Source: Nannocystis bainbridge (lineage in GTDB: Bacteria; Myxococcota_A; Polyangia; Nannocystales; Nannocystaceae). Taken from it: a DNA stretch of 64,000 bases. The position numbers were made by a program, and so were the translations under genes. Positions 1 to 64,000 of this stretch are shown here, piece by piece. The stretch lies in NCBI RefSeq assembly GCF_028368995.1, contig NZ_JAQNDL010000002.1:1600001-1664000 (forward strand), read 5' to 3'. The notes below the pieces were generated by a model. That model searched no databases and was not told the origin of the DNA. It was given only the letters and a program-made list of their open reading frames with translations. Position 1 is the first letter of the stretch. Every line of letters begins with the position of its first letter.

Positions 1-1
1 C

Positions 2-76
2 ACCCTCCGCATCGAAGCCCGCGAGGGCGGCGGCACGGCCGTGATCCTGTGGATCCCGCGCCTGGCAGCCGCCTGA
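2..76 (+). CDS. 3' end of a probable sensor histidine kinase (HATPase_c C-terminus), truncated by window edge
   Basis: Frame from base 2 reads TLRIEAREGGGTAVILWIPRLAAA*, resembling the final GxGT strand of HATPase_c; TGA at 74-76. Confidence 0.6.
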   Translation, partial: TLRIEAREGGGTAVILWIPRLAAA

Positions 77-82
77 CCCGAA

Positions 83-148
83 GAGCATGCGCGAACGGCC
101 ATGCTCGAAAGGGCATGTCCCCGAGGACATGCCCTCCGGGACACGCTC
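83..148. repeat. 14-bp-period palindrome array (GGACATGTCC-like), 5 units
   Basis: CATG at 86, 100, 114, 128 and CACG at 142; lies between convergent genes. Confidence 0.85.
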
Positions 149-157
149 AGCCGGCGC

Positions 158-640
158 CTACAGGTTCGACTGGATCTCCTTGAACAGGCGCTGCCACAGC
201 TCGCGCTCGCCCTCCGGCCCCTCGAGCACCCACACCTTGTCGCCGCTGACGTCGCGCTCGCCCATGAAGACCTTGGGATCCGCGGTGACCGCCGTGCTCG
301 CCCCGTCGCTCGACTCGAGGCGGAGGTAGTACTGGCGGGTGAAGTCGATCGCCTGCGCCGAGTAGTTCCCGCCCACCGCCATCGCGCGGATGAACTTCCG
401 CTCGGTCTTGATGATCCCCTTCTCCTCGTTCGCCACCGCGATGGGATAACCGAGCGTCTTGAGGGCGTCGAGCGTGGCCTTGAACACCTCCGCGGGCGGG
501 TCCGCGAAGGTATGCGTGCCATGGGTCTGGACCTCCTCCGGCGTGATGACCGAGGCCTTGCTACCGGCGCAGCCTGTGAGCAGCGGAGCCCCGGCCAGGG
601 GCAGCGTGAGGACAATGGAACCTACGAGATTACGGAGCAT
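158..640 (-). CDS. Hypothetical lipoprotein
   Basis: Signal peptide with lipobox LTGC; ATG at 640 preferred over 658. Confidence 0.8.
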   Translation of the reverse strand: MLRNLVGSIVLTLPLAGAPLLTGCAGSKASVITPEEVQTHGTHTFADPPAEVFKATLDALKTLGYPIAVANEEKGIIKTERKFIRAMAVGGNYSAQAIDFTRQYYLRLESSDGASTAVTADPKVFMGERDVSGDKVWVLEGPEGERELWQRLFKEIQSNL

Positions 641-689
641 CGCACCGGACGGTATCACCCGTGTCGCCCGGCGCCAATCATCGCGCCCG

Positions 690-1430
690 TCAGAACCCGA
701 TCTTGCGCATCACGAAGCGCGGCAGCCAGCGGATCACCAGCATCACCCAGCGCCAGATCGACGGCGTGTACACCACCGGCAGCCCGCCGTCGATCGCCCG
801 CAGCACCTGCTGGGCCACCGCCTCCGGCTCACCCGCGAACGGCGGCGGCTTCAGGCCCGCGGTCATCCCCGTCTTCACGAACCCGGGCTTGACCGTCACC
901 GTCTTCAGCCCTTGCGCGCGGAACTTGTGGTCGAGCCCCTCGAGGTAGCGCGACAGCCCGGCCTTGGCCGCCCCGTACAGCACCACAGGCTTGCGCCCGC
1001 GCTCGCCGGCCACCGACGAGAACACGCACAGCGTCCCGCCCCCGCGCGCCAGCAGCCGCTTGCGCGCGTGCTCGCAGAACACCACCGTGCCGGTGAAGTC
1101 GACCGCCAGCACCTGCTCCGCCAGCGCCGCGTCGGCCTCCATCGCCTCCTGCGTGGCGAACAGCCCGGCCGTCACCACCACCGTGTCGAACCCGCCGAGC
1201 GCCGCCTCGGCAGCGTCGAGCGCCGCCGCGAACGTCGACGACACCGCAAGGTCGCACGCGTGCGTCCCGACGACTGCGTGCTGCGGGTGTCGGGCCGCCA
1301 GGTCGGCCGCGCTGCGCTGCAGCTCCTCGGCCTCGCGCCCGAGCAAGAACAGCTGATCGCCGCGCTCGCTCATCCGTCGCGCCAGCGCGCGGCCCATCCC
1401 CTTGGTGGCTCCGAGGAACACCACTCGCAT
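690..1430 (-). CDS. SDR-family oxidoreductase, DprE2-like
   Basis: GATKGMG Rossmann motif, SSVAG, YGAAK (YxxxK), KPGFVKTGMT; directly downstream of a DprE1-like gene. Confidence 0.85.
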   Translation of the reverse strand: MRVVFLGATKGMGRALARRMSERGDQLFLLGREAEELQRSAADLAARHPQHAVVGTHACDLAVSSTFAAALDAAEAALGGFDTVVVTAGLFATQEAMEADAALAEQVLAVDFTGTVVFCEHARKRLLARGGGTLCVFSSVAGERGRKPVVLYGAAKAGLSRYLEGLDHKFRAQGLKTVTVKPGFVKTGMTAGLKPPPFAGEPEAVAQQVLRAIDGGLPVVYTPSIWRWVMLVIRWLPRFVMRKIGF

Positions 1431-1477
1431 GCCCCGCGAGGCTCGCAGGTGCCGCGCACCGGCGCAAGGGCTCGCGC

Positions 1478-2815
1478 TCAGGGCGGGTCGCCGAACATCC
1501 GCACCGACTGGGCCGAGCGGACCACCCGCTGCGGGTCGATGCGATCACGCACCGCCAGGAACTGCGGCAGCCGCGGGTCCATCGCCGCGTAGTGGTCCGG
1601 CCGGGTGAACGCGTCCTTCGACAGGTAGATGCGCCCGCCCTCGGCGATCACCAGCTCGTTGAGCGCGTCGATCAACCTCTGCGTGTCGTCGCGGACCGCG
1701 AAGTCGACCGCGATCGAGATCCCCGGGCGGAGGAAGCTGAGCATCCCCTGCCCCTCCGCCGCCGCGTCCTTGATCACGCACAGGAACGACGCCCCGCCGC
1801 GGCGCGTCAGCAGATCGAGGAAGCGACGGGCCGCGCCGTGACCGGCCTCCTCCGGCAGCACGCACTGGTACTGCGTGAACCCGCGACGGCCGTAGATGCG
1901 GTTCCACTGCAGGATCGCGTCGAGCGGGTAGAAGAAGCTGTCGGGGTGGCACAGCTTCTTCTTCACCCGCGGCACGTGGCGCCAGTACCACATCGTGTTG
2001 AACGCCTGCGTCGTCAGCTTCCAGCGCAGCACCCACTCGGGGAACATGACCGGCAGCGTCAGCCGGCGCGTGACCGGCAGCGATCGCCCGCCCGTCTCCT
2101 CCGGCGTGGCCCAGCGCCCGCGGTCGAGCAGCCCGCGGCCCATGTGCTTGCCGCGCGACAGGCAGTCGATCCACCCGACGGTGAACGGCCACGACTTGCC
2201 CGCCTCCTTGAGGCCGGCGATGAACTGATCGATGTCGTCGACCCGCTCGGACTCGCTCCAGATCCACGGCGACGGGATCGCCTGCGTCTGGCACTCGACC
2301 TCGAGGATGTGTCCCGTGAGGCCCATCCCGCCGACGGTGGCCCAGAACAGCTCGGGGTCGCGCTCCGGTGAACATTCGACCAGGTCGCCCGAAGGCAAGC
2401 GCATGCGCAGCGAGCGGACGTGACGCGATCCGAAGCAGCCGTGGCTGTGATGGCCCTTGCCGTGGACATCGGACGCCACCATGCCGCCGAGAGTCACGAA
2501 CTGCGTGCCCGGCGTCGAGCCGATGAACCACCCGCGGCGCAGGAACAAGCGGTTGAATTCCCACAGCGAGAAGCCCGCCTCCGCGCGCAGCAGCCCCGTC
2601 TGGCCGTCCCAGTGGAGGATGCGATCGGCCAGGCGCGTGCCCACGACCTCGCGGTGCGACGGCGGCGGCAGCGAAGAATCGCCGTAGGAGCGGCCGAGCC
2701 CGCGGCTGAGCACTGCCGCACGCGTCGCGCGCTCGAGATCCTCGCTCAACAATTCGCGCCCGGGCACTGCGAGGTTGCCCCATCCCGCCACTGTCGGCTC
2801 GCCGCGGTCGCTCAC
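1478..2815 (-). CDS. FAD-binding oxidoreductase, DprE1-like (decaprenylphosphoryl-ribose oxidase family)
   Basis: RGLGRSYGD, TPGTQFVTLGGMVASDVHGK, FFYPLD, GFTQYQ and GGRIYLSKD motifs typical of DprE1. Confidence 0.88.
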   Translation of the reverse strand: MSDRGEPTVAGWGNLAVPGRELLSEDLERATRAAVLSRGLGRSYGDSSLPPPSHREVVGTRLADRILHWDGQTGLLRAEAGFSLWEFNRLFLRRGWFIGSTPGTQFVTLGGMVASDVHGKGHHSHGCFGSRHVRSLRMRLPSGDLVECSPERDPELFWATVGGMGLTGHILEVECQTQAIPSPWIWSESERVDDIDQFIAGLKEAGKSWPFTVGWIDCLSRGKHMGRGLLDRGRWATPEETGGRSLPVTRRLTLPVMFPEWVLRWKLTTQAFNTMWYWRHVPRVKKKLCHPDSFFYPLDAILQWNRIYGRRGFTQYQCVLPEEAGHGAARRFLDLLTRRGGASFLCVIKDAAAEGQGMLSFLRPGISIAVDFAVRDDTQRLIDALNELVIAEGGRIYLSKDAFTRPDHYAAMDPRLPQFLAVRDRIDPQRVVRSAQSVRMFGDPP

Positions 2816-2823
2816 GCGTCTGC

Positions 2824-2856
2824 AGTGTAGAGCAGCGTTCGCCCGTCCGCTATGCT
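2824..2856. promoter_or_regulatory. Back-to-back -10-like hexamers for divergent, probably leaderless genes
   Basis: TACACT on - strand (2829-2824), 8 nt before GTG 2815; TATGCT (2851-2856), 6 nt before GTG 2863. Confidence 0.55.
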
Positions 2857-2862
2857 CGCGCC

Positions 2863-3474
2863 GTGCCCGCGGACAGCAGCGCCAAGATCACGATCGTAAG
2901 CGGCTCCAGCCGGCTCGAGAGCCGCGTTCACGCCGTGGTCGGCATCGCCGCCGACACCGCCCGAGCCGCCGGCGCCGAGGTCGAGGTCGTCTCGCTCCAC
3001 GACCTCGGCCTCCCCGTGATGGTCTATGGCGACCGCAGCCAGGACGATCTGCCCGGCGTGCAGACGATCCGCCGCCACGCCGCCTGGGCCGACGGCTTCG
3101 TCATCTGCACGCCCGAGTACCACGGCAACATGTCGGGCTGCCTCAAGAACTGGTTCGACTTCCTCTACGAAGAGCTCGCCGGCAAGTTCGCCGGCGTGCT
3201 CGCCGTCACCGGCGGCGGCGGCGGCGACATGTCGATCACCGCGGTGAAGACCAGCTTCGCCTGGTGTCACGGCTTCACCCTGCCGTACCACGTGGCCGCG
3301 CGATCCGTCGATTTCGACGTCGAGGGCAACCTCTGCAACAACCTCGTCGCCGACCGGATCCGCCGCGTCGCCTACGACGTCGTCCGCTACGCCCCGGTCG
3401 TGCGCGGCACCTTCGAAGCGGCCCGTCGCCTCGGCCCCGGCGTCGAGGCGGGCGTCGCCGGCGCCCACACGTAG
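2863..3474 (+). CDS. NADPH-dependent FMN reductase
   Basis: GSSR N-terminal motif and TPEYHGNMSGCLKNWFD flavodoxin-like signature. Confidence 0.88.
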   Translation: MPADSSAKITIVSGSSRLESRVHAVVGIAADTARAAGAEVEVVSLHDLGLPVMVYGDRSQDDLPGVQTIRRHAAWADGFVICTPEYHGNMSGCLKNWFDFLYEELAGKFAGVLAVTGGGGGDMSITAVKTSFAWCHGFTLPYHVAARSVDFDVEGNLCNNLVADRIRRVAYDVVRYAPVVRGTFEAARRLGPGVEAGVAGAHT

Positions 3475-3609
3475 CCGCGACGCGCCTCGCCTCGCGCCAC
3501 GCCTCGCCGGAGCCTCGCGCGGAGGTCGCCATCGGCCCCGCTCGCGCGTGCTGCAACTCTCGCGGCCGCGATCGTGAGCGCGCGGGCGCGTGATATCGTG
3601 CCCGGCGTC

Positions 3610-4089
3610 ATGACCACGTCCATCGAAGGCGCCCCTGCCGGGCTCGTCGTCGCCGACGAGCAGGCCGCCGCCGTCCACTTTCTCGTCGACGAGGAGCTCT
3701 ACCCGCTCCCCGCGATCTACGGCGCCGCCTACGTCTTCATCGACCGCTGTTATGTCTTTTTGGACAGGCCCGAGCCCGCGCGCGTGCGCGTGGTCCTGAC
3801 CGCCAAGACGGGCGCGGCCGCCCCCGAGGCCCTGCGCGCGCTGATCGGCGAGTTCGCCAACGAGCTGCTCTCGTGCGCCTTCCGCCACCAGATCGCCCAG
3901 GACAACCGCGTCCTCATCGAGACCGCCACCATGCAGGCGCTGGCCGGCGCCATGGGCCAGCCCAGCCTCGACGACCTGGCCAAGTTCGACTTCAGCGACC
4001 AGGGCTTCGACGACCCGCTCGGGATCGCCATGTCGTGGGAAGAGAAGCACGGCCGCAAGGCGCCCAAGACCGGCGAGGGCGCGCCGTGA
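3610..4089 (+). CDS. hxsD: His-Xaa-Ser system protein HxsD
   Basis: YPLPAIYGAAYVFIDRCYV and GEFANELL..FRHQI resemble the HxsD family; upstream of an HxsB-like radical SAM gene; start could be 3574. Confidence 0.72.
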   Translation: MTTSIEGAPAGLVVADEQAAAVHFLVDEELYPLPAIYGAAYVFIDRCYVFLDRPEPARVRVVLTAKTGAAAPEALRALIGEFANELLSCAFRHQIAQDNRVLIETATMQALAGAMGQPSLDDLAKFDFSDQGFDDPLGIAMSWEEKHGRKAPKTGEGAP

Positions 4090-4313
4090 CCGACGTGCAC
4101 GAGCTCCGCTTCTCCCGTCAGCTCTACAGCGGCGAGGCCGTCGACCAGGCCGTCAAGGCGTTCGCCCGCTTCGCCGTCTTCGAGCTCGAGCAGACCGACG
4201 ACGCCTGGGTCGTGCGCATGACCCCGAGCGACCCGAACCTGGCCCGTCGCCTGCGCGGCGAGCTCGGCAACCACGCTCTCGGCCTCACCGTCCAGCGCGG
4301 AGGCGCCAAGTGA
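4086..4313 (+). CDS. Small HxsD-like protein (75 aa)
   Basis: MTDVHELRFSRQLYSGEAVDQAVKAF...GELGNHAL; GTGA overlaps with both neighbours; second copy of the LY...GE(F/L)xN pattern. Confidence 0.7.
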   Translation: MTDVHELRFSRQLYSGEAVDQAVKAFARFAVFELEQTDDAWVVRMTPSDPNLARRLRGELGNHALGLTVQRGGAK

Positions 4314-5818
4314 ACCTGTCCCTTCAGCCAGCCCCCGCGCTCGTGCAGCTGCGCCCGCGCGCCGGCACCCAGGCCTACTTCCGCTGGCGCGCCGTCGGCG
4401 ACCGGGTCCTCGTCACCAACCTCGAGGGCAACTGGCTGCTGCTGAGCCAGCCCGAGTTCGCCGCCTTCCTCGAGGGACATGTCCCCGAGGACAGCGACCT
4501 CCACGCCCGCCTCAAGGCCGGCAACTTCCTGCGCGCCCACTACGACGTGCGCGCCGCCGCCGAGCGGATCCGGGCCCGCAAGAGCTTCCTCGCCGGCGGC
4601 CCCAACCTGCACATCCTCGTCGTCACCCTCCGCTGCAACGAGACCTGCGTCTACTGCCACGCCTCGCGCGCCAACATGGATCAGGTCCACACGGACATGA
4701 CCCGCGAGACCGCCGAGCGCGCGATCGACCTGGTGTTCCGCAGCCCGAGCCCGTTCGTCACCATCGAGTTCCAGGGCGGCGAGCCGCTCGTCAACTTCGA
4801 CGTCGTCAAGCACGCCATCGAGTACGCCGTCGACCAGAACCGCGTCCACGGCAAGCGCCTGCAGTTCACGATGGTCTCGAACTTCGCCCTGCTCGACGAC
4901 GCCAAGCTCGAGTACCTGATCGAGCACCGCGTCCAGCTGTGCACCAGCATCGACGGGCCCGAGAAGCTGCACAACGCCCAGCGCAAGCTGCCGACCCAGG
5001 ACGCCCACCAGCGGGCGATCCGCTGGATCACCCGCATCAACCAGGCTTACGAGGCCGCCGGCCTCGACCCGACCCTCTACCACGTCGAGGCCCTGCTCAC
5101 GACCACGCGCGAGACCCTGCCGCTGTGGAAGGAGGTCGTCGACACCTACGTCGGCCTCGGCTGCAAGGCGCTGTTCCTGCGCGCCATCGACCCGTTCGGC
5201 TTCGCCGACCGCACCCGCAAGCGGCTCGAGTACCCGCGCCACGACTACATGCAGTACTACCGCCGCGCGGTCGACTACATGATCGAGCTCAACAAGCAGG
5301 GCGTGCAGATCCTCGAGCGCTACGCCAGCATCTTCCTGACCAAGATCCTGCGCGGCGAGGACCCCAATTTCCTCGACCTGCGCAGCCCCTCGGGCGCCGG
5401 CATCGGCGCGCTGGCCTACAACTACGACGGCCAGGTGTTCACCTGCGACGAGGGCCGCATGCTGCACGAGATGGGCGACGACACGTTCCACCTCGGCGAC
5501 GTGCGCACCAGCAGCTTCCGCGACCTGGTCGGCCACGAGACGGTGCGGGCGATGACCATCGCCTCCAACCTCGACGGCCAGCCCGACTGCGTCCACTGCA
5601 CCTACCAGCCCTACTGCGGCACCATCCCCAGCTTCAACCACAAGAGCCAGGGCTCGATCTTCGGCCGCATGCGCGAGAGCAACGTCTGCGCGGTCCACAA
5701 GGGCATCCAGGACTACCTGTTCGAGAAGCTGGCCGAGGCCGACCCCGAGACCCTGGCGATCTTCGACCGCTGGACCACCGTCCGCAGCCGCGACCACTTC
5801 GTCCAGCCGGCCCCGTGA
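4310..5818 (+). CDS. hxsB: His-Xaa-Ser system radical SAM maturase HxsB (SPASM-type)
   Basis: CNETCVYC (CxxxCxxC), EFQGGEP, DLRSPSGAGIG, FTCDEGRM and C-terminal CVHCTYQPYCG. Confidence 0.85.
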   Translation: MNLSLQPAPALVQLRPRAGTQAYFRWRAVGDRVLVTNLEGNWLLLSQPEFAAFLEGHVPEDSDLHARLKAGNFLRAHYDVRAAAERIRARKSFLAGGPNLHILVVTLRCNETCVYCHASRANMDQVHTDMTRETAERAIDLVFRSPSPFVTIEFQGGEPLVNFDVVKHAIEYAVDQNRVHGKRLQFTMVSNFALLDDAKLEYLIEHRVQLCTSIDGPEKLHNAQRKLPTQDAHQRAIRWITRINQAYEAAGLDPTLYHVEALLTTTRETLPLWKEVVDTYVGLGCKALFLRAIDPFGFADRTRKRLEYPRHDYMQYYRRAVDYMIELNKQGVQILERYASIFLTKILRGEDPNFLDLRSPSGAGIGALAYNYDGQVFTCDEGRMLHEMGDDTFHLGDVRTSSFRDLVGHETVRAMTIASNLDGQPDCVHCTYQPYCGTIPSFNHKSQGSIFGRMRESNVCAVHKGIQDYLFEKLAEADPETLAIFDRWTTVRSRDHFVQPAP

Positions 5819-5832
5819 CGCCCTGCGCGTTC

Positions 5833-5884
5833 GGACATGTCCCCGGGGGCATGCCCGAATGAACATGGTCGATCGCACATGTCG
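5833..5884. repeat. 14-bp-period palindrome array, 4 units
   Basis: CATG at 5836, 5850, 5864, 5878; convergent junction. Confidence 0.85.
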
Positions 5885-5909
5885 TCTGAGCCAGACGACG
5901 CCTCGACCG

Positions 5910-6245
5910 TCAGCCCTTCTCCGCCAGGTAGCGGAGCCAAAAGTCGACGTCGACGATGTTGTCCTCCGCGGTGATCTGCTCCGCGGTGCGCCGCCCGAGC
6001 CGCACGTTCAGCGCGTAGGCGGCGAGGTCGGCGGCGATGTGCCCGCGTCGCAGGCACTCGAGCAGATCGTCGATGCCGACCTCTTCCTGGCTCGCGTGCA
6101 CGATCGTGTTGGCCGCGGCGATATGGTCCAGCGGCGGCCGCTGGGGGTCGCGGATCGCCCGCAACGCTTCTGCCAGCTCCATCCTGTAGTCGCTGTGTTC
6201 CCGGCGCCTCGCTCGCCGGCGCGCACGGCTGTGACGGTGGCTCAT
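5910..6245 (-). CDS. Hypothetical protein
   Basis: 111-aa ORF directly downstream of the MFS fragment, with protein-like composition. Confidence 0.6.
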   Translation of the reverse strand: MSHRHSRARRRARRREHSDYRMELAEALRAIRDPQRPPLDHIAAANTIVHASQEEVGIDDLLECLRRGHIAADLAAYALNVRLGRRTAEQITAEDNIVDVDFWLRYLAEKG

Positions 6246-6252
6246 GCCGCCC

Positions 6253-7032
6253 TCAGCGCCCGCGCGCCAGCGGCCGCACTGCCAGCGTCAGCGCCAGGCC
6301 GACCAGCAGCGCCGCTGCCATGATCTGCAGCGTCGACGCGTAGAGCTCGACCCGCGCGCCGCCCGGCGGCAGCGCCTGCAGCCGCGCCTCGCGGATCGAC
6401 GTGATGAGGATCGGCCCCGCCACCCCCGCCGCGCTCCAGGCGGTCAGGATCACCCCGTGCACCGCGCCGACGTTGCGGGCCCCGAACATGTCGGCCAAAA
6501 ACGCCGGGATCGTCGCAAACCCGCCGCCGTACATCGTGAAGATCACGACCACTGCCAGCTGGAACAGCTGCCACTGCCCGCTCGCCGCCAGCTGCGGGAT
6601 CGCCAGGAACAGCCCCGCCTGGGCCGCGAAGAAGATCGAGAACACCGCCCGGCGGCCGATCCGGTCCGACAGCGAGGCCCAGAAGATGCGCCCGAACGCG
6701 TTGAAGCCGGCGATCACCGACACCATCGCCGCCGCCTGCTCGGGCGTGCGCTGGAACAGGTCCTGCATCATCGGCGACGCCTGGGCCAGGATCGAGATGC
6801 CGGCGCTGATGTTGATGAACAGCATCCCCCACAGCAGCCAGAACTGGCGCGTGCGGACCGCCATCGGCATCGTCAGCTCCGGCTCGCCGCCGGCCTGGAT
6901 GGCCTTCGGGACATGTCCATCCGGACACCAGCCGTCGGGCGGGCGGGCCAGCGAGCGCGCCGCGATCATCATCACCACGAAGTACACCGCCGCCAGGATC
7001 CACAGCGTCTCGGCCACCCCGACCGCCCGGAT
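6253..7032 (-). pseudogene. C-terminal half of an OFA-family (oxalate/formate antiporter-like) MFS transporter; N-terminal half missing
   Basis: QFWLLWGMLFINISAGI, FNAFGRIFWASLSDRIGRR, MYGGGFATIPAFLADMFG and VHGVILTAWS; begins at about TM6 right after the upstream gene's stop. Confidence 0.7.
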
Positions 7033-8001
7033 TCAGCCGACGACCACCGTCAGCGTCACCGACTCGAGCGTGCCCTTGTCGGCGAACGCCGAGTCGCCGG
7101 CGCAGAAGCGCCAGGTGCCCGCGGACGGCTCGCCGGTGAAGTCGCCGAAGTCTTCGCCGGGCCCGGCGCCGGGGCTCGGCGCGAACTCGCAGACCCCGTC
7201 GTCGCGGCACACCGCCTCGTCGATGCCGAGCGAGTGGCCCATCAGCTCGGCGTCGGTCCCGTCGTTGTGGAACGTCACCGGCCACACCGGATCGATGTCC
7301 GAATTATTGATGCTGTCGGACATCCCGTCGTCGGCCTCCTCGGCGCCGCCCGGCAGGCTCATCAGCGTCAGCACCGTGCCCTCCGGGCTCCACAGCTTGA
7401 ACACCAGGTCGCCGACGTGCGGGTGGTCGGCCCCGATCTTCATGCGCACGTCGTGCACCACCCCCTCCTTGGCGATCGCCAGGTCGACGCACACCATCGA
7501 GCTCTGGTTGCCGTCGTAGAGGTCACTCGGGATCATCAGGCCCAGGTTCTCCAGCACCACCTCGGTGTCCTCGCCCTGGCTCTCGAATTTACAGCTCGGA
7601 TCGCAGCCGTCGCCGGGGATCAGGTTGCCGTCGTCGCACTGCTCGACGTCGTCGCGCACCAGCCCGTCGCCGCAGGCCGCCAGCTCGCACCCGGCCGTGC
7701 AGGCGGCGTCGTCGGCGTTGGCGGCCCCGAGGTCGCACTCCTCTTCGCCCTCGACGATGCCGTTGCCACACATGTCCGAGGGGCCAGGTCCGCTCGAGCT
7801 CGTCGTCGCCTCGCTCGTGGTCGGGATCGCGGGGTCGGTCGTCGTCGTCGGCTCCGTCTCCGCGCCGCTGGTCGTGCTCGTGCTCGTGCTCGCCGAGGTC
7901 ACGCCGCTCGCCGACATGCCGACCGACAGCCCGGTGTCGGCCTGGTCGTCGCCGCAAGCCGAGACCAACAACAGGAACGCGACGATGCTCCGCACGTGCA
8001 T
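7033..8001 (-). CDS. Lipoprotein with Myxococcus Cys-rich (DUF4215-like) repeats and a proprotein-convertase P-domain-like region
   Basis: Lipobox VSAC, Ser/Thr linker, CGNGIVEGEEECD / CDDGNLIPGDGC repeats, HPHVGDLVFKLWSPEGT...GTWRF. Confidence 0.8.
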   Translation of the reverse strand: MHVRSIVAFLLLVSACGDDQADTGLSVGMSASGVTSASTSTSTTSGAETEPTTTTDPAIPTTSEATTSSSGPGPSDMCGNGIVEGEEECDLGAANADDAACTAGCELAACGDGLVRDDVEQCDDGNLIPGDGCDPSCKFESQGEDTEVVLENLGLMIPSDLYDGNQSSMVCVDLAIAKEGVVHDVRMKIGADHPHVGDLVFKLWSPEGTVLTLMSLPGGAEEADDGMSDSINNSDIDPVWPVTFHNDGTDAELMGHSLGIDEAVCRDDGVCEFAPSPGAGPGEDFGDFTGEPSAGTWRFCAGDSAFADKGTLESVTLTVVVG

Positions 8002-8163
8002 GCCGCGGCGTATGGCACAGCCCCGCGCGCGTGCCAAGCGTGGCTGCCCTCGCTCGTGACGAGCCTTACGCCTGGCGACGCCGATGTCGGGCATCAACCT
8101 CTCGCGCCCATCGCCACGACGTCACCCTGATACCGGACGTGCAGGTCCGCCGGGCTCCAGGTG

Positions 8164-10398
8164 TCAGCGCCGCGGCGTGATGCGCCAGCACTTGTGGATC
8201 TTCGGGCTGCGCGCGAAGTCCTTGGGGATCGTCGTCGCCGACAGGTCCTCGATGTCGAGGTCGGCGAGGGCCTCCTGGTCGAGGCGGAAGCGCCGGTAGT
8301 TGGTCGAGAAGATCAGCACCCCGTCGCGCTCGAGCAGGCGCACCGCGGACCGGATCAGCTCGACGTGGTCGCGCTGCACGTCGAGCACGCCCTCCATCCT
8401 CTTCGAGTTGGAGAACGTCGGCGGGTCGAGGAAGATGGCGCCGTAGCGGCGCAGCTCGCGGGCCATGAACTCGCGGCACTCGGCCTCGACGACCCGGTGC
8501 TGCGGCCCGCGCAGCCCGTTGAGCTCGAGGTTGCGGCGGGCCCACGCGCAGTACGTGGTCGAGAGGTCGACCGTGGTCGTCGACAGCGCCCCGGCCTTGC
8601 CGGCGTAGACCGAGGCCGTACCGGTGTACGCGAACAGGTTGAGGAACCGCTTGCCGCGGGCCACCTGGCCGACCAGCGCGCGGGTGTCGCGATGGTCGAG
8701 GAACAGCCCGGTGTCGAGGTAATCGGTGAGGTTGACGAGGAAGCGCCCTGGCCCCTCGCGCACCTCGATCAGGTCGCCGGCGTCGTCGCGGCGGCCGTAC
8801 TGCCCGCCGCCCTTGGCCCGCTCGCGGCGCTTGCAGACCACCTGCGCCGCCGGCAGCTCGAGCGCGTCGGGGATCACGCGCAGCGCCTCGCGCAGGCGCG
8901 CCGCGGCCCGCACCGGATCGATCTCGGACGGCGCCGCGTACTCCTGGACCAGCGCCCAGTCGCGGTAGAGGTCGACCGCGACCGCGTACTCGGGGATGTC
9001 GGAGTCGTAGACCCGGAAGGCCTCGATCCCGTGGCGCGCGGCCCAGCTGCCGAGCTGCTTGCGGTTCTTCCGCAGCCGATTGAACAGCGCCTCGCCGCCC
9101 TCGCTGCGGGTGTACGTGCGCGGCGGCGGGGCCTCGCGCGGGATCTCGAAGCGCAGCAGGTTGACCGCGATCGCCCCGTTGTAGAGCACGTGGCGCCGCT
9201 CGGCCCGCAGCCCGATCGCGTGGCCGAGCTCGAGGTCGGGCGCCAGGATCGCCGCCTTCCAGCCGCCGAAGTGGTCGCGCAGGCGCGCGCCGAGCAGCTC
9301 GTAGAGCGCCGGCATGTCGGCCCGGACCCCGAGCCGCTCGCCGTACGGCGGGTTGGTGGCGACGAGGCCCGTGATCTTCGGGACATGTCCCGAAGGACCT
9401 GTCTCGGCAGACTTGACCTCACGAACATGTCCCGAAGGACCTGTCTCCGGGGCCACCAGCTCGGCGAGCTCGCGCCGCTCGACGCGGATCCGGCCGCCGA
9501 GGCCCGCGCGCGCCGCGTTGGCGATCGCCGCCTTGACCGCCGCCGGATCGCCGTCGTAGCCGAAGATCGGCGGCACCTTGTCGATCCCGATCGCCGCCCG
9601 CGCGCGCGCCTCGGTCAGCAATTCGTCCCACAGCGCCTTCTGGTGGCCACGCCAGCCGAGGAAGCCGAAGTACTCGCGGCCGAGCCCCGGCGCGCGGTCG
9701 CAGGCCATGTGGGCCGCCTCGATCAGCAGCGTGCCCGAGCCGCACATCGGATCGACCAGCAGCGCGCCCGCGGCCGCCAGCGCCGGCCAGCCCGCGCGCA
9801 TCAGCAGGCCCGCCGCCAGGTTCTCTTTGATCGGCGCCTCGGCCCCTTCTTCGCGGTAGCCGCGACGGTGTAGGCCCTCGCCGGCGAGGTCGATCGAGAT
9901 CACGGCCTCGTCGTGGGATGTCTCCTGGAACATGCCCTTGATGCCATGTCCCGCCGGCTTGCGCAGGTGCACGCTGACGCGCACGTCGGGCCGCTGCACC
10001 GCGACGTCGGGGCGCACGCCGCTGCCGGCATTGAACTGATCGACGATCGCGTCCTTGACCCGCTGCGCGCCGAAGCGGGTGTGCACGATCGCCGCGTTGG
10101 CGCCGGTGAAGTCGACCGCCATCGTCCCGCGCGCCGACATGTGCTGGCGCCAGTCGACCCGCTGCACCGTGGTGTAGAGCTCGTCGGCGTCGCGCGCCGG
10201 CCCCGTCGAGACCTCGAGCAGCACGCGCCCGGCCAGCCGCGACCACAGGCACGCGCGGTAGCCGATGACCAGCGGCCCGCGGAAATACACGCCCGCCGGT
10301 TGGAGCCGGATCGCCGTCGCACCGAGCGCGCGGAGCTCGTCGGCGAGCAGCTCGAGGAGGCCTTGCGGAGCGCTGGCGAAGAAGTTGTGCTCGTTCAC
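8164..10398 (-). CDS. rlmKL: Bifunctional 23S rRNA m2G2445/m7G2069 methyltransferase RlmKL
   Basis: CLWSRLAGRVL, LHRRGYR, DPMCGSGT, NPPYGERL, YLDTGLFLDHR, LNLFAYTG and DPPTFSNSKRM. Confidence 0.95.
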   Translation of the reverse strand: MNEHNFFASAPQGLLELLADELRALGATAIRLQPAGVYFRGPLVIGYRACLWSRLAGRVLLEVSTGPARDADELYTTVQRVDWRQHMSARGTMAVDFTGANAAIVHTRFGAQRVKDAIVDQFNAGSGVRPDVAVQRPDVRVSVHLRKPAGHGIKGMFQETSHDEAVISIDLAGEGLHRRGYREEGAEAPIKENLAAGLLMRAGWPALAAAGALLVDPMCGSGTLLIEAAHMACDRAPGLGREYFGFLGWRGHQKALWDELLTEARARAAIGIDKVPPIFGYDGDPAAVKAAIANAARAGLGGRIRVERRELAELVAPETGPSGHVREVKSAETGPSGHVPKITGLVATNPPYGERLGVRADMPALYELLGARLRDHFGGWKAAILAPDLELGHAIGLRAERRHVLYNGAIAVNLLRFEIPREAPPPRTYTRSEGGEALFNRLRKNRKQLGSWAARHGIEAFRVYDSDIPEYAVAVDLYRDWALVQEYAAPSEIDPVRAAARLREALRVIPDALELPAAQVVCKRRERAKGGGQYGRRDDAGDLIEVREGPGRFLVNLTDYLDTGLFLDHRDTRALVGQVARGKRFLNLFAYTGTASVYAGKAGALSTTTVDLSTTYCAWARRNLELNGLRGPQHRVVEAECREFMARELRRYGAIFLDPPTFSNSKRMEGVLDVQRDHVELIRSAVRLLERDGVLIFSTNYRRFRLDQEALADLDIEDLSATTIPKDFARSPKIHKCWRITPRR
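9381..9447. repeat. 14-bp-period array inside rlmKL, including a 42-bp-offset duplication
   Basis: Cores at 9384, 9398, 9412, 9426, 9440; ACATGTCCCGAAGGACCTGTCTC at 9383 and 9425; peptide ETGPSGHV occurs twice. Confidence 0.85.
9914..9951. repeat. 14-bp-period array inside the rlmKL THUMP region
   Basis: GATG 9917, CATG 9931, CATG 9945; encodes PAGHGIKGMFQETS. Confidence 0.7.
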
Positions 10399-10529
10399 GT
10401 GGCGCCCGGGCTATAGCGACTTTCGCGCGCGCACGCGAGTCTGCCCGCGCGTGCGTCGACTTGCACCGCGCGTGCGAGCTGACCCCGCGGACATCTGCTG
10501 CGGTGCGCCGTCTGCGACGTGGGCCACGC

Positions 10530-12374
10530 TCACACCCGTCTGCGACGGCGGCGGGCGCCCGCGAGCGCCAGCAGGCCCAACAGACCTGGCGCCAGCCGAT
10601 CTTCCGATCCGCCGAGCGAGCAGGCGCCGTGCTGGCCGTAGCCTGGTGGCAAGGCGCCGCCGCCGGCCGAGCTCGGGCCCTCGCCGCCGGTCGACGACGA
10701 CGCGTCGCCGCCGCTGCCGGGGATCCCGTCGGTGGTCGGCACCTCGCCGCCGCTCTCGTCCCCGCCCGTGCCCGTGCTGCCCTCGCTGTCCCCGCCGGTC
10801 CCGCCCTCGGGCGGGCACAGCGGATCGGCGGGATCGCCCTCGGGCGCGCATTGCGGGTCGTCGAGCATGTACACCGCCGAACCTGTCCCCTGGACCAGGA
10901 ACGGCTCCGGCCGCACATCTGTCCCTTGGGGCATGGCCATGAGGTCAGCCAGAGCGATCGCCTGCGCCGTCGCCGGGTCGAACTGCCAGGCCGCCGCGAC
11001 CTCGGCGCTGGCGATGAGGCGGCGGAACCCGGCGTCGACCAGCCACAGCGTCGGGTCGCCGGCGACCTGGACCAGCGCCGGCGCGCCCGCGATCGCCTGC
11101 CACTCGGGGATCGCGTTCAACGTCGGATCGTCGACCTTCGCCATCTGCCAGAACGTCGACAGCGACCACGCCTGCAGCGCCGCCGGGTCGGGCACGTGGC
11201 GGCGCACGCCCGGCGGCAGCGGCGGCGGCGGGCAGGCGAACTGGCGCGGGCTGCCGTCGAGCTGCGCCGGTCCGTCGCCGCCGAGATCGACCCCGTAGAC
11301 GTAGACCGGGTGCGATGCGCCGTCGAGCAGGCTGCGCGGCAGCGGCGACGAGAACCCGTGCGCGCACGAGCCGATCGCCATGCACAGATCGTCGCGGTGC
11401 TGGTCGGCCGTCAGCGTCACCTCGACCGCGTTGGCGTCGCCGTGCGCCGCCAGGAAGCTGACGATCGCGTCGACCGGCGCGTCCTTCTGATCCGGATCCC
11501 AGGCCCAGCCCTGGATCCCCGCCGCGCAGTCGGCCGCGTCGAACGAGCCCGCGGCCGGCTGGTTCGGCGGCACCACGCACCCTCCTTGCGCCTGCAAGAT
11601 CTCGATGTCGGCGCCGAAGTAGAAGCGGACGATGTCGACGACTTTGTAGCCCTTCGTGTTCTCGAGGCAGCGCGCGCCCCACTGCGACATGCAGCCGCGG
11701 TTCTGCCCGTAACCATTGGTCCCGAGGTTCTCCGGGAACACGAACCCGAGCGACGTCTGGTCGACGTCGTAGACCGTCTTGCCCTCGTTGAAGGTCACGT
11801 ACTGCTCGGTGCCGGACACCGTCGGATTGTCGGTGTCGATGCAGCTCGCCGGCTGCTTGTTGTCGCCGGCGACGTAAAAGGCGTAGGTCAGCCAGCCGTT
11901 GTAGGACAGGTACTGCCCGGCCGTCGCCGCCACCGCGTCGTAGTGGACCTGCTGCGGCTCGGCCCCGCACGTGTACACCTGGCAGCCCTGGCCGTCGCAG
12001 ATCTGGCCGTCGTTGAACATCGCGTAGTAGGCCACCGAGCGGGCCGCGATCGCCTGGGCCTTGAGCGCCTCGAGGTTGGCCCCGCCGTTCTCGCAGGTGA
12101 TCACGTGCGGCAGGTAATCGGTCTCCATCGCCCGCGACACCCCCTCGACGACGATGTCGCAGTAGGCCCCGCCGAGCGGGACCGGCACCGCCGTCAGCGG
12201 CTCGGGCAGCGGCATCGCCCAGTCCTGCGGCGAAGTCATGCCGCGCGGGGCGCCTGACCTATCGGACAGGTCCGAAAGACCATCCGCGAGCTCGACGCGC
12301 TCGACCTCCGCGTCCGCCCGGGCGGGGTCACAGGCCGAGAGCGACAGCAGCACGAAGAGGGCGGCGCGGGGCAT
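10530..12374 (-). CDS. Secreted SpoIID/LytB-domain protein with MYXO-CTERM-like tail
   Basis: YLPHVITCE..LEALKAQAIAARS (SpoIID-like), CMSQWGA, acidic Gly/Ser linker, C-terminal GACSL...LLGLLALAGARRRRRR; start 12374 gives lipobox LSAC. Confidence 0.78.
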   Translation of the reverse strand: MPRAALFVLLSLSACDPARADAEVERVELADGLSDLSDRSGAPRGMTSPQDWAMPLPEPLTAVPVPLGGAYCDIVVEGVSRAMETDYLPHVITCENGGANLEALKAQAIAARSVAYYAMFNDGQICDGQGCQVYTCGAEPQQVHYDAVAATAGQYLSYNGWLTYAFYVAGDNKQPASCIDTDNPTVSGTEQYVTFNEGKTVYDVDQTSLGFVFPENLGTNGYGQNRGCMSQWGARCLENTKGYKVVDIVRFYFGADIEILQAQGGCVVPPNQPAAGSFDAADCAAGIQGWAWDPDQKDAPVDAIVSFLAAHGDANAVEVTLTADQHRDDLCMAIGSCAHGFSSPLPRSLLDGASHPVYVYGVDLGGDGPAQLDGSPRQFACPPPPLPPGVRRHVPDPAALQAWSLSTFWQMAKVDDPTLNAIPEWQAIAGAPALVQVAGDPTLWLVDAGFRRLIASAEVAAAWQFDPATAQAIALADLMAMPQGTDVRPEPFLVQGTGSAVYMLDDPQCAPEGDPADPLCPPEGGTGGDSEGSTGTGGDESGGEVPTTDGIPGSGGDASSSTGGEGPSSAGGGALPPGYGQHGACSLGGSEDRLAPGLLGLLALAGARRRRRRV

Positions 12375-12671
12375 GAGAGACACCTCCAACTTTCGCATGA
12401 TGCCCCGGGCAGTTTCGCGCCACAAGAGAACTCGAGGTGCCGTCGAGGCCCCATCGCGTGCGCGCATCGGTCCACCCGCGGACCTCGCACCTCGCCGACG
12501 CGCCGGCCCCAGCCGGCCCCGCGCGCGACCGCGGCCGCACGAGACGCGGAGCCTGACGCCGGCCGCAGCGAGGACGTGGAGCATCACCCGACCTGCAGTT
12601 CACGCGTCCGCAGTCCAGGCGCGATGACGGGAATGCTCCGCCTGCGCTACGGTTTCCTGGTCGCTGACGTG

Positions 12672-15600
12672 ATGGTTGCGAACCGACGCGTGACATCGCC
12701 TTGGACCTGGCTCGCGCGCGCGCTGGGCCTCGGCGTGTTCGCGCTCGCCTGCGAGCCCGCCGATCCGTGCCAGCGCACCGGCGCCGGCGCGCTGTGCCTC
12801 GACCTCGCCAATGCACGGACCTACGGCTGGGGCCTTTCCACAGCCAGCCTCGCTGTCGCCGACCTCGACGCCGACGGCGTGCCCGACATCGTCGGCGCCG
12901 GTGACGCTCGCGGCACGGTGGGCGCGATGTGGGGCCGTCCCGGCGCACATGGCGTTCAGGACATGTTCGATGGGACATGGACATCCTGGTGGGTCGGCGC
13001 GCCCACGCGCGACCTCGTCGTCGCCGATCTCGACGGCGACGGCCGGCTCGACGTCGCCACCGCCCTGCCCGAGAGCGGTGAGATCGCGGTCCTGCGCGGC
13101 CGCGGCGGGCGCGAACTCGGCGAGCCGCAGCGGATCGCCGTCGACGCGGGCCCGCGCCGGCTCGTCGCCGCCGACCTCGACGGCGCGGGGCCGCCCGAGC
13201 TCGTGGTCGTCAACGAGACCGCCGGCACGCTGACGATCGTGCGCGACCTCGTCGCCGATCCGCCGCTCGCCGTCGGCCCCGGCGCGCGCGACCTGGCGGT
13301 CGCCGACCTCGACGGCGACGGTCACCGCGACGTCGCGGTCGCCGTCACCGAGGCCGGCGCGATCCAGGTTCTGCTCGGCGACGGGCACGGCGGTCTCGTG
13401 ACCGGCCCTCGGCACGCCGTCGGCCTCGCGCCCACGGACATCGTCGCCGCCGATCTCGACGGCGACGGCGCGATCGATCTCGCCACCCTCGACGTGCTCG
13501 CCGACGACGTCACGATCCTCCACGGCGACGGCCGGGCTCGCCTGCGCGCGCGCACCCGCTGGCCCGTCGATCTCGATCCGGTCGACCTCGCGGTCTCGCC
13601 CGACTCTACCGGCCAGCCTGTCCTTTACGTCCTGTCCGAAGTGACAGGCAACGTCCAGCGCGTCGACCCGCGCCGCGGCGTGGTCCTGACCGCCAGCCCG
13701 CGCACCTCCCCGAGCCAGCTGCTCGTCGGCGATCTCGACGGCGACGGCCGCGACGCCCTCCTTTATGCTCGCGGCGGCGACGGCCTCGGCGAGCTGGCGC
13801 CCGAGCGCGGCCTGCGACTCGAAGCGCTGTGGCAGCGCGAGCGCACCGGCACCGCCTTCCCGGTCGACCTCGAGGCTGACGGCGTCGACGAGCTGCTCAT
13901 CGATCTCGACGATCAGCCCGAGCCCGATCCGGCGACCGAGCCGTCGCGGGTCGTGGCGCTGGTCCGCGGACCCGAACCCCTCGACCTCGAGCTCGAGACC
14001 GGCCTCGCGGACGCGCTGCAGGGCGCCGTCGCGGCCGACTTCGACGGCGACGGACGCAACGACCTCGTGCTGTGGACGCGCAGCCATACGGCTGTCCTCC
14101 TGCGCCGCCCCGACGGCAGCTTCGCCCCCGGCGTGTCTGCCCCCTACTTCGGCGAGCCGGAGGAGCACGCCGTGGTGCGCGGCGGCGACCGGGCCCGGCT
14201 CGTGTTCGCCGGCCCGGGCGGCCTCTCTTTCCTGCACCTCGGCCCCGAGGGCGCGCTCGTCGTCGAAGCCGAGGTCTCGCTGCAAGGCCGCTTCAGAGGC
14301 CTCTCCACCATCGATCTCGCCGGCGACGGTCGCACCGACCTCGTGGTCCACGTGGCGGAGTCGCTGGTGTTGGTCGAGGGCCTCGATCCCGACGCGACGC
14401 GGGTGATCGAGCTGCCCGCGCTCGCCGACAGCCGCGCGCTCGTCCTCGTGCCTGGCGACCACGCGGGGCCCGACGCGCTGGTCTGCACCTCGGACGGCCT
14501 CGTCCACGCGCCCGACCTGTTCGGTCCTTCGCCTGGCGATACGACCCTGCTCGACCCCGATCGCTGCCAGCAGCTCGGCCTCTTCGATCTCGACGGCGAC
14601 GGCCGACGCACCGAGGTCGTCAGCCTGCGCTCGTCGGCCCTGCTGGGCGACCTCGTGCGCGTCCACATGACGCCGTGGCAGCGCGACGACGGGGCCTGGC
14701 GCTCGCTCGCCCCGCGGACCGTCGTCCATGTCCAGGGCTCGCCGCGGCTGATCGCGCAGGACGGCGGTCGGATGGCCCTGCTGCGCAATACGACCGCGAG
14801 CGACATGGTCGCGGAGGACATGTCCTTCGGGCCAGCTCTCCTCGCCCGCCCGCGCGCACAGCTCGACGTCTTCAGCGACGCGACGCTCGGTGATTTCGAC
14901 GGCGACGGCGCCCTCGACGTGTTCGTCCGCGTCGGTCGCCCCGGCAATACCGGCCGCCTCGGCTTCGCGTTCGGCGACGGCGACGGCGGCTTCGGCCCGA
15001 CCGAGCTGCGCGGCGGCCCGGGGCGCGACGACCTGTTCTCTTATCGAGCCCGCGCTGTCCAGCTCGACGACGACGCCGGCGACGAGATCGTCCTGCTGGT
15101 CCATTCGCAGGATCAGACGCGCTCGCTGCTGGTCCGCCTCGATCTCGAGGGCGGCGAGCTGCGACGGCGTGACCTCCTGCAGATCCCCTCGTTCTGGCCT
15201 GCGGAGCTGCTGGTCGGCGATCTCGACGGCGACGGTCGGCGCGACCTCCTCGTCCTCGCTACCGTACCGGGTGGCGGGCCGGCCACCGGCGGCGGGCTGC
15301 TCCCACGCGCCGCCTTCCTGCGCAACCTGGACGGGGGGCTCGCCCCTGCTCGCTGGCAGGACCTCGACGGCATCGTCGGCTTCAACTCGCAGCTCGCCGA
15401 TCTCGACGGCGACGGACGCCTCGACCTGTACTCGAACGGCCTCGGCATGCAGGTCGCGTTCGGCCGCGGCGACGGTCGTTTCGGGCCCATGCGGACGTGG
15501 AGTCCGCTCGCGCCCGACGAAATCGCCGTCGCCGATATCGACCGCGACGGCCGCCCCGACGTGCTCGCCGTCGTCTTCGACTACGACACCCCGCCCCCGC

Positions 15601-15905
15601 ACAACCTGCAGGTCCTGCACCTGCGCGGCGGCGCCACGGCCGGCCCACCGCGGGCCATTTTCTCCGGCGGTCTCAGCGTCGACGTCGCCGACCTCGACGG
15701 CGACGGCGAGCTCGAAGTGCTCGTCGTCGACCTCGAAGGCGCCCTCCAGGTCGGCCATCACCGCGACGGCACGTTCCGCTTCGAACGCCACCCGCTGCCC
15801 GGCGCTCTCGGCTACGTCCGCGTGCGTGACCTCGACGGCGACGGTCTGCCCGACATCACGCTCCTCAGCTCCGCCGCGATCACCACCGTGAGACAATTGC
15901 CGTGA
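12672..15905 (+). CDS. FG-GAP/VCBS repeat lipoprotein
   Basis: More than 15 (A/G)DLDGDGxxD repeats; lipobox ALAC; start uncertain (12576-12690). Confidence 0.85.
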   Translation: MVANRRVTSPWTWLARALGLGVFALACEPADPCQRTGAGALCLDLANARTYGWGLSTASLAVADLDADGVPDIVGAGDARGTVGAMWGRPGAHGVQDMFDGTWTSWWVGAPTRDLVVADLDGDGRLDVATALPESGEIAVLRGRGGRELGEPQRIAVDAGPRRLVAADLDGAGPPELVVVNETAGTLTIVRDLVADPPLAVGPGARDLAVADLDGDGHRDVAVAVTEAGAIQVLLGDGHGGLVTGPRHAVGLAPTDIVAADLDGDGAIDLATLDVLADDVTILHGDGRARLRARTRWPVDLDPVDLAVSPDSTGQPVLYVLSEVTGNVQRVDPRRGVVLTASPRTSPSQLLVGDLDGDGRDALLYARGGDGLGELAPERGLRLEALWQRERTGTAFPVDLEADGVDELLIDLDDQPEPDPATEPSRVVALVRGPEPLDLELETGLADALQGAVAADFDGDGRNDLVLWTRSHTAVLLRRPDGSFAPGVSAPYFGEPEEHAVVRGGDRARLVFAGPGGLSFLHLGPEGALVVEAEVSLQGRFRGLSTIDLAGDGRTDLVVHVAESLVLVEGLDPDATRVIELPALADSRALVLVPGDHAGPDALVCTSDGLVHAPDLFGPSPGDTTLLDPDRCQQLGLFDLDGDGRRTEVVSLRSSALLGDLVRVHMTPWQRDDGAWRSLAPRTVVHVQGSPRLIAQDGGRMALLRNTTASDMVAEDMSFGPALLARPRAQLDVFSDATLGDFDGDGALDVFVRVGRPGNTGRLGFAFGDGDGGFGPTELRGGPGRDDLFSYRARAVQLDDDAGDEIVLLVHSQDQTRSLLVRLDLEGGELRRRDLLQIPSFWPAELLVGDLDGDGRRDLLVLATVPGGGPATGGGLLPRAAFLRNLDGGLAPARWQDLDGIVGFNSQLADLDGDGRLDLYSNGLGMQVAFGRGDGRFGPMRTWSPLAPDEIAVADIDRDGRPDVLAVVFDYDTPPPHNLQVLHLRGGATAGPPRAIFSGGLSVDVADLDGDGELEVLVVDLEGALQVGHHRDGTFRFERHPLPGALGYVRVRDLDGDGLPDITLLSSAAITTVRQLP
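12945..12982. repeat. 14-bp-period array inside the FG-GAP gene
   Basis: CATG at 12948, 12962, 12976. Confidence 0.7.
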
Positions 15906-16987
15906 CCGCCCGCCTCCTGACCCTCCTCCTCGTGTTGCTCGCCTGCGACCGCCTGCCCGAGCCGCACCTCGAGGGTCAGCACATCCGCCTCGGCGCCAGC
16001 CCAGGCCACGAGCCGTGCGCCGGCAACCTCGCCCACATGGATCGTTTCATCAGCCTCCTGGCCGCCGAGCTGGGCGTGACGCCGCCGACCGGCGACGACC
16101 GCTTCACCTTTTACTGGCTCGACCAGGACGACTTCCTCGACCTCTCGCCCTGCCCGCGCGAGGTCACCGCCTGCGCCGTCTTCGGCACCGTCTACTCGCG
16201 CGCCGCGATGCTCGACCACGAGTTGGTCCACCTGCTCGACTACGGCACCGCGACCTTCTTCGGCGAGGGCTTCGCCGTCGCCTACGAGGGCCTCGGCGCC
16301 GACGTCATGGGCGGACTGCCGCCCCGCGTCGGCCGCCGCGACATCTGGGGCTCGCTGCTCTCGGTCCTGTGGTTCGGCGTCGATTACGACGACGCTGGCG
16401 CCTTCGTCGCCTACCTCCTCGATCGCCACGGCCTCGCCAAATTCCAGGCCGCGCTGCCCCGGTTCCCGATGCTCGCCTCGCGCGCCGGCATCGATCGCGT
16501 GTTCCGCGAGCAGTTCGGCGTCTCGCTCGAGGACAGCGTCGCCGACTTCATGGACGGGCGCGAGGCTTGCCCGCACATCGCCTACGATCGCAAGCTGATG
16601 GAGTGCGACGTCCCGCGGATCGCCTGGGACGGCCGGCACCACGCCGAGTATCGCCGCCTCGCCGCCGACGAGCCCGACGCCGTCGGCCCGTTCGGCGCCT
16701 CCGACCTCATGGTGCTGCGCGGCATCGACATCCCGGAGGACGGCACCTACGACCTCGACATCATCGCCGACCTGCGCGCCGACTCCCGGCCGCCGTACAC
16801 CCGGCCGACGCTCACTCTTGTCGGCTGCGGCGGCTGCGACGACGAGCCGGTCTTTCACGCGATCACGGGTCGGCAACGCGTCGAGCTGCGCGCCGGCCGT
16901 CACGCCCTGCGCCTGCACAGCTCCACCGCCGCCGACATCCGCGTCGCCTGGTCGATCACCCGCGTCGACGACACGAAGCCGCGCTGA
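15902..16987 (+). CDS. Lipoprotein with HExxH motif (possible gluzincin-like metallopeptidase)
   Basis: Lipobox LLAC; DHELVH followed by FFGEGFA; GTGA overlap with the upstream gene. Confidence 0.7.
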   Translation: MTARLLTLLLVLLACDRLPEPHLEGQHIRLGASPGHEPCAGNLAHMDRFISLLAAELGVTPPTGDDRFTFYWLDQDDFLDLSPCPREVTACAVFGTVYSRAAMLDHELVHLLDYGTATFFGEGFAVAYEGLGADVMGGLPPRVGRRDIWGSLLSVLWFGVDYDDAGAFVAYLLDRHGLAKFQAALPRFPMLASRAGIDRVFREQFGVSLEDSVADFMDGREACPHIAYDRKLMECDVPRIAWDGRHHAEYRRLAADEPDAVGPFGASDLMVLRGIDIPEDGTYDLDIIADLRADSRPPYTRPTLTLVGCGGCDDEPVFHAITGRQRVELRAGRHALRLHSSTAADIRVAWSITRVDDTKPR

Positions 16988-17029
16988 ACCTCGTGGCCCT
17001 CCAAGCCGGCTCGCGCGCCAGGTCGTTCC

Positions 17030-17103
17030 GAGCATGTCCCGAGGGACAGTACGAAATGTCTATCGAGACATGTCTATCGGAGCATGTCCGAATGGCCATG
17101 CGA
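17030..17103. repeat. 14-bp-period palindrome array
   Basis: Cores at 17033/17047, then 17055, 17069, 17083, 17097; convergent junction. Confidence 0.8.
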
Positions 17104-17140
17104 CCCGTCCCTCGTACCCGCGGCCAGGGTTCGTCGCGGC

Positions 17141-17701
17141 TCACGACGGCCGCGGCGTCTTCCTGACCCGCTCCGCCGCCTCGCGCTCCGCCCCGGTCGG
17201 CGCCCCGGTCTTGCGCGCGCACGCGTCGATCAGCGCCTGCGCGCGCTCGCGGGCGACCCCCGGCGTCGCCTCGCGGAACGCCCGCGCCTGACAGGCTGCG
17301 AAGCGCAGGTTGTCCGCGGCCAGGCAATGGGCCTGCGCCGGATCGAGCTCGACCCCCTTCATCACCGCCCACTTCTCCGCCTCCGCCGCGTCGCCCTGGA
17401 CCCGCTGCTTCACGAACCCGTCGTAGGCCGCGCGCATCTCGGCGCAGCCGGTCTCGATGTCGGCCGGCAGCGTCCCCGGCACCGTCGCCGCCTCCTCGAT
17501 AGCCGCCTCGATCGCCTGCGCGCGATCGGCCTCCACCTTCTGCTTCAGCCGGCGCATGTCCTCGCCCGCCTGCCTGGCCTCGGCCGCGGGGTCGCCCTGC
17601 TTCTCGAACGCCGCGGCGATGCTCTTCGCTTGCCCGCCCGCCGGCCCTTCACCGCAGGCGAGCAGCAGCGGCGCCCCCAGCAGGGCTGCCCACGGGTGCA
17701 T
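17141..17701 (-). CDS. Hypothetical lipoprotein
   Basis: MHPWAALLGAPLLLAC lipobox; helical, Cys-containing body. Confidence 0.75.
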   Translation of the reverse strand: MHPWAALLGAPLLLACGEGPAGGQAKSIAAAFEKQGDPAAEARQAGEDMRRLKQKVEADRAQAIEAAIEEAATVPGTLPADIETGCAEMRAAYDGFVKQRVQGDAAEAEKWAVMKGVELDPAQAHCLAADNLRFAACQARAFREATPGVARERAQALIDACARKTGAPTGAEREAAERVRKTPRPS

Positions 17702-17788
17702 TCGTCCAGGTACCATCGTGGCCTCCAGCTTCGTTGCAGGCGCAACCATGCCAGAGGTCCGGGGCCGCGCCAGCCGGCGGCGACGACT

Positions 17789-18478
17789 TCACTGGCCCGA
17801 CGTGATTTGCAGCGTCGCCAGCGTGAGGTTGACGTAGTCGAGGTACAGCTTGAGCGCCCCGACGACCGCCAGGTTCTCGCGGCGACCGTGCGTCCGGTAC
17901 ATCTGCTTCACGCGCTGGCCGTCGTAGGCCACGAACCCGGCGAACACCACCGCCAGCAGCGCCTGCAGCAGCACGTGCAGGCCCGGCTGGCGCAGCGCCG
18001 CCGCGTCGAGGAACATCGCCACCAGCGCGCCGATGAGGCCGGTCGCCAGGGCCGCGCCCCACGGGCTGAGGTCGCGGCGGCTGTAGAAACCGACCAGCGA
18101 TCCGGCGACGAACACCCCGGCGGCGACCCCGGCGGCCGTGCCGAGCTGCTCCGCCGACACCCGCGTCGCCGAGCCCAGCCACGCCAGCGCCGCGCCGAGC
18201 AGCACCGAGAACGTGAGGAACGCGACGCGCGCGACCGTCGGCGGCAACCGATGGAGACGCGCGCCGATCACCAGCACCGCCACCGCCATCGCCGGCCAGA
18301 ACAACACCCGCAGCTCGCTCGCCTGGGCCAGCTCGAGCCGCGGCTCGCTGCTCAGCGCGATCGCCGTGGCCGCGCTCAGGCCGACTCCGGCGGCCATCCA
18401 CGCGTAGACCGAATGCATGAATCGGCCCACGCCGGCGTGCAGGTCGATGCCCAGGGGATCGCGGAGCCGCTCCGACAT
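17789..18478 (-). CDS. Bax inhibitor-1/YccA family membrane protein
   Basis: FMHSVYAWMAAG, about 7 TM segments, AYDGQRVK and GALKLYLDYVNL. Confidence 0.88.
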   Translation of the reverse strand: MSERLRDPLGIDLHAGVGRFMHSVYAWMAAGVGLSAATAIALSSEPRLELAQASELRVLFWPAMAVAVLVIGARLHRLPPTVARVAFLTFSVLLGAALAWLGSATRVSAEQLGTAAGVAAGVFVAGSLVGFYSRRDLSPWGAALATGLIGALVAMFLDAAALRQPGLHVLLQALLAVVFAGFVAYDGQRVKQMYRTHGRRENLAVVGALKLYLDYVNLTLATLQITSGQ

Positions 18479-18573
18479 CGGACCATCTGGCCACAAGCGG
18501 CCACCCCCGTCAACGCTGCGCGGCGCCCGACCTCGCCATGGCGCCCGCCCGGCGCTGCGGGCACACTGCCGGC

Positions 18574-19149
18574 ATGTCCACCCGCCTTCGCGTGCTTGCG
18601 ACCGGCCTCGGCCTCGGCCTCGTCGCCTGCAGTTCCAACCGCGTCACCGTCGGCGGCGGGCCCAGCTATCGCTACCCGCACCAGGAGGCCTACGGGCGGA
18701 CGATGACCTGCCCCGACGTGCGCCTGCCGCCCCTGCGCGACGGCAACGTCTCGCCGGACGCCGCCCGCTGTTCGTACTCGGACGCCCAGGGATCGCGCGT
18801 CGTGCACGTCGGCGGCAAGGTCCTGACCGAGGCCGACGACCCCGCCGAGCCCGGCATCGGCGTCGCCGACGTCGAGGTCGGCATCCACCGCCTCGCCGGC
18901 GTCTCGCTCAACCTCGACAACCCGGGCACGAAGATCGCCCACGCGCGCACCGACGCCCAGGGCCGCTACAGCGTCTCCGGCACCTTCCCGCCCGGCAATT
19001 ATGCCGCCATCGCCCGTCAGCCGCAGGACCAGCGCTTCCTCGCCTACCGCATGTTCGTCGTCGCCGAGTCCGCGATCGGCCGCATCGACGGGGTGATGAT
19101 CACCATCCCGCTCGACCAGCGCCTGGGCCCGAGCGCCCCGGCGCCGTGA
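18574..19149 (+). CDS. Lipoprotein with carboxypeptidase-regulatory-like (transthyretin-like) domain
   Basis: Lipobox LVAC; GKVL...GVADVEV...ARTDAQGRYSV...PGNY pattern. Confidence 0.7.
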   Translation: MSTRLRVLATGLGLGLVACSSNRVTVGGGPSYRYPHQEAYGRTMTCPDVRLPPLRDGNVSPDAARCSYSDAQGSRVVHVGGKVLTEADDPAEPGIGVADVEVGIHRLAGVSLNLDNPGTKIAHARTDAQGRYSVSGTFPPGNYAAIARQPQDQRFLAYRMFVVAESAIGRIDGVMITIPLDQRLGPSAPAP

Positions 19150-19153
19150 CAGC

Positions 19154-19327
19154 GAGGCTGTCTCTCGGGACATGACCCCGAGACCAGCTCCGGTGCCGCG
19201 AGCCAGGCCCCGCGGCGCGCCGTCCTCCCCTGCCTCTTCCGACATGTCCGATGCGCCAGCCCAGGGTCCGGTCGCCCGCGGCGCCCAGATAAACAGTCCC
19301 TTTGGACATGTCTGATCCGCCAGGTCA
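19154..19327. repeat. Three short degenerate 14-bp-period clusters
   Basis: CATG at 19171, 19243, 19307, each with degenerate cores 14 nt away (19157, 19229, 19293/19321). Confidence 0.55.
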
Positions 19328-19584
19328 GGGCCAGGTGCGGGCCCCCGAGCGCCCCGGGGATCTTCGCCCTGGCGCCCGCGGTCGTGGTCGTGCTCGCTCG
19401 CCGCGGTCGCGCGTGCAGCCCCCGCCGTCCGCGGGTCTCGCGCTCGCCCACCCTGCGGCAAGGGCAGGTTCGCGGGCGACGACCCCTCCGCTCCCCGGCG
19501 CGCCGAGGGTGATTTGCCGTCGTGCGTGACGACGCCCGCCCCTGCCGGCGGCAGTCCGCGCCCCGATGGTGCTACAACCTCCGG

Positions 19585-20331
19585 GTGACGGAACGCGGAT
19601 CCGACCCCGGCAGCCCCGGCCTCGCGGCAGCAAGCGACACGGCGCTCGCCGAGCTCGCGCAGCGGTCCGCGGCGCTCGAGGGTCAGCCTGCCGAGTCCAT
19701 CCTCGCCTGGGTGTTCGAGCGCTGGGCCGGCCTGCGGATCGGCCTCAGCTCCGCCTTTGGGCCCGAGGGGTGCGCCCTCATCCACCTCGCGCGCGCCGTC
19801 CGTCCCGACGTCCCGATCTACACCATCGACACCGGCTACCTGTTCGCCGAGACCCTCGCCGTGCGCGAGGCCTTCCGGGCCCAGGGCGCCGACATCCGCG
19901 TCGTCGAGCCGCTCGTCACCCTCCGCGCCCAGGCCGAGCGGCACGGCCCCGACCTGTTCGCCCGCGATCCCGACGCTTGTTGCGAGATCCGCAAGGTCGA
20001 GCCCATGCGCCGCGTCCTCGACCGGCTCGACGTCTGGATCACCGCCATCCGCCGCGACCAGGCCAGCACCCGCGCCGGCACCCCGATCCTCGGCACCGCG
20101 CGGCGGGCCGACGGCGGCCTGGTCATCAAGGTCGCGCCGCTGGTCGCGTGGACGCGCAAGGACACCTGGCGCTACCTCCTCGACCACGACGTCCCCTACA
20201 ACCCGCTGCTCGACGCCGGCTACACCAGCATCGGCTGCGAGCCGTGCACCGCCCGCCCGCCGGGCGACGACGAGCGCGGCGGCCGGTGGTCGGGCACCGG
20301 CAAGACCGAGTGCGGGATCCACCACCTCTGA
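19585..20331 (+). CDS. cysH: Phosphoadenylyl-/adenylyl-sulfate reductase CysH
   Basis: SSAFG, IDTGYLF, CCEIRKVEP, YTSIGCEPCT, ERGGRW and ECGIH. Confidence 0.93.
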   Translation: MTERGSDPGSPGLAAASDTALAELAQRSAALEGQPAESILAWVFERWAGLRIGLSSAFGPEGCALIHLARAVRPDVPIYTIDTGYLFAETLAVREAFRAQGADIRVVEPLVTLRAQAERHGPDLFARDPDACCEIRKVEPMRRVLDRLDVWITAIRRDQASTRAGTPILGTARRADGGLVIKVAPLVAWTRKDTWRYLLDHDVPYNPLLDAGYTSIGCEPCTARPPGDDERGGRWSGTGKTECGIHHL

Positions 20332-20423
20332 CCCTGTCCTTCGGGGCATGCCCCTTCGAACCTGTCCCTGGCGACCTGTCCGAACGAACCTGTCCTTGAT
20401 CACCTGCCCTTGAGGACCTGTCC
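20330..20423. repeat. 14-bp-period array, 7 units, filling the intergenic gap
   Basis: C(A/C)TG cores at 20333, 20347, 20361, 20375, 20389, 20403, 20417. Confidence 0.9.
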
Positions 20424-20425
20424 TT

Positions 20426-21322
20426 ATGCCCCTGCGCTTCGTCCACTGCTCCGACATCCACCTGCTCGAGCTGGCGGGCAACACCCCGCAGCGGTTCTTC
20501 AACAAGCGGCTGACGGGCGGCGTCAATTTGCTGCTCAACCGCAGCCGCAAGTACAGCGGCAGCATGTTCCAGGGGATCGTCGCCGCGGCCCAGGCGCACG
20601 GGGCCGAGCGGCTGGTGATCACCGGCGACCTGACCAACCTCGCGCTCCAGTCCGAGTTCGAGCACGTCCAGCGGGCCCTCGAGGCCGTGCCGATGCCGGT
20701 CACCGTCATCCCCGGCAACCATGACGCCTACACCCGCGGGTCGGTCCGCTCGCGCCGGTTCGAGCACTACATGTCCGCGTTCATGGAGGGCGAGCGCGAG
20801 CCCGACACCGACTACCCGTTCGTCCAGCGCCTCGGCGACGTGGCCCTGATCGGCCTGTCGACCGCGATCCCCTCGCTGCCGCTCTACGCCGTCGGCCGCG
20901 TCGGCGACGAGCAGCTGGCCCGGCTCGGCCGGTTCCTGGCCAAGCTGGGCGCCGAGGGCCTGGCGCGGGTGGTCCTCATCCATCACCCGGTGGTCCGCGG
21001 CGTGGCCAAGCCGCGCCACGATCTGCTCGACCTCGACGCCTTCGGGCGGGTGATCGCCGAGCACGGGGCGGAGCTGATCCTCCACGGCCACGAGCACCGG
21101 CGCATCGAGGGCGCGCTGCCCGGCCCCGGCGGCGTGGCGGTCCCGGTCCACGGCGTCGGCTCCGGCACCTATCTGTCACAAAAGCCAGGTCGTCACGGCG
21201 CCTACGTCCTTTACACCGTTCGACCGGGTCGCGTCACCCGCACGTACCACCGCTGGGACGGCCGCGATTTCGTCGCCGACGAGCCGGACGGCCCGGTGCT
21301 CGCCGGAACCGGCTCGCACTGA
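20426..21322 (+). CDS. Metallophosphoesterase (calcineurin-like, CpdA-type)
   Basis: SDIH, TGDL, PGNHD, HHP and LHGHEH motifs. Confidence 0.9.
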   Translation: MPLRFVHCSDIHLLELAGNTPQRFFNKRLTGGVNLLLNRSRKYSGSMFQGIVAAAQAHGAERLVITGDLTNLALQSEFEHVQRALEAVPMPVTVIPGNHDAYTRGSVRSRRFEHYMSAFMEGEREPDTDYPFVQRLGDVALIGLSTAIPSLPLYAVGRVGDEQLARLGRFLAKLGAEGLARVVLIHHPVVRGVAKPRHDLLDLDAFGRVIAEHGAELILHGHEHRRIEGALPGPGGVAVPVHGVGSGTYLSQKPGRHGAYVLYTVRPGRVTRTYHRWDGRDFVADEPDGPVLAGTGSH

Positions 21323-21350
21323 CCGCGAACATCGTCTACATTCCCGGGCC

Positions 21351-23159
<1,809 letters not shown>

Positions 23160-23162
23160 GCC

Positions 23163-24869
<1,707 letters not shown>

Positions 24870-24872
24870 GCG

Positions 24873-25059
24873 GTAGGTGTCCGTTCGGACATGCCCTTGG
24901 CGGCATGTCCGAAGCGCCCTGTCGCTTCGGACATGCGCCTTCGAGCATGTCCCTCGATACACCTCACCGGCGCGCCTCGGCATGTCCTTCGACATATGCG
25001 CTGCCGCCCCGCACGCTGTCTTCGCCGCAGTGATCGCGCATGTCCTTCGAGACATGCGC
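24873..25059. repeat. 14-bp-period palindrome arrays
   Basis: Cores at 24876, 24890, 24904, 24918, 24932, 24946; 24981/24995; 25039/25053; convergent junction. Confidence 0.88.
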
Positions 25060-25067
25060 GCCGGCGA

Positions 25068-25907
25068 TCAGAAGCGGTAGCGCAGCACCCGGTGCATCCG
25101 GGCGATCCGCGGCCGCTTGGCCGCCCACGCCAGCACCTTGCCCTTGAGCCAGCCGAGCTTGGCGACGTCGGGCGAGCCGATCAGCGGCCACTCGTCCATC
25201 AGCTCGAGGCCGAACACGTGGCTCTCGAGCTCGTGCGGATCGTCGAGGCCCCACACCAGCTGCGCCCCGGTCTTGCGCAGGCTGCTGTGCAGGCCCTGGC
25301 TCCGCAGCGCGCGCGGGCTGAGGGCGTCGAACAGCACCTGACCCTCGGGGAAGCGGACCACGATCCGGCGCAGCAGGTCCTCGACCTCGGCCGCGCTCAG
25401 GTACGGCAGCAGCCCCTCGGCGACCACCAGGGTCGGTCGGTCGTCGGCGATCTGGCCCAACCACGTCGGCTCGGTGACCGAAACGCCGATCATCTCGACG
25501 TGCGGCTGCTCGGGGTAGAGCCGGCGGCGCGCCGCGATCACTTCGGGCAGGTCGACCTCGAACCACCGCACCGTCGGCGGCGGCGCGACCCGGATCACCC
25601 GGCTGTCGAGGCCGCAGCCGAGGTGCAGCACCGTCGCGTCCGGGTGGGCCTCCAGGTACTCGCGCGTCCACGCGTCGAGCTGCTTGGCCCGCACCGACGT
25701 GGTGAAGCGGTCGCCCTGGGCCGACTTCAGGCGCGCGAAGTCGTACGCGATGCTTTCCACCAACCGCTCCGCCGTCTCGTCGCGGAGGATCGGATCGGGC
25801 GAGCGGCTCTCGAGCGCGCGCGCATGGAGGGTGATGAGCAGCGTCTCCTGCACCCCCGAGAGCTCGATCTTCTCGGCGTTGGGCTGCGTCGCGGCCGGCG
25901 GTATCAT
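25068..25907 (-). CDS. Class I SAM-dependent methyltransferase (LCM/O-methyltransferase-like)
   Basis: VQETLLITLHARA, VLHLGCGLDSR, WFEVDLPEV and AEGLLPYL. Confidence 0.88.
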   Translation of the reverse strand: MIPPAATQPNAEKIELSGVQETLLITLHARALESRSPDPILRDETAERLVESIAYDFARLKSAQGDRFTTSVRAKQLDAWTREYLEAHPDATVLHLGCGLDSRVIRVAPPPTVRWFEVDLPEVIAARRRLYPEQPHVEMIGVSVTEPTWLGQIADDRPTLVVAEGLLPYLSAAEVEDLLRRIVVRFPEGQVLFDALSPRALRSQGLHSSLRKTGAQLVWGLDDPHELESHVFGLELMDEWPLIGSPDVAKLGWLKGKVLAWAAKRPRIARMHRVLRYRF

Positions 25908-25915
25908 GGCCGGCG

Positions 25916-28138
25916 ATGATAGCCTTGGCTTGTTGTTCGCGCCGTAAGGCGTCCCTCACACTGCTTTTGACGGTGATTTCACGGGGGGCGGCGGCCGCAC
26001 CTGGCAGCCCGACCCGAACCGGGCTGTGCCGGATGATGGTGGCGGCGTCGCGCAGAAGCTCGAACTCGTCGACATCGACGGCGACGGCTTCGTCGATCTC
26101 GCGGTCGCCAACAGCCGCGGCGACGCGCTCGGCAGCGACCTCGACGCGCAACCGAACGCCCTCGTGCACAACGAAGGCGGGCTCGGCTTCTCGCCGATGC
26201 CCGGCGCGTTTGACGAGCCCGACAACGCCTACGTGATCAAGGCCGGCGACCTGAACGGCGACGGCAAGCCCGACCTCGTGGTCGGCGTCGCCTACGGCGG
26301 CCCCAGCTATGTGCTCTTCAATTTCGAGGGCGCGTTCATTCGCCGTCCACCCCGTGCCCGCGCTGGCCAACAAGCAGATCAACAGCGCCTTCACCGTCCT
26401 CGATCTCGAGGCCGACGGCGACCTCGATCTCGTCACCTTGCAGGACGGCTTCGGCGGCGGTCGCAACACCGTGCTCGTCGGCGACGGCAGCGGCGGCTTC
26501 GTCGACAACCCGGGCGCCTACTGGGCCTTCGTCGACAATCCGCCGCGCCTCGACTTCGACGCCGACAGCCTCGACTTCGACAACGACGGCACCCCTGATG
26601 TCGTCGTGCTCGGCCCGCAGCAGAACCCCGGCGAGGTCCACGCTCGCCTGCTGCGCAACGACGGCAGCTCGCTGGTCCCGACCGCCCCCGACGGCGCCGC
26701 GTTCACGCCGGGCCCCGAGCTCGCCGCCAGCTTCGGCGTCGCCGTCGCCGACTTCGATCACGACCTCCGGCCCGACCTCGCGGTCGCCGTGCGCGACCCC
26801 GAGGCCACCAACGCCGTCCTGTTCGCCGGCCCCGACGTGCCCGAAGACATCACGCCGCCGCGGGTCGGCATGCTCGCTCCGCTGCCTGACGTCGTCGAGC
26901 CCGGCAGCGAGGTGCGGGTGCGCGTCCGCGTCGACGACGGGCGCACCCCGGCGCGCTGGCACGATTTCTTTCACGACCTCGCGCTGCCGACCTACAACCT
27001 GGTCCACAGCCTCGGCATCGCCCACCTGCGGCGCCTGCCGTACGTCGAGTTCGCCTTCGATCTCGAAGATCCCGCGCTGCTCGACGCGATGCCCGACGCC
27101 GGCCCCTTCAAGCACATCGTCCCCGGCGAGTGGTACGGCGAGTCGTTGTGGCGGATCCGCTTCAGCGTGGATCCGCAGTGGAGCGTCGACCACGAGTTCT
27201 TCGTCTGGCGCGTGTGTGCCATCGACGCCGCCGGCTCTCGCGGCTGCAGCGCGGCCGCGCAGGCGACCCTCGCCGACGCGCCGGTGAACGAGTGCGGCAA
27301 CGGCGTGCTCGATCGCGGCGAGGCGTGCGACGACGCCCTCGATCCGCTGTGCGACGGTTGCAAGCTGACCTGCGGCGACGGCCTGTGCATCGCCCCCGAG
27401 GACCCCGGCAACTGCCCCGAAGATTGCCCCGGCTGCGACGACGACGGCACCTGCGAGCCCGGCGAGGACGCGACCTGCTGCGACTGCATGAACTGCGGCG
27501 TGTGTGGCGACGGCGTCTGTCAGACGAACCTCGAGACCGCGATCGACTGCGCCGAGGACTGCAGCGCCTGCGGCGACGGCATCTGCGACACCCTGGAGGA
27601 CGGGACCACCTGCGCCCTCGACTGCTTCGTGTGCGGCGACGGCATCTGCCAGGGCGCCGAGTCGCTCGACGACTGCCCGTGGGACTGCTCGATCTGCGGC
27701 GACTGCGTGTGCCACGGCAACGAGGACCCCGACAACTGCTGGTTCGACTGCGGCGAAGGTTGCGGCGAGCCGACCCACGGCGCCTGGTGCGGCGACAACT
27801 TCTGCGAACCGTCGGAGATGGGCTCGTGCATCGAGGACTGCGGCGCTTGCGGCGACGGGGTCTGCAACCCCGGCGAGCGCGATGCTTGCCCCGAGGACTG
27901 CGGCGTGTGCGGCGACTGCGTCTGCGACCCCGCCGAGACGCCTGGCCTCTGCCCGGAGGACTGCACCGGCATGTGCGGCGGCGACGGCTCGGCCACCACC
28001 GGCCCCGAACCCGACGCGGTCGACGACGGCCTGGCCTGCAGCTGCCGCGACACGCCCTCCGGCGCCGGCGGCCTGGCGTTCGGCCTCACGCTCTTGCTCG
28101 CCCGCCGGCGCCGAGGTGATCGTTCGGACATGTCGTGA
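25916..28138 (+). pseudogene. Frameshifted secreted FG-GAP plus Cys-rich repeat protein with MYXO-CTERM-like tail
   Basis: Signal-peptide-like frame from 25916; FG-GAP repeats (DIDGDG, DLNGDG) in the 26026 frame continue (DLEADGD, DFDNDG) in the 26309 frame; CGDGxC repeats; ACSC...LLLARRRR. Confidence 0.68.
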
Positions 28139-28163
28139 GGGACATGTCCGTTTCGCCATGAAC
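28126..28163. repeat. 14-bp-period array overlapping a stop codon
   Basis: CATG at 28129, 28143, 28157. Confidence 0.8.
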
Positions 28164-28226
28164 GATCGTGCCTGGTCGGGTCGCTGGCGCAGCGACGGTT
28201 CGGCCGATGTGGTATGCTCTTCGGCG

Positions 28227-29111
28227 ATGACCAGGAAGCTCGCGTTGCTGGGAGTGCTGGTGTCCGGTTGCGGCGGCGCCGCGGCGACGACCGACGATGC
28301 GACGAGTGCGTCCTCGACCGCGACGGGCTCGACCTCCTCGACCTCGACCGCCAACACCCCGACGTCCGCGAGCACGACGGAGGACTCGACCGCGCCGACC
28401 GCCGGCGATTCGATGAACTTCGCGGTGGGGCTCGATCTCCCCCAGCCTGGTGTCGCCTGCGATCCGTGGCAGGACGACTGCCCCGCCGGTCTCAAGTGCA
28501 AGCCGTACGCGGAGGGCCTCGGCCCGTGGACCGACGCCAGCTGCGTCCCGATCGCCGACCCGTCGACGCCGACTGGCGAGGCCTGCCTGGAGGCCGAGTG
28601 GTCGGTGGTCGACACCTGCGAGCGCGGCGCGGTGTGCCACGGGTACCTCGGCGACCAGGAGGAGGGCCGACGCTGCCAGGAGGTGTGTGCCGGCTCGCCC
28701 GCCGATCCGAGCTGTTCTGACGCATGCTCGTTCTGCACGATGAACGGCACGGTCGCCGGCGTGTGCATGCTGCGCTGCGATCCGCGGAGCCCGAGCTGTC
28801 CCGCAGGTCAGCGGTGCCTCATCGAGCCGACGCTGCCGCGCTTCGCCTGCGGGCCCGGCGGGGAGCTGAGCGCTGCCGGCGAGCCCTGCGTGTCCCCGGA
28901 TTACTGCAAAGAGGGCACCGCCTGCGTCGACGCGGCGCTGGTACCGGGCTGCGTCGAGGCGCAGTGCTGCGCGCCGGTCTGCGACCTCGCGGGCGCCGAC
29001 GCGTGCCCGACCGCGCTGCCCGGCACGACCTGCGCACCCTGGCCGGTGAGCGGCCCGGAGTTCGAGGGCGAGTGCCTGCCGCCGGACCTGGGCCTGTGCT
29101 CGGCGATGTAG
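28227..29111 (+). CDS. Cys-rich lipoprotein of a myxobacterial family
   Basis: Lipobox VSGC, Ser/Thr linker, CDPWQDDCPAGLKCKPY...CCAPVCDL; TATGCT 8 nt upstream of ATG. Confidence 0.8.
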   Translation: MTRKLALLGVLVSGCGGAAATTDDATSASSTATGSTSSTSTANTPTSASTTEDSTAPTAGDSMNFAVGLDLPQPGVACDPWQDDCPAGLKCKPYAEGLGPWTDASCVPIADPSTPTGEACLEAEWSVVDTCERGAVCHGYLGDQEEGRRCQEVCAGSPADPSCSDACSFCTMNGTVAGVCMLRCDPRSPSCPAGQRCLIEPTLPRFACGPGGELSAAGEPCVSPDYCKEGTACVDAALVPGCVEAQCCAPVCDLAGADACPTALPGTTCAPWPVSGPEFEGECLPPDLGLCSAM

Positions 29112-29149
29112 CCCGCGCTCCCGCGACCCGCGGCCGCGCCGCTCGAGAC

Positions 29150-29229
29150 TCTCATGTCGGTAAGGACATGTCCCACGGAGCATGTCCTCGAGCACAGGCT
29201 CCAAAGAACATGTCCTTCCGTACAGCGCC
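29150..29229. repeat. 14-bp-period palindrome array, 6 units
   Basis: Cores at 29153, 29167, 29181, 29195, 29209, 29223; convergent junction. Confidence 0.88.
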
Positions 29230-29263
29230 CTCGGTCGAGCTCACGCACCGCCTACGCGCCGCC

Positions 29264-30433
29264 TCAGAAGCGCACCACCAGCCCGCCCGCCCGCGCCTGC
29301 ACGCGGGTGCGGCCGCGGACCGCCCCGGCGATCAGCGCCGCCACGCCGGCCGTCAATAACGCGCCGGTCAGAATCCCGCCGACCAGCGCCATCCGGTTGG
29401 CGCGCAGGCCCTCCGCCACCAGCTCGGTCTTGGCCCGCTCACGGGCCGCGTCGCTGCCGCACGGATCGAGCGGGTCGTCGCCCTGGCACGGCCGGGCCGT
29501 CACGTCCTTCAGGTCCGCGTCCGCGGCGCGACCGGTCAGCCCGCCGGCCAGCGCCACCACCCCGGCGACCACCGCCGCCCCGCCGAGCCCGGCCGCCGCC
29601 AGGCCGGCCTTGCGGTCGAAGCCGCGGCGCGCCGCAGCGAAACGCGGCGGTGGGCGCGGGCCCTCCGGCGCGGCTGAACTTTGGTACATGGCCGAAAGTT
29701 CAGCCCGTCGCCCCTCGACGCCGACGCGGTTCTCGTCGTCGGTCGGGTCGAGCCCCCCGAGGTAAGCGTCGAGCGCCGCGATCCCGGCGTGCAGCCGCGC
29801 CGGATCGCCCGACTCGCGGAACGCCGCCTCCTCCGCGTCCGCGATCGCCAGGGCCGCGGTCGCGCGCCGCGGCGCGTGGCCGAACCCGCCCGGCAGCGCG
29901 AGGAACGCCCGCCGCCACAGCGCGATCGCCCCGTCGCGATCACCAGCGGCCAGCCGGGCCTGGGCCGCCGCCGACAGCGCCGCCGCCTCGTCGACCCCGT
30001 CCTGCCCCGCTCGCGGCGCGGCGCTGGCGACCCCGGCGGCCTCGTCGACCCCGGCCCGCGGGGAGGTCCCGGCGTCGCTCGCTCCCTGCCCCGTCGCGGG
30101 CGCCGCGGCGCCGCTGGATGTCTCTGGAGACATGTCCGAAGGGACCTGCGCCGCCCCCTGCACCGGCGCCGCCGCCACCGCCAGCCCGAGCCACGCCGCC
30201 AGCGCGCCCCGGCGGACGGACGGCGCTGCGCCGAAACGTGACCTGTCCCTCGGGACACATGAACGATCCCCCGCAGCCGCCGACGCGTGGGGTGCTTGGT
30301 CTTCCGACCTGTCTCTCCGACCAGGCGCCGGGACCCCACCCCGCCCGACCGGCCCGGTCGCGCCGCTCCGGACGGCGGCCGCGTCGGCGCGCGCGGGCGC
30401 CCGGACGACGGCAGCGGGGATCGCGGCAGGCAC
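29264..30433 (-). CDS. Hypothetical exported protein with TPR-like helices and C-terminal hydrophobic segments
   Basis: ARLAAGDRDGAIALWRRAF TPR-like helix, two hydrophobic stretches, GGLVVRF end; TACCAT 9 nt before GTG 30433 (start uncertain). Confidence 0.62.
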   Translation of the reverse strand: MPAAIPAAVVRAPARADAAAVRSGATGPVGRGGVPAPGRRDRSEDQAPHASAAAGDRSCVPRDRSRFGAAPSVRRGALAAWLGLAVAAAPVQGAAQVPSDMSPETSSGAAAPATGQGASDAGTSPRAGVDEAAGVASAAPRAGQDGVDEAAALSAAAQARLAAGDRDGAIALWRRAFLALPGGFGHAPRRATAALAIADAEEAAFRESGDPARLHAGIAALDAYLGGLDPTDDENRVGVEGRRAELSAMYQSSAAPEGPRPPPRFAAARRGFDRKAGLAAAGLGGAAVVAGVVALAGGLTGRAADADLKDVTARPCQGDDPLDPCGSDAARERAKTELVAEGLRANRMALVGGILTGALLTAGVAALIAGAVRGRTRVQARAGGLVVRF

Positions 30434-30532
30434 GTCGTTCGGATGGTAGACCAGCCCTCCTGCGGGACAAGGGCCGGCGGGCCGCGGGGCGCGTTGAAGC
30501 CCGGGGCAGTTTCCGGGATCCTGGTCGTCGCG

Positions 30533-33500
30533 GTGGCAGGCGCAAAGTCCACGGTCCGCACGGGCCGGCAGTTCTCGAGCCTCGAGCAGGCCGACACGGC
30601 CACGCCGCCCGCCTCGTCGGTGTCCGCGCCGGACGACGCGCGTCACCTCAGCCGGCTGGCCAGCGAGGCCCGGCGCGGCGACGCGCTCGCCCCCGAGCGG
30701 CTGGCGATGGAGGCGATCAAGGCCCGCCTGTTCCCCGGCGAGGTCGCGCCCGCCAAGATCGGCCGCTTTACCGTCCTGCGGCAGATCGGCGCCGGCGGCA
30801 TGAGCGTCGTCTACGCCGCCTACGACGAGCGCCTCGATCGCAGGATCGCCGTCAAGCTGCTGCGCTCCGGCGAGGCGGCCGACAACCAGGCGCGGCTGCT
30901 GCGCGAGGCGCAGGCGATGGCCCGCCTGGCCCACCCCAACGTCGTCGCCGTGCACGAGGTCGGCGCCTGGGAGAACCAGGTCTACGTCGCCATGGAGTTC
31001 GTGCGCGGGCCCAACCTGCGCGACTGGTTGCAAGCTGTCCCGCGGGACATCCGCGAGATCCGCGAGGTGTTCGTGGCCGCCGGCCGGGGCCTCGCCGCCG
31101 CCCACCACGCCGGCCTGGTCCACCGCGACTTCAAGCCGGCCAACGTGCTCGTCGGCGACGACGGCCGCGTGCGCGTCGGCGACTTCGGCCTCGTGCGTCA
31201 CGCCGGCGACGAGCCGCTCGAGCCGCCCGCGCCCGCACCTGTCCCTTCGACCAGCATCCTCAGCGCCGGCGCGCGGGTCGAGCTCTCGACCACCCTCACC
31301 CAGACCGGCGCGATCCTCGGCACGCCGGCGTACATGTCCCCCGAGCAGCACCTGGGCCGGCCCGTCGACGCCCGCAGCGACCAGTTCTCGTTCTGCGTCG
31401 CCCTCTACGAGGCCCTCTACGGCGCCCCGCCGTTCGCCGGCCGCGACCTGTTCGAGCTGGCCCGCCGCGTGCTCGCCGGCGCGGTCTCACCTGTCCCCGA
31501 GGACAGCAAGGTCCCCGCCTGGCTGCGGCGCGCGCTCGTCCGCGGCCTCGCCGTCGATCCCGCCGCGCGCTGGCCCAGCATCGACGACCTGCTCGACGAG
31601 CTCGAGCGCGATCCGGAGCGGGCCTGGCGGACCCGCCGCAGCGCCGCGCTGGTCGGCCTCGCGGTGGTCGTCGTGGTCGTCGGCCTGCTCGTCGTCGCGC
31701 GCGAGCGGGCCGACGCGGCCACGCAGGCCCAGCGGGCCGAGGCCGCCGCCGATCGCCAGCGGCGGACCGCCGAGGACGAGCGGGCCGCCGCCGAGCAGGA
31801 GCGCGACCGGGCCTTCGTCGACGCCAAGGCCCAGCTCGCCGAGGCCCAGCGGGCCCAGGCCGCCCTCAAGGACGCGCTCGCGGCCGCCGAGGCCCAGCGC
31901 CTCAACGCCGAGGCCCACGCCGCCCTGGCCGAGCACGCGCTGGGCGAGGCCGAACGGCGCCGGCGCGAGGCCGAGGGCCAGCGCAAGGAGGCCGAGCGCC
32001 AGACTGGCCGCGCCGTCCACGAGGCCGCGCGGGCCCGCGACGCCAACCGCCTGGCCCAGGCCCTCGCCGGCGCGCGCGGCGATCCGACCACCGTGCTGGC
32101 CCTGCTGCGCGAAGTCGAAGATCCGGCCGCCGCGTCCGGGTGGGTGCCCGCGGCCGTGTCGGCGCTGCTGCACCCGGTCAGCGTCGCCGTCCTGCGCGGC
32201 CGCGGGGCCGCCCTGCAGGTCGCCGCGTTCAGCCCCGACGGCGCCCGGATCGCCGCCGCCGGCGAGGATCGGCGCGTGACCCTTTGGTCATGGCCCGAAG
32301 ACCATGTCCTGAAGATCCACGAGCACCAGGGCCCCGTGCGCGCCGTCGCCTTCGCCCCCGGCGGCGCGCTCGTCAGCGGCGCCGAGGACGGCGCGGCCGT
32401 GTGGCAGGATCCGCCGCTGCGCCTGCCCGCGTCGGCCGGCGCCGACCTGCGGGCCTTCGCCCTCGCGCCCGACGGCCGCACCCTCGTCACCGGCGGCGGC
32501 GACGGCCGCGTGCGCGCTTGGGACCTGGGGGCCGCGCCGCCGCGCCCGCGCGAGCTGGCCCGCCACGAGGGACCTGTCCATGCGGTCCTGTTCGACAGGA
32601 CAGGTCACCTCGTCGCATCCGCCGGCGCCGACGGGGCCGCGCGCATCGTCGACCTGCGCGCCGGTCCTCCGCGCTCCCTGGCCCACCCGAGCGGCGCCGT
32701 GCGCAGCGCTGCGTTCAGCCCCGACGGCCGCAAGCTCGCCACCGGGGCCCAGGACGGGCTCGTGCGGGTGTGGGACACCCAGGGCTCGGGCGCGCCGGCG
32801 CTGCTGCGCGGACACGCCGACGAGGTCGTCGCCCTGGCCTGGAGCCCCGACGGCGAGCACCTCGCGTCCGCCTCGCTCGACCGCAGCGCCCGCCTGTGGA
32901 CCGCCGCGGGCGCCCTCCAGCGGACCCTGCGCGGCCACGACGGCCGCGTCTACGCCGTCGCCTGGAGCCCCGCCGGCGAGCGCCTCGTCACCGCCTCGCA
33001 GGACGGCACCGCCCGCGTCTGGCCGGTCGCCGGCGCACCTGTCCCCGGGGACATGCCGCTGGTCCTGCGCGGCCACGGCGAGGCGGTGGTCGCCGCCGGC
33101 TTCAGCCCCGCCGGCGACCACGTCGTCACCGCCTCGCGCGACGGCACCGCCCGCGTCTGGCGGGTCCGCGGCGGCGATCCGCTGGTCCGCGCCGTCGCGC
33201 TCGGCGGCCCCGTCGATCACCTGGTCTGGACCGCCGCCGGCCTGCACGCCGTCCGCACCGACGGCCGCGGCTTTCACCTCGCGTCGCGGGACATGCCCGA
33301 TAGGTCAGGCCCCAAAGGACATGTCGAAAAGGACATGTCATCCTCGCCAGACGAGTCCCGCGCGCGCCCCAGCCCGCTCGCCGGCGGCCCCGCCCCTTCC
33401 ATGTTCCTCGGGCCAGGTACGAACGGACATGTCCTCACCATCACCCGCGCCGGGGCCCTGCAGGGCTGGGACGACGCCCGCCGGCCGCTGCGGCCGCGCC

Positions 33501-34243
33501 CGCTCGACCCCGCGGCCGCGGCCGCGGCCGTCACCGCCGACCTCACCCTCGCCGCCCTCGCCGTGCCCGACGGCGCCCGTCTTTTCGACCTGTCCGATGG
33601 GACATCTCGCGCCCTGACCGGCCACCGCGGCAGCGTCACCGCCCTGGCCTTCTCGCCCGACGGCAGCAGGCTCGCCACCGGCGCCGCCGACCGCACGGCC
33701 CGGCTCTACGACGTGCGCGACCTCGCCGCCCCGCGCGAGCTCGGGCCGCACTCGGGCAGCGTCACGGTCCTCGCCTTCTCACCCGACGGCCAGCGGCTGG
33801 CCACGGGCTCGTGGGACCGCCGGGTCCGGATCTGGCCGCTCGACGGGTCCGCGCCGACGATCCTCGAGGAGCACAGCGGCCCGGTGCGCGCGCTCGCCTG
33901 GCGTCCCGACGGCGCCGCCCTCGCTACCGCCAGCGACGACGCGACGGTGCGGGTCTGGCCGCTCGACGGCCGCGACGAGCCGGTGGTCCTGACCGGCCAC
34001 CAGGGCCCCGTGCGCGCCCTCGCGTGGTCACCCGCCGGCCCGCACCTCGCCTCGGCCGGCGACGACGGCCAGCTCCGCCTGTGGTCGGCCGACTTCGCCC
34101 CCGCGACCCTGCAGGCCCGCCTGCGCGCCGCCTCGCCGGTGTGCCTGTCGGCGCGCCAGCGCGGCCAGCTGCTCGGCGAACCCCCAGCCCTCGCCGAGGC
34201 CAACGCGAGCGCGTGCCAGAGCGCGCGCGAACCGGCGCCGTGA
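30533..34243 (+). CDS. Ser/Thr protein kinase with TM helix, coiled coil and WD40 repeats
   Basis: GAGGMSVVY, IAVK, HRDFKPANV, DFG and GTPAYMSPEQ; about 12 GHxxxV..AFSPDG..DGTARVW repeats; start uncertain. Confidence 0.92.
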   Translation: MAGAKSTVRTGRQFSSLEQADTATPPASSVSAPDDARHLSRLASEARRGDALAPERLAMEAIKARLFPGEVAPAKIGRFTVLRQIGAGGMSVVYAAYDERLDRRIAVKLLRSGEAADNQARLLREAQAMARLAHPNVVAVHEVGAWENQVYVAMEFVRGPNLRDWLQAVPRDIREIREVFVAAGRGLAAAHHAGLVHRDFKPANVLVGDDGRVRVGDFGLVRHAGDEPLEPPAPAPVPSTSILSAGARVELSTTLTQTGAILGTPAYMSPEQHLGRPVDARSDQFSFCVALYEALYGAPPFAGRDLFELARRVLAGAVSPVPEDSKVPAWLRRALVRGLAVDPAARWPSIDDLLDELERDPERAWRTRRSAALVGLAVVVVVVGLLVVARERADAATQAQRAEAAADRQRRTAEDERAAAEQERDRAFVDAKAQLAEAQRAQAALKDALAAAEAQRLNAEAHAALAEHALGEAERRRREAEGQRKEAERQTGRAVHEAARARDANRLAQALAGARGDPTTVLALLREVEDPAAASGWVPAAVSALLHPVSVAVLRGRGAALQVAAFSPDGARIAAAGEDRRVTLWSWPEDHVLKIHEHQGPVRAVAFAPGGALVSGAEDGAAVWQDPPLRLPASAGADLRAFALAPDGRTLVTGGGDGRVRAWDLGAAPPRPRELARHEGPVHAVLFDRTGHLVASAGADGAARIVDLRAGPPRSLAHPSGAVRSAAFSPDGRKLATGAQDGLVRVWDTQGSGAPALLRGHADEVVALAWSPDGEHLASASLDRSARLWTAAGALQRTLRGHDGRVYAVAWSPAGERLVTASQDGTARVWPVAGAPVPGDMPLVLRGHGEAVVAAGFSPAGDHVVTASRDGTARVWRVRGGDPLVRAVALGGPVDHLVWTAAGLHAVRTDGRGFHLASRDMPDRSGPKGHVEKDMSSSPDESRARPSPLAGGPAPSMFLGPGTNGHVLTITRAGALQGWDDARRPLRPRPLDPAAAAAAVTADLTLAALAVPDGARLFDLSDGTSRALTGHRGSVTALAFSPDGSRLATGAADRTARLYDVRDLAAPRELGPHSGSVTVLAFSPDGQRLATGSWDRRVRIWPLDGSAPTILEEHSGPVRALAWRPDGAALATASDDATVRVWPLDGRDEPVVLTGHQGPVRALAWSPAGPHLASAGDDGQLRLWSADFAPATLQARLRAASPVCLSARQRGQLLGEPPALAEANASACQSAREPAP
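33289..33434. repeat. 14-bp-period arrays inside the WD40 region
   Basis: Cores at 33292, 33306, 33320, 33334 and 33400, 33414, 33428; encodes RDMPDRSGPKGHVEKDMS. Confidence 0.8.
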
Positions 34244-34553
34244 GGCGCATCCCTGACTCGCGCGCCCGCGGACGCATTCCCGGACGAGGAAGCGACGCGC
34301 GCCGTCCTTCGCAAATTCGTGCGCCTGCCGACGCAATTTCGAGACGATGGGGCGATACGCATCGCCCCTCCGCAAACTCGATCGCTCCGGCCAGCACACC
34401 CGGGCGACCTCGAGCTCGCGGGTCGTGGACTCGAGGCGACACGCTCGCGCTTTCTCGAATTCGCCTCGGCGACATCTCGGTCCTTCATGGGCATCCGCCC
34501 GCGCGAACGCGTCCAGTGAACGTCACCGCCCCGGCGTGCTAAAACCTCGCCCC

Positions 34554-35447
34554 ATGCATCGTCGCAGCGCCGCCGTCGTCACGATCGTCGCGCTCGCGCT
34601 GGCCGGCGCCCCCGCGCCTGCCCGCGCCCAGCAGCCCGCGGCCCCCGCGTACGAGCCCGCGCCGCCGCCCACGCAGGAGGTCGTTCGGATCGCCGAGTCC
34701 GCGCCGCCGCCCCTGCAGGAGCCGCCCCCGCCCGCGGCCTACGACACCGTCATCCTGCGCGACGGCAGCGTCCTGCGCGGCACCATCCTCGAGCTCCACC
34801 AGGACCGCGAGGTCATCATCCAGCTCACCGGCGGGCTGCGCACGATCGCCTGGGCGGACATCGCCTCGACCACCTTCGCCGGCGCGGCGACAGGTCCCCA
34901 GGGACAGGCTCCGCAACCTTCGGGACATGTCCCTGCGGACAGCCTCGCCGTCGCCGTCGCGCCCGAGGACGAGGTCGCGCCGGGCCCGAGCCGGCCGCGG
35001 ATCTTCATCGAGGTCACGCGCCCGGCCGACGTCCACCTGCTCGAGGGCACGCCCACGGCGAACAGCAACACGCAGATGGGCCGCGGCCCCCGCACGGTCT
35101 GTCGCGCTCCGTGCGGCAAGGTCATCGACGGCCGCGCCGGCTACCCGTTCCATTTTGGCGGCGACCGGGTCATGCCGTCGTCGACCTTCTTCCTCAAGGA
35201 TCTCGAGGGCGAGTACGTCGCCCGCGTCCAGCCCGGCCGCCGCGGTCTCCTCATCGGCGGCATGCTGCTGTCAGGCTACGGGGCCGGCGGCGCGCTGGCC
35301 GGCGGCATGCTCACCGCGCTCGGCAACGACCGCGACCGTCGCACCGTCGGCAGCGTGATCCTGGGCGTCGGCCTGGCGATGCTGATCGGCGGCATCGCCA
35401 TGGCGATCCGCGGCACGACCCGCTACAGCCTCACGCGCCGCCGCTGA
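34554..35447 (+). CDS. Hypothetical exported protein (myxobacterial type)
   Basis: Signal peptide ...APARA; DTVILRDGSVLRGTI; VCRAPC; two C-terminal hydrophobic helices. Confidence 0.75.
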   Translation: MHRRSAAVVTIVALALAGAPAPARAQQPAAPAYEPAPPPTQEVVRIAESAPPPLQEPPPPAAYDTVILRDGSVLRGTILELHQDREVIIQLTGGLRTIAWADIASTTFAGAATGPQGQAPQPSGHVPADSLAVAVAPEDEVAPGPSRPRIFIEVTRPADVHLLEGTPTANSNTQMGRGPRTVCRAPCGKVIDGRAGYPFHFGGDRVMPSSTFFLKDLEGEYVARVQPGRRGLLIGGMLLSGYGAGGALAGGMLTALGNDRDRRTVGSVILGVGLAMLIGGIAMAIRGTTRYSLTRRR

Positions 35448-35492
35448 CGCCAGCGCCTCACGTGCCTCCGCGGTGACGCGCCGCCGCTGATG

Positions 35493-35558
35493 CCAAAAGT
35501 CCGAAGGGACATGTCCGAGTAGACATGTCCCTTCGGACCTTGCGCAACGGTCATGCGG
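35493..35558. repeat. 14-bp-period palindrome array
   Basis: Cores at 35496, 35510, 35524, 35538, 35552; convergent junction. Confidence 0.8.
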
Positions 35559-35585
35559 CCGCGGCCGCGAAGCCCGGCGCGCGCG

Positions 35586-37280
35586 TCAGCCCGGCGTCAC
35601 GCCCGGCTCGGCCGCCTCGAGCGACCACTCCCACGCGTCGAGCAGCACCAGCGAGTCGAAGATGTGGCCGCCGGTGTCCCAGATCGCCAGACGAATCTCC
35701 ATGATCTCGCCCGGCTCGACGTTGCCGCGCAGCGTCAGCCAGCCGGTGCCGCCGCCGATCATCGTCTGCGCCGGCTCGCAGGTCGAGTTGTCCTTCTGGT
35801 CGAAGCCGGTGCCGATGAGCTCTGCCGTGCTCTCGCAGCCGTTGTAGTCGGAGGTCGGGACGCCCTGGGCCGCGCAGCCGACCTCGCCGCCCTGGCACTG
35901 GGTGAACAGGCCGGCGGCGACCTTGACGAGGTTGACGCCGATCGGCCACAGCGTCTTGCCGTCGTCGTAGATCGCCACGTTCTTGTCGTCCGGGTTGCCG
36001 TCGGCGTCCGAGTCGACCAGGGCGACGAAGAAGTCGTTGTACTGGCTGCACACGTACTCGGGGTACTCGGCCGAGAAGAAGTACATCTTGGTCGAGAACG
36101 ACTTGGCGTTGGTCGGGACCCGGATCCGCAGCTTGAGCATGATCGGGTCGTTGGCCGACGGCACCAGCGGCACGTTGCAGCCGGGCGGGTTGGGCAGCTT
36201 GCCGCCGATCGCCGTCCACCAGTCCTGCGGCGGCGGGCTCGAGGTGCCGAGGTTGGCGCCGCCCTCGAACTTCACGAAGTTCGGCTTGGTGTCGTTGGCG
36301 TCGGCGGCGTGGCCGCTCGACAGGATCATCAGGCGGCTGTGCTTCTGCGGCGCGATCGTGTCGCCGAAGCCGGCGCGGATCGAGCGCGACGCGGCCGCCG
36401 GCAGACCTGTCCCATCGGCCAGGCTGAACTTGCCGCCGATGACGCCCCAGGTCCGGTCCTTCGGGTCCGCCGGGTTCTCGACCGTCATCTGGCACAGGTC
36501 GAGCGCGCGGGCGTAGTCGAGGGGATCGGCCGAGTCGCTGGCGAGCGCGGCGTCGCAGCTCGGCGCCTCCTCGTCGACGGTGCCGTCGCAGTCGTCGTCG
36601 ACGGTGTTGCCGACGAACTCGTAGGCGCCCGGGTTGACCCGCTCCGGATCGGAGCACGCGCCGCTGGCGACGTCGCAGCAGTCGCCGCTGCACACGCCCC
36701 AGCCGTCCCCGTCCTCGTCGGCGTCCTCGTCGACGTCGCCGTCGCAGTCGTCGTCGATCTCGTTGCCGCAGGCCTCGGGGGCTGGCCACACCGCGCCCTC
36801 GCACGCGCCAAAGCCGAGCCCGCCGTCGAGGCAGGTCCGCACCCCGGACACGCAAGCGCCGACGTCCTGGGTGCCGTCGGGCCCGCCATAGCACGGCTCC
36901 TCCTGGCCCGGCTCGCACGGCTGGCTGCACACCCCGGCCTCGATGTCGCACTTCGGGCCGTCCGGGCTGTCTTTACATTCCTGGTCCGAAGAACATGGTG
37001 TTCCGGACATGCTCGTCGAGTCGGTGACGACGCTCTCGGTCGTCGTCGTGGTGGTCCCGGCCGTCGTCGGCTCCGGCCCCGTGGTCGGCTCGGCGGTGGT
37101 GACCTCGCCGGTGCCCGTGGTCGTCACGGGCGCCGTGGTCGCGCTGCCTGCCGACGACTCGGTCGCCGAGGCGAACCCGTTGGTGGTGGCGTCCTGACCG
37201 CCCCCGCAGGCGAGGAGCGCCCACAGCGGCAGCGTGGTGACGGCCGCAGACGGCCCGGTGATTCGTGGGTAACGAGACAT
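35586..37280 (-). CDS. Cys-rich lipoprotein with MopE-like/putative metal-binding repeats and a choice-of-anchor-L-like domain
   Basis: Lipobox LLAC, Thr-rich linker, CGNEIDDDCDGDVDE, NPGAYE, FFSAEYPEYVCSQYNDFF and AIWDTGGHIFDS. Confidence 0.78.
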   Translation of the reverse strand: MSRYPRITGPSAAVTTLPLWALLACGGGQDATTNGFASATESSAGSATTAPVTTTGTGEVTTAEPTTGPEPTTAGTTTTTTESVVTDSTSMSGTPCSSDQECKDSPDGPKCDIEAGVCSQPCEPGQEEPCYGGPDGTQDVGACVSGVRTCLDGGLGFGACEGAVWPAPEACGNEIDDDCDGDVDEDADEDGDGWGVCSGDCCDVASGACSDPERVNPGAYEFVGNTVDDDCDGTVDEEAPSCDAALASDSADPLDYARALDLCQMTVENPADPKDRTWGVIGGKFSLADGTGLPAAASRSIRAGFGDTIAPQKHSRLMILSSGHAADANDTKPNFVKFEGGANLGTSSPPPQDWWTAIGGKLPNPPGCNVPLVPSANDPIMLKLRIRVPTNAKSFSTKMYFFSAEYPEYVCSQYNDFFVALVDSDADGNPDDKNVAIYDDGKTLWPIGVNLVKVAAGLFTQCQGGEVGCAAQGVPTSDYNGCESTAELIGTGFDQKDNSTCEPAQTMIGGGTGWLTLRGNVEPGEIMEIRLAIWDTGGHIFDSLVLLDAWEWSLEAAEPGVTPG

Positions 37281-37511
37281 CGCGTGCACCTCCGGGCTCG
37301 CGGGACGCGAGCGCGCAAGCTATGCCAAAAAGCCCCTGCAGGTGCACGAGGCCCGGTCTTCCGTCAACTCACGCGTGACCCCGGCGTGACCGCTGGGCGG
37401 CGGGCCCTCGAGGGCGTGACACCTCGCTGTCACTTGCTCCTGCAACGGACACTCGTTCATGACGGCGTCGTCATTGCGCCGCGGGGAACGAACCGGTTAT
37501 CGTGGCCCCCG

Positions 37512-40220
<2,709 letters not shown>

Positions 40221-40254
40221 CGCCGCAGGTCGCGCTCGCCTAGACTCGGGCCCG

Positions 40255-42405
40255 GTGCCGCGTTCTCCGGGCCGCTCCCCCCTCGCCTCGGTCCCGTTCG
40301 GGCCGGGGCGTTTTGCGTCGCACGACGCGGGCCGCTCGCCTGGCGAACCATCGCGCGGGAGCACGGTCCGCGGCTCCACGTCGCCGCGCGCTCCGGGCAT
40401 CGCCTCGCCGTCGCGCTCGCGCACCCTGCTCGCGCTCGCCGGCCTGTGCAGCGTCCTGCTACCGGGTGACGCATCCGCCGAGCCCGCGCGGCGCTGGCCG
40501 CTGTGGCCCACCGAGGTCTCGCGGGCGGCCGAGCCGCTGATCGGCGCGCCCGAGAGCGAGCTGCGGCTCGTCCGCGACAGCCGACGCGTCGCCGCCGTCC
40601 GCGACCTCGACGGGTTCGCCACCCCGCTCGTCGCCCCGATCCTCGTCACCGCGCTCGAGGACCGCTCGAGCGCCGTCCGCCGCGAGGTCCTGCAGTCGTG
40701 CCTCGAGCGGCAGCTGCTCGCCTGCGCCCCGGCGGCGCGCAAGATCTGGCAGACCGAGCTCGATGACGCCGCGCTCCGCGTCGCCGCGCTCCGCGTCGTC
40801 GTGCTCGCCGCCGACCCCGAGCGCCTGCAGCTGTTCCTCACCGCCCTGCGCGACCCCGACCCCCTGATCCGCGCCGAGTCGATGCGCACCTTCGCGGCCG
40901 CGACCTGGCCCAAAGACCAGCTCGCGCTCGTGCGCACCAACCTGATCGCCAAGCTCGCCGATCCGACCCCGGAGGTCCGGCGGGCCGCCGCGCACGGCCT
41001 CGGCGTGCTCGGTCCCGACGACCCGCGCACCGGCCGGTCCGACGGCGCCCTGCCGCTCACCCGCTTGCTCGTCGACCCCGATCCGCAGGTCCGCCAGGAC
41101 ACCGCCGACGCGCTCGCGCGCCTGCGCGACAGCCGGGCCGCGCCGGCCCTGCTGCGCGCGCTCCAGGTCGGCGACGAGACCTACGTCGGTCGCAGCCTGC
41201 TGCACGCGTTCGCGGCCTTGCCCGGGCCTGCCGGCAAGCCCGGCGACGGACCCGACGGCCTCGACGTCGACGCCGAGCTGCTGCGCCTGCTCGACGCCCC
41301 GCCGCGCAACCTGCTGCCGCGGCACGTCGCCGAGGCCATCGCCCGCCGGCGCAGCCCTGGCGCCGCCCTGGCCGAGGGCCTGGTCGCCCGCCTCCGCGAG
41401 GACGCGCTGCGCCAGACCGAGGCGCACACACTGCGTCAGCCCGCGCTCGACGCCCTGCTCGGCCTCGGCGAGGCCGCCCGCCCGGCCCTGACCGCCGCCC
41501 TCGCCCGCGGCCTCGAGCCGCCGCTCGAGCGAGAGATCCGGCGCCTGCTCGCCGCCCTCGATCCGCCGCGCACCGCCGCCCTGTTCGCCGCCCCGTGGCC
41601 GGCCGACGCCGACCGCGAGGCCTGGCAGCGCGCCCTCGGCGAGCCCGACCCTGCCGGCCGCCTGCGGGCCGCCGCGGCTCTCGGCGCGCGCGCCCCCGAT
41701 TGGCTCGGCGGCGCCGCCGGCCACCGCCTCGAGCTGGCCGGCAGCCCGGAATTGCGGCGCCCGTGGCTGCTCGCGCTCGCCGGCGCCCCCGGCTGGACCG
41801 CCGTCGACGACGCGCTGGCGCTGCGCCTCGCCGTCTGGGCCGACGACCCGACCCTCGCCAGCGCCGATCGCTGCCTCGCCGTGGCCGCCCTCGCCCGCCT
41901 GCGCCACGGCGGCGCCACCTTCCTGCGCGCCGCCGCCCGCCAGGCCGCCGCCGCCGACCCGGGCGTGCGCGCCTGCACGGCCGCCGCGCTCGCCTGGGCC
42001 TCGCCCCGCCTCGCCGACCCGCTGCTCGCCGGTCTCCTGCGTGACGCATCGGCGCGCGTCCGCACCAGCGCCGCCCTCGCGCTCGCCTGCCGCGACCGGC
42101 CCGACCCCGGATTCGCGCCCCAGCTGGCGCTGATGGCCGCCCGCGACCCCGAGCCGGCCGTCCTGCGCGCCGTCGAACTCGCCCGCGCCCCCGAGCCCTG
42201 CGACAGCTGGGGCCTCGTGATCGCCCCGCCCGGCGAGGCCGGCCCGTGGCTGCCCCTGCGGCTGCGCGGCCACGAGCTCCAGGCTCCGGCCGAGACCGTC
42301 GGCAGCCTGCGCTTCGCCCTCGGCCCCGGCCTGGCCGCCGCGACCCTCCGTGACCTGCCCGGCCCGCCGGTCGAAGTCACGAGCCCGCGGATCGGCTTCG
42401 ACTGA
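40255..42405 (+). CDS. HEAT-repeat protein
   Basis: Repeated L.D..P.VR..AA.AL motifs; start uncertain. Confidence 0.8.
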   Translation: MPRSPGRSPLASVPFGPGRFASHDAGRSPGEPSRGSTVRGSTSPRAPGIASPSRSRTLLALAGLCSVLLPGDASAEPARRWPLWPTEVSRAAEPLIGAPESELRLVRDSRRVAAVRDLDGFATPLVAPILVTALEDRSSAVRREVLQSCLERQLLACAPAARKIWQTELDDAALRVAALRVVVLAADPERLQLFLTALRDPDPLIRAESMRTFAAATWPKDQLALVRTNLIAKLADPTPEVRRAAAHGLGVLGPDDPRTGRSDGALPLTRLLVDPDPQVRQDTADALARLRDSRAAPALLRALQVGDETYVGRSLLHAFAALPGPAGKPGDGPDGLDVDAELLRLLDAPPRNLLPRHVAEAIARRRSPGAALAEGLVARLREDALRQTEAHTLRQPALDALLGLGEAARPALTAALARGLEPPLEREIRRLLAALDPPRTAALFAAPWPADADREAWQRALGEPDPAGRLRAAAALGARAPDWLGGAAGHRLELAGSPELRRPWLLALAGAPGWTAVDDALALRLAVWADDPTLASADRCLAVAALARLRHGGATFLRAAARQAAAADPGVRACTAAALAWASPRLADPLLAGLLRDASARVRTSAALALACRDRPDPGFAPQLALMAARDPEPAVLRAVELARAPEPCDSWGLVIAPPGEAGPWLPLRLRGHELQAPAETVGSLRFALGPGLAAATLRDLPGPPVEVTSPRIGFD

Positions 42406-42908
42406 CGCGTGCCCGCTCCTCGCTCGCGCCGGCGCTGCGGACCGGCCTCGCTGCCGCTCCGCCGCAGGCGCACCTTCACAGTCGCCCGCTTCAGTCACGG
42501 CGCGTCCCGATCGCGTCGCCGCTTCGAAGGGAGCGCACCTTCACGTCACGAGGCGAGGAACCGTCTTCGCGCTCTTATCGGTCGGTCGGCGGGCTGCGTG
42601 GCCTCGTCGGCGACCACTCTCGCTGCGGGCCGCCACGCGGCACCCGCTGTCACGGCGCTCAACGTCCGTCCTCGCGCCGGCCCTGTAAAGAAGATCGGCC
42701 TCGCGCTCCCCTGCGGCCCTGCCACCCCGGCGTTGCGAATCGTGTATCGCAGCCCCCGCGGACCTCGGGCCGTCGGCTCGAAGTCATCAAAAGTTGCTTT
42801 CTCGCCAAGAAAGCAATCGTCCAAGGCTCCCCGATCCTCCCCCTTCCGGCAACCGCTGGCAATCACAACCTTTTTCGTCTGGACTCAGTCTTGCTCATTA
42901 GGTCGGGC

Positions 42909-43472
42909 ATGCGAGCCGTGACCCCTGCCGACGAGTTCCTGGCCCAGATCAACCCTCACCTGCCGCGCCTGACCAGCGTCGGCATGCGCCTCACCCGGCA
43001 GCGCAGCGAGGCCCAGGACCTGGTGCAGGAGGCCCTGACCAAGGCGTGGGCCAACTGGCACCGCTTCCGGCCCGGCGGCAGCCTCGGCGCCTGGCTGTCG
43101 CGGATCCTGGTCAACACCTTCATCTCGCGCCACCGCCACCAGCGCGTCGTCGACGTCACCGCCAGCCGCAGCGACATCGCCGAGCACATGTTCGACGCCG
43201 CCCGGATCGACGCCTGCAGCGCCCCCGAGGCCGCCTGGCACGCCGAGGGCCTGTCCGACGAAGTCGCCGCTGCGCTCGCCGCTCTGCCGCCGAACTACCG
43301 CGAGGTCGTCGAGCTCGTCGACCTGCACGGCCTCGCCTACCGCGAGGCCTCCGAGCAGCTCGGCTGTCCGCTCGGCACCGTGATGAGCCGTTTGCACCGC
43401 GCGCGCCGGCTGCTCCGCGACCAGCTCTCGGACTATGCTCAGCAGCACGGCCTCGCCGCCGCCGCCGCCTGA
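42909..43472 (+). CDS. ECF-family RNA polymerase sigma factor
   Basis: AQDLVQEAL, AWLSRILVNTF, LAYREASEQLGCPLGTVMSRLHRARRLL. Confidence 0.92.
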   Translation: MRAVTPADEFLAQINPHLPRLTSVGMRLTRQRSEAQDLVQEALTKAWANWHRFRPGGSLGAWLSRILVNTFISRHRHQRVVDVTASRSDIAEHMFDAARIDACSAPEAAWHAEGLSDEVAAALAALPPNYREVVELVDLHGLAYREASEQLGCPLGTVMSRLHRARRLLRDQLSDYAQQHGLAAAAA

Positions 43473-44035
43473 TGCTCGCCCCTCGATCGCGCCGCTTCCT
43501 CGCCTGTCTCTTGGGACTGGTGCTCTCCTCCGCCTGCGAGGGCAAGCCCGGCGCCGGCGCGACGGCCAGGACCGGCGGCGCCGCCCCGGTGCTCGCCCTC
43601 GGCGCGCCGGTCCCCGCCTTCGCCGGCACCACCTTGCGCGGCGAGCCGCTCAGCCTCGCCGACCTGCGCGGCCGCGTCGTCCTCCTCAACGTCTGGGCCA
43701 CCTGGTGCGACCCCTGCCGCGAGGAGCTGCCCGACCTGCAGGCGCTGCACGTCCGCCACGAGCCCGAGGGCCTCACCGTCGTCGGCGTCAGCACCGACGC
43801 CGCGCGCGACGCCCGGACCCTGCGCAACATGGTCGCCGGCTTCGGCCTCACCTACCCGATCGTCCACGACGAGCGCAACGTCGTCAGCGGCCCGTTCCAG
43901 GTCATCGGCTACCCGGCCAGCTACCTCGTCGACCGCGCCGGCAACCTCCGCTGGCGCCGCGACGGCCGGATCCCCACCGGCGACCCCGAGCTCGCCGCCG
44001 CCCTCGCAGCGGCGCTGGCCGAGCCTGCGCCGTAG
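43472..44035 (+). CDS. TlpA-family thiol:disulfide redoxin (lipoprotein)
   Basis: LNVWATWCDPCREELP; lipobox SSAC; TGATG overlap with the sigma gene. Confidence 0.9.
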   Translation: MLAPRSRRFLACLLGLVLSSACEGKPGAGATARTGGAAPVLALGAPVPAFAGTTLRGEPLSLADLRGRVVLLNVWATWCDPCREELPDLQALHVRHEPEGLTVVGVSTDAARDARTLRNMVAGFGLTYPIVHDERNVVSGPFQVIGYPASYLVDRAGNLRWRRDGRIPTGDPELAAALAAALAEPAP

Positions 44036-44181
44036 AGCATGTCCGTGCGGACATGCCCTCGCGGACGTGTCGCTTCGGACATGTTCACAAGGCCGCCCGC
44101 GCGTCCAGGCCGACCGAGCCTGCGCCGCAGAGCATGTCCGTGAGGACATGCCCTCGCAGACATGTCGCTTCAGACATGACC
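44021..44181. repeat. Two near-identical 4-unit 14-bp-period arrays, 95 bp apart
   Basis: Cores at 44038, 44052, 44066, 44080 and 44133, 44147, 44161, 44175; both preceded by GAGCCTGCGCCG(T/C)AG. Confidence 0.88.
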
Positions 44182-44226
44182 GCGAGGCCAGCTCACTCGC
44201 GCAGCGGCGACCGCCGCGCGAGCGGC

Positions 44227-45207
44227 TCACACTCCGAGCAGCTCGCGCACGCTGCCGGCGACCGCCGCAGTGGGCAGGCACATGCGGGCCCCGGCGGCGC
44301 GCGCGGCCATGCGGATCTCGTCGGTCGGCGCGTCGTGGACCGCGATGATCTGCGGGTTGCTGGGCCCCGCGGCCAGCTTGGCGATCACGTCGGTGCTCTT
44401 GAGGTCGGGCACCGTCATGCTGAGGATCACGTAGCGCGGCGGCGCGGCCTGGGCGACCAGCAGCGCGTCGGCGCCGGTCTGGGCGGTCTTGATCTCGAGC
44501 GCCGGCGTCGCCCGCTCGAGCTCCTCCTTCACCTTGGCGCGGAAGTCGGCGTTCTGGGTCACCAGCAGCACCTTCGAGTTGTCGCGCGCGTCGTTCGACG
44601 GCTCGATGCGGGGCTCGTCGCGCAGGTGGAACGCCTCGACCACGCGGCGACGGACCTCGGCGACGTCGAGCGGCTTCTTGAGGCAGGCCGACGCGCCGGC
44701 CGCCAGGATCCGCTCCATGTTGGCCTCGGTGTAGTAGCCGGTGATGGCGATGATCTCGGTGTGCATCGTCGACGCGTCGCGCTTGAGGCGAGCGCACACC
44801 TCGAAGCCGTCGACGCCGGGCATCATCAGGTCGAGGAAGATGAGCTGCGGGCGGAACGTCGCCACCAGCCGGCCGGCGTCGAACGCGTCGCGGGCGACCT
44901 CGACGTCGAACTGATGCGACAGGTCCTTGAGGACATCCCGCACCAGGTCGAGCACGACCGGCTCGTCGTCGATCACGAGCAGGCGGCCGACCTCGTCGCC
45001 GGTCGGCACGGTGAACGGGATCCCGCGCTCTTGACAGACGCGCTCGAGATCCTCGCGCCGCACGCGGCGGTGGCCGCCCACGGTCTTGAACGCCGGGATG
45101 AGGCCGTCCTCGATCCAGCGGATCACGGTGGTCGGCGTGACGCAGCAGATCCGCGCGACGTCGTGGGTGGAGTAGGTGTCTTTGACTGGAGTGCGTCCGC
45201 GGCTCAT
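44227..45207 (-). CDS. Response regulator: N-terminal excisionase/MerR-like HTH, receiver and degenerate second receiver
   Basis: YSTHDVARICCVTPTTVIRWIEDGLIPAFKTVGGHRR; VIDDE...FLDLMMPGVDG...KKP; second domain has ILSMTVP in place of the phospho-Asp. Confidence 0.88.
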   Translation of the reverse strand: MSRGRTPVKDTYSTHDVARICCVTPTTVIRWIEDGLIPAFKTVGGHRRVRREDLERVCQERGIPFTVPTGDEVGRLLVIDDEPVVLDLVRDVLKDLSHQFDVEVARDAFDAGRLVATFRPQLIFLDLMMPGVDGFEVCARLKRDASTMHTEIIAITGYYTEANMERILAAGASACLKKPLDVAEVRRRVVEAFHLRDEPRIEPSNDARDNSKVLLVTQNADFRAKVKEELERATPALEIKTAQTGADALLVAQAAPPRYVILSMTVPDLKSTDVIAKLAAGPSNPQIIAVHDAPTDEIRMAARAAGARMCLPTAAVAGSVRELLGV

Positions 45208-47969
45208 ACGCTGGGGGGCTGCCCTTCGGGGGCGTCCGGGAGGTGGATCGTGAAGGTCGTACCCAGCCCGGGCTGCGACCTCACGAGGATATCACCTCCG
45301 TGGTCCTTGATGATTCCGTAGGAGATCGCAAGCCCGAGGCCGGTGCCCTTGCCGATGTCCTTGGTGCTGAAGAACGGGTCGAAGATGCGGTCGAGGATCT
45401 CGGGGGGGATCCCGCAGCCCTCGTCGGCGATCTCGAGCACGACGCGGCCGTCTTCCCGGTCGAGGCGGATCCGGATCCGGCCGCCCCGCGGCATGGCGTC
45501 GACCGCGTTCGAGAACAGGTTGAGGAGCACCTGCTCGAGCTGATCGGCGTCGCCGACGAGCATCGCCTTCGGCAGCCCCGAGCGCAGGACCCGGACGTTG
45601 TGCATCCGCCACTGGTACTCGCCGATGCCGATCACGCGGTCGATGAGGCCGCTCAGGTCGACGGGCCGGCGCTTGCCGCCCTCGCGCTGGCGCGAGAACA
45701 GCAGCACGCCCTCGACGATCTTGCGGCAGCGCTCGCCGCTGGCCGCGATCTTCTCGACCTTCTCGCGCACGTTCGGGTCGAGCGGCTTCTCGAGCAGCAG
45801 CCGGCTGTAGCCGACCACGCCGCTGAGCGGGTTGTTGATCTCGTGGGCGATCCCCGCCGCCAGCAGGCCCACGGCCGCGAGCTTCTGCGTGCGCAGCACC
45901 TGGTCCTCGAGCGCTCGCCGCCGCCGCAGGTCGAGCGCGACGAGCACCGCGCCGGCCCCCGGATCGTCGGCCCCGCGCAGCAAGCGACCCTCGAGGTGCA
46001 GCGGGATCTCCTGCCCGCCCTCGGCCAGCACCGCGACCTCGGTGGCGATCGCGCCGGTCGACCGCAGGCTCGTCCACAACGTGTCCCATCGGGCAGGTTC
46101 GGCCAGGCGCGCCACCTCGACCCCGAACTTGCGCCCGCGGGCCGCCTCGGCCGACACGCCGAGCAGCTGCTGGCTGGCGCGGTTCCACGTCACGACCCGC
46201 CCGGCCGCGTCGATCGAATTGATGAGCACGCTGGTCTGGTCGAGCAGCAGCGCCTGATAGTCCGCCAGCGCCTCGGTCTCGATCATCAGGCGACCGCCCT
46301 CGAGCCCGAGCGCCAGCTGCGGGGCGAGCAGCGCCAGCAGCCGCAGCGGCGTCGCGTCGCGCGGCCCGGCGCCGGCCAGCACGAAGAACCCGGCCACCCG
46401 CGGATTGGCCCCCAGCGCCAGCCGGAGCGCGCTCCTCCGGCCCTCGAGCTCGCCGAACCACCGCCGGTGCGTGGGCTCCGTCGCGTCGATCTCGACCACC
46501 GCCGGGCCGCTGCCCCACGCCGCCGGCGGCTCGCTCTCGACGGGCAGCGTCGACACCCGCGGCGCGCAGCCGGTCCGCAGCGTCCACCGCTGCCAGCCCT
46601 CGCCGACGCGCGCGAGCACGACTCCGCGGGTGAACCCGAGCGAGTCCATGATCGCCCCGCAGGCCGCCGCCACGTTGTCGTGCGGCCGCGCCGTCGACAC
46701 CAGCAGGCGGTCGACCTGGGCCAGCAGCCGATCCTCGAAGTCCTGCTGCCGGCGCTCGCGGAGGTCGCGGAGCAGCGCCACCGTCGGCGCCCCCTCCTCG
46801 CGCCCGCCCGCCAGCGACAGCTCGACCGGCAGCGGCGCCCCGTCGAGCCGCCGCAGCTCGATCTCGCCATGCCAGTTGCCGACCCGCGCCTGCGTCAGCG
46901 CCTCGCTCAGCGCCCGCGCGGCCGCCGGCTCGGCCAGCTCGAGCAGGCTGCGCCCGCCCAGGTGCGGCCCGCTCCTGGCCTCCGAGTCCTGTCCCGAAGA
47001 CAAGGTCTTTCCGGACATGCTCTCTGCGCCAGGTCGCGTCCGCGCCAGCGCCCCGTCGGCCGCTGCCTGAGCCCCTGAAACCGCGCTCCGACCCGCTCCG
47101 GCGCCGGTTCGCGCCGCCTCGTCAACGGTTCGATCGGCGGCATGCGGCGCCGCGCTCGCCGCCCCGCCTGTCCACACCGCGTCGTCGCCGTCGCTCGCGC
47201 GTGACCGAACGGACATGTCCCTCGCGCCACCCGCCGCTCCGGCGCGTGACCGATCGGACATGCCCGTCGGGCCAGCCACGCCCCGGCCGGGCCGCGTATC
47301 CACGCCGCCGGCACGTGACCGATCGGGCATGTCCGTAGGGCCAGCCGAGCCGTCCGCCGTCTGCCCCGAAGACACTGTCCGTTGCGACATGTCCTCCACG
47401 CCAGGCCGGACGCGGCCGCGCACGTCGCCGGCGAACAGCACCCGCGCGGCCGGGTTGGCGTGCACGATCATGCCCGCGCCGTCGAGCAGCAGCAGCCCCT
47501 GGTCGAGCGCCTCGAGGCAGCGGGCCAGCGCGCGGCCGACGTCGGGCGTCTGCGACCGCTCGGGCGCGGTGAACGTCAGCAGCACGTTGTCGCTGGCCAG
47601 CTTGCTGGCCCGCACCGCGCACGGCCACGTCCGGCCGCGGCCCGGCACCAGCGTCAGCTCGAGCGAGAAGCTGTGGCCCGCCGGTCGCCCGCGCAGGCCG
47701 GTGAAGGCTCGCCCGAACGCGCTGCGCTCGCTGGCGCGCGCGATGTAGCCGAGGAACGGCTCGCCGCCGAGATCGTGGGCGGCGAGGCCCTCGGCCAGCC
47801 CCGGGTTGGCCGCCAGGATCAGACCCGCGGGCGTGAGCACGGCGGCCGGCATCGCCAGCGCCGCGACGATCTCGCTGTACGCGCCGAGCGCGCCGTCGGA
47901 GCCGAGGCGGACTGTGGCTTCGGCGTCGCCGAGGCGCGGCAGCGAGGAGGTTTTGGAGCCCTGGACCAC
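45204..47969 (-). CDS. Multi-PAS sensor histidine kinase (NtrB-like)
   Basis: PAS-like segments; H-box [35 protein letters not shown] and GTGLGL; ATGA overlap with the regulator; start uncertain. Confidence 0.9.
46985..47408. repeat. Cluster of 14-bp-period arrays forming an in-frame low-complexity insert in the kinase
   Basis: Cores at 46988/47002/47016/47030, 47200/47214, 47245/47259/47273, 47314/47328/47342, 47374/47388/47402. Confidence 0.78.
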
Positions 47970-48074
47970 GAGTGCGGCGGCATGCTTAGCAAAATTCCCC
48001 GCCTGGTGCCCGGGGTCGAGTTCGCGCAGCGCCGTCTCGCGCCCCCCGGCCACCCCTGCTAGTCTGCCGCGCCG

Positions 48075-48791
48075 ATGACGCTCACCGACCCTGGCCGCCT
48101 CGCGGGCGTGCGGCTCGCCGCCACCGTCGTCCTCCTGCGCGAGCGCGCCGCCGGCGATCCCCAGGTCTTCATGCTCCGCCGTAGCGCCCGGAGCCCGTTC
48201 ATGCCCGACACCCTGGTGTTCCCCGGCGGCGCGGTCGACCCCGACGACGGCCCCGAGGGCAGCGACGAGGCCTTCGACGCCGCCGCGCGGCGCGAGTGCC
48301 GTGAGGAGGCCGGCGTCGCCCTCGAGGCCCGCGACCTCCACTGGTTCGACACCTGGCTCACCCCCGCCGCCGAGCCGCGCCGCTACTTCGCCCGCTTCTA
48401 TCTCGCGCGCCTGACCGAGGGCGAGTTCGAGGACGCCGCCGCCGACGGCCACGAGACCCACGAGGGCCGCTGGGCCACCCCGGCGGAGCTCCTGGCCGCC
48501 TGGCAGCGCGAAGAGGTCGACCTCCCGCCGCCGACGCTGTGCACCCTCATGCGCCTGGCCGACGAGCGCCGCGCCGGCCTCGTCGGCCTCCCCGCCGCCC
48601 TCGTGCACGAGCCGATCCTCCCCAAGGGCCTCCTCCAGCCCGACGCCGACGGCGAGGCGCGCCTCGTCGTCGTGCTCCCCCACGACCCGGCCTACCCCGA
48701 GCTGCCCGGCGACGGCGTGCCCGCCCCCGCCCGCGTCGCCGACCTGCCCCACCGCCTCGTCCGCGCCGGGAGGACCTGGCGCCTGTGCTGA
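48075..48791 (+). CDS. NUDIX hydrolase (Nudt19-like)
   Basis: AATVVLLR, VFPGGAVD...AARRECREEAGV, WLTP..RRYFARFY and LPPPT. Confidence 0.88.
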   Translation: MTLTDPGRLAGVRLAATVVLLRERAAGDPQVFMLRRSARSPFMPDTLVFPGGAVDPDDGPEGSDEAFDAAARRECREEAGVALEARDLHWFDTWLTPAAEPRRYFARFYLARLTEGEFEDAAADGHETHEGRWATPAELLAAWQREEVDLPPPTLCTLMRLADERRAGLVGLPAALVHEPILPKGLLQPDADGEARLVVVLPHDPAYPELPGDGVPAPARVADLPHRLVRAGRTWRLC

Positions 48792-48797
48792 CCCTTC

Positions 48798-48916
48798 GGC
48801 CATGGCCCCCGCGCCATGCTCTTCGGGGCATGTCGCAAGCGACAGGCGCGAACAGCCATGTCCGAAACGACATGTCCCTCGCGCCAGCCACCGCAGCTGA
48901 CCGCAGCGACATGTCC
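48798..48916. repeat. 14-bp-period palindrome array
   Basis: Cores at 48801, 48815, 48829, 48843, 48857, 48871; CGACATGTCCCTCGCGCCAGCC repeated at about 48868 and 48907. Confidence 0.85.
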
Positions 48917-48934
48917 CTCGCGCCAGCCTCCGCC

Positions 48935-50023
48935 ATGCGCCTCTCGACCTGCCTCCTCGCCCTCCTCCTCGCCGCCTGCGGCCGCACCGAGCCCCAAGGT
49001 CCGCGCTCCGCCACGGCGCCCGCCGGCGCGCCCGCGCCGACCGACGCCGCAGATCCGGCCGCCCCTCCCGCGCCCGTCGTGCCGGCCGCGCCCGCGACCC
49101 CCGACGAGCGGCGCGTCCTCGCCTGGCTCGACCCCGACTCGCCCGCCGTCGCGTACATGCGGCTGCCCGCCGACCTCGAGCCCGAGGCGCTCGGCGAGCT
49201 GTTCGCCTTGCCGCCGCGCGCGCTCGCCCTGCTGCGCGCCCCGCTGAGCCTCGAGTCCGGGCTCGCCGCCCTCGTCGGCCCCGCCGCCCCGCCGCCCGAG
49301 CAGTGGCTCGCGCGCGACCTCGTCGTCATGCAGCCCGTGCTCGCCCGCGGCCCCTACCTCGTGCGCCGCCTGCTCGCGCCGCGGGCGGACGTCGAGGCCT
49401 GGCTGCGCAGCGGCGGCATGCAGGTCGACACCGTCGAGGGCCTCGCGGTGTGGACCCCCGGCCAGTCCGCGCCCGAGGCTCCGGTCGACGGCGCCCCCGG
49501 CCTCGCCCCCTCGCTCGTGTTCCCTTGGCGGCTCGTCTTCCTCGCCGACGATCTGGTCGGCGCCTTCTCCCTCACCGAGATGGGCAACGGCCTCGGCCCG
49601 CTGACCGCCGCCCGCGACCTGCCTCCGTCCGATCTCACGCGCATGATCGGCGAGGTCGTCGCCGCCGACCCCGCGCTCCTGCTCGAGCTGTACGTCCAGG
49701 GCGCCATGCTCCACTTCGATCTCAGCGACGACGTCGGGGTCGCCAAGCTGTCCCTGCGCCGCCTCGTCGAGGCCGACGGCGCGCGCTCGTTGCCCCGCCA
49801 CGACGCCGCCGGCATCGACGGCGAGGTCATCCTCCAGCCGCTGGGCGACGTCGCCGACGCCGCCGCCGCGCTCGAGGCCCGCGCCCCCGCCGGCGCCGCC
49901 ACCGACGTCCTGCGCGACCTCTACAAGGCCGTCGCCTACAGCCAGGACGGCCCGGTCGTGCGCGGCCGCCTGCAGCTCGCCGCCGACGACCTCGCGCCCC
50001 TGCGCCGCGGAGGCGGCCGTTGA
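48935..50023 (+). CDS. Hypothetical lipoprotein
   Basis: MRLSTCLLALLLAAC lipobox; Pro/Ala linker followed by a globular region. Confidence 0.75.
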   Translation: MRLSTCLLALLLAACGRTEPQGPRSATAPAGAPAPTDAADPAAPPAPVVPAAPATPDERRVLAWLDPDSPAVAYMRLPADLEPEALGELFALPPRALALLRAPLSLESGLAALVGPAAPPPEQWLARDLVVMQPVLARGPYLVRRLLAPRADVEAWLRSGGMQVDTVEGLAVWTPGQSAPEAPVDGAPGLAPSLVFPWRLVFLADDLVGAFSLTEMGNGLGPLTAARDLPPSDLTRMIGEVVAADPALLLELYVQGAMLHFDLSDDVGVAKLSLRRLVEADGARSLPRHDAAGIDGEVILQPLGDVADAAAALEARAPAGAATDVLRDLYKAVAYSQDGPVVRGRLQLAADDLAPLRRGGGR

Positions 50024-50057
50024 GCGCGCCGCGCCCCGGGCAGCGCGGAGGCCCTCG

Positions 50058-50918
50058 GTGAGCCCCGCGCTCTCCGCTCCGCGCGCCCTCGGCCTCCTCC
50101 GGTCGCGCCTCGCCCTGCTGCTCGCGCTCGCCGCCTGCAACGCCCCACCCGCCGGCGATCCGCCCTCTTCGCGACCTGCCCCCACGGCCATGTCCGAGAC
50201 GACAGGCCCGATCGCCCAGGTCCCCGAGGACATGTCCAAACAGACATGCCCACAAGTGCAGGATCCGATCGGCGACCTCGAGTGGATCCCCGCCGACGCC
50301 CGCGTCGTCGCCCTGTTCGACCTCGGCGACCCTGGCGTCGACGACGCCGCCGCCGAGCTCGCGCGCGCCAGCGCCACCACCCCCGGCATGCCCGTGGTCG
50401 CCGCGCTCGGCCTCGGCTTCGTCGCTACCCAGCTGCACATCCTCCGCCGCCAGCTCGCCGACGCCGCGCTGACCCCCCGCGAGCTGCTCCTCCTCCACGA
50501 TCCGGCCGGCGCCGTCGTCTGGATCGTGCGCGTCCGCTGCGACCTCGCCGTCCTCCAAAACACCCTCGCGCGCGCCTGGGGCGTCACCAGCCGCACCACC
50601 GCCGCCGGCCCGCTCGCCGAGCCCGACCCCGCCCGCGGCTTCCCCCACGACCTCGTCTTCCTCGGCGACGATCGCCTCGCCCTCGTGCCCGCCGGCGCCG
50701 GCGGCAAGCTGCGGCGCTGGCTCGAAGGCCAGGCCGGCCCGCCCGACCTCGGCGAACGCCGCGGCGAGACCCCCGGTCAGGCGCTCGCTCGCCTCGATCC
50801 CGCCCCGATCCGCGTCGTGCTCGCCGGCCGCGGCTTGCTCGCTGGCGACGCCGCCAGCGCCCCTCGCACCGTCCGCGCCTGGCCGGACCGCGTCGCCCTC
50901 GACGCCGCCCCGCCGTGA
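50058..50918 (+). CDS. Hypothetical lipoprotein
   Basis: LLLALAAC lipobox; LEWIPADARVVA resembles LAWLDPDSPAVA in the upstream gene. Confidence 0.72.
   Translation: MSPALSAPRALGLLRSRLALLLALAACNAPPAGDPPSSRPAPTAMSETTGPIAQVPEDMSKQTCPQVQDPIGDLEWIPADARVVALFDLGDPGVDDAAAELARASATTPGMPVVAALGLGFVATQLHILRRQLADAALTPRELLLLHDPAGAVVWIVRVRCDLAVLQNTLARAWGVTSRTTAAGPLAEPDPARGFPHDLVFLGDDRLALVPAGAGGKLRRWLEGQAGPPDLGERRGETPGQALARLDPAPIRVVLAGRGLLAGDAASAPRTVRAWPDRVALDAAPP
50172..50265. repeat. 7-unit 14-bp-period array encoding the lipoprotein linker
   Basis: Cores at 50175, 50189, 50203, 50217, 50231, 50245, 50259. Confidence 0.82.
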
Positions 50919-51017
50919 TCCGGACCTGGCCGATCGGCCAGGCCACCGTCCTCCGGACCGCGCGCATCTGCCCGACCGGACAGCCCCGCGCTCGCACGCG
51001 AGGCTCCGCGCCTCACA

Positions 51018-51069
51018 GGACATGCCCCCTCGGACATGTCTTTCAAAGCATGCCCCTTAGAACATGTTC
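51018..51069. repeat. 14-bp-period palindrome array, 4 units
   Basis: CATG at 51021, 51035, 51049, 51063. Confidence 0.88.
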
Positions 51070-51307
51070 GATCGAACCCGACACCGCGTGCCGCGCCCGT
51101 GACCCATCGCACCGGCGCGCGCGAGGTCGCTGCGCGCGCACCGGGCCGCGCGGGGGCTCGGACCCGCGACCTGGGCCTGCCTCGTGAACTGCGTTCGTCG
51201 CCTGTTCGCCCGGCCGCGGGCCGCCGCGGCCGGATTTGCCGCAAGGGCGCGCCCACGTGGCCTGCGGGCCCCTTTGCGCGCGTCCTCGCTCAGGTATAGT
51301 GGAGGGT

Positions 51308-51862
51308 ATGCCTGTCGACCCGGGCCCGAGTGCACCTTCATCCTCTGCCGCCATGTCCGTCGCCGCCGTGCTTTCCGGAGGCTCCGGTCCCTGGCCCAGC
51401 CACCCGCCCGCGCTCGCCGACGACGTCAACTCGATCGACGCCATCGTCCGCGCCATGTACGCCTCGGTCTCGTTCACCGAGGGGCGGGGCCCCGACGCCG
51501 AGCGTCTCGCCAGCCTGTGCGTCCCGCACGGCCGCCTGATCAAGGTCCACGCCAACAACATCGACGACATGAGCGTCCCCGAGTTCGTCGAGCGGGTGCA
51601 GACCCGGATCAGCGAGCAGGGCCTGCGCGGCTTCTCCGAGCGCGAGCTGTTCCGCCGCACCGAGGTGTTCGCCGGGATCGCCCACGTCTTCACCACCTAC
51701 GAGAGCCGCACCGACGACGGCGGCGCCGACCACCTGCTCTACCGCGGCATCAACAGCATCCAGCTGCGCCACGACGGCCGGCGCTGGTGGATCCTCACGA
51801 TCCTCTGGGCCGACGAGCGCGACGACTCCCCGATCCCCGCGGCGTATCTTCCTCGCACATGA
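51308..51862 (+). CDS. NTF2-like/SnoaL-like fold protein
   Basis: DVNSIDAIVRAMYASVS, GFSERE, FAGIAHVFTTYE and RGINSIQL..DGRRWWI; TATAGT 7 nt upstream. Confidence 0.78.
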   Translation: MPVDPGPSAPSSSAAMSVAAVLSGGSGPWPSHPPALADDVNSIDAIVRAMYASVSFTEGRGPDAERLASLCVPHGRLIKVHANNIDDMSVPEFVERVQTRISEQGLRGFSERELFRRTEVFAGIAHVFTTYESRTDDGGADHLLYRGINSIQLRHDGRRWWILTILWADERDDSPIPAAYLPRT

Positions 51863-52788
51863 GCGCGGTCCGCGGTCGCTACGCTCCCAGCCCGACCGGC
51901 CCGCTGCACCTCGGCAACGCGCGCACCGCCCTGCTCGCCTGGCTCGACGCCCGCGCTCGCGGCGGCGCCTTTGTCATGCGCATCGAGGACGTCGACTTCA
52001 CGCGCGCCCGGCCCGAGTTCGAGGCCCAGCTCCTGCTCGACCTGCACTGGCTCGGCCTCGACTGGGACGAGGGCCCCGACGTCGGCGGACCGTCCGGCCC
52101 CTACCGTCAGAGCGAGCGCGGCGATCGCTACGCCGCCGCCCTCGCGCGCCTCGAAGTCTACCCGTGCACCTGCACCCGTCGCGAGCTGCGCGCCTTGCCG
52201 GTCACCAGCATGTCCGGAGAGCCAGTGTACCCGGGGACATGTCGCAAAGGACAGTCGAACCCCGGCCGTCACGCCGCCGTGCGCTGGCGCGTCCCTGGCG
52301 GCAGCGTCGACTTCGTCGATCGCCTGTGCGGCGAGCACCGGCAGGACATCGACCGCGACGTCGGCGACTTCGTGCTGCAGCGCGGCGACGGGGCCTGGGC
52401 CTACCAGCTCGCCGTCGTCGTCGACGACGCCGACATGGGCGTCACCGACATCGTCCGCGGCGCCGATCTGCTCGACAGCACCCCGCGGCAGCTCCACCTC
52501 CTGCGCGCGCTGCACCCTGACCTGCCCGCCCCGCGCTTCGCCCACGTCCCGTTGATCCTCGGCGCCGGCGGGGCCAAGCTCAGCAAGCGCGATGGGGCGC
52601 CCGACCTCGGGGCCCTGCGCGAGGCGGGCGCATCGCCGGCGCGCGTCGTGGCGGCGCTCGCCCGCAGCGTGGGCCTCGTGCCCCCGGAGGTCCGCGAGAT
52701 CCGGCCCCGCGAGCTCTTGACCACCGTTCAGGCCGACGATCCGCTCGCGCGCATCACCTCGCAGCCCCTCGACCTCGCCGGCCTGTGA
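51859..52788 (+). CDS. gluQ: Glutamyl-Q tRNA(Asp) synthetase GluQRS
   Basis: [23 protein letters not shown]...[15 protein letters not shown] and KLSKR; no anticodon-binding domain (about 310 aa). Confidence 0.9.
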
Positions 52789-52896
52789 CGGACGTCCTCG
52801 TCCGCCCCGTGAGTCGCCCGACGTTGCGCCCGCGAAGCCTTGTCCGCGCCGACCCGGGTCGATAAAACCCGAATCCTCCCCGGAGTCTCTTCGCCG

Positions 52897-55110
<2,214 letters not shown>

Positions 55111-55128
55111 CCCGCGCCCTCGCGCCCC

Positions 55129-55172
55129 GGAGCCCCGCGATCTCGCCGAGGTCGCGGGGCTCCTGTATTTTT
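55129..55172 (+). terminator. Probable intrinsic terminator
   Basis: GGAGCCCCGCGA (55129-55140) pairs with TCGCGGGGCTCC (55152-55163), followed by TGTATTTTT; begins 18 nt after the stop. Confidence 0.75.
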
Positions 55173-55312
55173 GGACATGCCCTCGAGAGCATGTTCCAAA
55201 TGACATGTCCGATGCGACATGCATCTCTTCATGCCGCGCTAACTTTGGGCAAGCGCTTTAGAGCATGTTCCGAATGACATGTCCGATGCGACATGCAGCT
55301 CTCCATGCCGCG
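55173..55312. repeat. Two near-identical 14-bp-period arrays, 74 bp apart
   Basis: CATG at 55176, 55190, 55204, 55218 and 55264, 55278, 55292; about 53-nt block duplicated. Confidence 0.88.
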
Positions 55313-55468
55313 CGCACGAAAGCGGCCTGATGCGCTCTCCTCGATGCGTCCGCTCGGCGCGACCCGACGAGGGTCCCCGACCCCGGCCGTCCGCATCCGC
55401 GGCCGCACCGTTCGCGCGCGCGCCCGTAGATCCATCCTCTCGACCGCCCGTTGCCGGGGCGAGCCACC

Positions 55469-57109
55469 ATGCCGATCCGCCTGCGCTCCCTCGCCTGTCT
55501 CGCCGCGTTCACCTTCTTCATGCCCGCCGCCGAGGCAGCCCCCGACAAGGAGCGCGAGCGCCCGCACCGCATGAAGGCCTACGACTTCTCGGCCGACACC
55601 TTCGCTGGCGAGATGCTCGCTCCCTCGCCCGCGATGGGGGCCACGCCCGGCGGCGCCCAGGACATCCAGTTCTTCCGCGATCGCGTCAAGGCCGGCGAGG
55701 TCCCGCACCCCAACACCTTCACGCCCGAGGGCCTGTTCAGCGAGCACGACCTCCCGCTCGCGGCCGGGCGCACCTGCGATCAGCTGCTCTGCACCGTCGG
55801 CGAGGCCACCGGCGCCGCCTTGCTCGCCCAGCCCGACGTCCAGTACCTCGCCCAGCTCGGCTTCAGCTCCGGCCTCGATCCGAAGACCTTCAAGCGCGCC
55901 CCGCTCAACCTCGTCGCCGTCATCGACAAGTCGGGCTCGATGTCGGGCCAGCCGCTCGACCTCGTGCGCGAGAGCCTCTACCGCGTCCTCGATCAGCTCG
56001 GGCCTGACGACCAGCTCTCGATCGTCCTCTACGGCGACCGCGCCCACGTCCATCTGGCCCCGACGCCCGCCCGGGACAAGCGCGCGATCGCCAGGCACAT
56101 CGCCGACATCGAGAGCGCCGGCTCGACCGCCATGGAAGAGGGCCTGCGGGTCGGCTACGAGCTCGCCGGTCGCAGCGGCAAGGGCTTCAAGGGCACCACC
56201 CGCGTCATGCTCTTCACCGACGAGCGGCCCAACGTCGGCGCCACCGACAAGCAGAGCTTCATGGGCATGGCCCGCGACGCCTCGCACGGCGGCATCGGCC
56301 TTACCACCGTCGGCGTCGGCGTGCAGTTCGGGGCCGAGCTCGCCACCGCGGTCAGCAGCGTGCGCGGCGGCAACCTGTTCTTCTTCCCCGACGCCGCGCG
56401 CATGTCGAAGGTCTTCCGCGAAGACTTCGACACCATGGTCACCGAGCTCGCCCACGACCTGAAGCTCGAGGTGAAGCCCGCCGCCGGCCTCAAGATCGCC
56501 GGGGTCTACGGGATCCCCGGCAAGGCCATCGAATGGGCCCCCGGCGGCGCCATCCGCCTCAGCGTCGAGACCATCTTCCTCAGCCGCAAGAAGGGCGCCA
56601 TCTTCGTCGGCTTCGGCCCCGCCGATCGCAACTTGCCCGGCCCCAAACAGGCCGTCGATCGTCCGCTCGGCCAGGTCAGCCTCGCCTACACCGAGGTCGC
56701 CGCCGGCAAGCCGCGCAGCTCCACCGTCGACCTGTCCTACAAGCCAGGTGCGAACGCCAGCGTCGGCCTCGTCCGCGGCGCGCGGCTCGTCGATCAGGCC
56801 ACCGCGCTGGCCCGGGCCGCCGCCCTCCACCACGAGCAGAACGACCAGGAGGGCGCCTACCAGCTCGTGCACGCCCTCGCCTCGCTCTACCGCCAGGACC
56901 GCGATCCCGAGCTCGCCGAGGAGCGCACGCTCGTGTTCGCCCTCGAGCGCACCTTCGCCAAGCTCTCGGGCCACGCCGGCGAGCCCTCGCCCGCCGCTCC
57001 CGCCGTCGATCGCGTCAGCGGCCTCCCGCCCGCCCCGTCCTCGCGGCGCTCGCCCGTCGTCACCACCGGCCCGCGCAAGAACCTGCTCGATCGCATCGAC
57101 CACCCGTGA
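55469..57109 (+). CDS. Secreted VWA-domain protein (YfbK-like)
   Basis: Signal peptide; PLNLVAVIDKSGSMSG (MIDAS DxSxS), GSTAM and MLFTDE. Confidence 0.88.
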   Translation: MPIRLRSLACLAAFTFFMPAAEAAPDKERERPHRMKAYDFSADTFAGEMLAPSPAMGATPGGAQDIQFFRDRVKAGEVPHPNTFTPEGLFSEHDLPLAAGRTCDQLLCTVGEATGAALLAQPDVQYLAQLGFSSGLDPKTFKRAPLNLVAVIDKSGSMSGQPLDLVRESLYRVLDQLGPDDQLSIVLYGDRAHVHLAPTPARDKRAIARHIADIESAGSTAMEEGLRVGYELAGRSGKGFKGTTRVMLFTDERPNVGATDKQSFMGMARDASHGGIGLTTVGVGVQFGAELATAVSSVRGGNLFFFPDAARMSKVFREDFDTMVTELAHDLKLEVKPAAGLKIAGVYGIPGKAIEWAPGGAIRLSVETIFLSRKKGAIFVGFGPADRNLPGPKQAVDRPLGQVSLAYTEVAAGKPRSSTVDLSYKPGANASVGLVRGARLVDQATALARAAALHHEQNDQEGAYQLVHALASLYRQDRDPELAEERTLVFALERTFAKLSGHAGEPSPAAPAVDRVSGLPPAPSSRRSPVVTTGPRKNLLDRIDHP

Positions 57110-57378
57110 GCCGCTCGCCGGCATCCACCAGCCAGGTCTCACGCGCCATACCGGCCTCTCTCGCGCACGCAACGACCCGACCCACCTCAACCGTCCGACC
57201 GGGCTCGCCTCTCGTCACTGCGCGCGTCGACCGTGAGCCGCGCCTCGGTCGGCCGCTGCGCACCGCGATCTCCCGCACCGAGCTCCGCGCGCGCAGCGAC
57301 CAGGCACCTCGTGTCCCGACCGCGCTCGGCACGCGGCGGTCGTTTGCCCCGCGCGGCCCGCGGCGTTACGCTCCGCGC

Positions 57379-57873
57379 GTGTCGACCCGCGCCGCGCTGT
57401 TCTCCTTCGTGCTTGTGACCTCGGCGGTGCTCGGATGCACCGGCGCCGGCAAGGCACCTGCCCCTTCGGACATGGCCCCGAAGACATCCACCGCCACGGC
57501 AGGCGGCGGCGACCTCGAGGGCTTCCCGCTGTCCCGCCTGCGCTTCGAGCACAACCCCGTCGAGCCGCTCACGTTGCCGGAGCCGCTGAACGAGGCCGAC
57601 CTCAAGGCTCGCGGCGTGCAGAGCCACCGCGTGCTGACGGCCACCAGCCCGCAGGTGTGGCTCTACGTGTTCGAGTTCGCCGACCAGAACGCGATGTTCG
57701 CCGCGCTGCAGGACCCGCGCCTGCTCCTGCCGGGCGAGCCGCCGTACTACCCTGCCACGGCGTTCACCGGCCGCTGGCTGCTCGTCACCGGCTTCCCCTC
57801 GGAGAAGCCGGTCTCGCCGGAGATGGAGGCCGCGCGCACCATGTTCCTCGAGCGCTGGGCCGGCCAGGAGTGA
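57379..57873 (+). CDS. Hypothetical lipoprotein
   Basis: Lipobox VLGC; TACGCT 6 nt upstream of GTG; 3 array units at 57457/57471/57485. Confidence 0.72.
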   Translation: MSTRAALFSFVLVTSAVLGCTGAGKAPAPSDMAPKTSTATAGGGDLEGFPLSRLRFEHNPVEPLTLPEPLNEADLKARGVQSHRVLTATSPQVWLYVFEFADQNAMFAALQDPRLLLPGEPPYYPATAFTGRWLLVTGFPSEKPVSPEMEAARTMFLERWAGQE

Positions 57874-57894
57874 TCCTCGCCCCGGCGCAGTCGC

Positions 57895-59121
57895 TCAGCC
57901 GAGCACCACGCGCACCGACTTGACCAGCGCCCGCAACGCCGTCACGACCTCCTCGGTCGTCTCGCCCTTCACGATCGCGTAGCCCTCGCCCTCGTAGCCG
58001 GACGCGCGCGGCTGCCCGACCTGCGGCAGCTTGCGGTCGACCACCCACGGGCCGGCCTGCTCTTGCGCCTCGGCCAGGCCCTCGACCGCGCGGACCACCT
58101 GCCCCGGACCTTGCCCGCGGAAGAACGCCGTGCCGGCCGCGAACTGGCGCGGCGGCGCCTCGAAGCGGTCGAACACCATCAGCTCGGCCCACTTCTGCCA
58201 CATGTCGACCCCGTGGCAGAGGCCCATCATCGGCATCAGGTGCACGCCGGGCGGGCGGGCCGCCACCTCGCTGATCACCATCGAGCCGTCGGGGCGGAGG
58301 AACCACTCCATATGAGTGAGCGCCGTGCCGACCCCGAGGGCCTGCAGCGCGCGCACGTTGAGCGCGCGGAACGTCTGCGCGTGCGGCTGCAGCTGCTCGC
58401 GCGGCAGCAGCACGCAGTACTGAATCCACGGGTTCTCGAGCACCTGCAGCGGCCCTGGCAGGTAGTAGCTCGACGAGTGCCACACCGGCCTGCCGTCGAT
58501 CGTGATCGTCTCGAACGTGTGCTCCTCGCCGCGCACGAACTCCTCGGCCTGGGCCGGGTTCGACGGCGTCACGAACAGCTCGGCGAGCGCCGACGCCAGC
58601 GACTCGTCGTCGGTCGCGCGGACCGTCGCCCGCGAGCCCAGGCCCGCCGGCGGCTTGAGCACGACCGGGTAGCCGACCTCGCGCACGAACGCCCGCGCCT
58701 CCTCGGCCGAGCCGATCAGCGCCTGCCTCGCCACCGGCAGCCCCGCCTCGCGCAGCTTCGCCTTCATCCGGTTCTTCTCGCGGAAGTTGCGGGCGATCGC
58801 CTCCGTCATGCCCGGGATCCCCAGCTTGTCGCGCGCCACCGCCAGCGGGGTCTGCATCTGCTCGAGGAACCCGATCAGGCGATCGACGCGCCCCCACCCG
58901 GCCTGGAACGCCTTGCCCGCGGACACCAGCTGCTCGGCGTCGAGGCAGTCACGGACCTGGTAGTGCCCGACCACGCGACCGCGGTAGCGCTCGGGCAGCG
59001 TCGCCTCGGACTCGTGGGTGATGAGGCCGATCCGGACATCGGGCAGCGACGTCAGCGCGTCGAGGCACTGCAGGATGTTGGCGCTGTAGAACGGGGCGAC
59101 GTAGAGGACGTGGGCGGGCAT
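57895..59121 (-). CDS. ATP-grasp domain protein (carboxylate-amine ligase-like)
   Basis: FREKNRMK, GYPVVLKPPAGLGS, EEFVRG, THMEWF and SEVAARPPG. Confidence 0.88.
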   Translation of the reverse strand: MPAHVLYVAPFYSANILQCLDALTSLPDVRIGLITHESEATLPERYRGRVVGHYQVRDCLDAEQLVSAGKAFQAGWGRVDRLIGFLEQMQTPLAVARDKLGIPGMTEAIARNFREKNRMKAKLREAGLPVARQALIGSAEEARAFVREVGYPVVLKPPAGLGSRATVRATDDESLASALAELFVTPSNPAQAEEFVRGEEHTFETITIDGRPVWHSSSYYLPGPLQVLENPWIQYCVLLPREQLQPHAQTFRALNVRALQALGVGTALTHMEWFLRPDGSMVISEVAARPPGVHLMPMMGLCHGVDMWQKWAELMVFDRFEAPPRQFAAGTAFFRGQGPGQVVRAVEGLAEAQEQAGPWVVDRKLPQVGQPRASGYEGEGYAIVKGETTEEVVTALRALVKSVRVVLG

Positions 59122-59470
59122 GCGCGGCCGCGATCATGCCAGATCCACCGCGACCCGGCGACGCGCTCGGTCAGCGAGAACCGCCGGTCGCACGCGATCC
59201 CGACCGGTCGATGACCGCGGGAGCCCAGCCTCGGCCCGCAAAACGACGTCTCGCAGCGGCGCGTGGCGGTCACGGGACCGGGGCGATCCAGGCCGTGGTC
59301 CGGCGCCCTCCGACGGTCCCCGACCCGGCGCAGCCTCCGATCGGCGAGACCTGCCCGCGTGGCCGATCCTGCGAGCGAGTCGCGGCGAGCCCTCGACGGT
59401 CCTGCGCGATCTTCCGCCCGCCCGGCGCAGCCGACCGTGCTCTCGCCGGCGCCGCGAGCCCTCGCGTGCC

Positions 59471-59564
59471 CCACATGTCTGTTTCGACATGTCTCCGACG
59501 ACATGCCCTTATCGACATGCCCTCGGCGACATATTCCCCACGACATGCCCGATCGGACACTCCG
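59471..59564. repeat. 14-bp-period palindrome array, 7 units
   Basis: Cores at 59474, 59488, 59502, 59516, 59530, 59544, 59558; just 3' of rnc. Confidence 0.9.
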
Positions 59565-59582
59565 CCTACCCGCCAGCCAGGC

Positions 59583-60368
59583 TCACCCGAGCTCGCCGCG
59601 GTCGATGCGATCGAGCGCCGTCTCGGCCGCCGCCGACTCGGCCGCGCGCAAGCTCGGGCCCTCGCCCTCGGCCAGCGCCACGATCAGGCCGTCGGAGCAC
59701 GTCACCTCCGCGCGCACCCGCCACAGCGAGCGGTCGTGCGCCGGGCGGTCGCCGAGCGGCACGTAGACCGGCGGCCGCCGCCAGCGCGCCTGGGCCCACT
59801 CCTGCAGCCGCGCCTTGGCCGGCTTGCCGTCGTCCGGGCGCAGCGCCGCCAAACGGGGCCCCAGCAGCGCCTGAAACACCACCCCCGACGACGCCAGCGG
59901 ATCGCGGCCGGCCGCGCGCGCGTCGAGGAACGCCGCTCCGAGCACCGCCTCGGCCGCGTCGGCCAGCGACCCGTCGTGTTCGCGCAGCTCCGCCTGCCGA
60001 TGCGCCACCCACAGCGACGGCCCGAGATCGAGCCGCCGGGCCGCCTCGGCCAGCGCCGGCTCCGACACCAGGCTCGCGCGCAGCCGCGTCAGCACCCCCT
60101 CGGGCAGCGCCGGGAAGCGGCGCCACAGCGCCTCGGTCGAAAGCAGGGCCAGCACTGCGTCGCCGAAGAACTCGAGGCACGCGTTGCTCGGCCAGCCCGC
60201 GCGCGCGTGCTCGTTGACCCACGTCGGGTGCGTCAGCGCCACGCGCAGCAGCGCCGGGCGGGTGAACGCGTAGCCGAGCCGCGTCTGCAGCGGCGCCATG
60301 CGGGCCTCGTTGTCGGGCCAGGTCGGCGCCCCGCGGCGGTCGGGCAGATCCTCGAGCAGCTCGGTCAT
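59583..60368 (-). CDS. rnc: Ribonuclease III
   Basis: ALTHPT, NACLEFFGDAVL, EGVLTRLRASLV, LADAAEAVLGA; dsRBD KARLQEW...AESAAA. Confidence 0.9.
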   Translation of the reverse strand: MTELLEDLPDRRGAPTWPDNEARMAPLQTRLGYAFTRPALLRVALTHPTWVNEHARAGWPSNACLEFFGDAVLALLSTEALWRRFPALPEGVLTRLRASLVSEPALAEAARRLDLGPSLWVAHRQAELREHDGSLADAAEAVLGAAFLDARAAGRDPLASSGVVFQALLGPRLAALRPDDGKPAKARLQEWAQARWRRPPVYVPLGDRPAHDRSLWRVRAEVTCSDGLIVALAEGEGPSLRAAESAAAETALDRIDRGELG

Positions 60369-61444
60369 GCGCCGGTCTCCGCGATCCAGCCGCCGCCGAG
60401 CACTCGGTCACCGGCGTAGATCACCGCGGCTTGCCCCGGCGCCGCCGCCTGGACCGGCGTTTCGAAATGGATCGTCGCCCGCTCGCCCGCCAGCTCGACG
60501 CGCGCCGGCGCCGGCCGCCCGCGGTGACGGATCTGGACCTCCGCGCGGACCGTCGCGTGCTCGCCCAGCGGCGCCAGCCGGCGGAAGTCCGCCAGCGTCA
60601 GCGCGTGCGTCTCGAGGTCCGCCGCGTCGCCCACCACCACCTGGCGCTGCGCCGGCAGCACCCGCAGCACGTAGCGCGGCGACGTGCCCGGGATCCGCAG
60701 CCCGCGGCGCTGGCCGATCGTCACGCGGTGGATCCCGCCGTGCGCCCCGAGCACGCGGCCCTCGGCGTCGACCACCTCGCCGGGCGCCAGCTCCTCGGTC
60801 GCCAGCCCCAGCGTCGCCGCCCGCGCCTCCACCAACTCACCGTGATCGCGGCCGCCGACGAAGCACAGCTCCTGGCTGTCGGGCGTGTCGGCGCTCGGCA
60901 GCCCGAGCGCGCGGGCCTTGGCTCGCACCTGGTCTTTGAGCCATGTCCCGAGCGGAAACTGCACCCCCGCCAGCAGCGCCGGCGGCACCGCGAACAGGAA
61001 GTACGTCTGGTCCTTCGTCGCATCGGCCGCGCGCAGCAGCGCCCCGTCTTCCAGGCGCGCGTAGTGGCCGGTCGCCAGCGCCTCGGCACCGAGCGCGCGG
61101 GCGCGGGCCACCAGCGGCCCGAACTTCACGTGCTCGTTGCAGCGGACGCACGGGTTCGGCGTGCGGCCGCGGGCGTACTCGCGGGCGAAGTCGTCGATCA
61201 CCTGGGCCGAGAAGCGCTCCTGCTCGTCGACCGTGTAGTGCGGGATCCCAAGCAGCGCGCACACGTCTCGCGCCTGATCGATCTCCGCCGGCGAGCAGCA
61301 CGACCCGCCGCGGCCCTGGCGTTCGTGCCCGCTGGCGTCGTAGAGCCGCATCGTCAGGCCCACCACTTCGTGGCCCGCCTCGACCAGCAGCGCCGCCGCC
61401 ACCGACGAGTCGACCCCGCCGGACATCGCGCACACGATCCTCAT
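60365..61444 (-). CDS. mnmA: tRNA 2-thiouridine(34) synthase MnmA
   Basis: AMSGGVDSS, GRTPNPCVRCN, ATGHYA, KDQTYFL, DSQELCF, TIGQRRGL and APGQAAV. Confidence 0.96.
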   Translation of the reverse strand: MRIVCAMSGGVDSSVAAALLVEAGHEVVGLTMRLYDASGHERQGRGGSCCSPAEIDQARDVCALLGIPHYTVDEQERFSAQVIDDFAREYARGRTPNPCVRCNEHVKFGPLVARARALGAEALATGHYARLEDGALLRAADATKDQTYFLFAVPPALLAGVQFPLGTWLKDQVRAKARALGLPSADTPDSQELCFVGGRDHGELVEARAATLGLATEELAPGEVVDAEGRVLGAHGGIHRVTIGQRRGLRIPGTSPRYVLRVLPAQRQVVVGDAADLETHALTLADFRRLAPLGEHATVRAEVQIRHRGRPAPARVELAGERATIHFETPVQAAAPGQAAVIYAGDRVLGGGWIAETGA

Positions 61445-62634
61445 GACGGCGTCACCTCGCGCCAGTCGCCGCCGCCCTCCGCCCCGCGCACGCGCGCGAT
61501 CGCCTCGGGCAACGCGGCCAGCAGCGCTTCGACATCCTCTTCGGTGTTGCCGGCGCCGAGCGAGATCCGCAGCGCCGAGCGAGCCGCGGCCGGCGTCAGC
61601 CCCAGCGCCAGCAGCACCGGCGACGGCTCGGGCGTGCCCGAGCTGCAGGCCGCCCCGTACGACACCGCGATCCCTGCCAGGTCGAGGTTCATCGCCAGCA
61701 GCTGCCCGTCGCAGCCGGCGAACCCGGCGCTCACGGTGTTGCCGACCCGGCGCTCGCGATCGCCGTGGACTGTCACATCGGACATGTCCGAAAGGCCAGC
61801 CCGCAAGCGTTCGGCCAGTCGGGTCACGTGGGCGTGGCGCGTCGGCAGCTCGGCCGCGGCCAGCTGCGCCGCGACGCCGAACCCTGTGATGCTGGCGACC
61901 GGCTCGGTCCCCGCCCGGCGCCCGCGCTCTTGCTGGCCGCCGAGCAGCAGCGGATCGATCGCCAGCCGGCGGCGATGGACCAGCGCGCCGACCCCCTTCG
62001 GGCCGTAGATTTTGTGGCTGCTGACGCTGAGCAGGTCGAGATCCCAGCCATGAAAGTCGAGGGGCAGCTTGCCGAACGCCTGCACCGCGTCGCAGTGGAC
62101 CAGCGCCCCGGGCGCGAATTCGCGCACCACGCGGACCAGCGCCGGGATGTCGTAGGCATTGCCGAGCACGTGATTCGCGGCAGCGAGCGAGACAACTCCC
62201 ACGTCCGGGTTCTCCCGGAGGGCGGCGCTCAGCGCGTCGGGCTCGATGCGGCCATGGGCGTCGACCGCGACCAGCGCCAGCGGGTGTCCCTCACGCTGCA
62301 GCCGGCCCGCCGCCGCCAGCACCGCCGGGTGCTCGAGCGGCGAAGTGAGCAGGCCAAAAGGCCGCCCTGCGGCCCGCAGCGCCCTCGCAGCGCCGATCAG
62401 CGCCAGGTTGTCGGCCTCGGTCCCGCCCGACGTGAAAGTCACCTCGAGCGCCTCGGCCCCGAGCGCCCGGGCGACCGCGCGGCGCGCCTGTTCGACGGCC
62501 GCCCGGGCCCGCTGCCCCGTGCTGTGCACGCTGGCCGGGTTCCCCTGAAGGAGGGGGTCGGTCAGCGCGGCGATAACAGCGTCCCGGACCCGGGGATCGA
62601 GGGGGGTCGTCGCGTTGTGGTCGAGGTAGCGCAC
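61441..62634 (-). CDS. iscS: Cysteine desulfurase (IscS/NifS family)
   Basis: YLDHNATTP, GNPAS, FTSGGTEA, HCDAVQ, SSHKIYGPKG and GAACSSG; ATGA overlap with mnmA. Confidence 0.9.
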   Translation of the reverse strand: MRYLDHNATTPLDPRVRDAVIAALTDPLLQGNPASVHSTGQRARAAVEQARRAVARALGAEALEVTFTSGGTEADNLALIGAARALRAAGRPFGLLTSPLEHPAVLAAAGRLQREGHPLALVAVDAHGRIEPDALSAALRENPDVGVVSLAAANHVLGNAYDIPALVRVVREFAPGALVHCDAVQAFGKLPLDFHGWDLDLLSVSSHKIYGPKGVGALVHRRRLAIDPLLLGGQQERGRRAGTEPVASITGFGVAAQLAAAELPTRHAHVTRLAERLRAGLSDMSDVTVHGDRERRVGNTVSAGFAGCDGQLLAMNLDLAGIAVSYGAACSSGTPEPSPVLLALGLTPAAARSALRISLGAGNTEEDVEALLAALPEAIARVRGAEGGGDWREVTPS

Positions 62635-62728
62635 CCAGGGCCGGCTATAGCACGAGGTCCGGCGCCGGGAGCCCCGGTTTAGCCGGCTTGTTGACGGGAT
62701 GGGCTCCGGCGTTGAATCATCACAGCGC

Positions 62729-64000
62729 GTGAGTCTCCTCGGGACCATGATGGTGAGAGCGGGCCTGCTCTCCGACGAGCAGTTAGCCGCGGTACAGGCC
62801 ACAAGCGCCGAGCGCAAGCTCTCCTTCGTCGAAGCTCTGCTTTCGCACAGCTTCGCCGATGAAGACAGCGTCGTCGGTTTCCTTCACAGCAAGCTGATGA
62901 TCCCCAAGGTGGGCGCCAGCATCCTCGACGGCGTCGATCGATCGGCGCTCGATCGGGTCCCCGGTGAATTGGCTGCGCGCCACGCCGTGCTCCCGATCTC
63001 GAGCGACGAGACTGGCAACCTCACCCTGGCGATGGTCGACCCGACCGACATGAAAGCGGTCGACGCCATCTCGGCGCACACGGGCGCGTATCTGGTTCGC
63101 GCGGTCGCGCCGCTGCGAGTCATCCGCTCCTCGATCACGCACCACTACGGGATCCCGGCGCCGACCTTGCCCTCGCTGCAGGCGACCAAGCCGGCCACCG
63201 CCGCGACCCCGGCCGCGGTCATCCCCGCCGGCGCCTCCGCACCTGGCTCGAGCACCAGCCGCGCCCCCTCGGCCGCCGTCAGCTCGGCGCCGACGGTGAC
63301 GCCCCCGACCATTGGCACCCCGCCGAACGGCGCCCTGACCGTGCCTTCGCCGCCGGTCGTCGAGCCCGTCGCCGCGGGCGCCTCTCGCCCCTCCGCCCCC
63401 AGCGGCGCCGCGATCCGTCCGGCCGCCGTGCTCCAGCCCTCGGCCGTGCTCATGGCCGGCGCCCCGCGTCCGGCCGCCGTGTTGCCGGCCGCCGCCTTCG
63501 CGCCCTCGCCGTACGGCATCCCCGCCCACGCCGCCGCGCCCGTGGTCGCATCGAGCGCCACCGCGACCGTAGTCGCACCTGTCCCTTCGGCCAGCCCGCC
63601 CGGCAGCGGCAGCCTCGCCGCGGCGCTCACCGCCACCCCGCCGGTCGCCACCTCCCCCGCGAGCAACGGCGTCTCGTCGGTCGGCGCGACCAACCTCTCC
63701 GCCCCCAACCTCGCCGCCCCCAACCTCGCCACCCCGCCGATCGCCGTACCTGTCTCTTCGGCCAGCTCGGCCCCGGGCAACGTCACCCAGCCGTTCGCCT
63801 CCTCGAGCATCACCGCGGCGATGCCCGCCGCACCTGTCTCTGCGGCCAGCTCGACCACGGGCAGCGTCGCCCAGCCGTCCACCGCCGCGAGCGTCCCCGC
63901 CGCGGTCGCCATCGACGCCGACACCGTACCTGTCCCTGCGGCCAGCCCCGTCAGCGAGCCCGAGGCGCCCGTGCCGACGATCGCTGGCGCCATGGCGACC
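62729..64000 (+). CDS. Protein with MshEN/T2SSE_N-like N-terminal domain and long Pro/Ala/Ser-rich linker, truncated by window edge (absent from the ORF track)
   Basis: MSLLGTMMVRAGLLSDEQL...VPGELAARHAVLPI...LTLAMVDPTDMKAVDAI...ITRHYG; I found no stop before the window end. Confidence 0.8.
   Translation, partial: MSLLGTMMVRAGLLSDEQLAAVQATSAERKLSFVEALLSHSFADEDSVVGFLHSKLMIPKVGASILDGVDRSALDRVPGELAARHAVLPISSDETGNLTLAMVDPTDMKAVDAISAHTGAYLVRAVAPLRVIRSSITHHYGIPAPTLPSLQATKPATAATPAAVIPAGASAPGSSTSRAPSAAVSSAPTVTPPTIGTPPNGALTVPSPPVVEPVAAGASRPSAPSGAAIRPAAVLQPSAVLMAGAPRPAAVLPAAAFAPSPYGIPAHAAAPVVASSATATVVAPVPSASPPGSGSLAAALTATPPVATSPASNGVSSVGATNLSAPNLAAPNLATPPIAVPVSSASSAPGNVTQPFASSSITAAMPAAPVSAASSTTGSVAQPSTAASVPAAVAIDADTVPVPAASPVSEPEAPVPTIAGAMAT

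Follow-up and report, generated by a model that had tools for sequence, protein, structure and literature searches.

What kind of element are the short palindromes that recur at a fixed step across this 64-kb stretch of DNA (hereafter the window), part of the 11-Mb genome of a soil bacterium? PWM analysis of the window and the genome gave a unit with the consensus GGRCATGYCC followed by a free 4-nt spacer, repeated with a strict 14-bp period. Arrays were called at a PWM threshold of 4 bits with at least three units and one missing unit permitted, and at period 14 there were 22 arrays in the window and 1,736 (7,344 units) in the genome, versus 11, 46, 8, 31, 8 and 2 genomic arrays at control periods of 11, 12, 13, 15, 16 and 17 bp, respectively, under the same caller settings. 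Genomic arrays comprise 3 to 12 units, plus one array of 21. A preliminary description of this DNA had reported more than 20 loci with 3 to 7 copies, in agreement with the 22 window arrays of 3 to 7 units, and the loci it cited are all as described, including CATG/CACG cores at 86, 100, 114, 128 and 142, seven units at 20330-20423, and the arrays recovered at 29150-29215, 48798-48877, 50172-50251 and 59471-59550.

The phase was also evident when arrays were not called. In the window, 319 sites match the degenerate core [AG]C[AC][TG]G[TC]C, with core-to-core distances of 14, 28, 42 and 56 bp occurring 26, 17, 14 and 10 times and other distances 0 to 5 times. Among the 41,205 matches in the genome, distances of 14, 28, 42, 56 and 70 bp occur 2,115, 1,122, 954, 567 and 310 times, whereas 13 and 15 bp occur only 145 and 154 times, which is background level. 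The peaks at 14, 28 and 42 bp that had been anticipated are therefore present in window and genome above the control distances, and the claim of exact 14-nt spacing holds genome-wide. In a shuffle comparison, the phased triple pattern RCATGY-N8-RCATGY-N8-RCATGY had 8 matches in the window against 0.00 expected from 100 dinucleotide-preserving shuffles. Three units span 42 bp, about four helical turns.

The window arrays are listed in the table below. Eight of the 22 lie inside called ORFs and one further array does so partially; therefore, the family is not purely intergenic. Array 9381..9446 carries a 42-bp (3-unit, 14-codon) duplication at a site that has two units in 5/5 relatives, and the orthologous segments of the linker at 33289..33340 vary from 108 to 294 nt and from 4 to 9 units. 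Array 50172..50251 directly follows a lipoprotein-type signal peptide (..LALAAC), and array 9914..9951 may be coding sequence that matches by chance. Array 20330..20423 fills an entire co-directional gap, from the stop TGA at 20329-20331 to the next start at 20426. The near-copy pair 44035..44086 and 44130..44181 indicates a local segmental duplication.

Palindrome arrays called in the window. Because the unit equals its own reverse complement, arrays have no defined orientation.
Position	Array	Gene context	Fold, translation or conservation
83..134	4 units plus degenerate fifth (GGGACACGCT)	convergent: stop of + gene at 76, stop of - gene 158..640	RNA fold z = -5.6
5833..5884	4 units	convergent, 4310..5818 (+) / 5910..6182 (-)	
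9381..9446	5 periods	in RlmKL-like methyltransferase ORF 8164..10398 (-)	translated ETGPSGHV...ETGPSGHV
9914..9951	3 units, weak	in RlmKL-like methyltransferase ORF 8164..10398 (-)	
12945..12982	3 units, weak	in ORF 12633..15905 (+)	
17052..17089	3 units	convergent, 15902..16987 (+) / 17141..17701 (-)	
20330..20423	7 units		RNA fold z = -1.1
24887..24952	5 units, overall dyad symmetry	convergent, 23163..24869 (+) / 25068..25907 (-)	RNA fold -46.9 kcal/mol, z = -6.9
28126..28163	3 units	overlaps end of ORF 26354..28138 (+)	
29150..29215	5 units	convergent, 28227..29111 (+) / 29264..30178 (-)	
32570..32607	3 units	in ORF 30494..34243 (+)	near-identical in 5 relatives
33289..33340	4 units	in length-variable linker of WD40-repeat ORF	translated ...DMPDRSGPKGHVEKDMS...
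33397..33434	3 units	linker region shared with array 33289..33340	conserved in 5 relatives
36963..37014	4 periods (3 called), weak	in ORF 35586..37289 (-)	
44035..44086	4 units	from stop of gene 43520..44035 (+), convergent region	
44130..44181	4 units, near-copy of 44035..44086	95 bp downstream of array 44035..44086	
48798..48877	6 units	between 45204..48752 (-) and 48935..50023 (+); gene calls uncertain, the - ORF could start at CAT of the first unit	RNA fold z = -2.1
50172..50251	6 units	in ORF 50058..50918 (+)	translated ..PTAMSETTGPIAQVPEDMSKQTCP..
51018..51069	4 units	co-directional, 50058..50918 (+) / 51353..51862 (+)	RNA fold z = -1.85
55159..55224	5 units	starts 49 nt past stop of gene 52897..55110 (+)	
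55261..55298	3 units, near-copy of last three units of 55159..55224, 102 bp upstream		
59471..59550	6 units	33 nt downstream of stop of gene 59583..60368 (-)	RNA fold z = -6.5

Genome-wide, the arrays are placed at gene ends. Among intergenic regions of at least 40 nt, an array occurs in 563 of 1,240 convergent regions (45%), in 510 of 3,347 co-directional and in 74 of 1,447 divergent ones, counts that are approximate because the gene models come from a crude ORF caller made for this analysis. The median distance from the upstream stop to the array is 24.5 nt in 494 co-directional cases, with 179 nt left between the array and the following start; for 522 convergent regions with a single array, the two stops lie at median distances of 15 and 19 nt. 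Convergent arrays have more units than co-directional ones (4.82 vs 4.24) and a higher fraction of Watson-Crick cross-pairs (0.706 vs 0.664). At least 343 arrays, about a fifth, lie in frame within genes, in linkers, where copy number changes by in-frame 42-bp duplications (42 bp being 3 units or 14 codons).

This distribution is that of REPs, being high in copy number, downstream of genes and in convergent or unidirectional gaps. According to PMC3733652, which also mentions Rickettsia palindromic elements (RPE), REPs occur downstream of genes, in the gaps of convergent and unidirectional ORFs, as well as in genes, and clustered REPs with 5-bp stems exist; a second source describes an E. coli REP as both terminator and mRNA stabiliser (bioRxiv 10.64898/2026.03.23.713779). 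The arrays resemble REP/BIME elements of Enterobacteria and Pseudomonas, and the clustered short-stem GTAG-1 REPs of Thauera, in their high copy number, regular clusters, rarity in divergent gaps, hairpin potential in the transcript, occasional in-frame clusters in genes and species- or genus-specificity. They differ in that perfect-type palindromes of 10 bp, separated by 4-nt spacers, follow one another head to tail in a strict 14-bp phase, whereas classical REPs are imperfect palindromes of 20-40 bp that alternate in orientation and have variable linkers between them, and in that the unit centre is conserved as sequence and not as a pair. BIMEs are regularly spaced REPs that alternate in orientation; in the arrays the spacing is strictly regular, orientation is undefined for a self-complementary unit, and the asymmetric variants CCTG/CAGG form direct series 254 times versus 122 alternating. 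The unit consensus lacks a GTAG or CGTC tag, and array ends and flanks have no conserved sequence, with no information beyond one degenerate half-unit.

The preliminary description had suggested a REP-like element spread by a trans-acting enzyme; the distribution at 3' ends, rich in convergent and poor in divergent regions and with intragenic clusters, fits the first half of this proposal best; the spreading enzyme is not supported. The RAYT/TnpA(Y1) gene that it proposed to look for was not found, since Y1_Tnp/RAYT (PF01797) had 0 matches in the host genome (90.5% complete), although 6 of the 14 control genomes, E. coli among them, were positive in the same search. Nor were recently dispersed copies detected by exact 38-mer sharing in the genome outside large contig-end repeats, which hold all 15 distant array pairs that share a 38-mer. 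A MITE, which would show terminal inverted repeats, a target-site duplication and near-identical copies at dispersed sites, was rejected on the same grounds, conserved termini being absent and identical dispersed copies confined to contig-end repeats. CRISPR, with repeats of about 24-48 bp, unique spacers of like length and no more than a few loci, was rejected given the 10-bp core, 4-bp spacer and 1,736 loci, in line with the earlier remark that the units are too short. Rfam covariance models at gathering score had 0 matches on either strand of the whole window, and literature searches found no description in print of such an array family, as the preliminary description had also stated.

The arrays resemble the hairpin-forming repeats by which other bacteria mark and protect their transcript ends, and appear to be a new kind confined to one genus. 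On our analysis the chances are about even that they constitute a new genus-specific REP/BIME-like family whose transcribed hairpins would serve as terminators or RNA stabilisers. Each 14-nt period (..TGYCC-NNNN-GGRCA..) would supply half-stems, so that neighbouring units would pair in the transcript across the variable 4-nt spacer, forming the loop, and a chain of short stacked hairpins would result. Because the unit is palindromic, the same structure would form on both strands, as would suit convergent gene junctions. It is reasonable to suppose that such structure at the 3' end blocks or weakens read-through and, by analogy with E. coli REPs, that it protects the upstream mRNA against 3' exonucleases. 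A further sequence-specific reader, be it protein or nuclease, would probably take part, because the near-invariant CATG centre is not explained by pairing. Intrinsic (Rho-independent) terminators are likewise G+C-rich hairpins located after stops and bidirectional between convergent genes, but the arrays are multi-unit, share a family sequence and lack a T/U run; this class was rejected since, despite the hairpin potential, there is no T enrichment after the arrays (T fraction 0.09-0.18 beyond the last spacer). The location of about a fifth of the arrays in genes, where a terminator would be harmful, is a point against a terminator reading.

Three lines of evidence, namely unit covariation, a sense-strand preference for G and U and the better pairing of convergent arrays, point to selection for pairing of neighbouring units in the transcript. 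Across the genome arrays, adjacent units covary at every pair predicted by the hairpin model, with odds ratios (OR) of 1.46 and 1.37 for positions 7/2, 1.65 and 1.61 for 8/1 and 1.87 and 1.82 for 5/4, against 0.97 at lag 2 and 1.14 and 1.09 for direct similarity as controls. With OR of 1.4-1.9 this covariation is modest, and inverted duplication could account for a part of it, since at lag 2 the proportion of reverse-complementary spacer pairs is 3.4%, versus 1.2% at random. Once the GC-skew effect is removed, G is favoured over A, and U over C, on the mRNA-sense strand, by 1.78-fold at positions 2/7 (95% CI 1.48-2.16) and 1.37-fold at positions 1/8 (1.16-1.64), against 1.05 (0.99-1.10) in spacers and flanks, which is the pattern expected where G.U pairs are tolerated.

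The GC-skew effect itself is strong, the ratio of G/T to A/C usage being 3.05 for genes on the G-rich strand and 0.77 on the C-rich strand. Together with the palindromic units and the adjacent-unit covariation, this would fit single-stranded DNA hairpins or cruciforms that act at the DNA level, for example as substrates of an unrecognised HUH-type or other structure-specific enzyme or as replication or recombination signals. We consider such a role very improbable, given that the skew effect is also seen in spacers and flanks and is therefore general composition, that the unit-specific asymmetry follows the direction of transcription, and that there is neither a Y1 transposase nor a sign of recent mobility in this genome.

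Folding gave a mixed picture. Three of six folded window arrays reach z = -5.6 to -6.9; the other three, at z = -1.1, -1.85 and -2.1, are a point against the hairpin reading. Over 400 arrays the mean fold energy is -31.8 kcal/mol, versus -29.8 for rebuilds from pooled units and -30.6 for permuted unit order. The best-conserved window array (20330, 7 units), built mostly of CCTG-variant units in direct series, each of them conserved across 6 species, shows no folding advantage over shuffles (z = -1.1).

The unit centre raises the question of whether double-stranded DNA is what is recognised. In an unbiased set of 226 units, flanked by strong units on both sides with no condition on the unit itself, the centre is C 0.89, A 0.89, T 0.87 and G 0.88, with R/Y at flanking positions, so that information is highest at CATG and declines outward. 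Centre changes in this set are A4 to C in 22 units and to G in 3, and T5 to G in 23 and to C in 5; transitions, which G.U pairing would permit, are thus the rare class, the common transversions break pairing instead of preserving it, and the centre is not stem-like, a point against the hairpin reading. So is the arrangement of centre variants in direct and not complementary series, the unit after a CCTG being CCTG again in 133 cases and the complementary CAGG in 69, with direct odds ratios between adjacent units of 5.2 and 10. A loop could moreover tolerate changes in length, yet spacings of 13 and 15 bp do not rise above background. Changes to G2 and to C7 seldom coincide in a single unit (OR 0.46 for G2 with C7), as though each unit had to keep one good half-site.

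Proteins bound to BIMEs have been proposed to form roadblocks or insulators, or to serve as topological or nucleoid elements. By such a reading each 10-bp palindrome of the arrays would bind a dimer, dimers would interact at 14-bp steps, and the whole would act in one of these ways at gene ends. The centre, its C4/G5 transversions, the half-site avoidance, the preserved phase with near-neutral spacers and the conservation of a poorly folding array in six species all favour it, yet we hold it as a possible but rather doubtful explanation, since the sense-strand G/U bias and compensatory covariation are unexpected for a reader of double-stranded DNA and no candidate protein was found. The MetJ family had 0 matches in the host genome; the P53 family also had 0, a result that is uninformative since no control genome had any either. 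The preliminary description had first proposed a protein polymerising along DNA as nucleoid organiser or segregation factor: its premises, the conserved phase and CATG centre, stand, but covariation and strand bias point to transcript pairing, and the nucleoid or segregation role gains no positive support from arrays that lie at gene ends with an even density, 110-214 per Mb on every contig, and no chromosomal domain pattern.

More tentatively, a dedicated sequence-specific factor might read the phased CATG palindromes, which would then be a genus-wide punctuation of factor-dependent bidirectional terminators or insulators. If this is true, nearly half of the convergent gene junctions would be punctuated, the factor would read both structure and sequence, the system would replace classical intrinsic terminators, and its arrays would even be tolerated as translated linkers in genes. 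Hairpin plus T-run terminators in positions 1-20000 of the window number 8, versus 4.2 +/- 2.1 in shuffles, barely above chance.

The family is restricted to one genus, most likely Nannocystis, within which arrays are inherited at orthologous sites, their cores and phase being retained while spacers drift at about the neutral level. In a 6-species alignment, cores are conserved per column and spacers are not, with zero indels across 6 units. Ungapped extension from flank anchors into the relative G010 gave identities of 0.80 (C3) and 0.71 (G6) versus 0.48-0.56 in spacers, against a baseline in array-free 3' regions of 0.57 declining to 0.44, and the phase is kept by 55 of the 70 unit hits in G010. 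These comparisons show the arrays to be old and passed on vertically; they lengthen and shorten by local duplication of blocks in multiples of 14 bp, or of 42 bp within genes.

Such turnover would also be expected of selfish or neutral repeats, remnants of a small element dispersed in the genus ancestor, which now change by replication slippage only and sit at 3' ends because insertions do least harm there. Unit number does vary at the same site (the ortholog of array 48798..48877 in the relative G007 has 24 units, with higher-order repeats of ~70 bp, versus 6 here), and the in-frame 42-bp duplications, the tolerance of arrays in coding regions, the confinement to one genus and the local near-copies ~95-102 bp apart are all in keeping with this view. 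We nevertheless judge it unlikely, since cores and phase stay above the array-free intergenic baseline across the divergence of the genus, covariation and strand-specific bias speak for selection, arrays are present in 45% of convergent regions, and the REP-type transposase, conserved termini and identical dispersed copies beyond contig-end repeats are all missing.

Other known systems share single traits with the arrays. MetJ metboxes and plasmid ParR/omega sites are short, partly palindromic units in strict head-to-tail phase, each unit being bound by one dimer and the dimers contacting one another cooperatively, and a replicon has them at a few loci for regulation or partition; our arrays have the same layout but occur in ~1,700 copies at gene 3' ends in a genome with no MetJ-family protein. 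The DNA uptake sequences of Neisseria and Haemophilus are genus-specific motifs of 10-12 nt present in thousands of copies, often paired at gene ends as terminator-like hairpins and also found in genes; they resemble the arrays in genus-specificity and in both locations, but are not palindromic units in phased tandem arrays. RPEs are palindromic repeats, single elements of ~100-150 bp, that lie in frame in protein-coding genes and are translated as extra peptide segments. The arrays in genes are likewise in frame and translated, but consist of phased 14-bp units, and the frame is kept by 42-bp (3-unit) steps.

The 14-bp arrays of the window belong to a large family in the genome of Nannocystis bainbridge (G000; 11.05 Mb in 5 contigs, 71.5% G+C), in which the window spans positions 1600001-1664000 of contig C3. 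The loci named in the preliminary description were found with the sequence given there, and its figure of more than 20 loci agrees with the 22 arrays called in the window. The peaks it had predicted at 14, 28 and 42 bp were also recovered: the degenerate core [AG]C[AC][TG]G[TC]C occurs 319 times in the window and forms 26, 17, 14 and 10 pairs at distances of 14, 28, 42 and 56 bp, with only 0-5 pairs at each other distance up to 70 bp. Across the whole genome the same core occurs 41,205 times, with 2,115 pairs at 14 bp, 1,122 at 28, 954 at 42, 567 at 56 and 310 at 70, while the counts at 13 and 15 bp (145 and 154) are at background level. Arrays were called as at least three units, each of at least 4 bits, at a set period with one missing unit permitted; period 14 gave 1,736 arrays with 7,344 units genome-wide, against 11, 46, 8, 31, 8 and 2 arrays for control periods of 11, 12, 13, 15, 16 and 17 bp under the same rule. 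In addition, a triple RCATGY pattern is present 8 times in the window versus 0.00 in 100 shuffles, and an artefact of chance or composition is therefore ruled out by the control periods, the distance histogram and the shuffles.

An iterated weight matrix yielded GGACATGTCC, followed by four A+T-richer, weakly specified bases. The same unit, GGRCATGYCC, was recovered from an unbiased set of 226 units that were flanked by two strong units and had no condition imposed on them, with centre frequencies of 0.89 (C), 0.89 (A), 0.87 (T) and 0.88 (G). The genome has 1,771 exact copies of GGRCATGYCC; called arrays account for 1,093 of them, and 1,295 fall in intergenic sequence, at a density 14 times that of coding sequence. 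Array size ranges from 3 units (674 arrays) up to 12, with a single array of 21, and density is 110-214 arrays per Mb on every contig, with no domain pattern.

Because the gene models are crude, coming from a home-made caller (codon log-odds learned from long, high-GC3 ORFs; 8,116 genes, 84% of the genome), all counts of array context are approximate: intergenic sequence holds 1,185 of the 1,736 arrays and called ORFs hold 433, with a further 118 crossing a gene end. When intergenic regions of 40 nt or more are counted, arrays are found in 45% of the convergent (563 of 1,240), 15% of the co-directional (510 of 3,347) and 5% of the divergent ones (74 of 1,447). Co-directional arrays (n=494) start a median of 24.5 nt past the upstream stop codon (quartile 8 nt) and end a median of 179 nt ahead of the next start. 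Single arrays in convergent regions (n=522) take up about half of the region and lie at median distances of 15 and 19 nt from the two stops. The array at 48798 may overlap a start codon, and the gene call there is uncertain.

The arrays are shared with relatives, as judged from the 70 kb syntenic to the window in five congeneric genomes, which are kin and not independent samples. Eighteen of the 22 window arrays could be anchored on both flanks in at least one relative, and at these sites the relatives show unit-like sequence in the same place, mostly as an array. Unit counts often vary: at 48798 the window has 6 units, and the ortholog in G007, another genome of the genus (L032-L035), has 24 in 589 nt, arranged in higher-order repeats that each span 5 units, or about 70 bp. 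In the seven-unit array at 20330, six units align without indels in six species, and the cores are kept column by column, including asymmetric CCTG variants, while the spacers vary freely. Since any unit aligns to any unit, conservation estimated with an aligner was inflated, and it was replaced by ungapped extension from flank anchors within 400 kb of synteny with G010 (same genus), which left a smaller but real contrast. At 26 anchors the identity of the centre C, A, T and G was 0.80, 0.68, 0.61 and 0.71, versus 0.48-0.56 for the spacers; in array-free 3' regions (27 anchors) it was 0.57, dropping to 0.44 with distance. Moreover, 55 of 70 unit-like hits in G010 fall at offset 0 relative to the G000 phase. 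Therefore, the cores and the phase are kept, and the spacers evolve at about the neutral level.

Several statistical traces point to pairing in RNA. Adjacent units covary at every pair of the hairpin formed across the spacer (OR 1.37-1.87), against 0.97 at lag 2 and 1.09-1.14 for direct similarity; the covariation is modest, and part of it may come from inverted duplications. Global dyad symmetry of the arrays was also considered and is weak, with reverse-complement matches between spacers at 2.2% (lag 1) and 3.4% (lag 2) versus 1.2% at random. In 375 co-directional arrays lying no more than 100 nt from a stop, uncorrected G.T cross-pairs outnumber A.C (1,206 versus 806), an excess that is mainly a strand effect of GC skew, as genes on the G-rich strand give a ratio of 3.05 and genes on the C-rich strand one of 0.77. 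The skew of G000 is strong and monotonic on the Mb scale and strongly shapes base use in intergenic spacers (G/C 1.66 versus 0.65 by strand), yet called genes show no preference for the G-rich strand (4,000 versus 4,116). Once the skew effect was separated, a sense-strand G/U bias was found at the stem positions, of 1.78 (95% CI 1.48-2.16) at 2/7 and of 1.37 (1.16-1.64) at 1/8; because G and U each pair with two partners, selection for pairing in RNA is expected to leave such a trace. Transcription-coupled mutation bias is insufficient to cause it, since spacers and flanks show only 1.05 (0.99-1.10). Arrays in convergent regions, where both strands would need to fold, exceed co-directional ones in length and in pairing. 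Real arrays also fold slightly better than artificial ones, the mean being -31.8 kcal/mol against -29.8 for rebuilds from pooled units and -30.6 for reordered units.

Pairing leaves the sequence-specific centre and the strict phase unexplained. The CATG centre is the best-conserved part of the unit, and its variants among the 226 units are mostly pair-breaking transversions (C at position 4, 22; G at position 5, 23), with few of the wobble-compatible transitions (G at position 4, 3; C at position 5, 5); centre variants occur in direct series. The 4-nt spacer length is held more strictly than a loop would require, and three of six window arrays, including the array kept in six species, do not fold significantly better than shuffles. 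A protein that reads the arrays on DNA or RNA would account for the specific centre and the phase, and by eye the unit is a p53 half-site. Searches of the genome gave 0 matches to PF01340 for a MetJ-like reader and 0 to PF00870 for a p53-like one, the latter being uninformative because control genomes have none either. On balance we consider such a reader possible but rather improbable.

Array growth is local, by near-copies and block duplications. Near-identical pairs in single intergenic regions, at 44035 and 55159, indicate local segmental duplication of an array with its flank. The ends of arrays fade through one degenerate half-unit into background, with no termini, tag or T run. Array pairs with an exact 38-mer in common number only 17, and the 15 distant pairs all lie inside large contig-end repeats; a MITE is ruled out, there being neither conserved termini nor dispersed identical copies except in those repeats. 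The contig-end segments in which identical arrays recur are probably large repeats that broke the assembly. The suggestion that a trans-acting enzyme had spread the arrays is not supported, and a RAYT-driven REP is ruled out, as the genome has 0 matches to PF01797, a domain matched in 6 of 14 control genomes. The arrays thus match no known type of active mobile element. If they were purely selfish or neutral, the size dynamics would be accounted for, but the conservation, the covariation and the strand bias would not; this reading seems to us quite unlikely.

Our preferred reading, held with evenly balanced confidence, is that the arrays are transcribed hairpins placed at 3' ends and form a REP/BIME-like family, vertically inherited and under selection. 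By analogy with REPs we infer that the arrays would terminate transcripts and/or protect mRNA, and at convergent junctions would do so in both directions. Since classical hairpin-plus-U terminators are rare in myxobacteria and other very G+C-rich bacteria, the way their transcripts end is poorly understood; over the first 20 kb of the window, canonical terminators occur at close to the chance rate. Given that arrays stand at close to half of the convergent junctions in this 11-Mb genome, that their position, core and 14-nt phase are kept across the genus, and that they carry statistical traces of selection on RNA pairing, they are a concrete, testable candidate for a transcript-end signal. They are also candidate bidirectional terminator/insulator parts for engineering Nannocystis and related natural-product producers.

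According to PMC3733652, REPs lie downstream of genes, between convergent or unidirectional ORFs and at times within genes, and include clustered short-stem forms; a preprint (bioRxiv 10.64898/2026.03.23.713779) describes one E. coli REP as both terminator and stabiliser. The REP-like reading of the preliminary description stands as regards this gene-end biology, which the arrays share, but not as regards the three defining features of classical REPs (tag, RAYT transposase and own unit architecture), all of which they lack. The REP concept would thereby be widened to very short units in strict phase, without a RAYT transposase or sign of current mobility. In agreement with the preliminary description, whose author knew of none, no description of the family was found in the main texts of the full-text literature; hits to the literal motif were p53 papers and primers, and the main texts of PMC3733652, PMC2817692 and PMC12306157 contain neither "Nannocystis" nor "Myxococc", although their supplementary catalogues could list it. 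A known RNA family was rejected, with 0 Rfam matches at gathering score on either strand of the window.

In 343 of the 433 arrays called as coding, in-frame GC3 exceeds 0.85 on both 150-nt flanks, so these are truly within genes; judged from the control periods, chance calls among coding arrays number a few dozen at most. Examples in the window are translated as linkers. As a 14-bp period does not divide into whole codons, consecutive units pass through the three frames (GHV, DMS, TCP). Unit identity in coding arrays is raised at lags 3 and 6 (8.71 and 9.66, versus 7.0-7.4), which means growth by frame-keeping 42-bp steps, as in the RlmKL-like ORF, where a 42-bp duplication of three units is seen and 5 of 5 relatives have two units. 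A 42-bp superperiod in intergenic arrays is only small (lag-3 identity 8.14 versus 8.01 and 7.90); it becomes strong in coding arrays alone, where it mirrors the reading frame. With hundreds of in-frame copies translated into protein linkers, the family is a natural example of repeat DNA that shapes proteins.

Coordinates of arrays, neighbouring ORFs and other repeats (window positions unless a contig is named)
Feature	Coordinates	Strand	Remarks
RlmKL-like methyltransferase ORF	8164-10398	-	
Array in this ORF	9381-9446		read as ETGPSGHV..ETGPSGHV, just before NPPYG motif
Seven-unit array	20330 (start)		
Tandem Repeats Finder repeat	27557-27751		63-bp unit x3.1, coding-type, Cys-rich by codons
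Tandem Repeats Finder repeat	32966-33226		138-bp unit x1.9, coding-type, in WD40 ORF
Array in WD40 ORF	33289-33340		linker of variable length
Array pair	44035-44181		starts 44035 and 44130, 95 bp apart
ORF, longest form	45204-48803	-	
Array	48798-48877		
First unit of this array	48798-48807		its CAT is the ATG of the longest form of ORF 45204-48803
Array in ORF with lipoprotein signal peptide	50172-50251		segment immediately after signal peptide
Array pair	55159-55298		starts 55159 and 55261, 102 bp apart
Tandem Repeats Finder repeat	63742-63904		84-bp unit x1.9, coding-type
Contig-end segment, G000 contig C1	4.516-4.533 Mb		identical arrays recur
Contig-end segments, G000 contig C2	0.8-2.1 kb; 3.023-3.031 Mb		identical arrays recur
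Contig-end segment, G000 contig C5	711-717 kb		identical arrays recur
Nocardiopsis contig L016	7376-7413		perfect three-copy 14-bp microsatellite

The family appears to be confined to the genus. A two-unit pattern with at most one mismatch (200 matches in G000) was detected in 9 of 10 other genomes of the genus (6-126 matches), the missing one being 64% complete, and in none of 8 other genera of the family or 12 other families of the class. Among one genome per species of 185,579 species, the exact three-unit pattern occurs in 13 stretches, 12 of them in records titled Nannocystis; the thirteenth, in a Nocardiopsis contig, has no similarity to G000 and is a chance microsatellite. No viral contig carries the triple pattern. 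Like arrays in a sister genus were rejected, as 200 kb of its genome G011 gave no lag-14 peak with a method that does pick up the signal in 400 kb of G000 (the 41-kb sample of a second sister-genus genome, G013, is too little to judge). In the same G011 stretch (C1 1-200000, L048-L057), exact 6-mer repeats are slightly more frequent at lags 10, 11 and 20 (111, 95 and 90, versus about 50-75).

Follow-up and report, generated by a model that had tools for sequence, protein, structure and literature searches.

The window, the whole 64,000-nt stretch of Nannocystis bainbridge DNA that was analysed, carries on its minus strand at 8164..10398 an rlmKL gene that encodes 744 aa from a GTG start and was recognized as an ORF with both Pfam matches and a match to Escherichia coli RlmL. 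By domain content and homology, its product is the bifunctional 23S rRNA m2G2445/m7G2069 methyltransferase. The Pfam domains follow one another in the order RlmL_1st (PF22020), THUMP (PF02926), UPF0020 (PF01170), and Methyltrans_SAM (PF10672), and the protein thereby has the ferredoxin-like N-terminal domain, the THUMP domain, the NPPY-bearing N-terminal methyltransferase, and the C-terminal SAM methyltransferase that place it among the RlmKL enzymes. It matches E. coli RlmL (PDB 3V97) over its full length (E = 1.5e-182; residues 5-741 against 4-701), and the same structure is the best Foldseek hit of its predicted model (E = 6e-79). In the homologue alignment, NPPYGERL and DPMCGSGT are both intact, and the catalytic NPPY motif itself (aa 349-352; 9343..9354, minus strand) lies 7 residues past the end of a peptide encoded by a repeat array. 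The window has a G+C content of 73%, with its genes reaching 88-99% at third codon positions. An antisense ORF on the plus strand (9314-9559), in which the repeat reads as GTCPEGPVS, was rejected as a gene, the codon-position G+C pattern of this region fitting the minus strand.

A 14-bp palindromic repeat family in Nannocystis

The repeat unit is made up of a 10-bp palindromic core, GGACATGTCC, and a 4-nt spacer of any sequence, and its arrays accordingly have a period of 14 bp. Exact cores number 13 in the window against 0.1 expected from Markov-1 resampling; by the same standard, there are 50 cores with at most 1 mismatch against 2.1 expected and 133 with at most 2 mismatches against 29 expected. 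Pairs of cores offset by exactly 14 nt occur 31 times in the window, with 0 expected. When an array is defined as at least two consecutive cores with no more than 3 mismatches to GGACATGTCC at an exact spacing of 14 nt, the window has 25 arrays, with two to five units apiece, and 10 of them are inside genes; the two rlmKL sites described below, sites 1 and 2, both qualify under this definition. Across the 68 array units, the CATG center hardly varies, and the spacer is free in sequence, a diversity that rules out a fixed tetraloop (e.g., UUCG) in the spacer position.

For comparison, we used orthologous loci in the reference genomes of five relatives (N. punicea, N. exedens, Nannocystis sp. 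RBIL2, N. pusilla, and N. radixulma; 88-92% protein identity), which are syntenic with window positions 1477-16987. The 22-kb loci of all five are similarly enriched in cores. The repeat family is real, heavily overrepresented, and genus-wide in Nannocystis, and the exact cores and phased pairs in the window bear out the sequence-only reading in its assignment of the rlmKL units to such a family.

Many of the arrays lie directly 3' of genes or between convergent genes, and an array right after the stop codon of the gene ending at 16987 is found in all six genomes, where it has one to five units. Five of the seven intergenic arrays fold as long hairpins (z of -3.2 to -7.7). Nannocystis genomes measure 11-13 Mb, and the repeat occurs in many of their intergenic regions. 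An Rfam scan of the whole window gave 0 matches at the gathering score, and Pfam detected no transposase families among the 41 window ORFs scanned. We found no published account of a Nannocystis 14-bp repeat family in the literature outside subscription journals, and none that links REPINs/RAYT to myxobacteria was present among the matches listed.

Two repeat sites within rlmKL

The larger of the two arrays in rlmKL, site 1 (9381..9446; like the insertion and the palindrome described below, it is listed without a strand), was delineated by a core scan, an exact repeat, and TRF. It encodes ETGPSGHVREVKSAETGPSGHV (aa 318-339) and comprises five cores in exact 14-nt phase at 9381, 9395, 9409, 9423, and 9437, with 0, 2, 3, 1, and 2 mismatches to GGACATGTCC, respectively. 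TRF reports the stretch 9381-9445 with a period of 14, 4.6 copies, and 60% matches. Within it, the 23-nt block ACATGTCCCGAAGGACCTGTCTC occurs exactly at both 9383 and 9425, i.e., 42 nt apart (0 expected in 100 shuffles), and the gene strand reads ETGPSGHV REVKSA ETGPSGHV PKITGLVATNPPYG; exact-repeat search and translation thus agree with the original description of a recurring block that yields ETGPSGHV twice just ahead of NPPY. As 14 mod 3 is 2, the frame shifts from unit to unit, the five units being in frames 1, 0, 2, 1, and 0 and reading E-T-G-P, S-G-H-V, and E-V-K-S before the cycle repeats. The frame-1 units carry the core variant ACAGGT, which gives T-G in place of T-C. The same arithmetic upholds the proposal that 42 bp restores the frame, a gain of three units being needed to do so.

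Relative to the five other Nannocystis species, in all of which RlmKL has 730 aa against 744 aa in the window, the gene contains a lineage-private insertion of 42 nt (14 aa). MAFFT places it at 9375..9416 (columns 7772-7814 of the six-genome alignment; pattern 100000), a placement that is ambiguous by a few nucleotides and under which the second 23-nt block is equally callable as the new copy. The five species have a single block, GAGACAGGTCCTTCGGGACA(T/G)G, encoding (E/G)TGPSG(H/Q), with two cores against the five in the window. Throughout the six-genome alignment (15.5 kb), this insertion is the sole in-gene indel that bears cores, and alignments of the gene by itself show it as well. It is missing from eight of 10 full-length close relatives, the carriers being the window's own protein and P0127, an independently assembled protein of 744 aa that differs from that of the window by 1 aa. 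Because P0127 has an identical insert, the insertion is not an assembly artifact. The rlmKL insertion is real, young, and limited to the lineage of the window; the predicted frame-preserving gain is hence confirmed as an increase of 42 nt, from two units to five, in this lineage only.

One explanation for this gain would be a commonplace tandem duplication in which 14 codons of a permissive loop were copied without any involvement of the repeat; the equality of 42 and 3 x 14 would then be a coincidence, and the tails following the block would have diverged since. The 23-nt direct repeat at a 42-nt period fits such an event, as do the expansions of the same loop elsewhere (in P0007 and P0009) and a weak likeness of the tails to the ancestral tail (7/19, 10/19, and 8/19 positions by hand count). 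Comparison of the two 42-nt periods shows, however, that 23 of 42 nt are identical and that the remaining 19-nt tails agree at 8 positions and differ at 11 (hand count), so that every difference falls outside the block. Since third positions of rlmKL differ between the window and its relatives by only 12-16% and the insertion is younger than these species, tails that differ at 11 of 19 positions make a plain recent duplication an unlikely source. Furthermore, all five cores, the new middle one included, stand in strict 14-nt phase, and as cores with at most 3 mismatches occupy just 0.58% of window positions, the weak middle unit (3 mismatches) is unlikely to have fallen in phase by chance. These observations leave an unrelated duplication improbable in our estimate. 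The first tail is similar to the ancestral R-E-A codons, and the second to the ancestral T-G-L-V codons, which is why MAFFT treats the middle as inserted. A search of the window and the five loci (~175 kb) for a donor of the 19 novel nucleotides or of the 23-mer returned only site 1 and the orthologous positions, a result that says little.

In place of the ancestral ...GTCGGAGAGG, the sequence past the second block now reads ...GTCCCGAAGA, which, together with the left arm, completes a 20-nt perfect palindrome, CTTCGGGACATGTCCCGAAG (9376..9395), found only together with the insertion. In the mRNA, the right half of this palindrome pairs with the upstream block in a stem of ~15 bp. The predicted RNA fold of site 1 has an energy of -52.8 kcal/mol (z = -3.2), as against z values of -1.7 and -1.5 for the corresponding region of two of the related loci (L001 and L003, respectively).

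Site 2 (9913..9957, minus strand), delineated by its cores and the homologue alignment, corresponds to a 15-aa loop, PAGHGIKGMFQETSH (aa 148-162), whose DNA contains two degenerate cores (9928 and 9942) that keep the 14-nt phase and have 2 mismatches each. The sequence-only reading had described a three-unit array at 9917-9945 that encodes PAGHGIKGMFQETSH. Its position stands, as does the observation that this peptide, which sits between VHLRK and DEAVISID, is extra in comparison with E. coli RlmL; the number of units does not, as there are two cores and the extra peptide is of 15 rather than 14 aa. With its 4 mismatches, among them the loss of a C shared by 68 of 68 array units, the candidate third unit was not counted. 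Of 28 aligned homologues, 23 share the loop, the most divergent of them at ~59% identity, and the five that are most distant (P0035, P0038, P0074, P0093, and P0099) lack it, as does E. coli RlmL. Its length is identical in the six Nannocystis genomes, the first of its cores has been replaced in L002 to L004, and its RNA fold is unremarkable (z = -0.36). Site 2 is hence an old, fixed loop with a worn trace of two units and no sign of recent growth.

Both sites were mapped on an AlphaFold2 model of RlmKL that was built from 29 sequences (mean pLDDT of 83; best PDB match, 3V97). Values of pLDDT below 50 mark five segments, among which are residues 150-160 (site 2) and 322-340 (site 1). In the model, site 2 forms a turn that joins strands 139-146 and 164-170 within the THUMP domain, and site 1 lies between strands 304-308 and 344-348, the latter of which ends in NPPY; E. 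coli RlmL lacks both stretches. In the topology of class I methyltransferases, strand β-4 starts on the side of the sheet opposite the cofactor site. Site 1, modelled as disordered, is accordingly a surface loop that the sheet separates from the active site. The placement of both sites in loops, with low pLDDT and absence from distant orthologues, supports this part of the sequence-only reading.

Constraint, reading frames, and length change across orthologues

Codons ending in A or T are rare in rlmKL (38 of 744; 5%), and site 1, with its 22 codons, accounts for 13 of the 38 (P = 6.5e-13). In the block, five of seven codons end in A or T in the window gene, as do four or five of seven in all five relatives. 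With the insertion removed, the third position is invariant in the six genomes for four of the five A/T-ending codons of the block versus 4 of 27 in the rest of the gene (Fisher P = 0.009), and two of the latter four fall in site 2. Because the rare A/T-ending codons of the block keep their third positions across six genomes, the pattern points to a constraint on the block that acts on DNA or RNA rather than on the peptide. This bears on the idea that the peptide ETGPSGHV is itself under selection, e.g., because it serves RlmKL as a loop for flexibility or binding, with the likeness of its DNA to the repeat being secondary. Retention of APETGP in homologues down to ~70% identity (P0007, P0008, and P0010) is in its favor, but selection on the peptide sits poorly with invariant rare codons at synonymous sites, with the presence of the same DNA words in noncoding arrays and unrelated genes, and with a loop that is modelled as disordered; we consider it very improbable.

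Six other in-gene cores (4475, 4693, 6909, 12264, 12959, and 14816) are fixed while their flanks diverge. In these six, 57 of 60 columns are invariant, a value equalled by 56 of 20,000 random sets in a test from which the two site 1 cores were dropped post hoc; when all eight in-gene cores are taken, with site 1 included and its private insertion scored as unconserved, the result is not significant (996 of 5,000 random sets are as good).

The cores within genes are also restricted in the frames in which they are read. Among 16 in-gene cores with at most 1 mismatch in genes with Pfam support, 7 read G-H-V, 9 read D-M-S, and 0 read T-C, and by our own calculation, the chance of observing no T-C among 16 is (2/3)^16, or ~0.0015. 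Fifteen rows had been dropped from this count beforehand, namely, eight in ORFs without Pfam support (47211-47385, along with 48868 and 48907, which lie in two overlapping ORFs each), those at 50186 and 50228, the one at 34923 (in an ORF without a Pfam match, where it reads G-H-V), and four that touch a stop or likely start codon (12264, in a plus-strand ORF, 20414, 21347, and 23159).

Such restriction to G-H-V and D-M-S would be expected if the motifs within genes arose in place by point substitution, under a genome-wide drive or selection for the core, and settled in unconstrained loops, in which case loop length and the presence of the motif would both follow from low constraint, with neither causing the other. 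Most in-gene cores are indeed not accompanied by a length change between species, and site 2 and the ancestral block of site 1 are constant in length across the six genomes. There is also a precedent in uptake sequences, which shape proteomes according to Findlay and Redfield (PMC2817400). Nevertheless, substitution in place leaves the 42-nt gain itself unexplained and accounts for neither the strict 14-nt phasing nor the tandem arrays, and we judge it to be quite unlikely.

If arrays grew by whole sets of three units, length differences between orthologues would be enriched for multiples of 14 aa. Private expansions of the site 1 loop have occurred in three lineages, by 14 aa in the window, 45 aa in P0007 (where APETGPGGQATDG repeats at a 25-aa period), and 16 aa in P0009, so that the first alone is a multiple of 14. 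A second case is provided by a gene for a kinase-WD40 protein (30263-34243) whose interpropeller linker contains four units in frame, an array at 33289-33340 that reads SRDMPDRSGPKGHVEKDMS. Its orthologues differ in length almost entirely within this linker, the exceptions being short differences at the termini and a few minor internal indels; the linker measures 37 aa in the window against 77, 88, 105, 64, and 13 aa in five orthologues. The differences of +40, +51, +68, +27, and -24 aa include no multiple of 14 aa (0 of 5). Tripeptides of the G-H-V or D-M type are present in the linkers of three of the four named Nannocystis orthologues (P0132, P0135, and P0136); that of P0137 has only a weaker S-M-A match, and that of P0150 (63% identical) has none. 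A rule of 14-aa multiples across orthologues was therefore rejected, given the +45 and +16 aa at the site 1 loop and the absence of any multiple in the linker. On sequence comparison, the arrays do coincide with length-variable loops and linkers. The proposal that arrays grow in surface loops in steps of three units thus describes the one event at site 1 and is not supported as a rule, and of the predicted relationship between indels and arrays in orthologues, the coincidence holds and the enrichment does not.

Origin of the 42-nt gain and likeness to known repeats

The reading that we favor, with a probability of roughly 0.6, is that Nannocystis harbors a family of hairpin repeats and that the rlmKL loop gained three of its units (42 bp) in frame, by a route that we infer. 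The arrays are mostly located just 3' of genes, with single cores and short arrays also sitting in frame within the loops and linkers of genes. Under this proposal, the ancestor of the genus already had two units in the rlmKL loop ahead of strand β-4 and NPPY, and the lineage of the window added 42 bp, i.e., three further units. Only a gain of three units restores the frame, and selection would have removed those that were out of frame; the gain would be tolerated because it lands in a surface loop that is disordered and lies across the sheet from the active site. The likely routes are slippage or template switching in the array, promoted by its hairpins, or else the copying in of units from a different array, and the outcome would be a longer disordered loop along with a stronger hairpin in the mRNA or DNA. 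Counted against this reading are that there is one growth event, that the middle unit is poor (3 mismatches), and that 19 of the 42 nt have no obvious derivation. In addition, simple slippage is mechanically awkward, as a slip of three units from a two-unit array needs homology 42 nt apart.

The repeat itself would most likely act as a REP-like hairpin, in RNA or DNA, or as a binding site for a putative dimeric protein. REPs are 20-40 nt in length and are not known to have a fixed tandem period, whereas the Nannocystis period is exactly 14 bp. Like the Nannocystis repeat, REP/BIME elements and REPINs, the latter with their RAYT transposases, are short imperfect palindromes that form hairpins, occur in intergenic clusters after genes, and show vertical inheritance and a copy number that varies between species. 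The hairpins of five of seven intergenic arrays (z ≤ -3.2) and the array that follows a stop codon in six genomes show the same arrangement of a hairpin after a gene. REPs are extragenic by name; in contrast, 10 of 25 Nannocystis arrays lie within genes. Site 1 also resembles the products of quasipalindrome correction, or hairpin-templated mutation, in that a perfect 20-nt palindrome appears to have been completed there, a likeness drawn from one site; this process would account for 8 of the 19 novel nucleotides and not for the whole 42-nt gain.

The sequence-only reading had likened the rlmKL arrays to the Rickettsia palindromic elements (RPEs), and the comparison is apt as an analogy: according to PMC10969869, RPEs, too, are palindromic, are inserted in frame within unrelated housekeeping genes, and add a peptide that is compatible with the fold. 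The same source describes RPEs as single elements of ~150 bp that fall into ten families, every one of which has a conserved ORF of its own. In contrast to these, the Nannocystis unit has 14 bp with a free spacer, forms phased tandem arrays that are read in all three frames, and grew by 42 nt. With a unit of 14 bp, an insertion of 42 bp, and a host from Myxococcota instead of Rickettsia, it lies outside the RPEs, which are discrete elements of ~100-150 bp that encode a conserved peptide (PMC10969869). Neither terminal repeats nor target duplications were seen at the rlmKL insertion.

To our knowledge, uptake sequences (USS/DUS) are neither palindromic nor arranged as phased tandem arrays, and we know of no competence in Nannocystis. 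Like the Nannocystis core, they are words of ~10 nt that occur about once per kilobase in both genic and intergenic DNA, and PMC2817400 describes for them the same interspecies conservation, tolerated reading frames, and preference for less constrained parts of proteins.

A more far-reaching version of our proposal would have the palindrome act as a genome-wide signal, either as the site of an abundant dimeric protein or as an RNA or DNA hairpin, that selection keeps even inside genes and that forces G-H-V, D-M-S, and T-G-P peptides on the loops of Nannocystis proteins; arrays in genes would then lengthen only by full frame cycles of three units (14 aa), so that a DNA signal would drive the growth of protein loops, and slips of single units could switch genes such as rlmKL off and on. 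We regard this version as speculative and rather doubtful.

The rlmKL locus offers a case in which a noncoding repeat family appears to have added new peptide to a conserved enzyme, with the states before (two units in five species) and after (five units) both visible. If the gene is to survive, a unit of 14 nt would force growth in steps of 42 nt. The frozen synonymous sites of rare codons suggest that something besides the protein reads the DNA of the block, and identification of this reader would explain both the abundance of the repeat between genes and its recurrence in the loops and linkers of many Nannocystis proteins. For annotation, this means that low-complexity linkers of Nannocystis proteins that are rich in G-H-V and D-M-S should be counted as repeat derived.

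Arrays within genes and the frames in which they are read

The loop preceding the NPPY motif of the rRNA methyltransferase RlmKL, which in the window carries a five-core array (9381-9446), is expanded by 45 aa in P0007, an RlmKL homologue with 74% identity. Within this expansion APETGPGGQATDG occurs twice, 25 aa apart, and the expansion is an independent event. Five in-frame arrays (33289-33340, 32286-32309, 32570-32607, 33035-33058, and 33586-33609) lie inside the Ser/Thr kinase-WD40 gene (30263-34243); the four-unit array at 33289-33340 falls in the linker joining two β-propellers, which in orthologues ranges from 13 to 105 aa and holds nearly all of the length variation.

Window-wide, in-gene copies of the 10-bp palindromic core use only two of the three possible reading frames, being read as G-H-V-P (e.g., 4475, 6909, and 34923) or as D-M/L-S (e.g., 12264, 14816, and 61780). 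The Thr-Cys frame was found in none of the 16 in-gene cores of Pfam-supported genes.

Cores at gene boundaries

Cores also overlap the ends of genes (21347-21356, 23159-23168, and 28126-28138). The FG-GAP gene ends at 28138, within an array, and its product terminates in ...RSDMS before the stop codon. Translation of the aspartyl-tRNA synthetase gene, and likewise of the lnt gene, appears to begin at an ATG that lies within a core. Many cores with an irregular spacing of 39 to 69 nt (47211-47394, 48798-48916, and 50186-50251) are located either 5' of a PAS histidine-kinase ORF, which has no Pfam support, or inside its N-terminal extension; the stretch that holds these cores may be coding.

Intergenic arrays and differences between species

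Intergenic arrays of this 14-nt-period palindrome family (86-143, 5833-5884, 17030-17089, 20344-20423, 24887-25046, 28126-28149, 29164-29215, 35507-35530, 44035-44181, 51018-51069, 55173-55284, and 59485-59550) are mostly placed directly 3' of genes or between convergent genes, and several form hairpins with stems of 10 to 17 bp. Two near-identical four-unit arrays (44035-44086 and 44130-44181) lie 95 nt apart in the region flanked by genes for a sigma factor and a response regulator; here a whole array has been duplicated together with its flank.

Gene content differs between species at two gene junctions (5818-5910 and 7033-7039), where the window lacks 0.5 to 1.7 kb present in the orthologous loci of five other Nannocystis species (N. 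punicea, N. exedens, sp. RBIL2, N. pusilla, and N. radixulma). The palindrome family itself was found in all five of the other Nannocystis species sampled.
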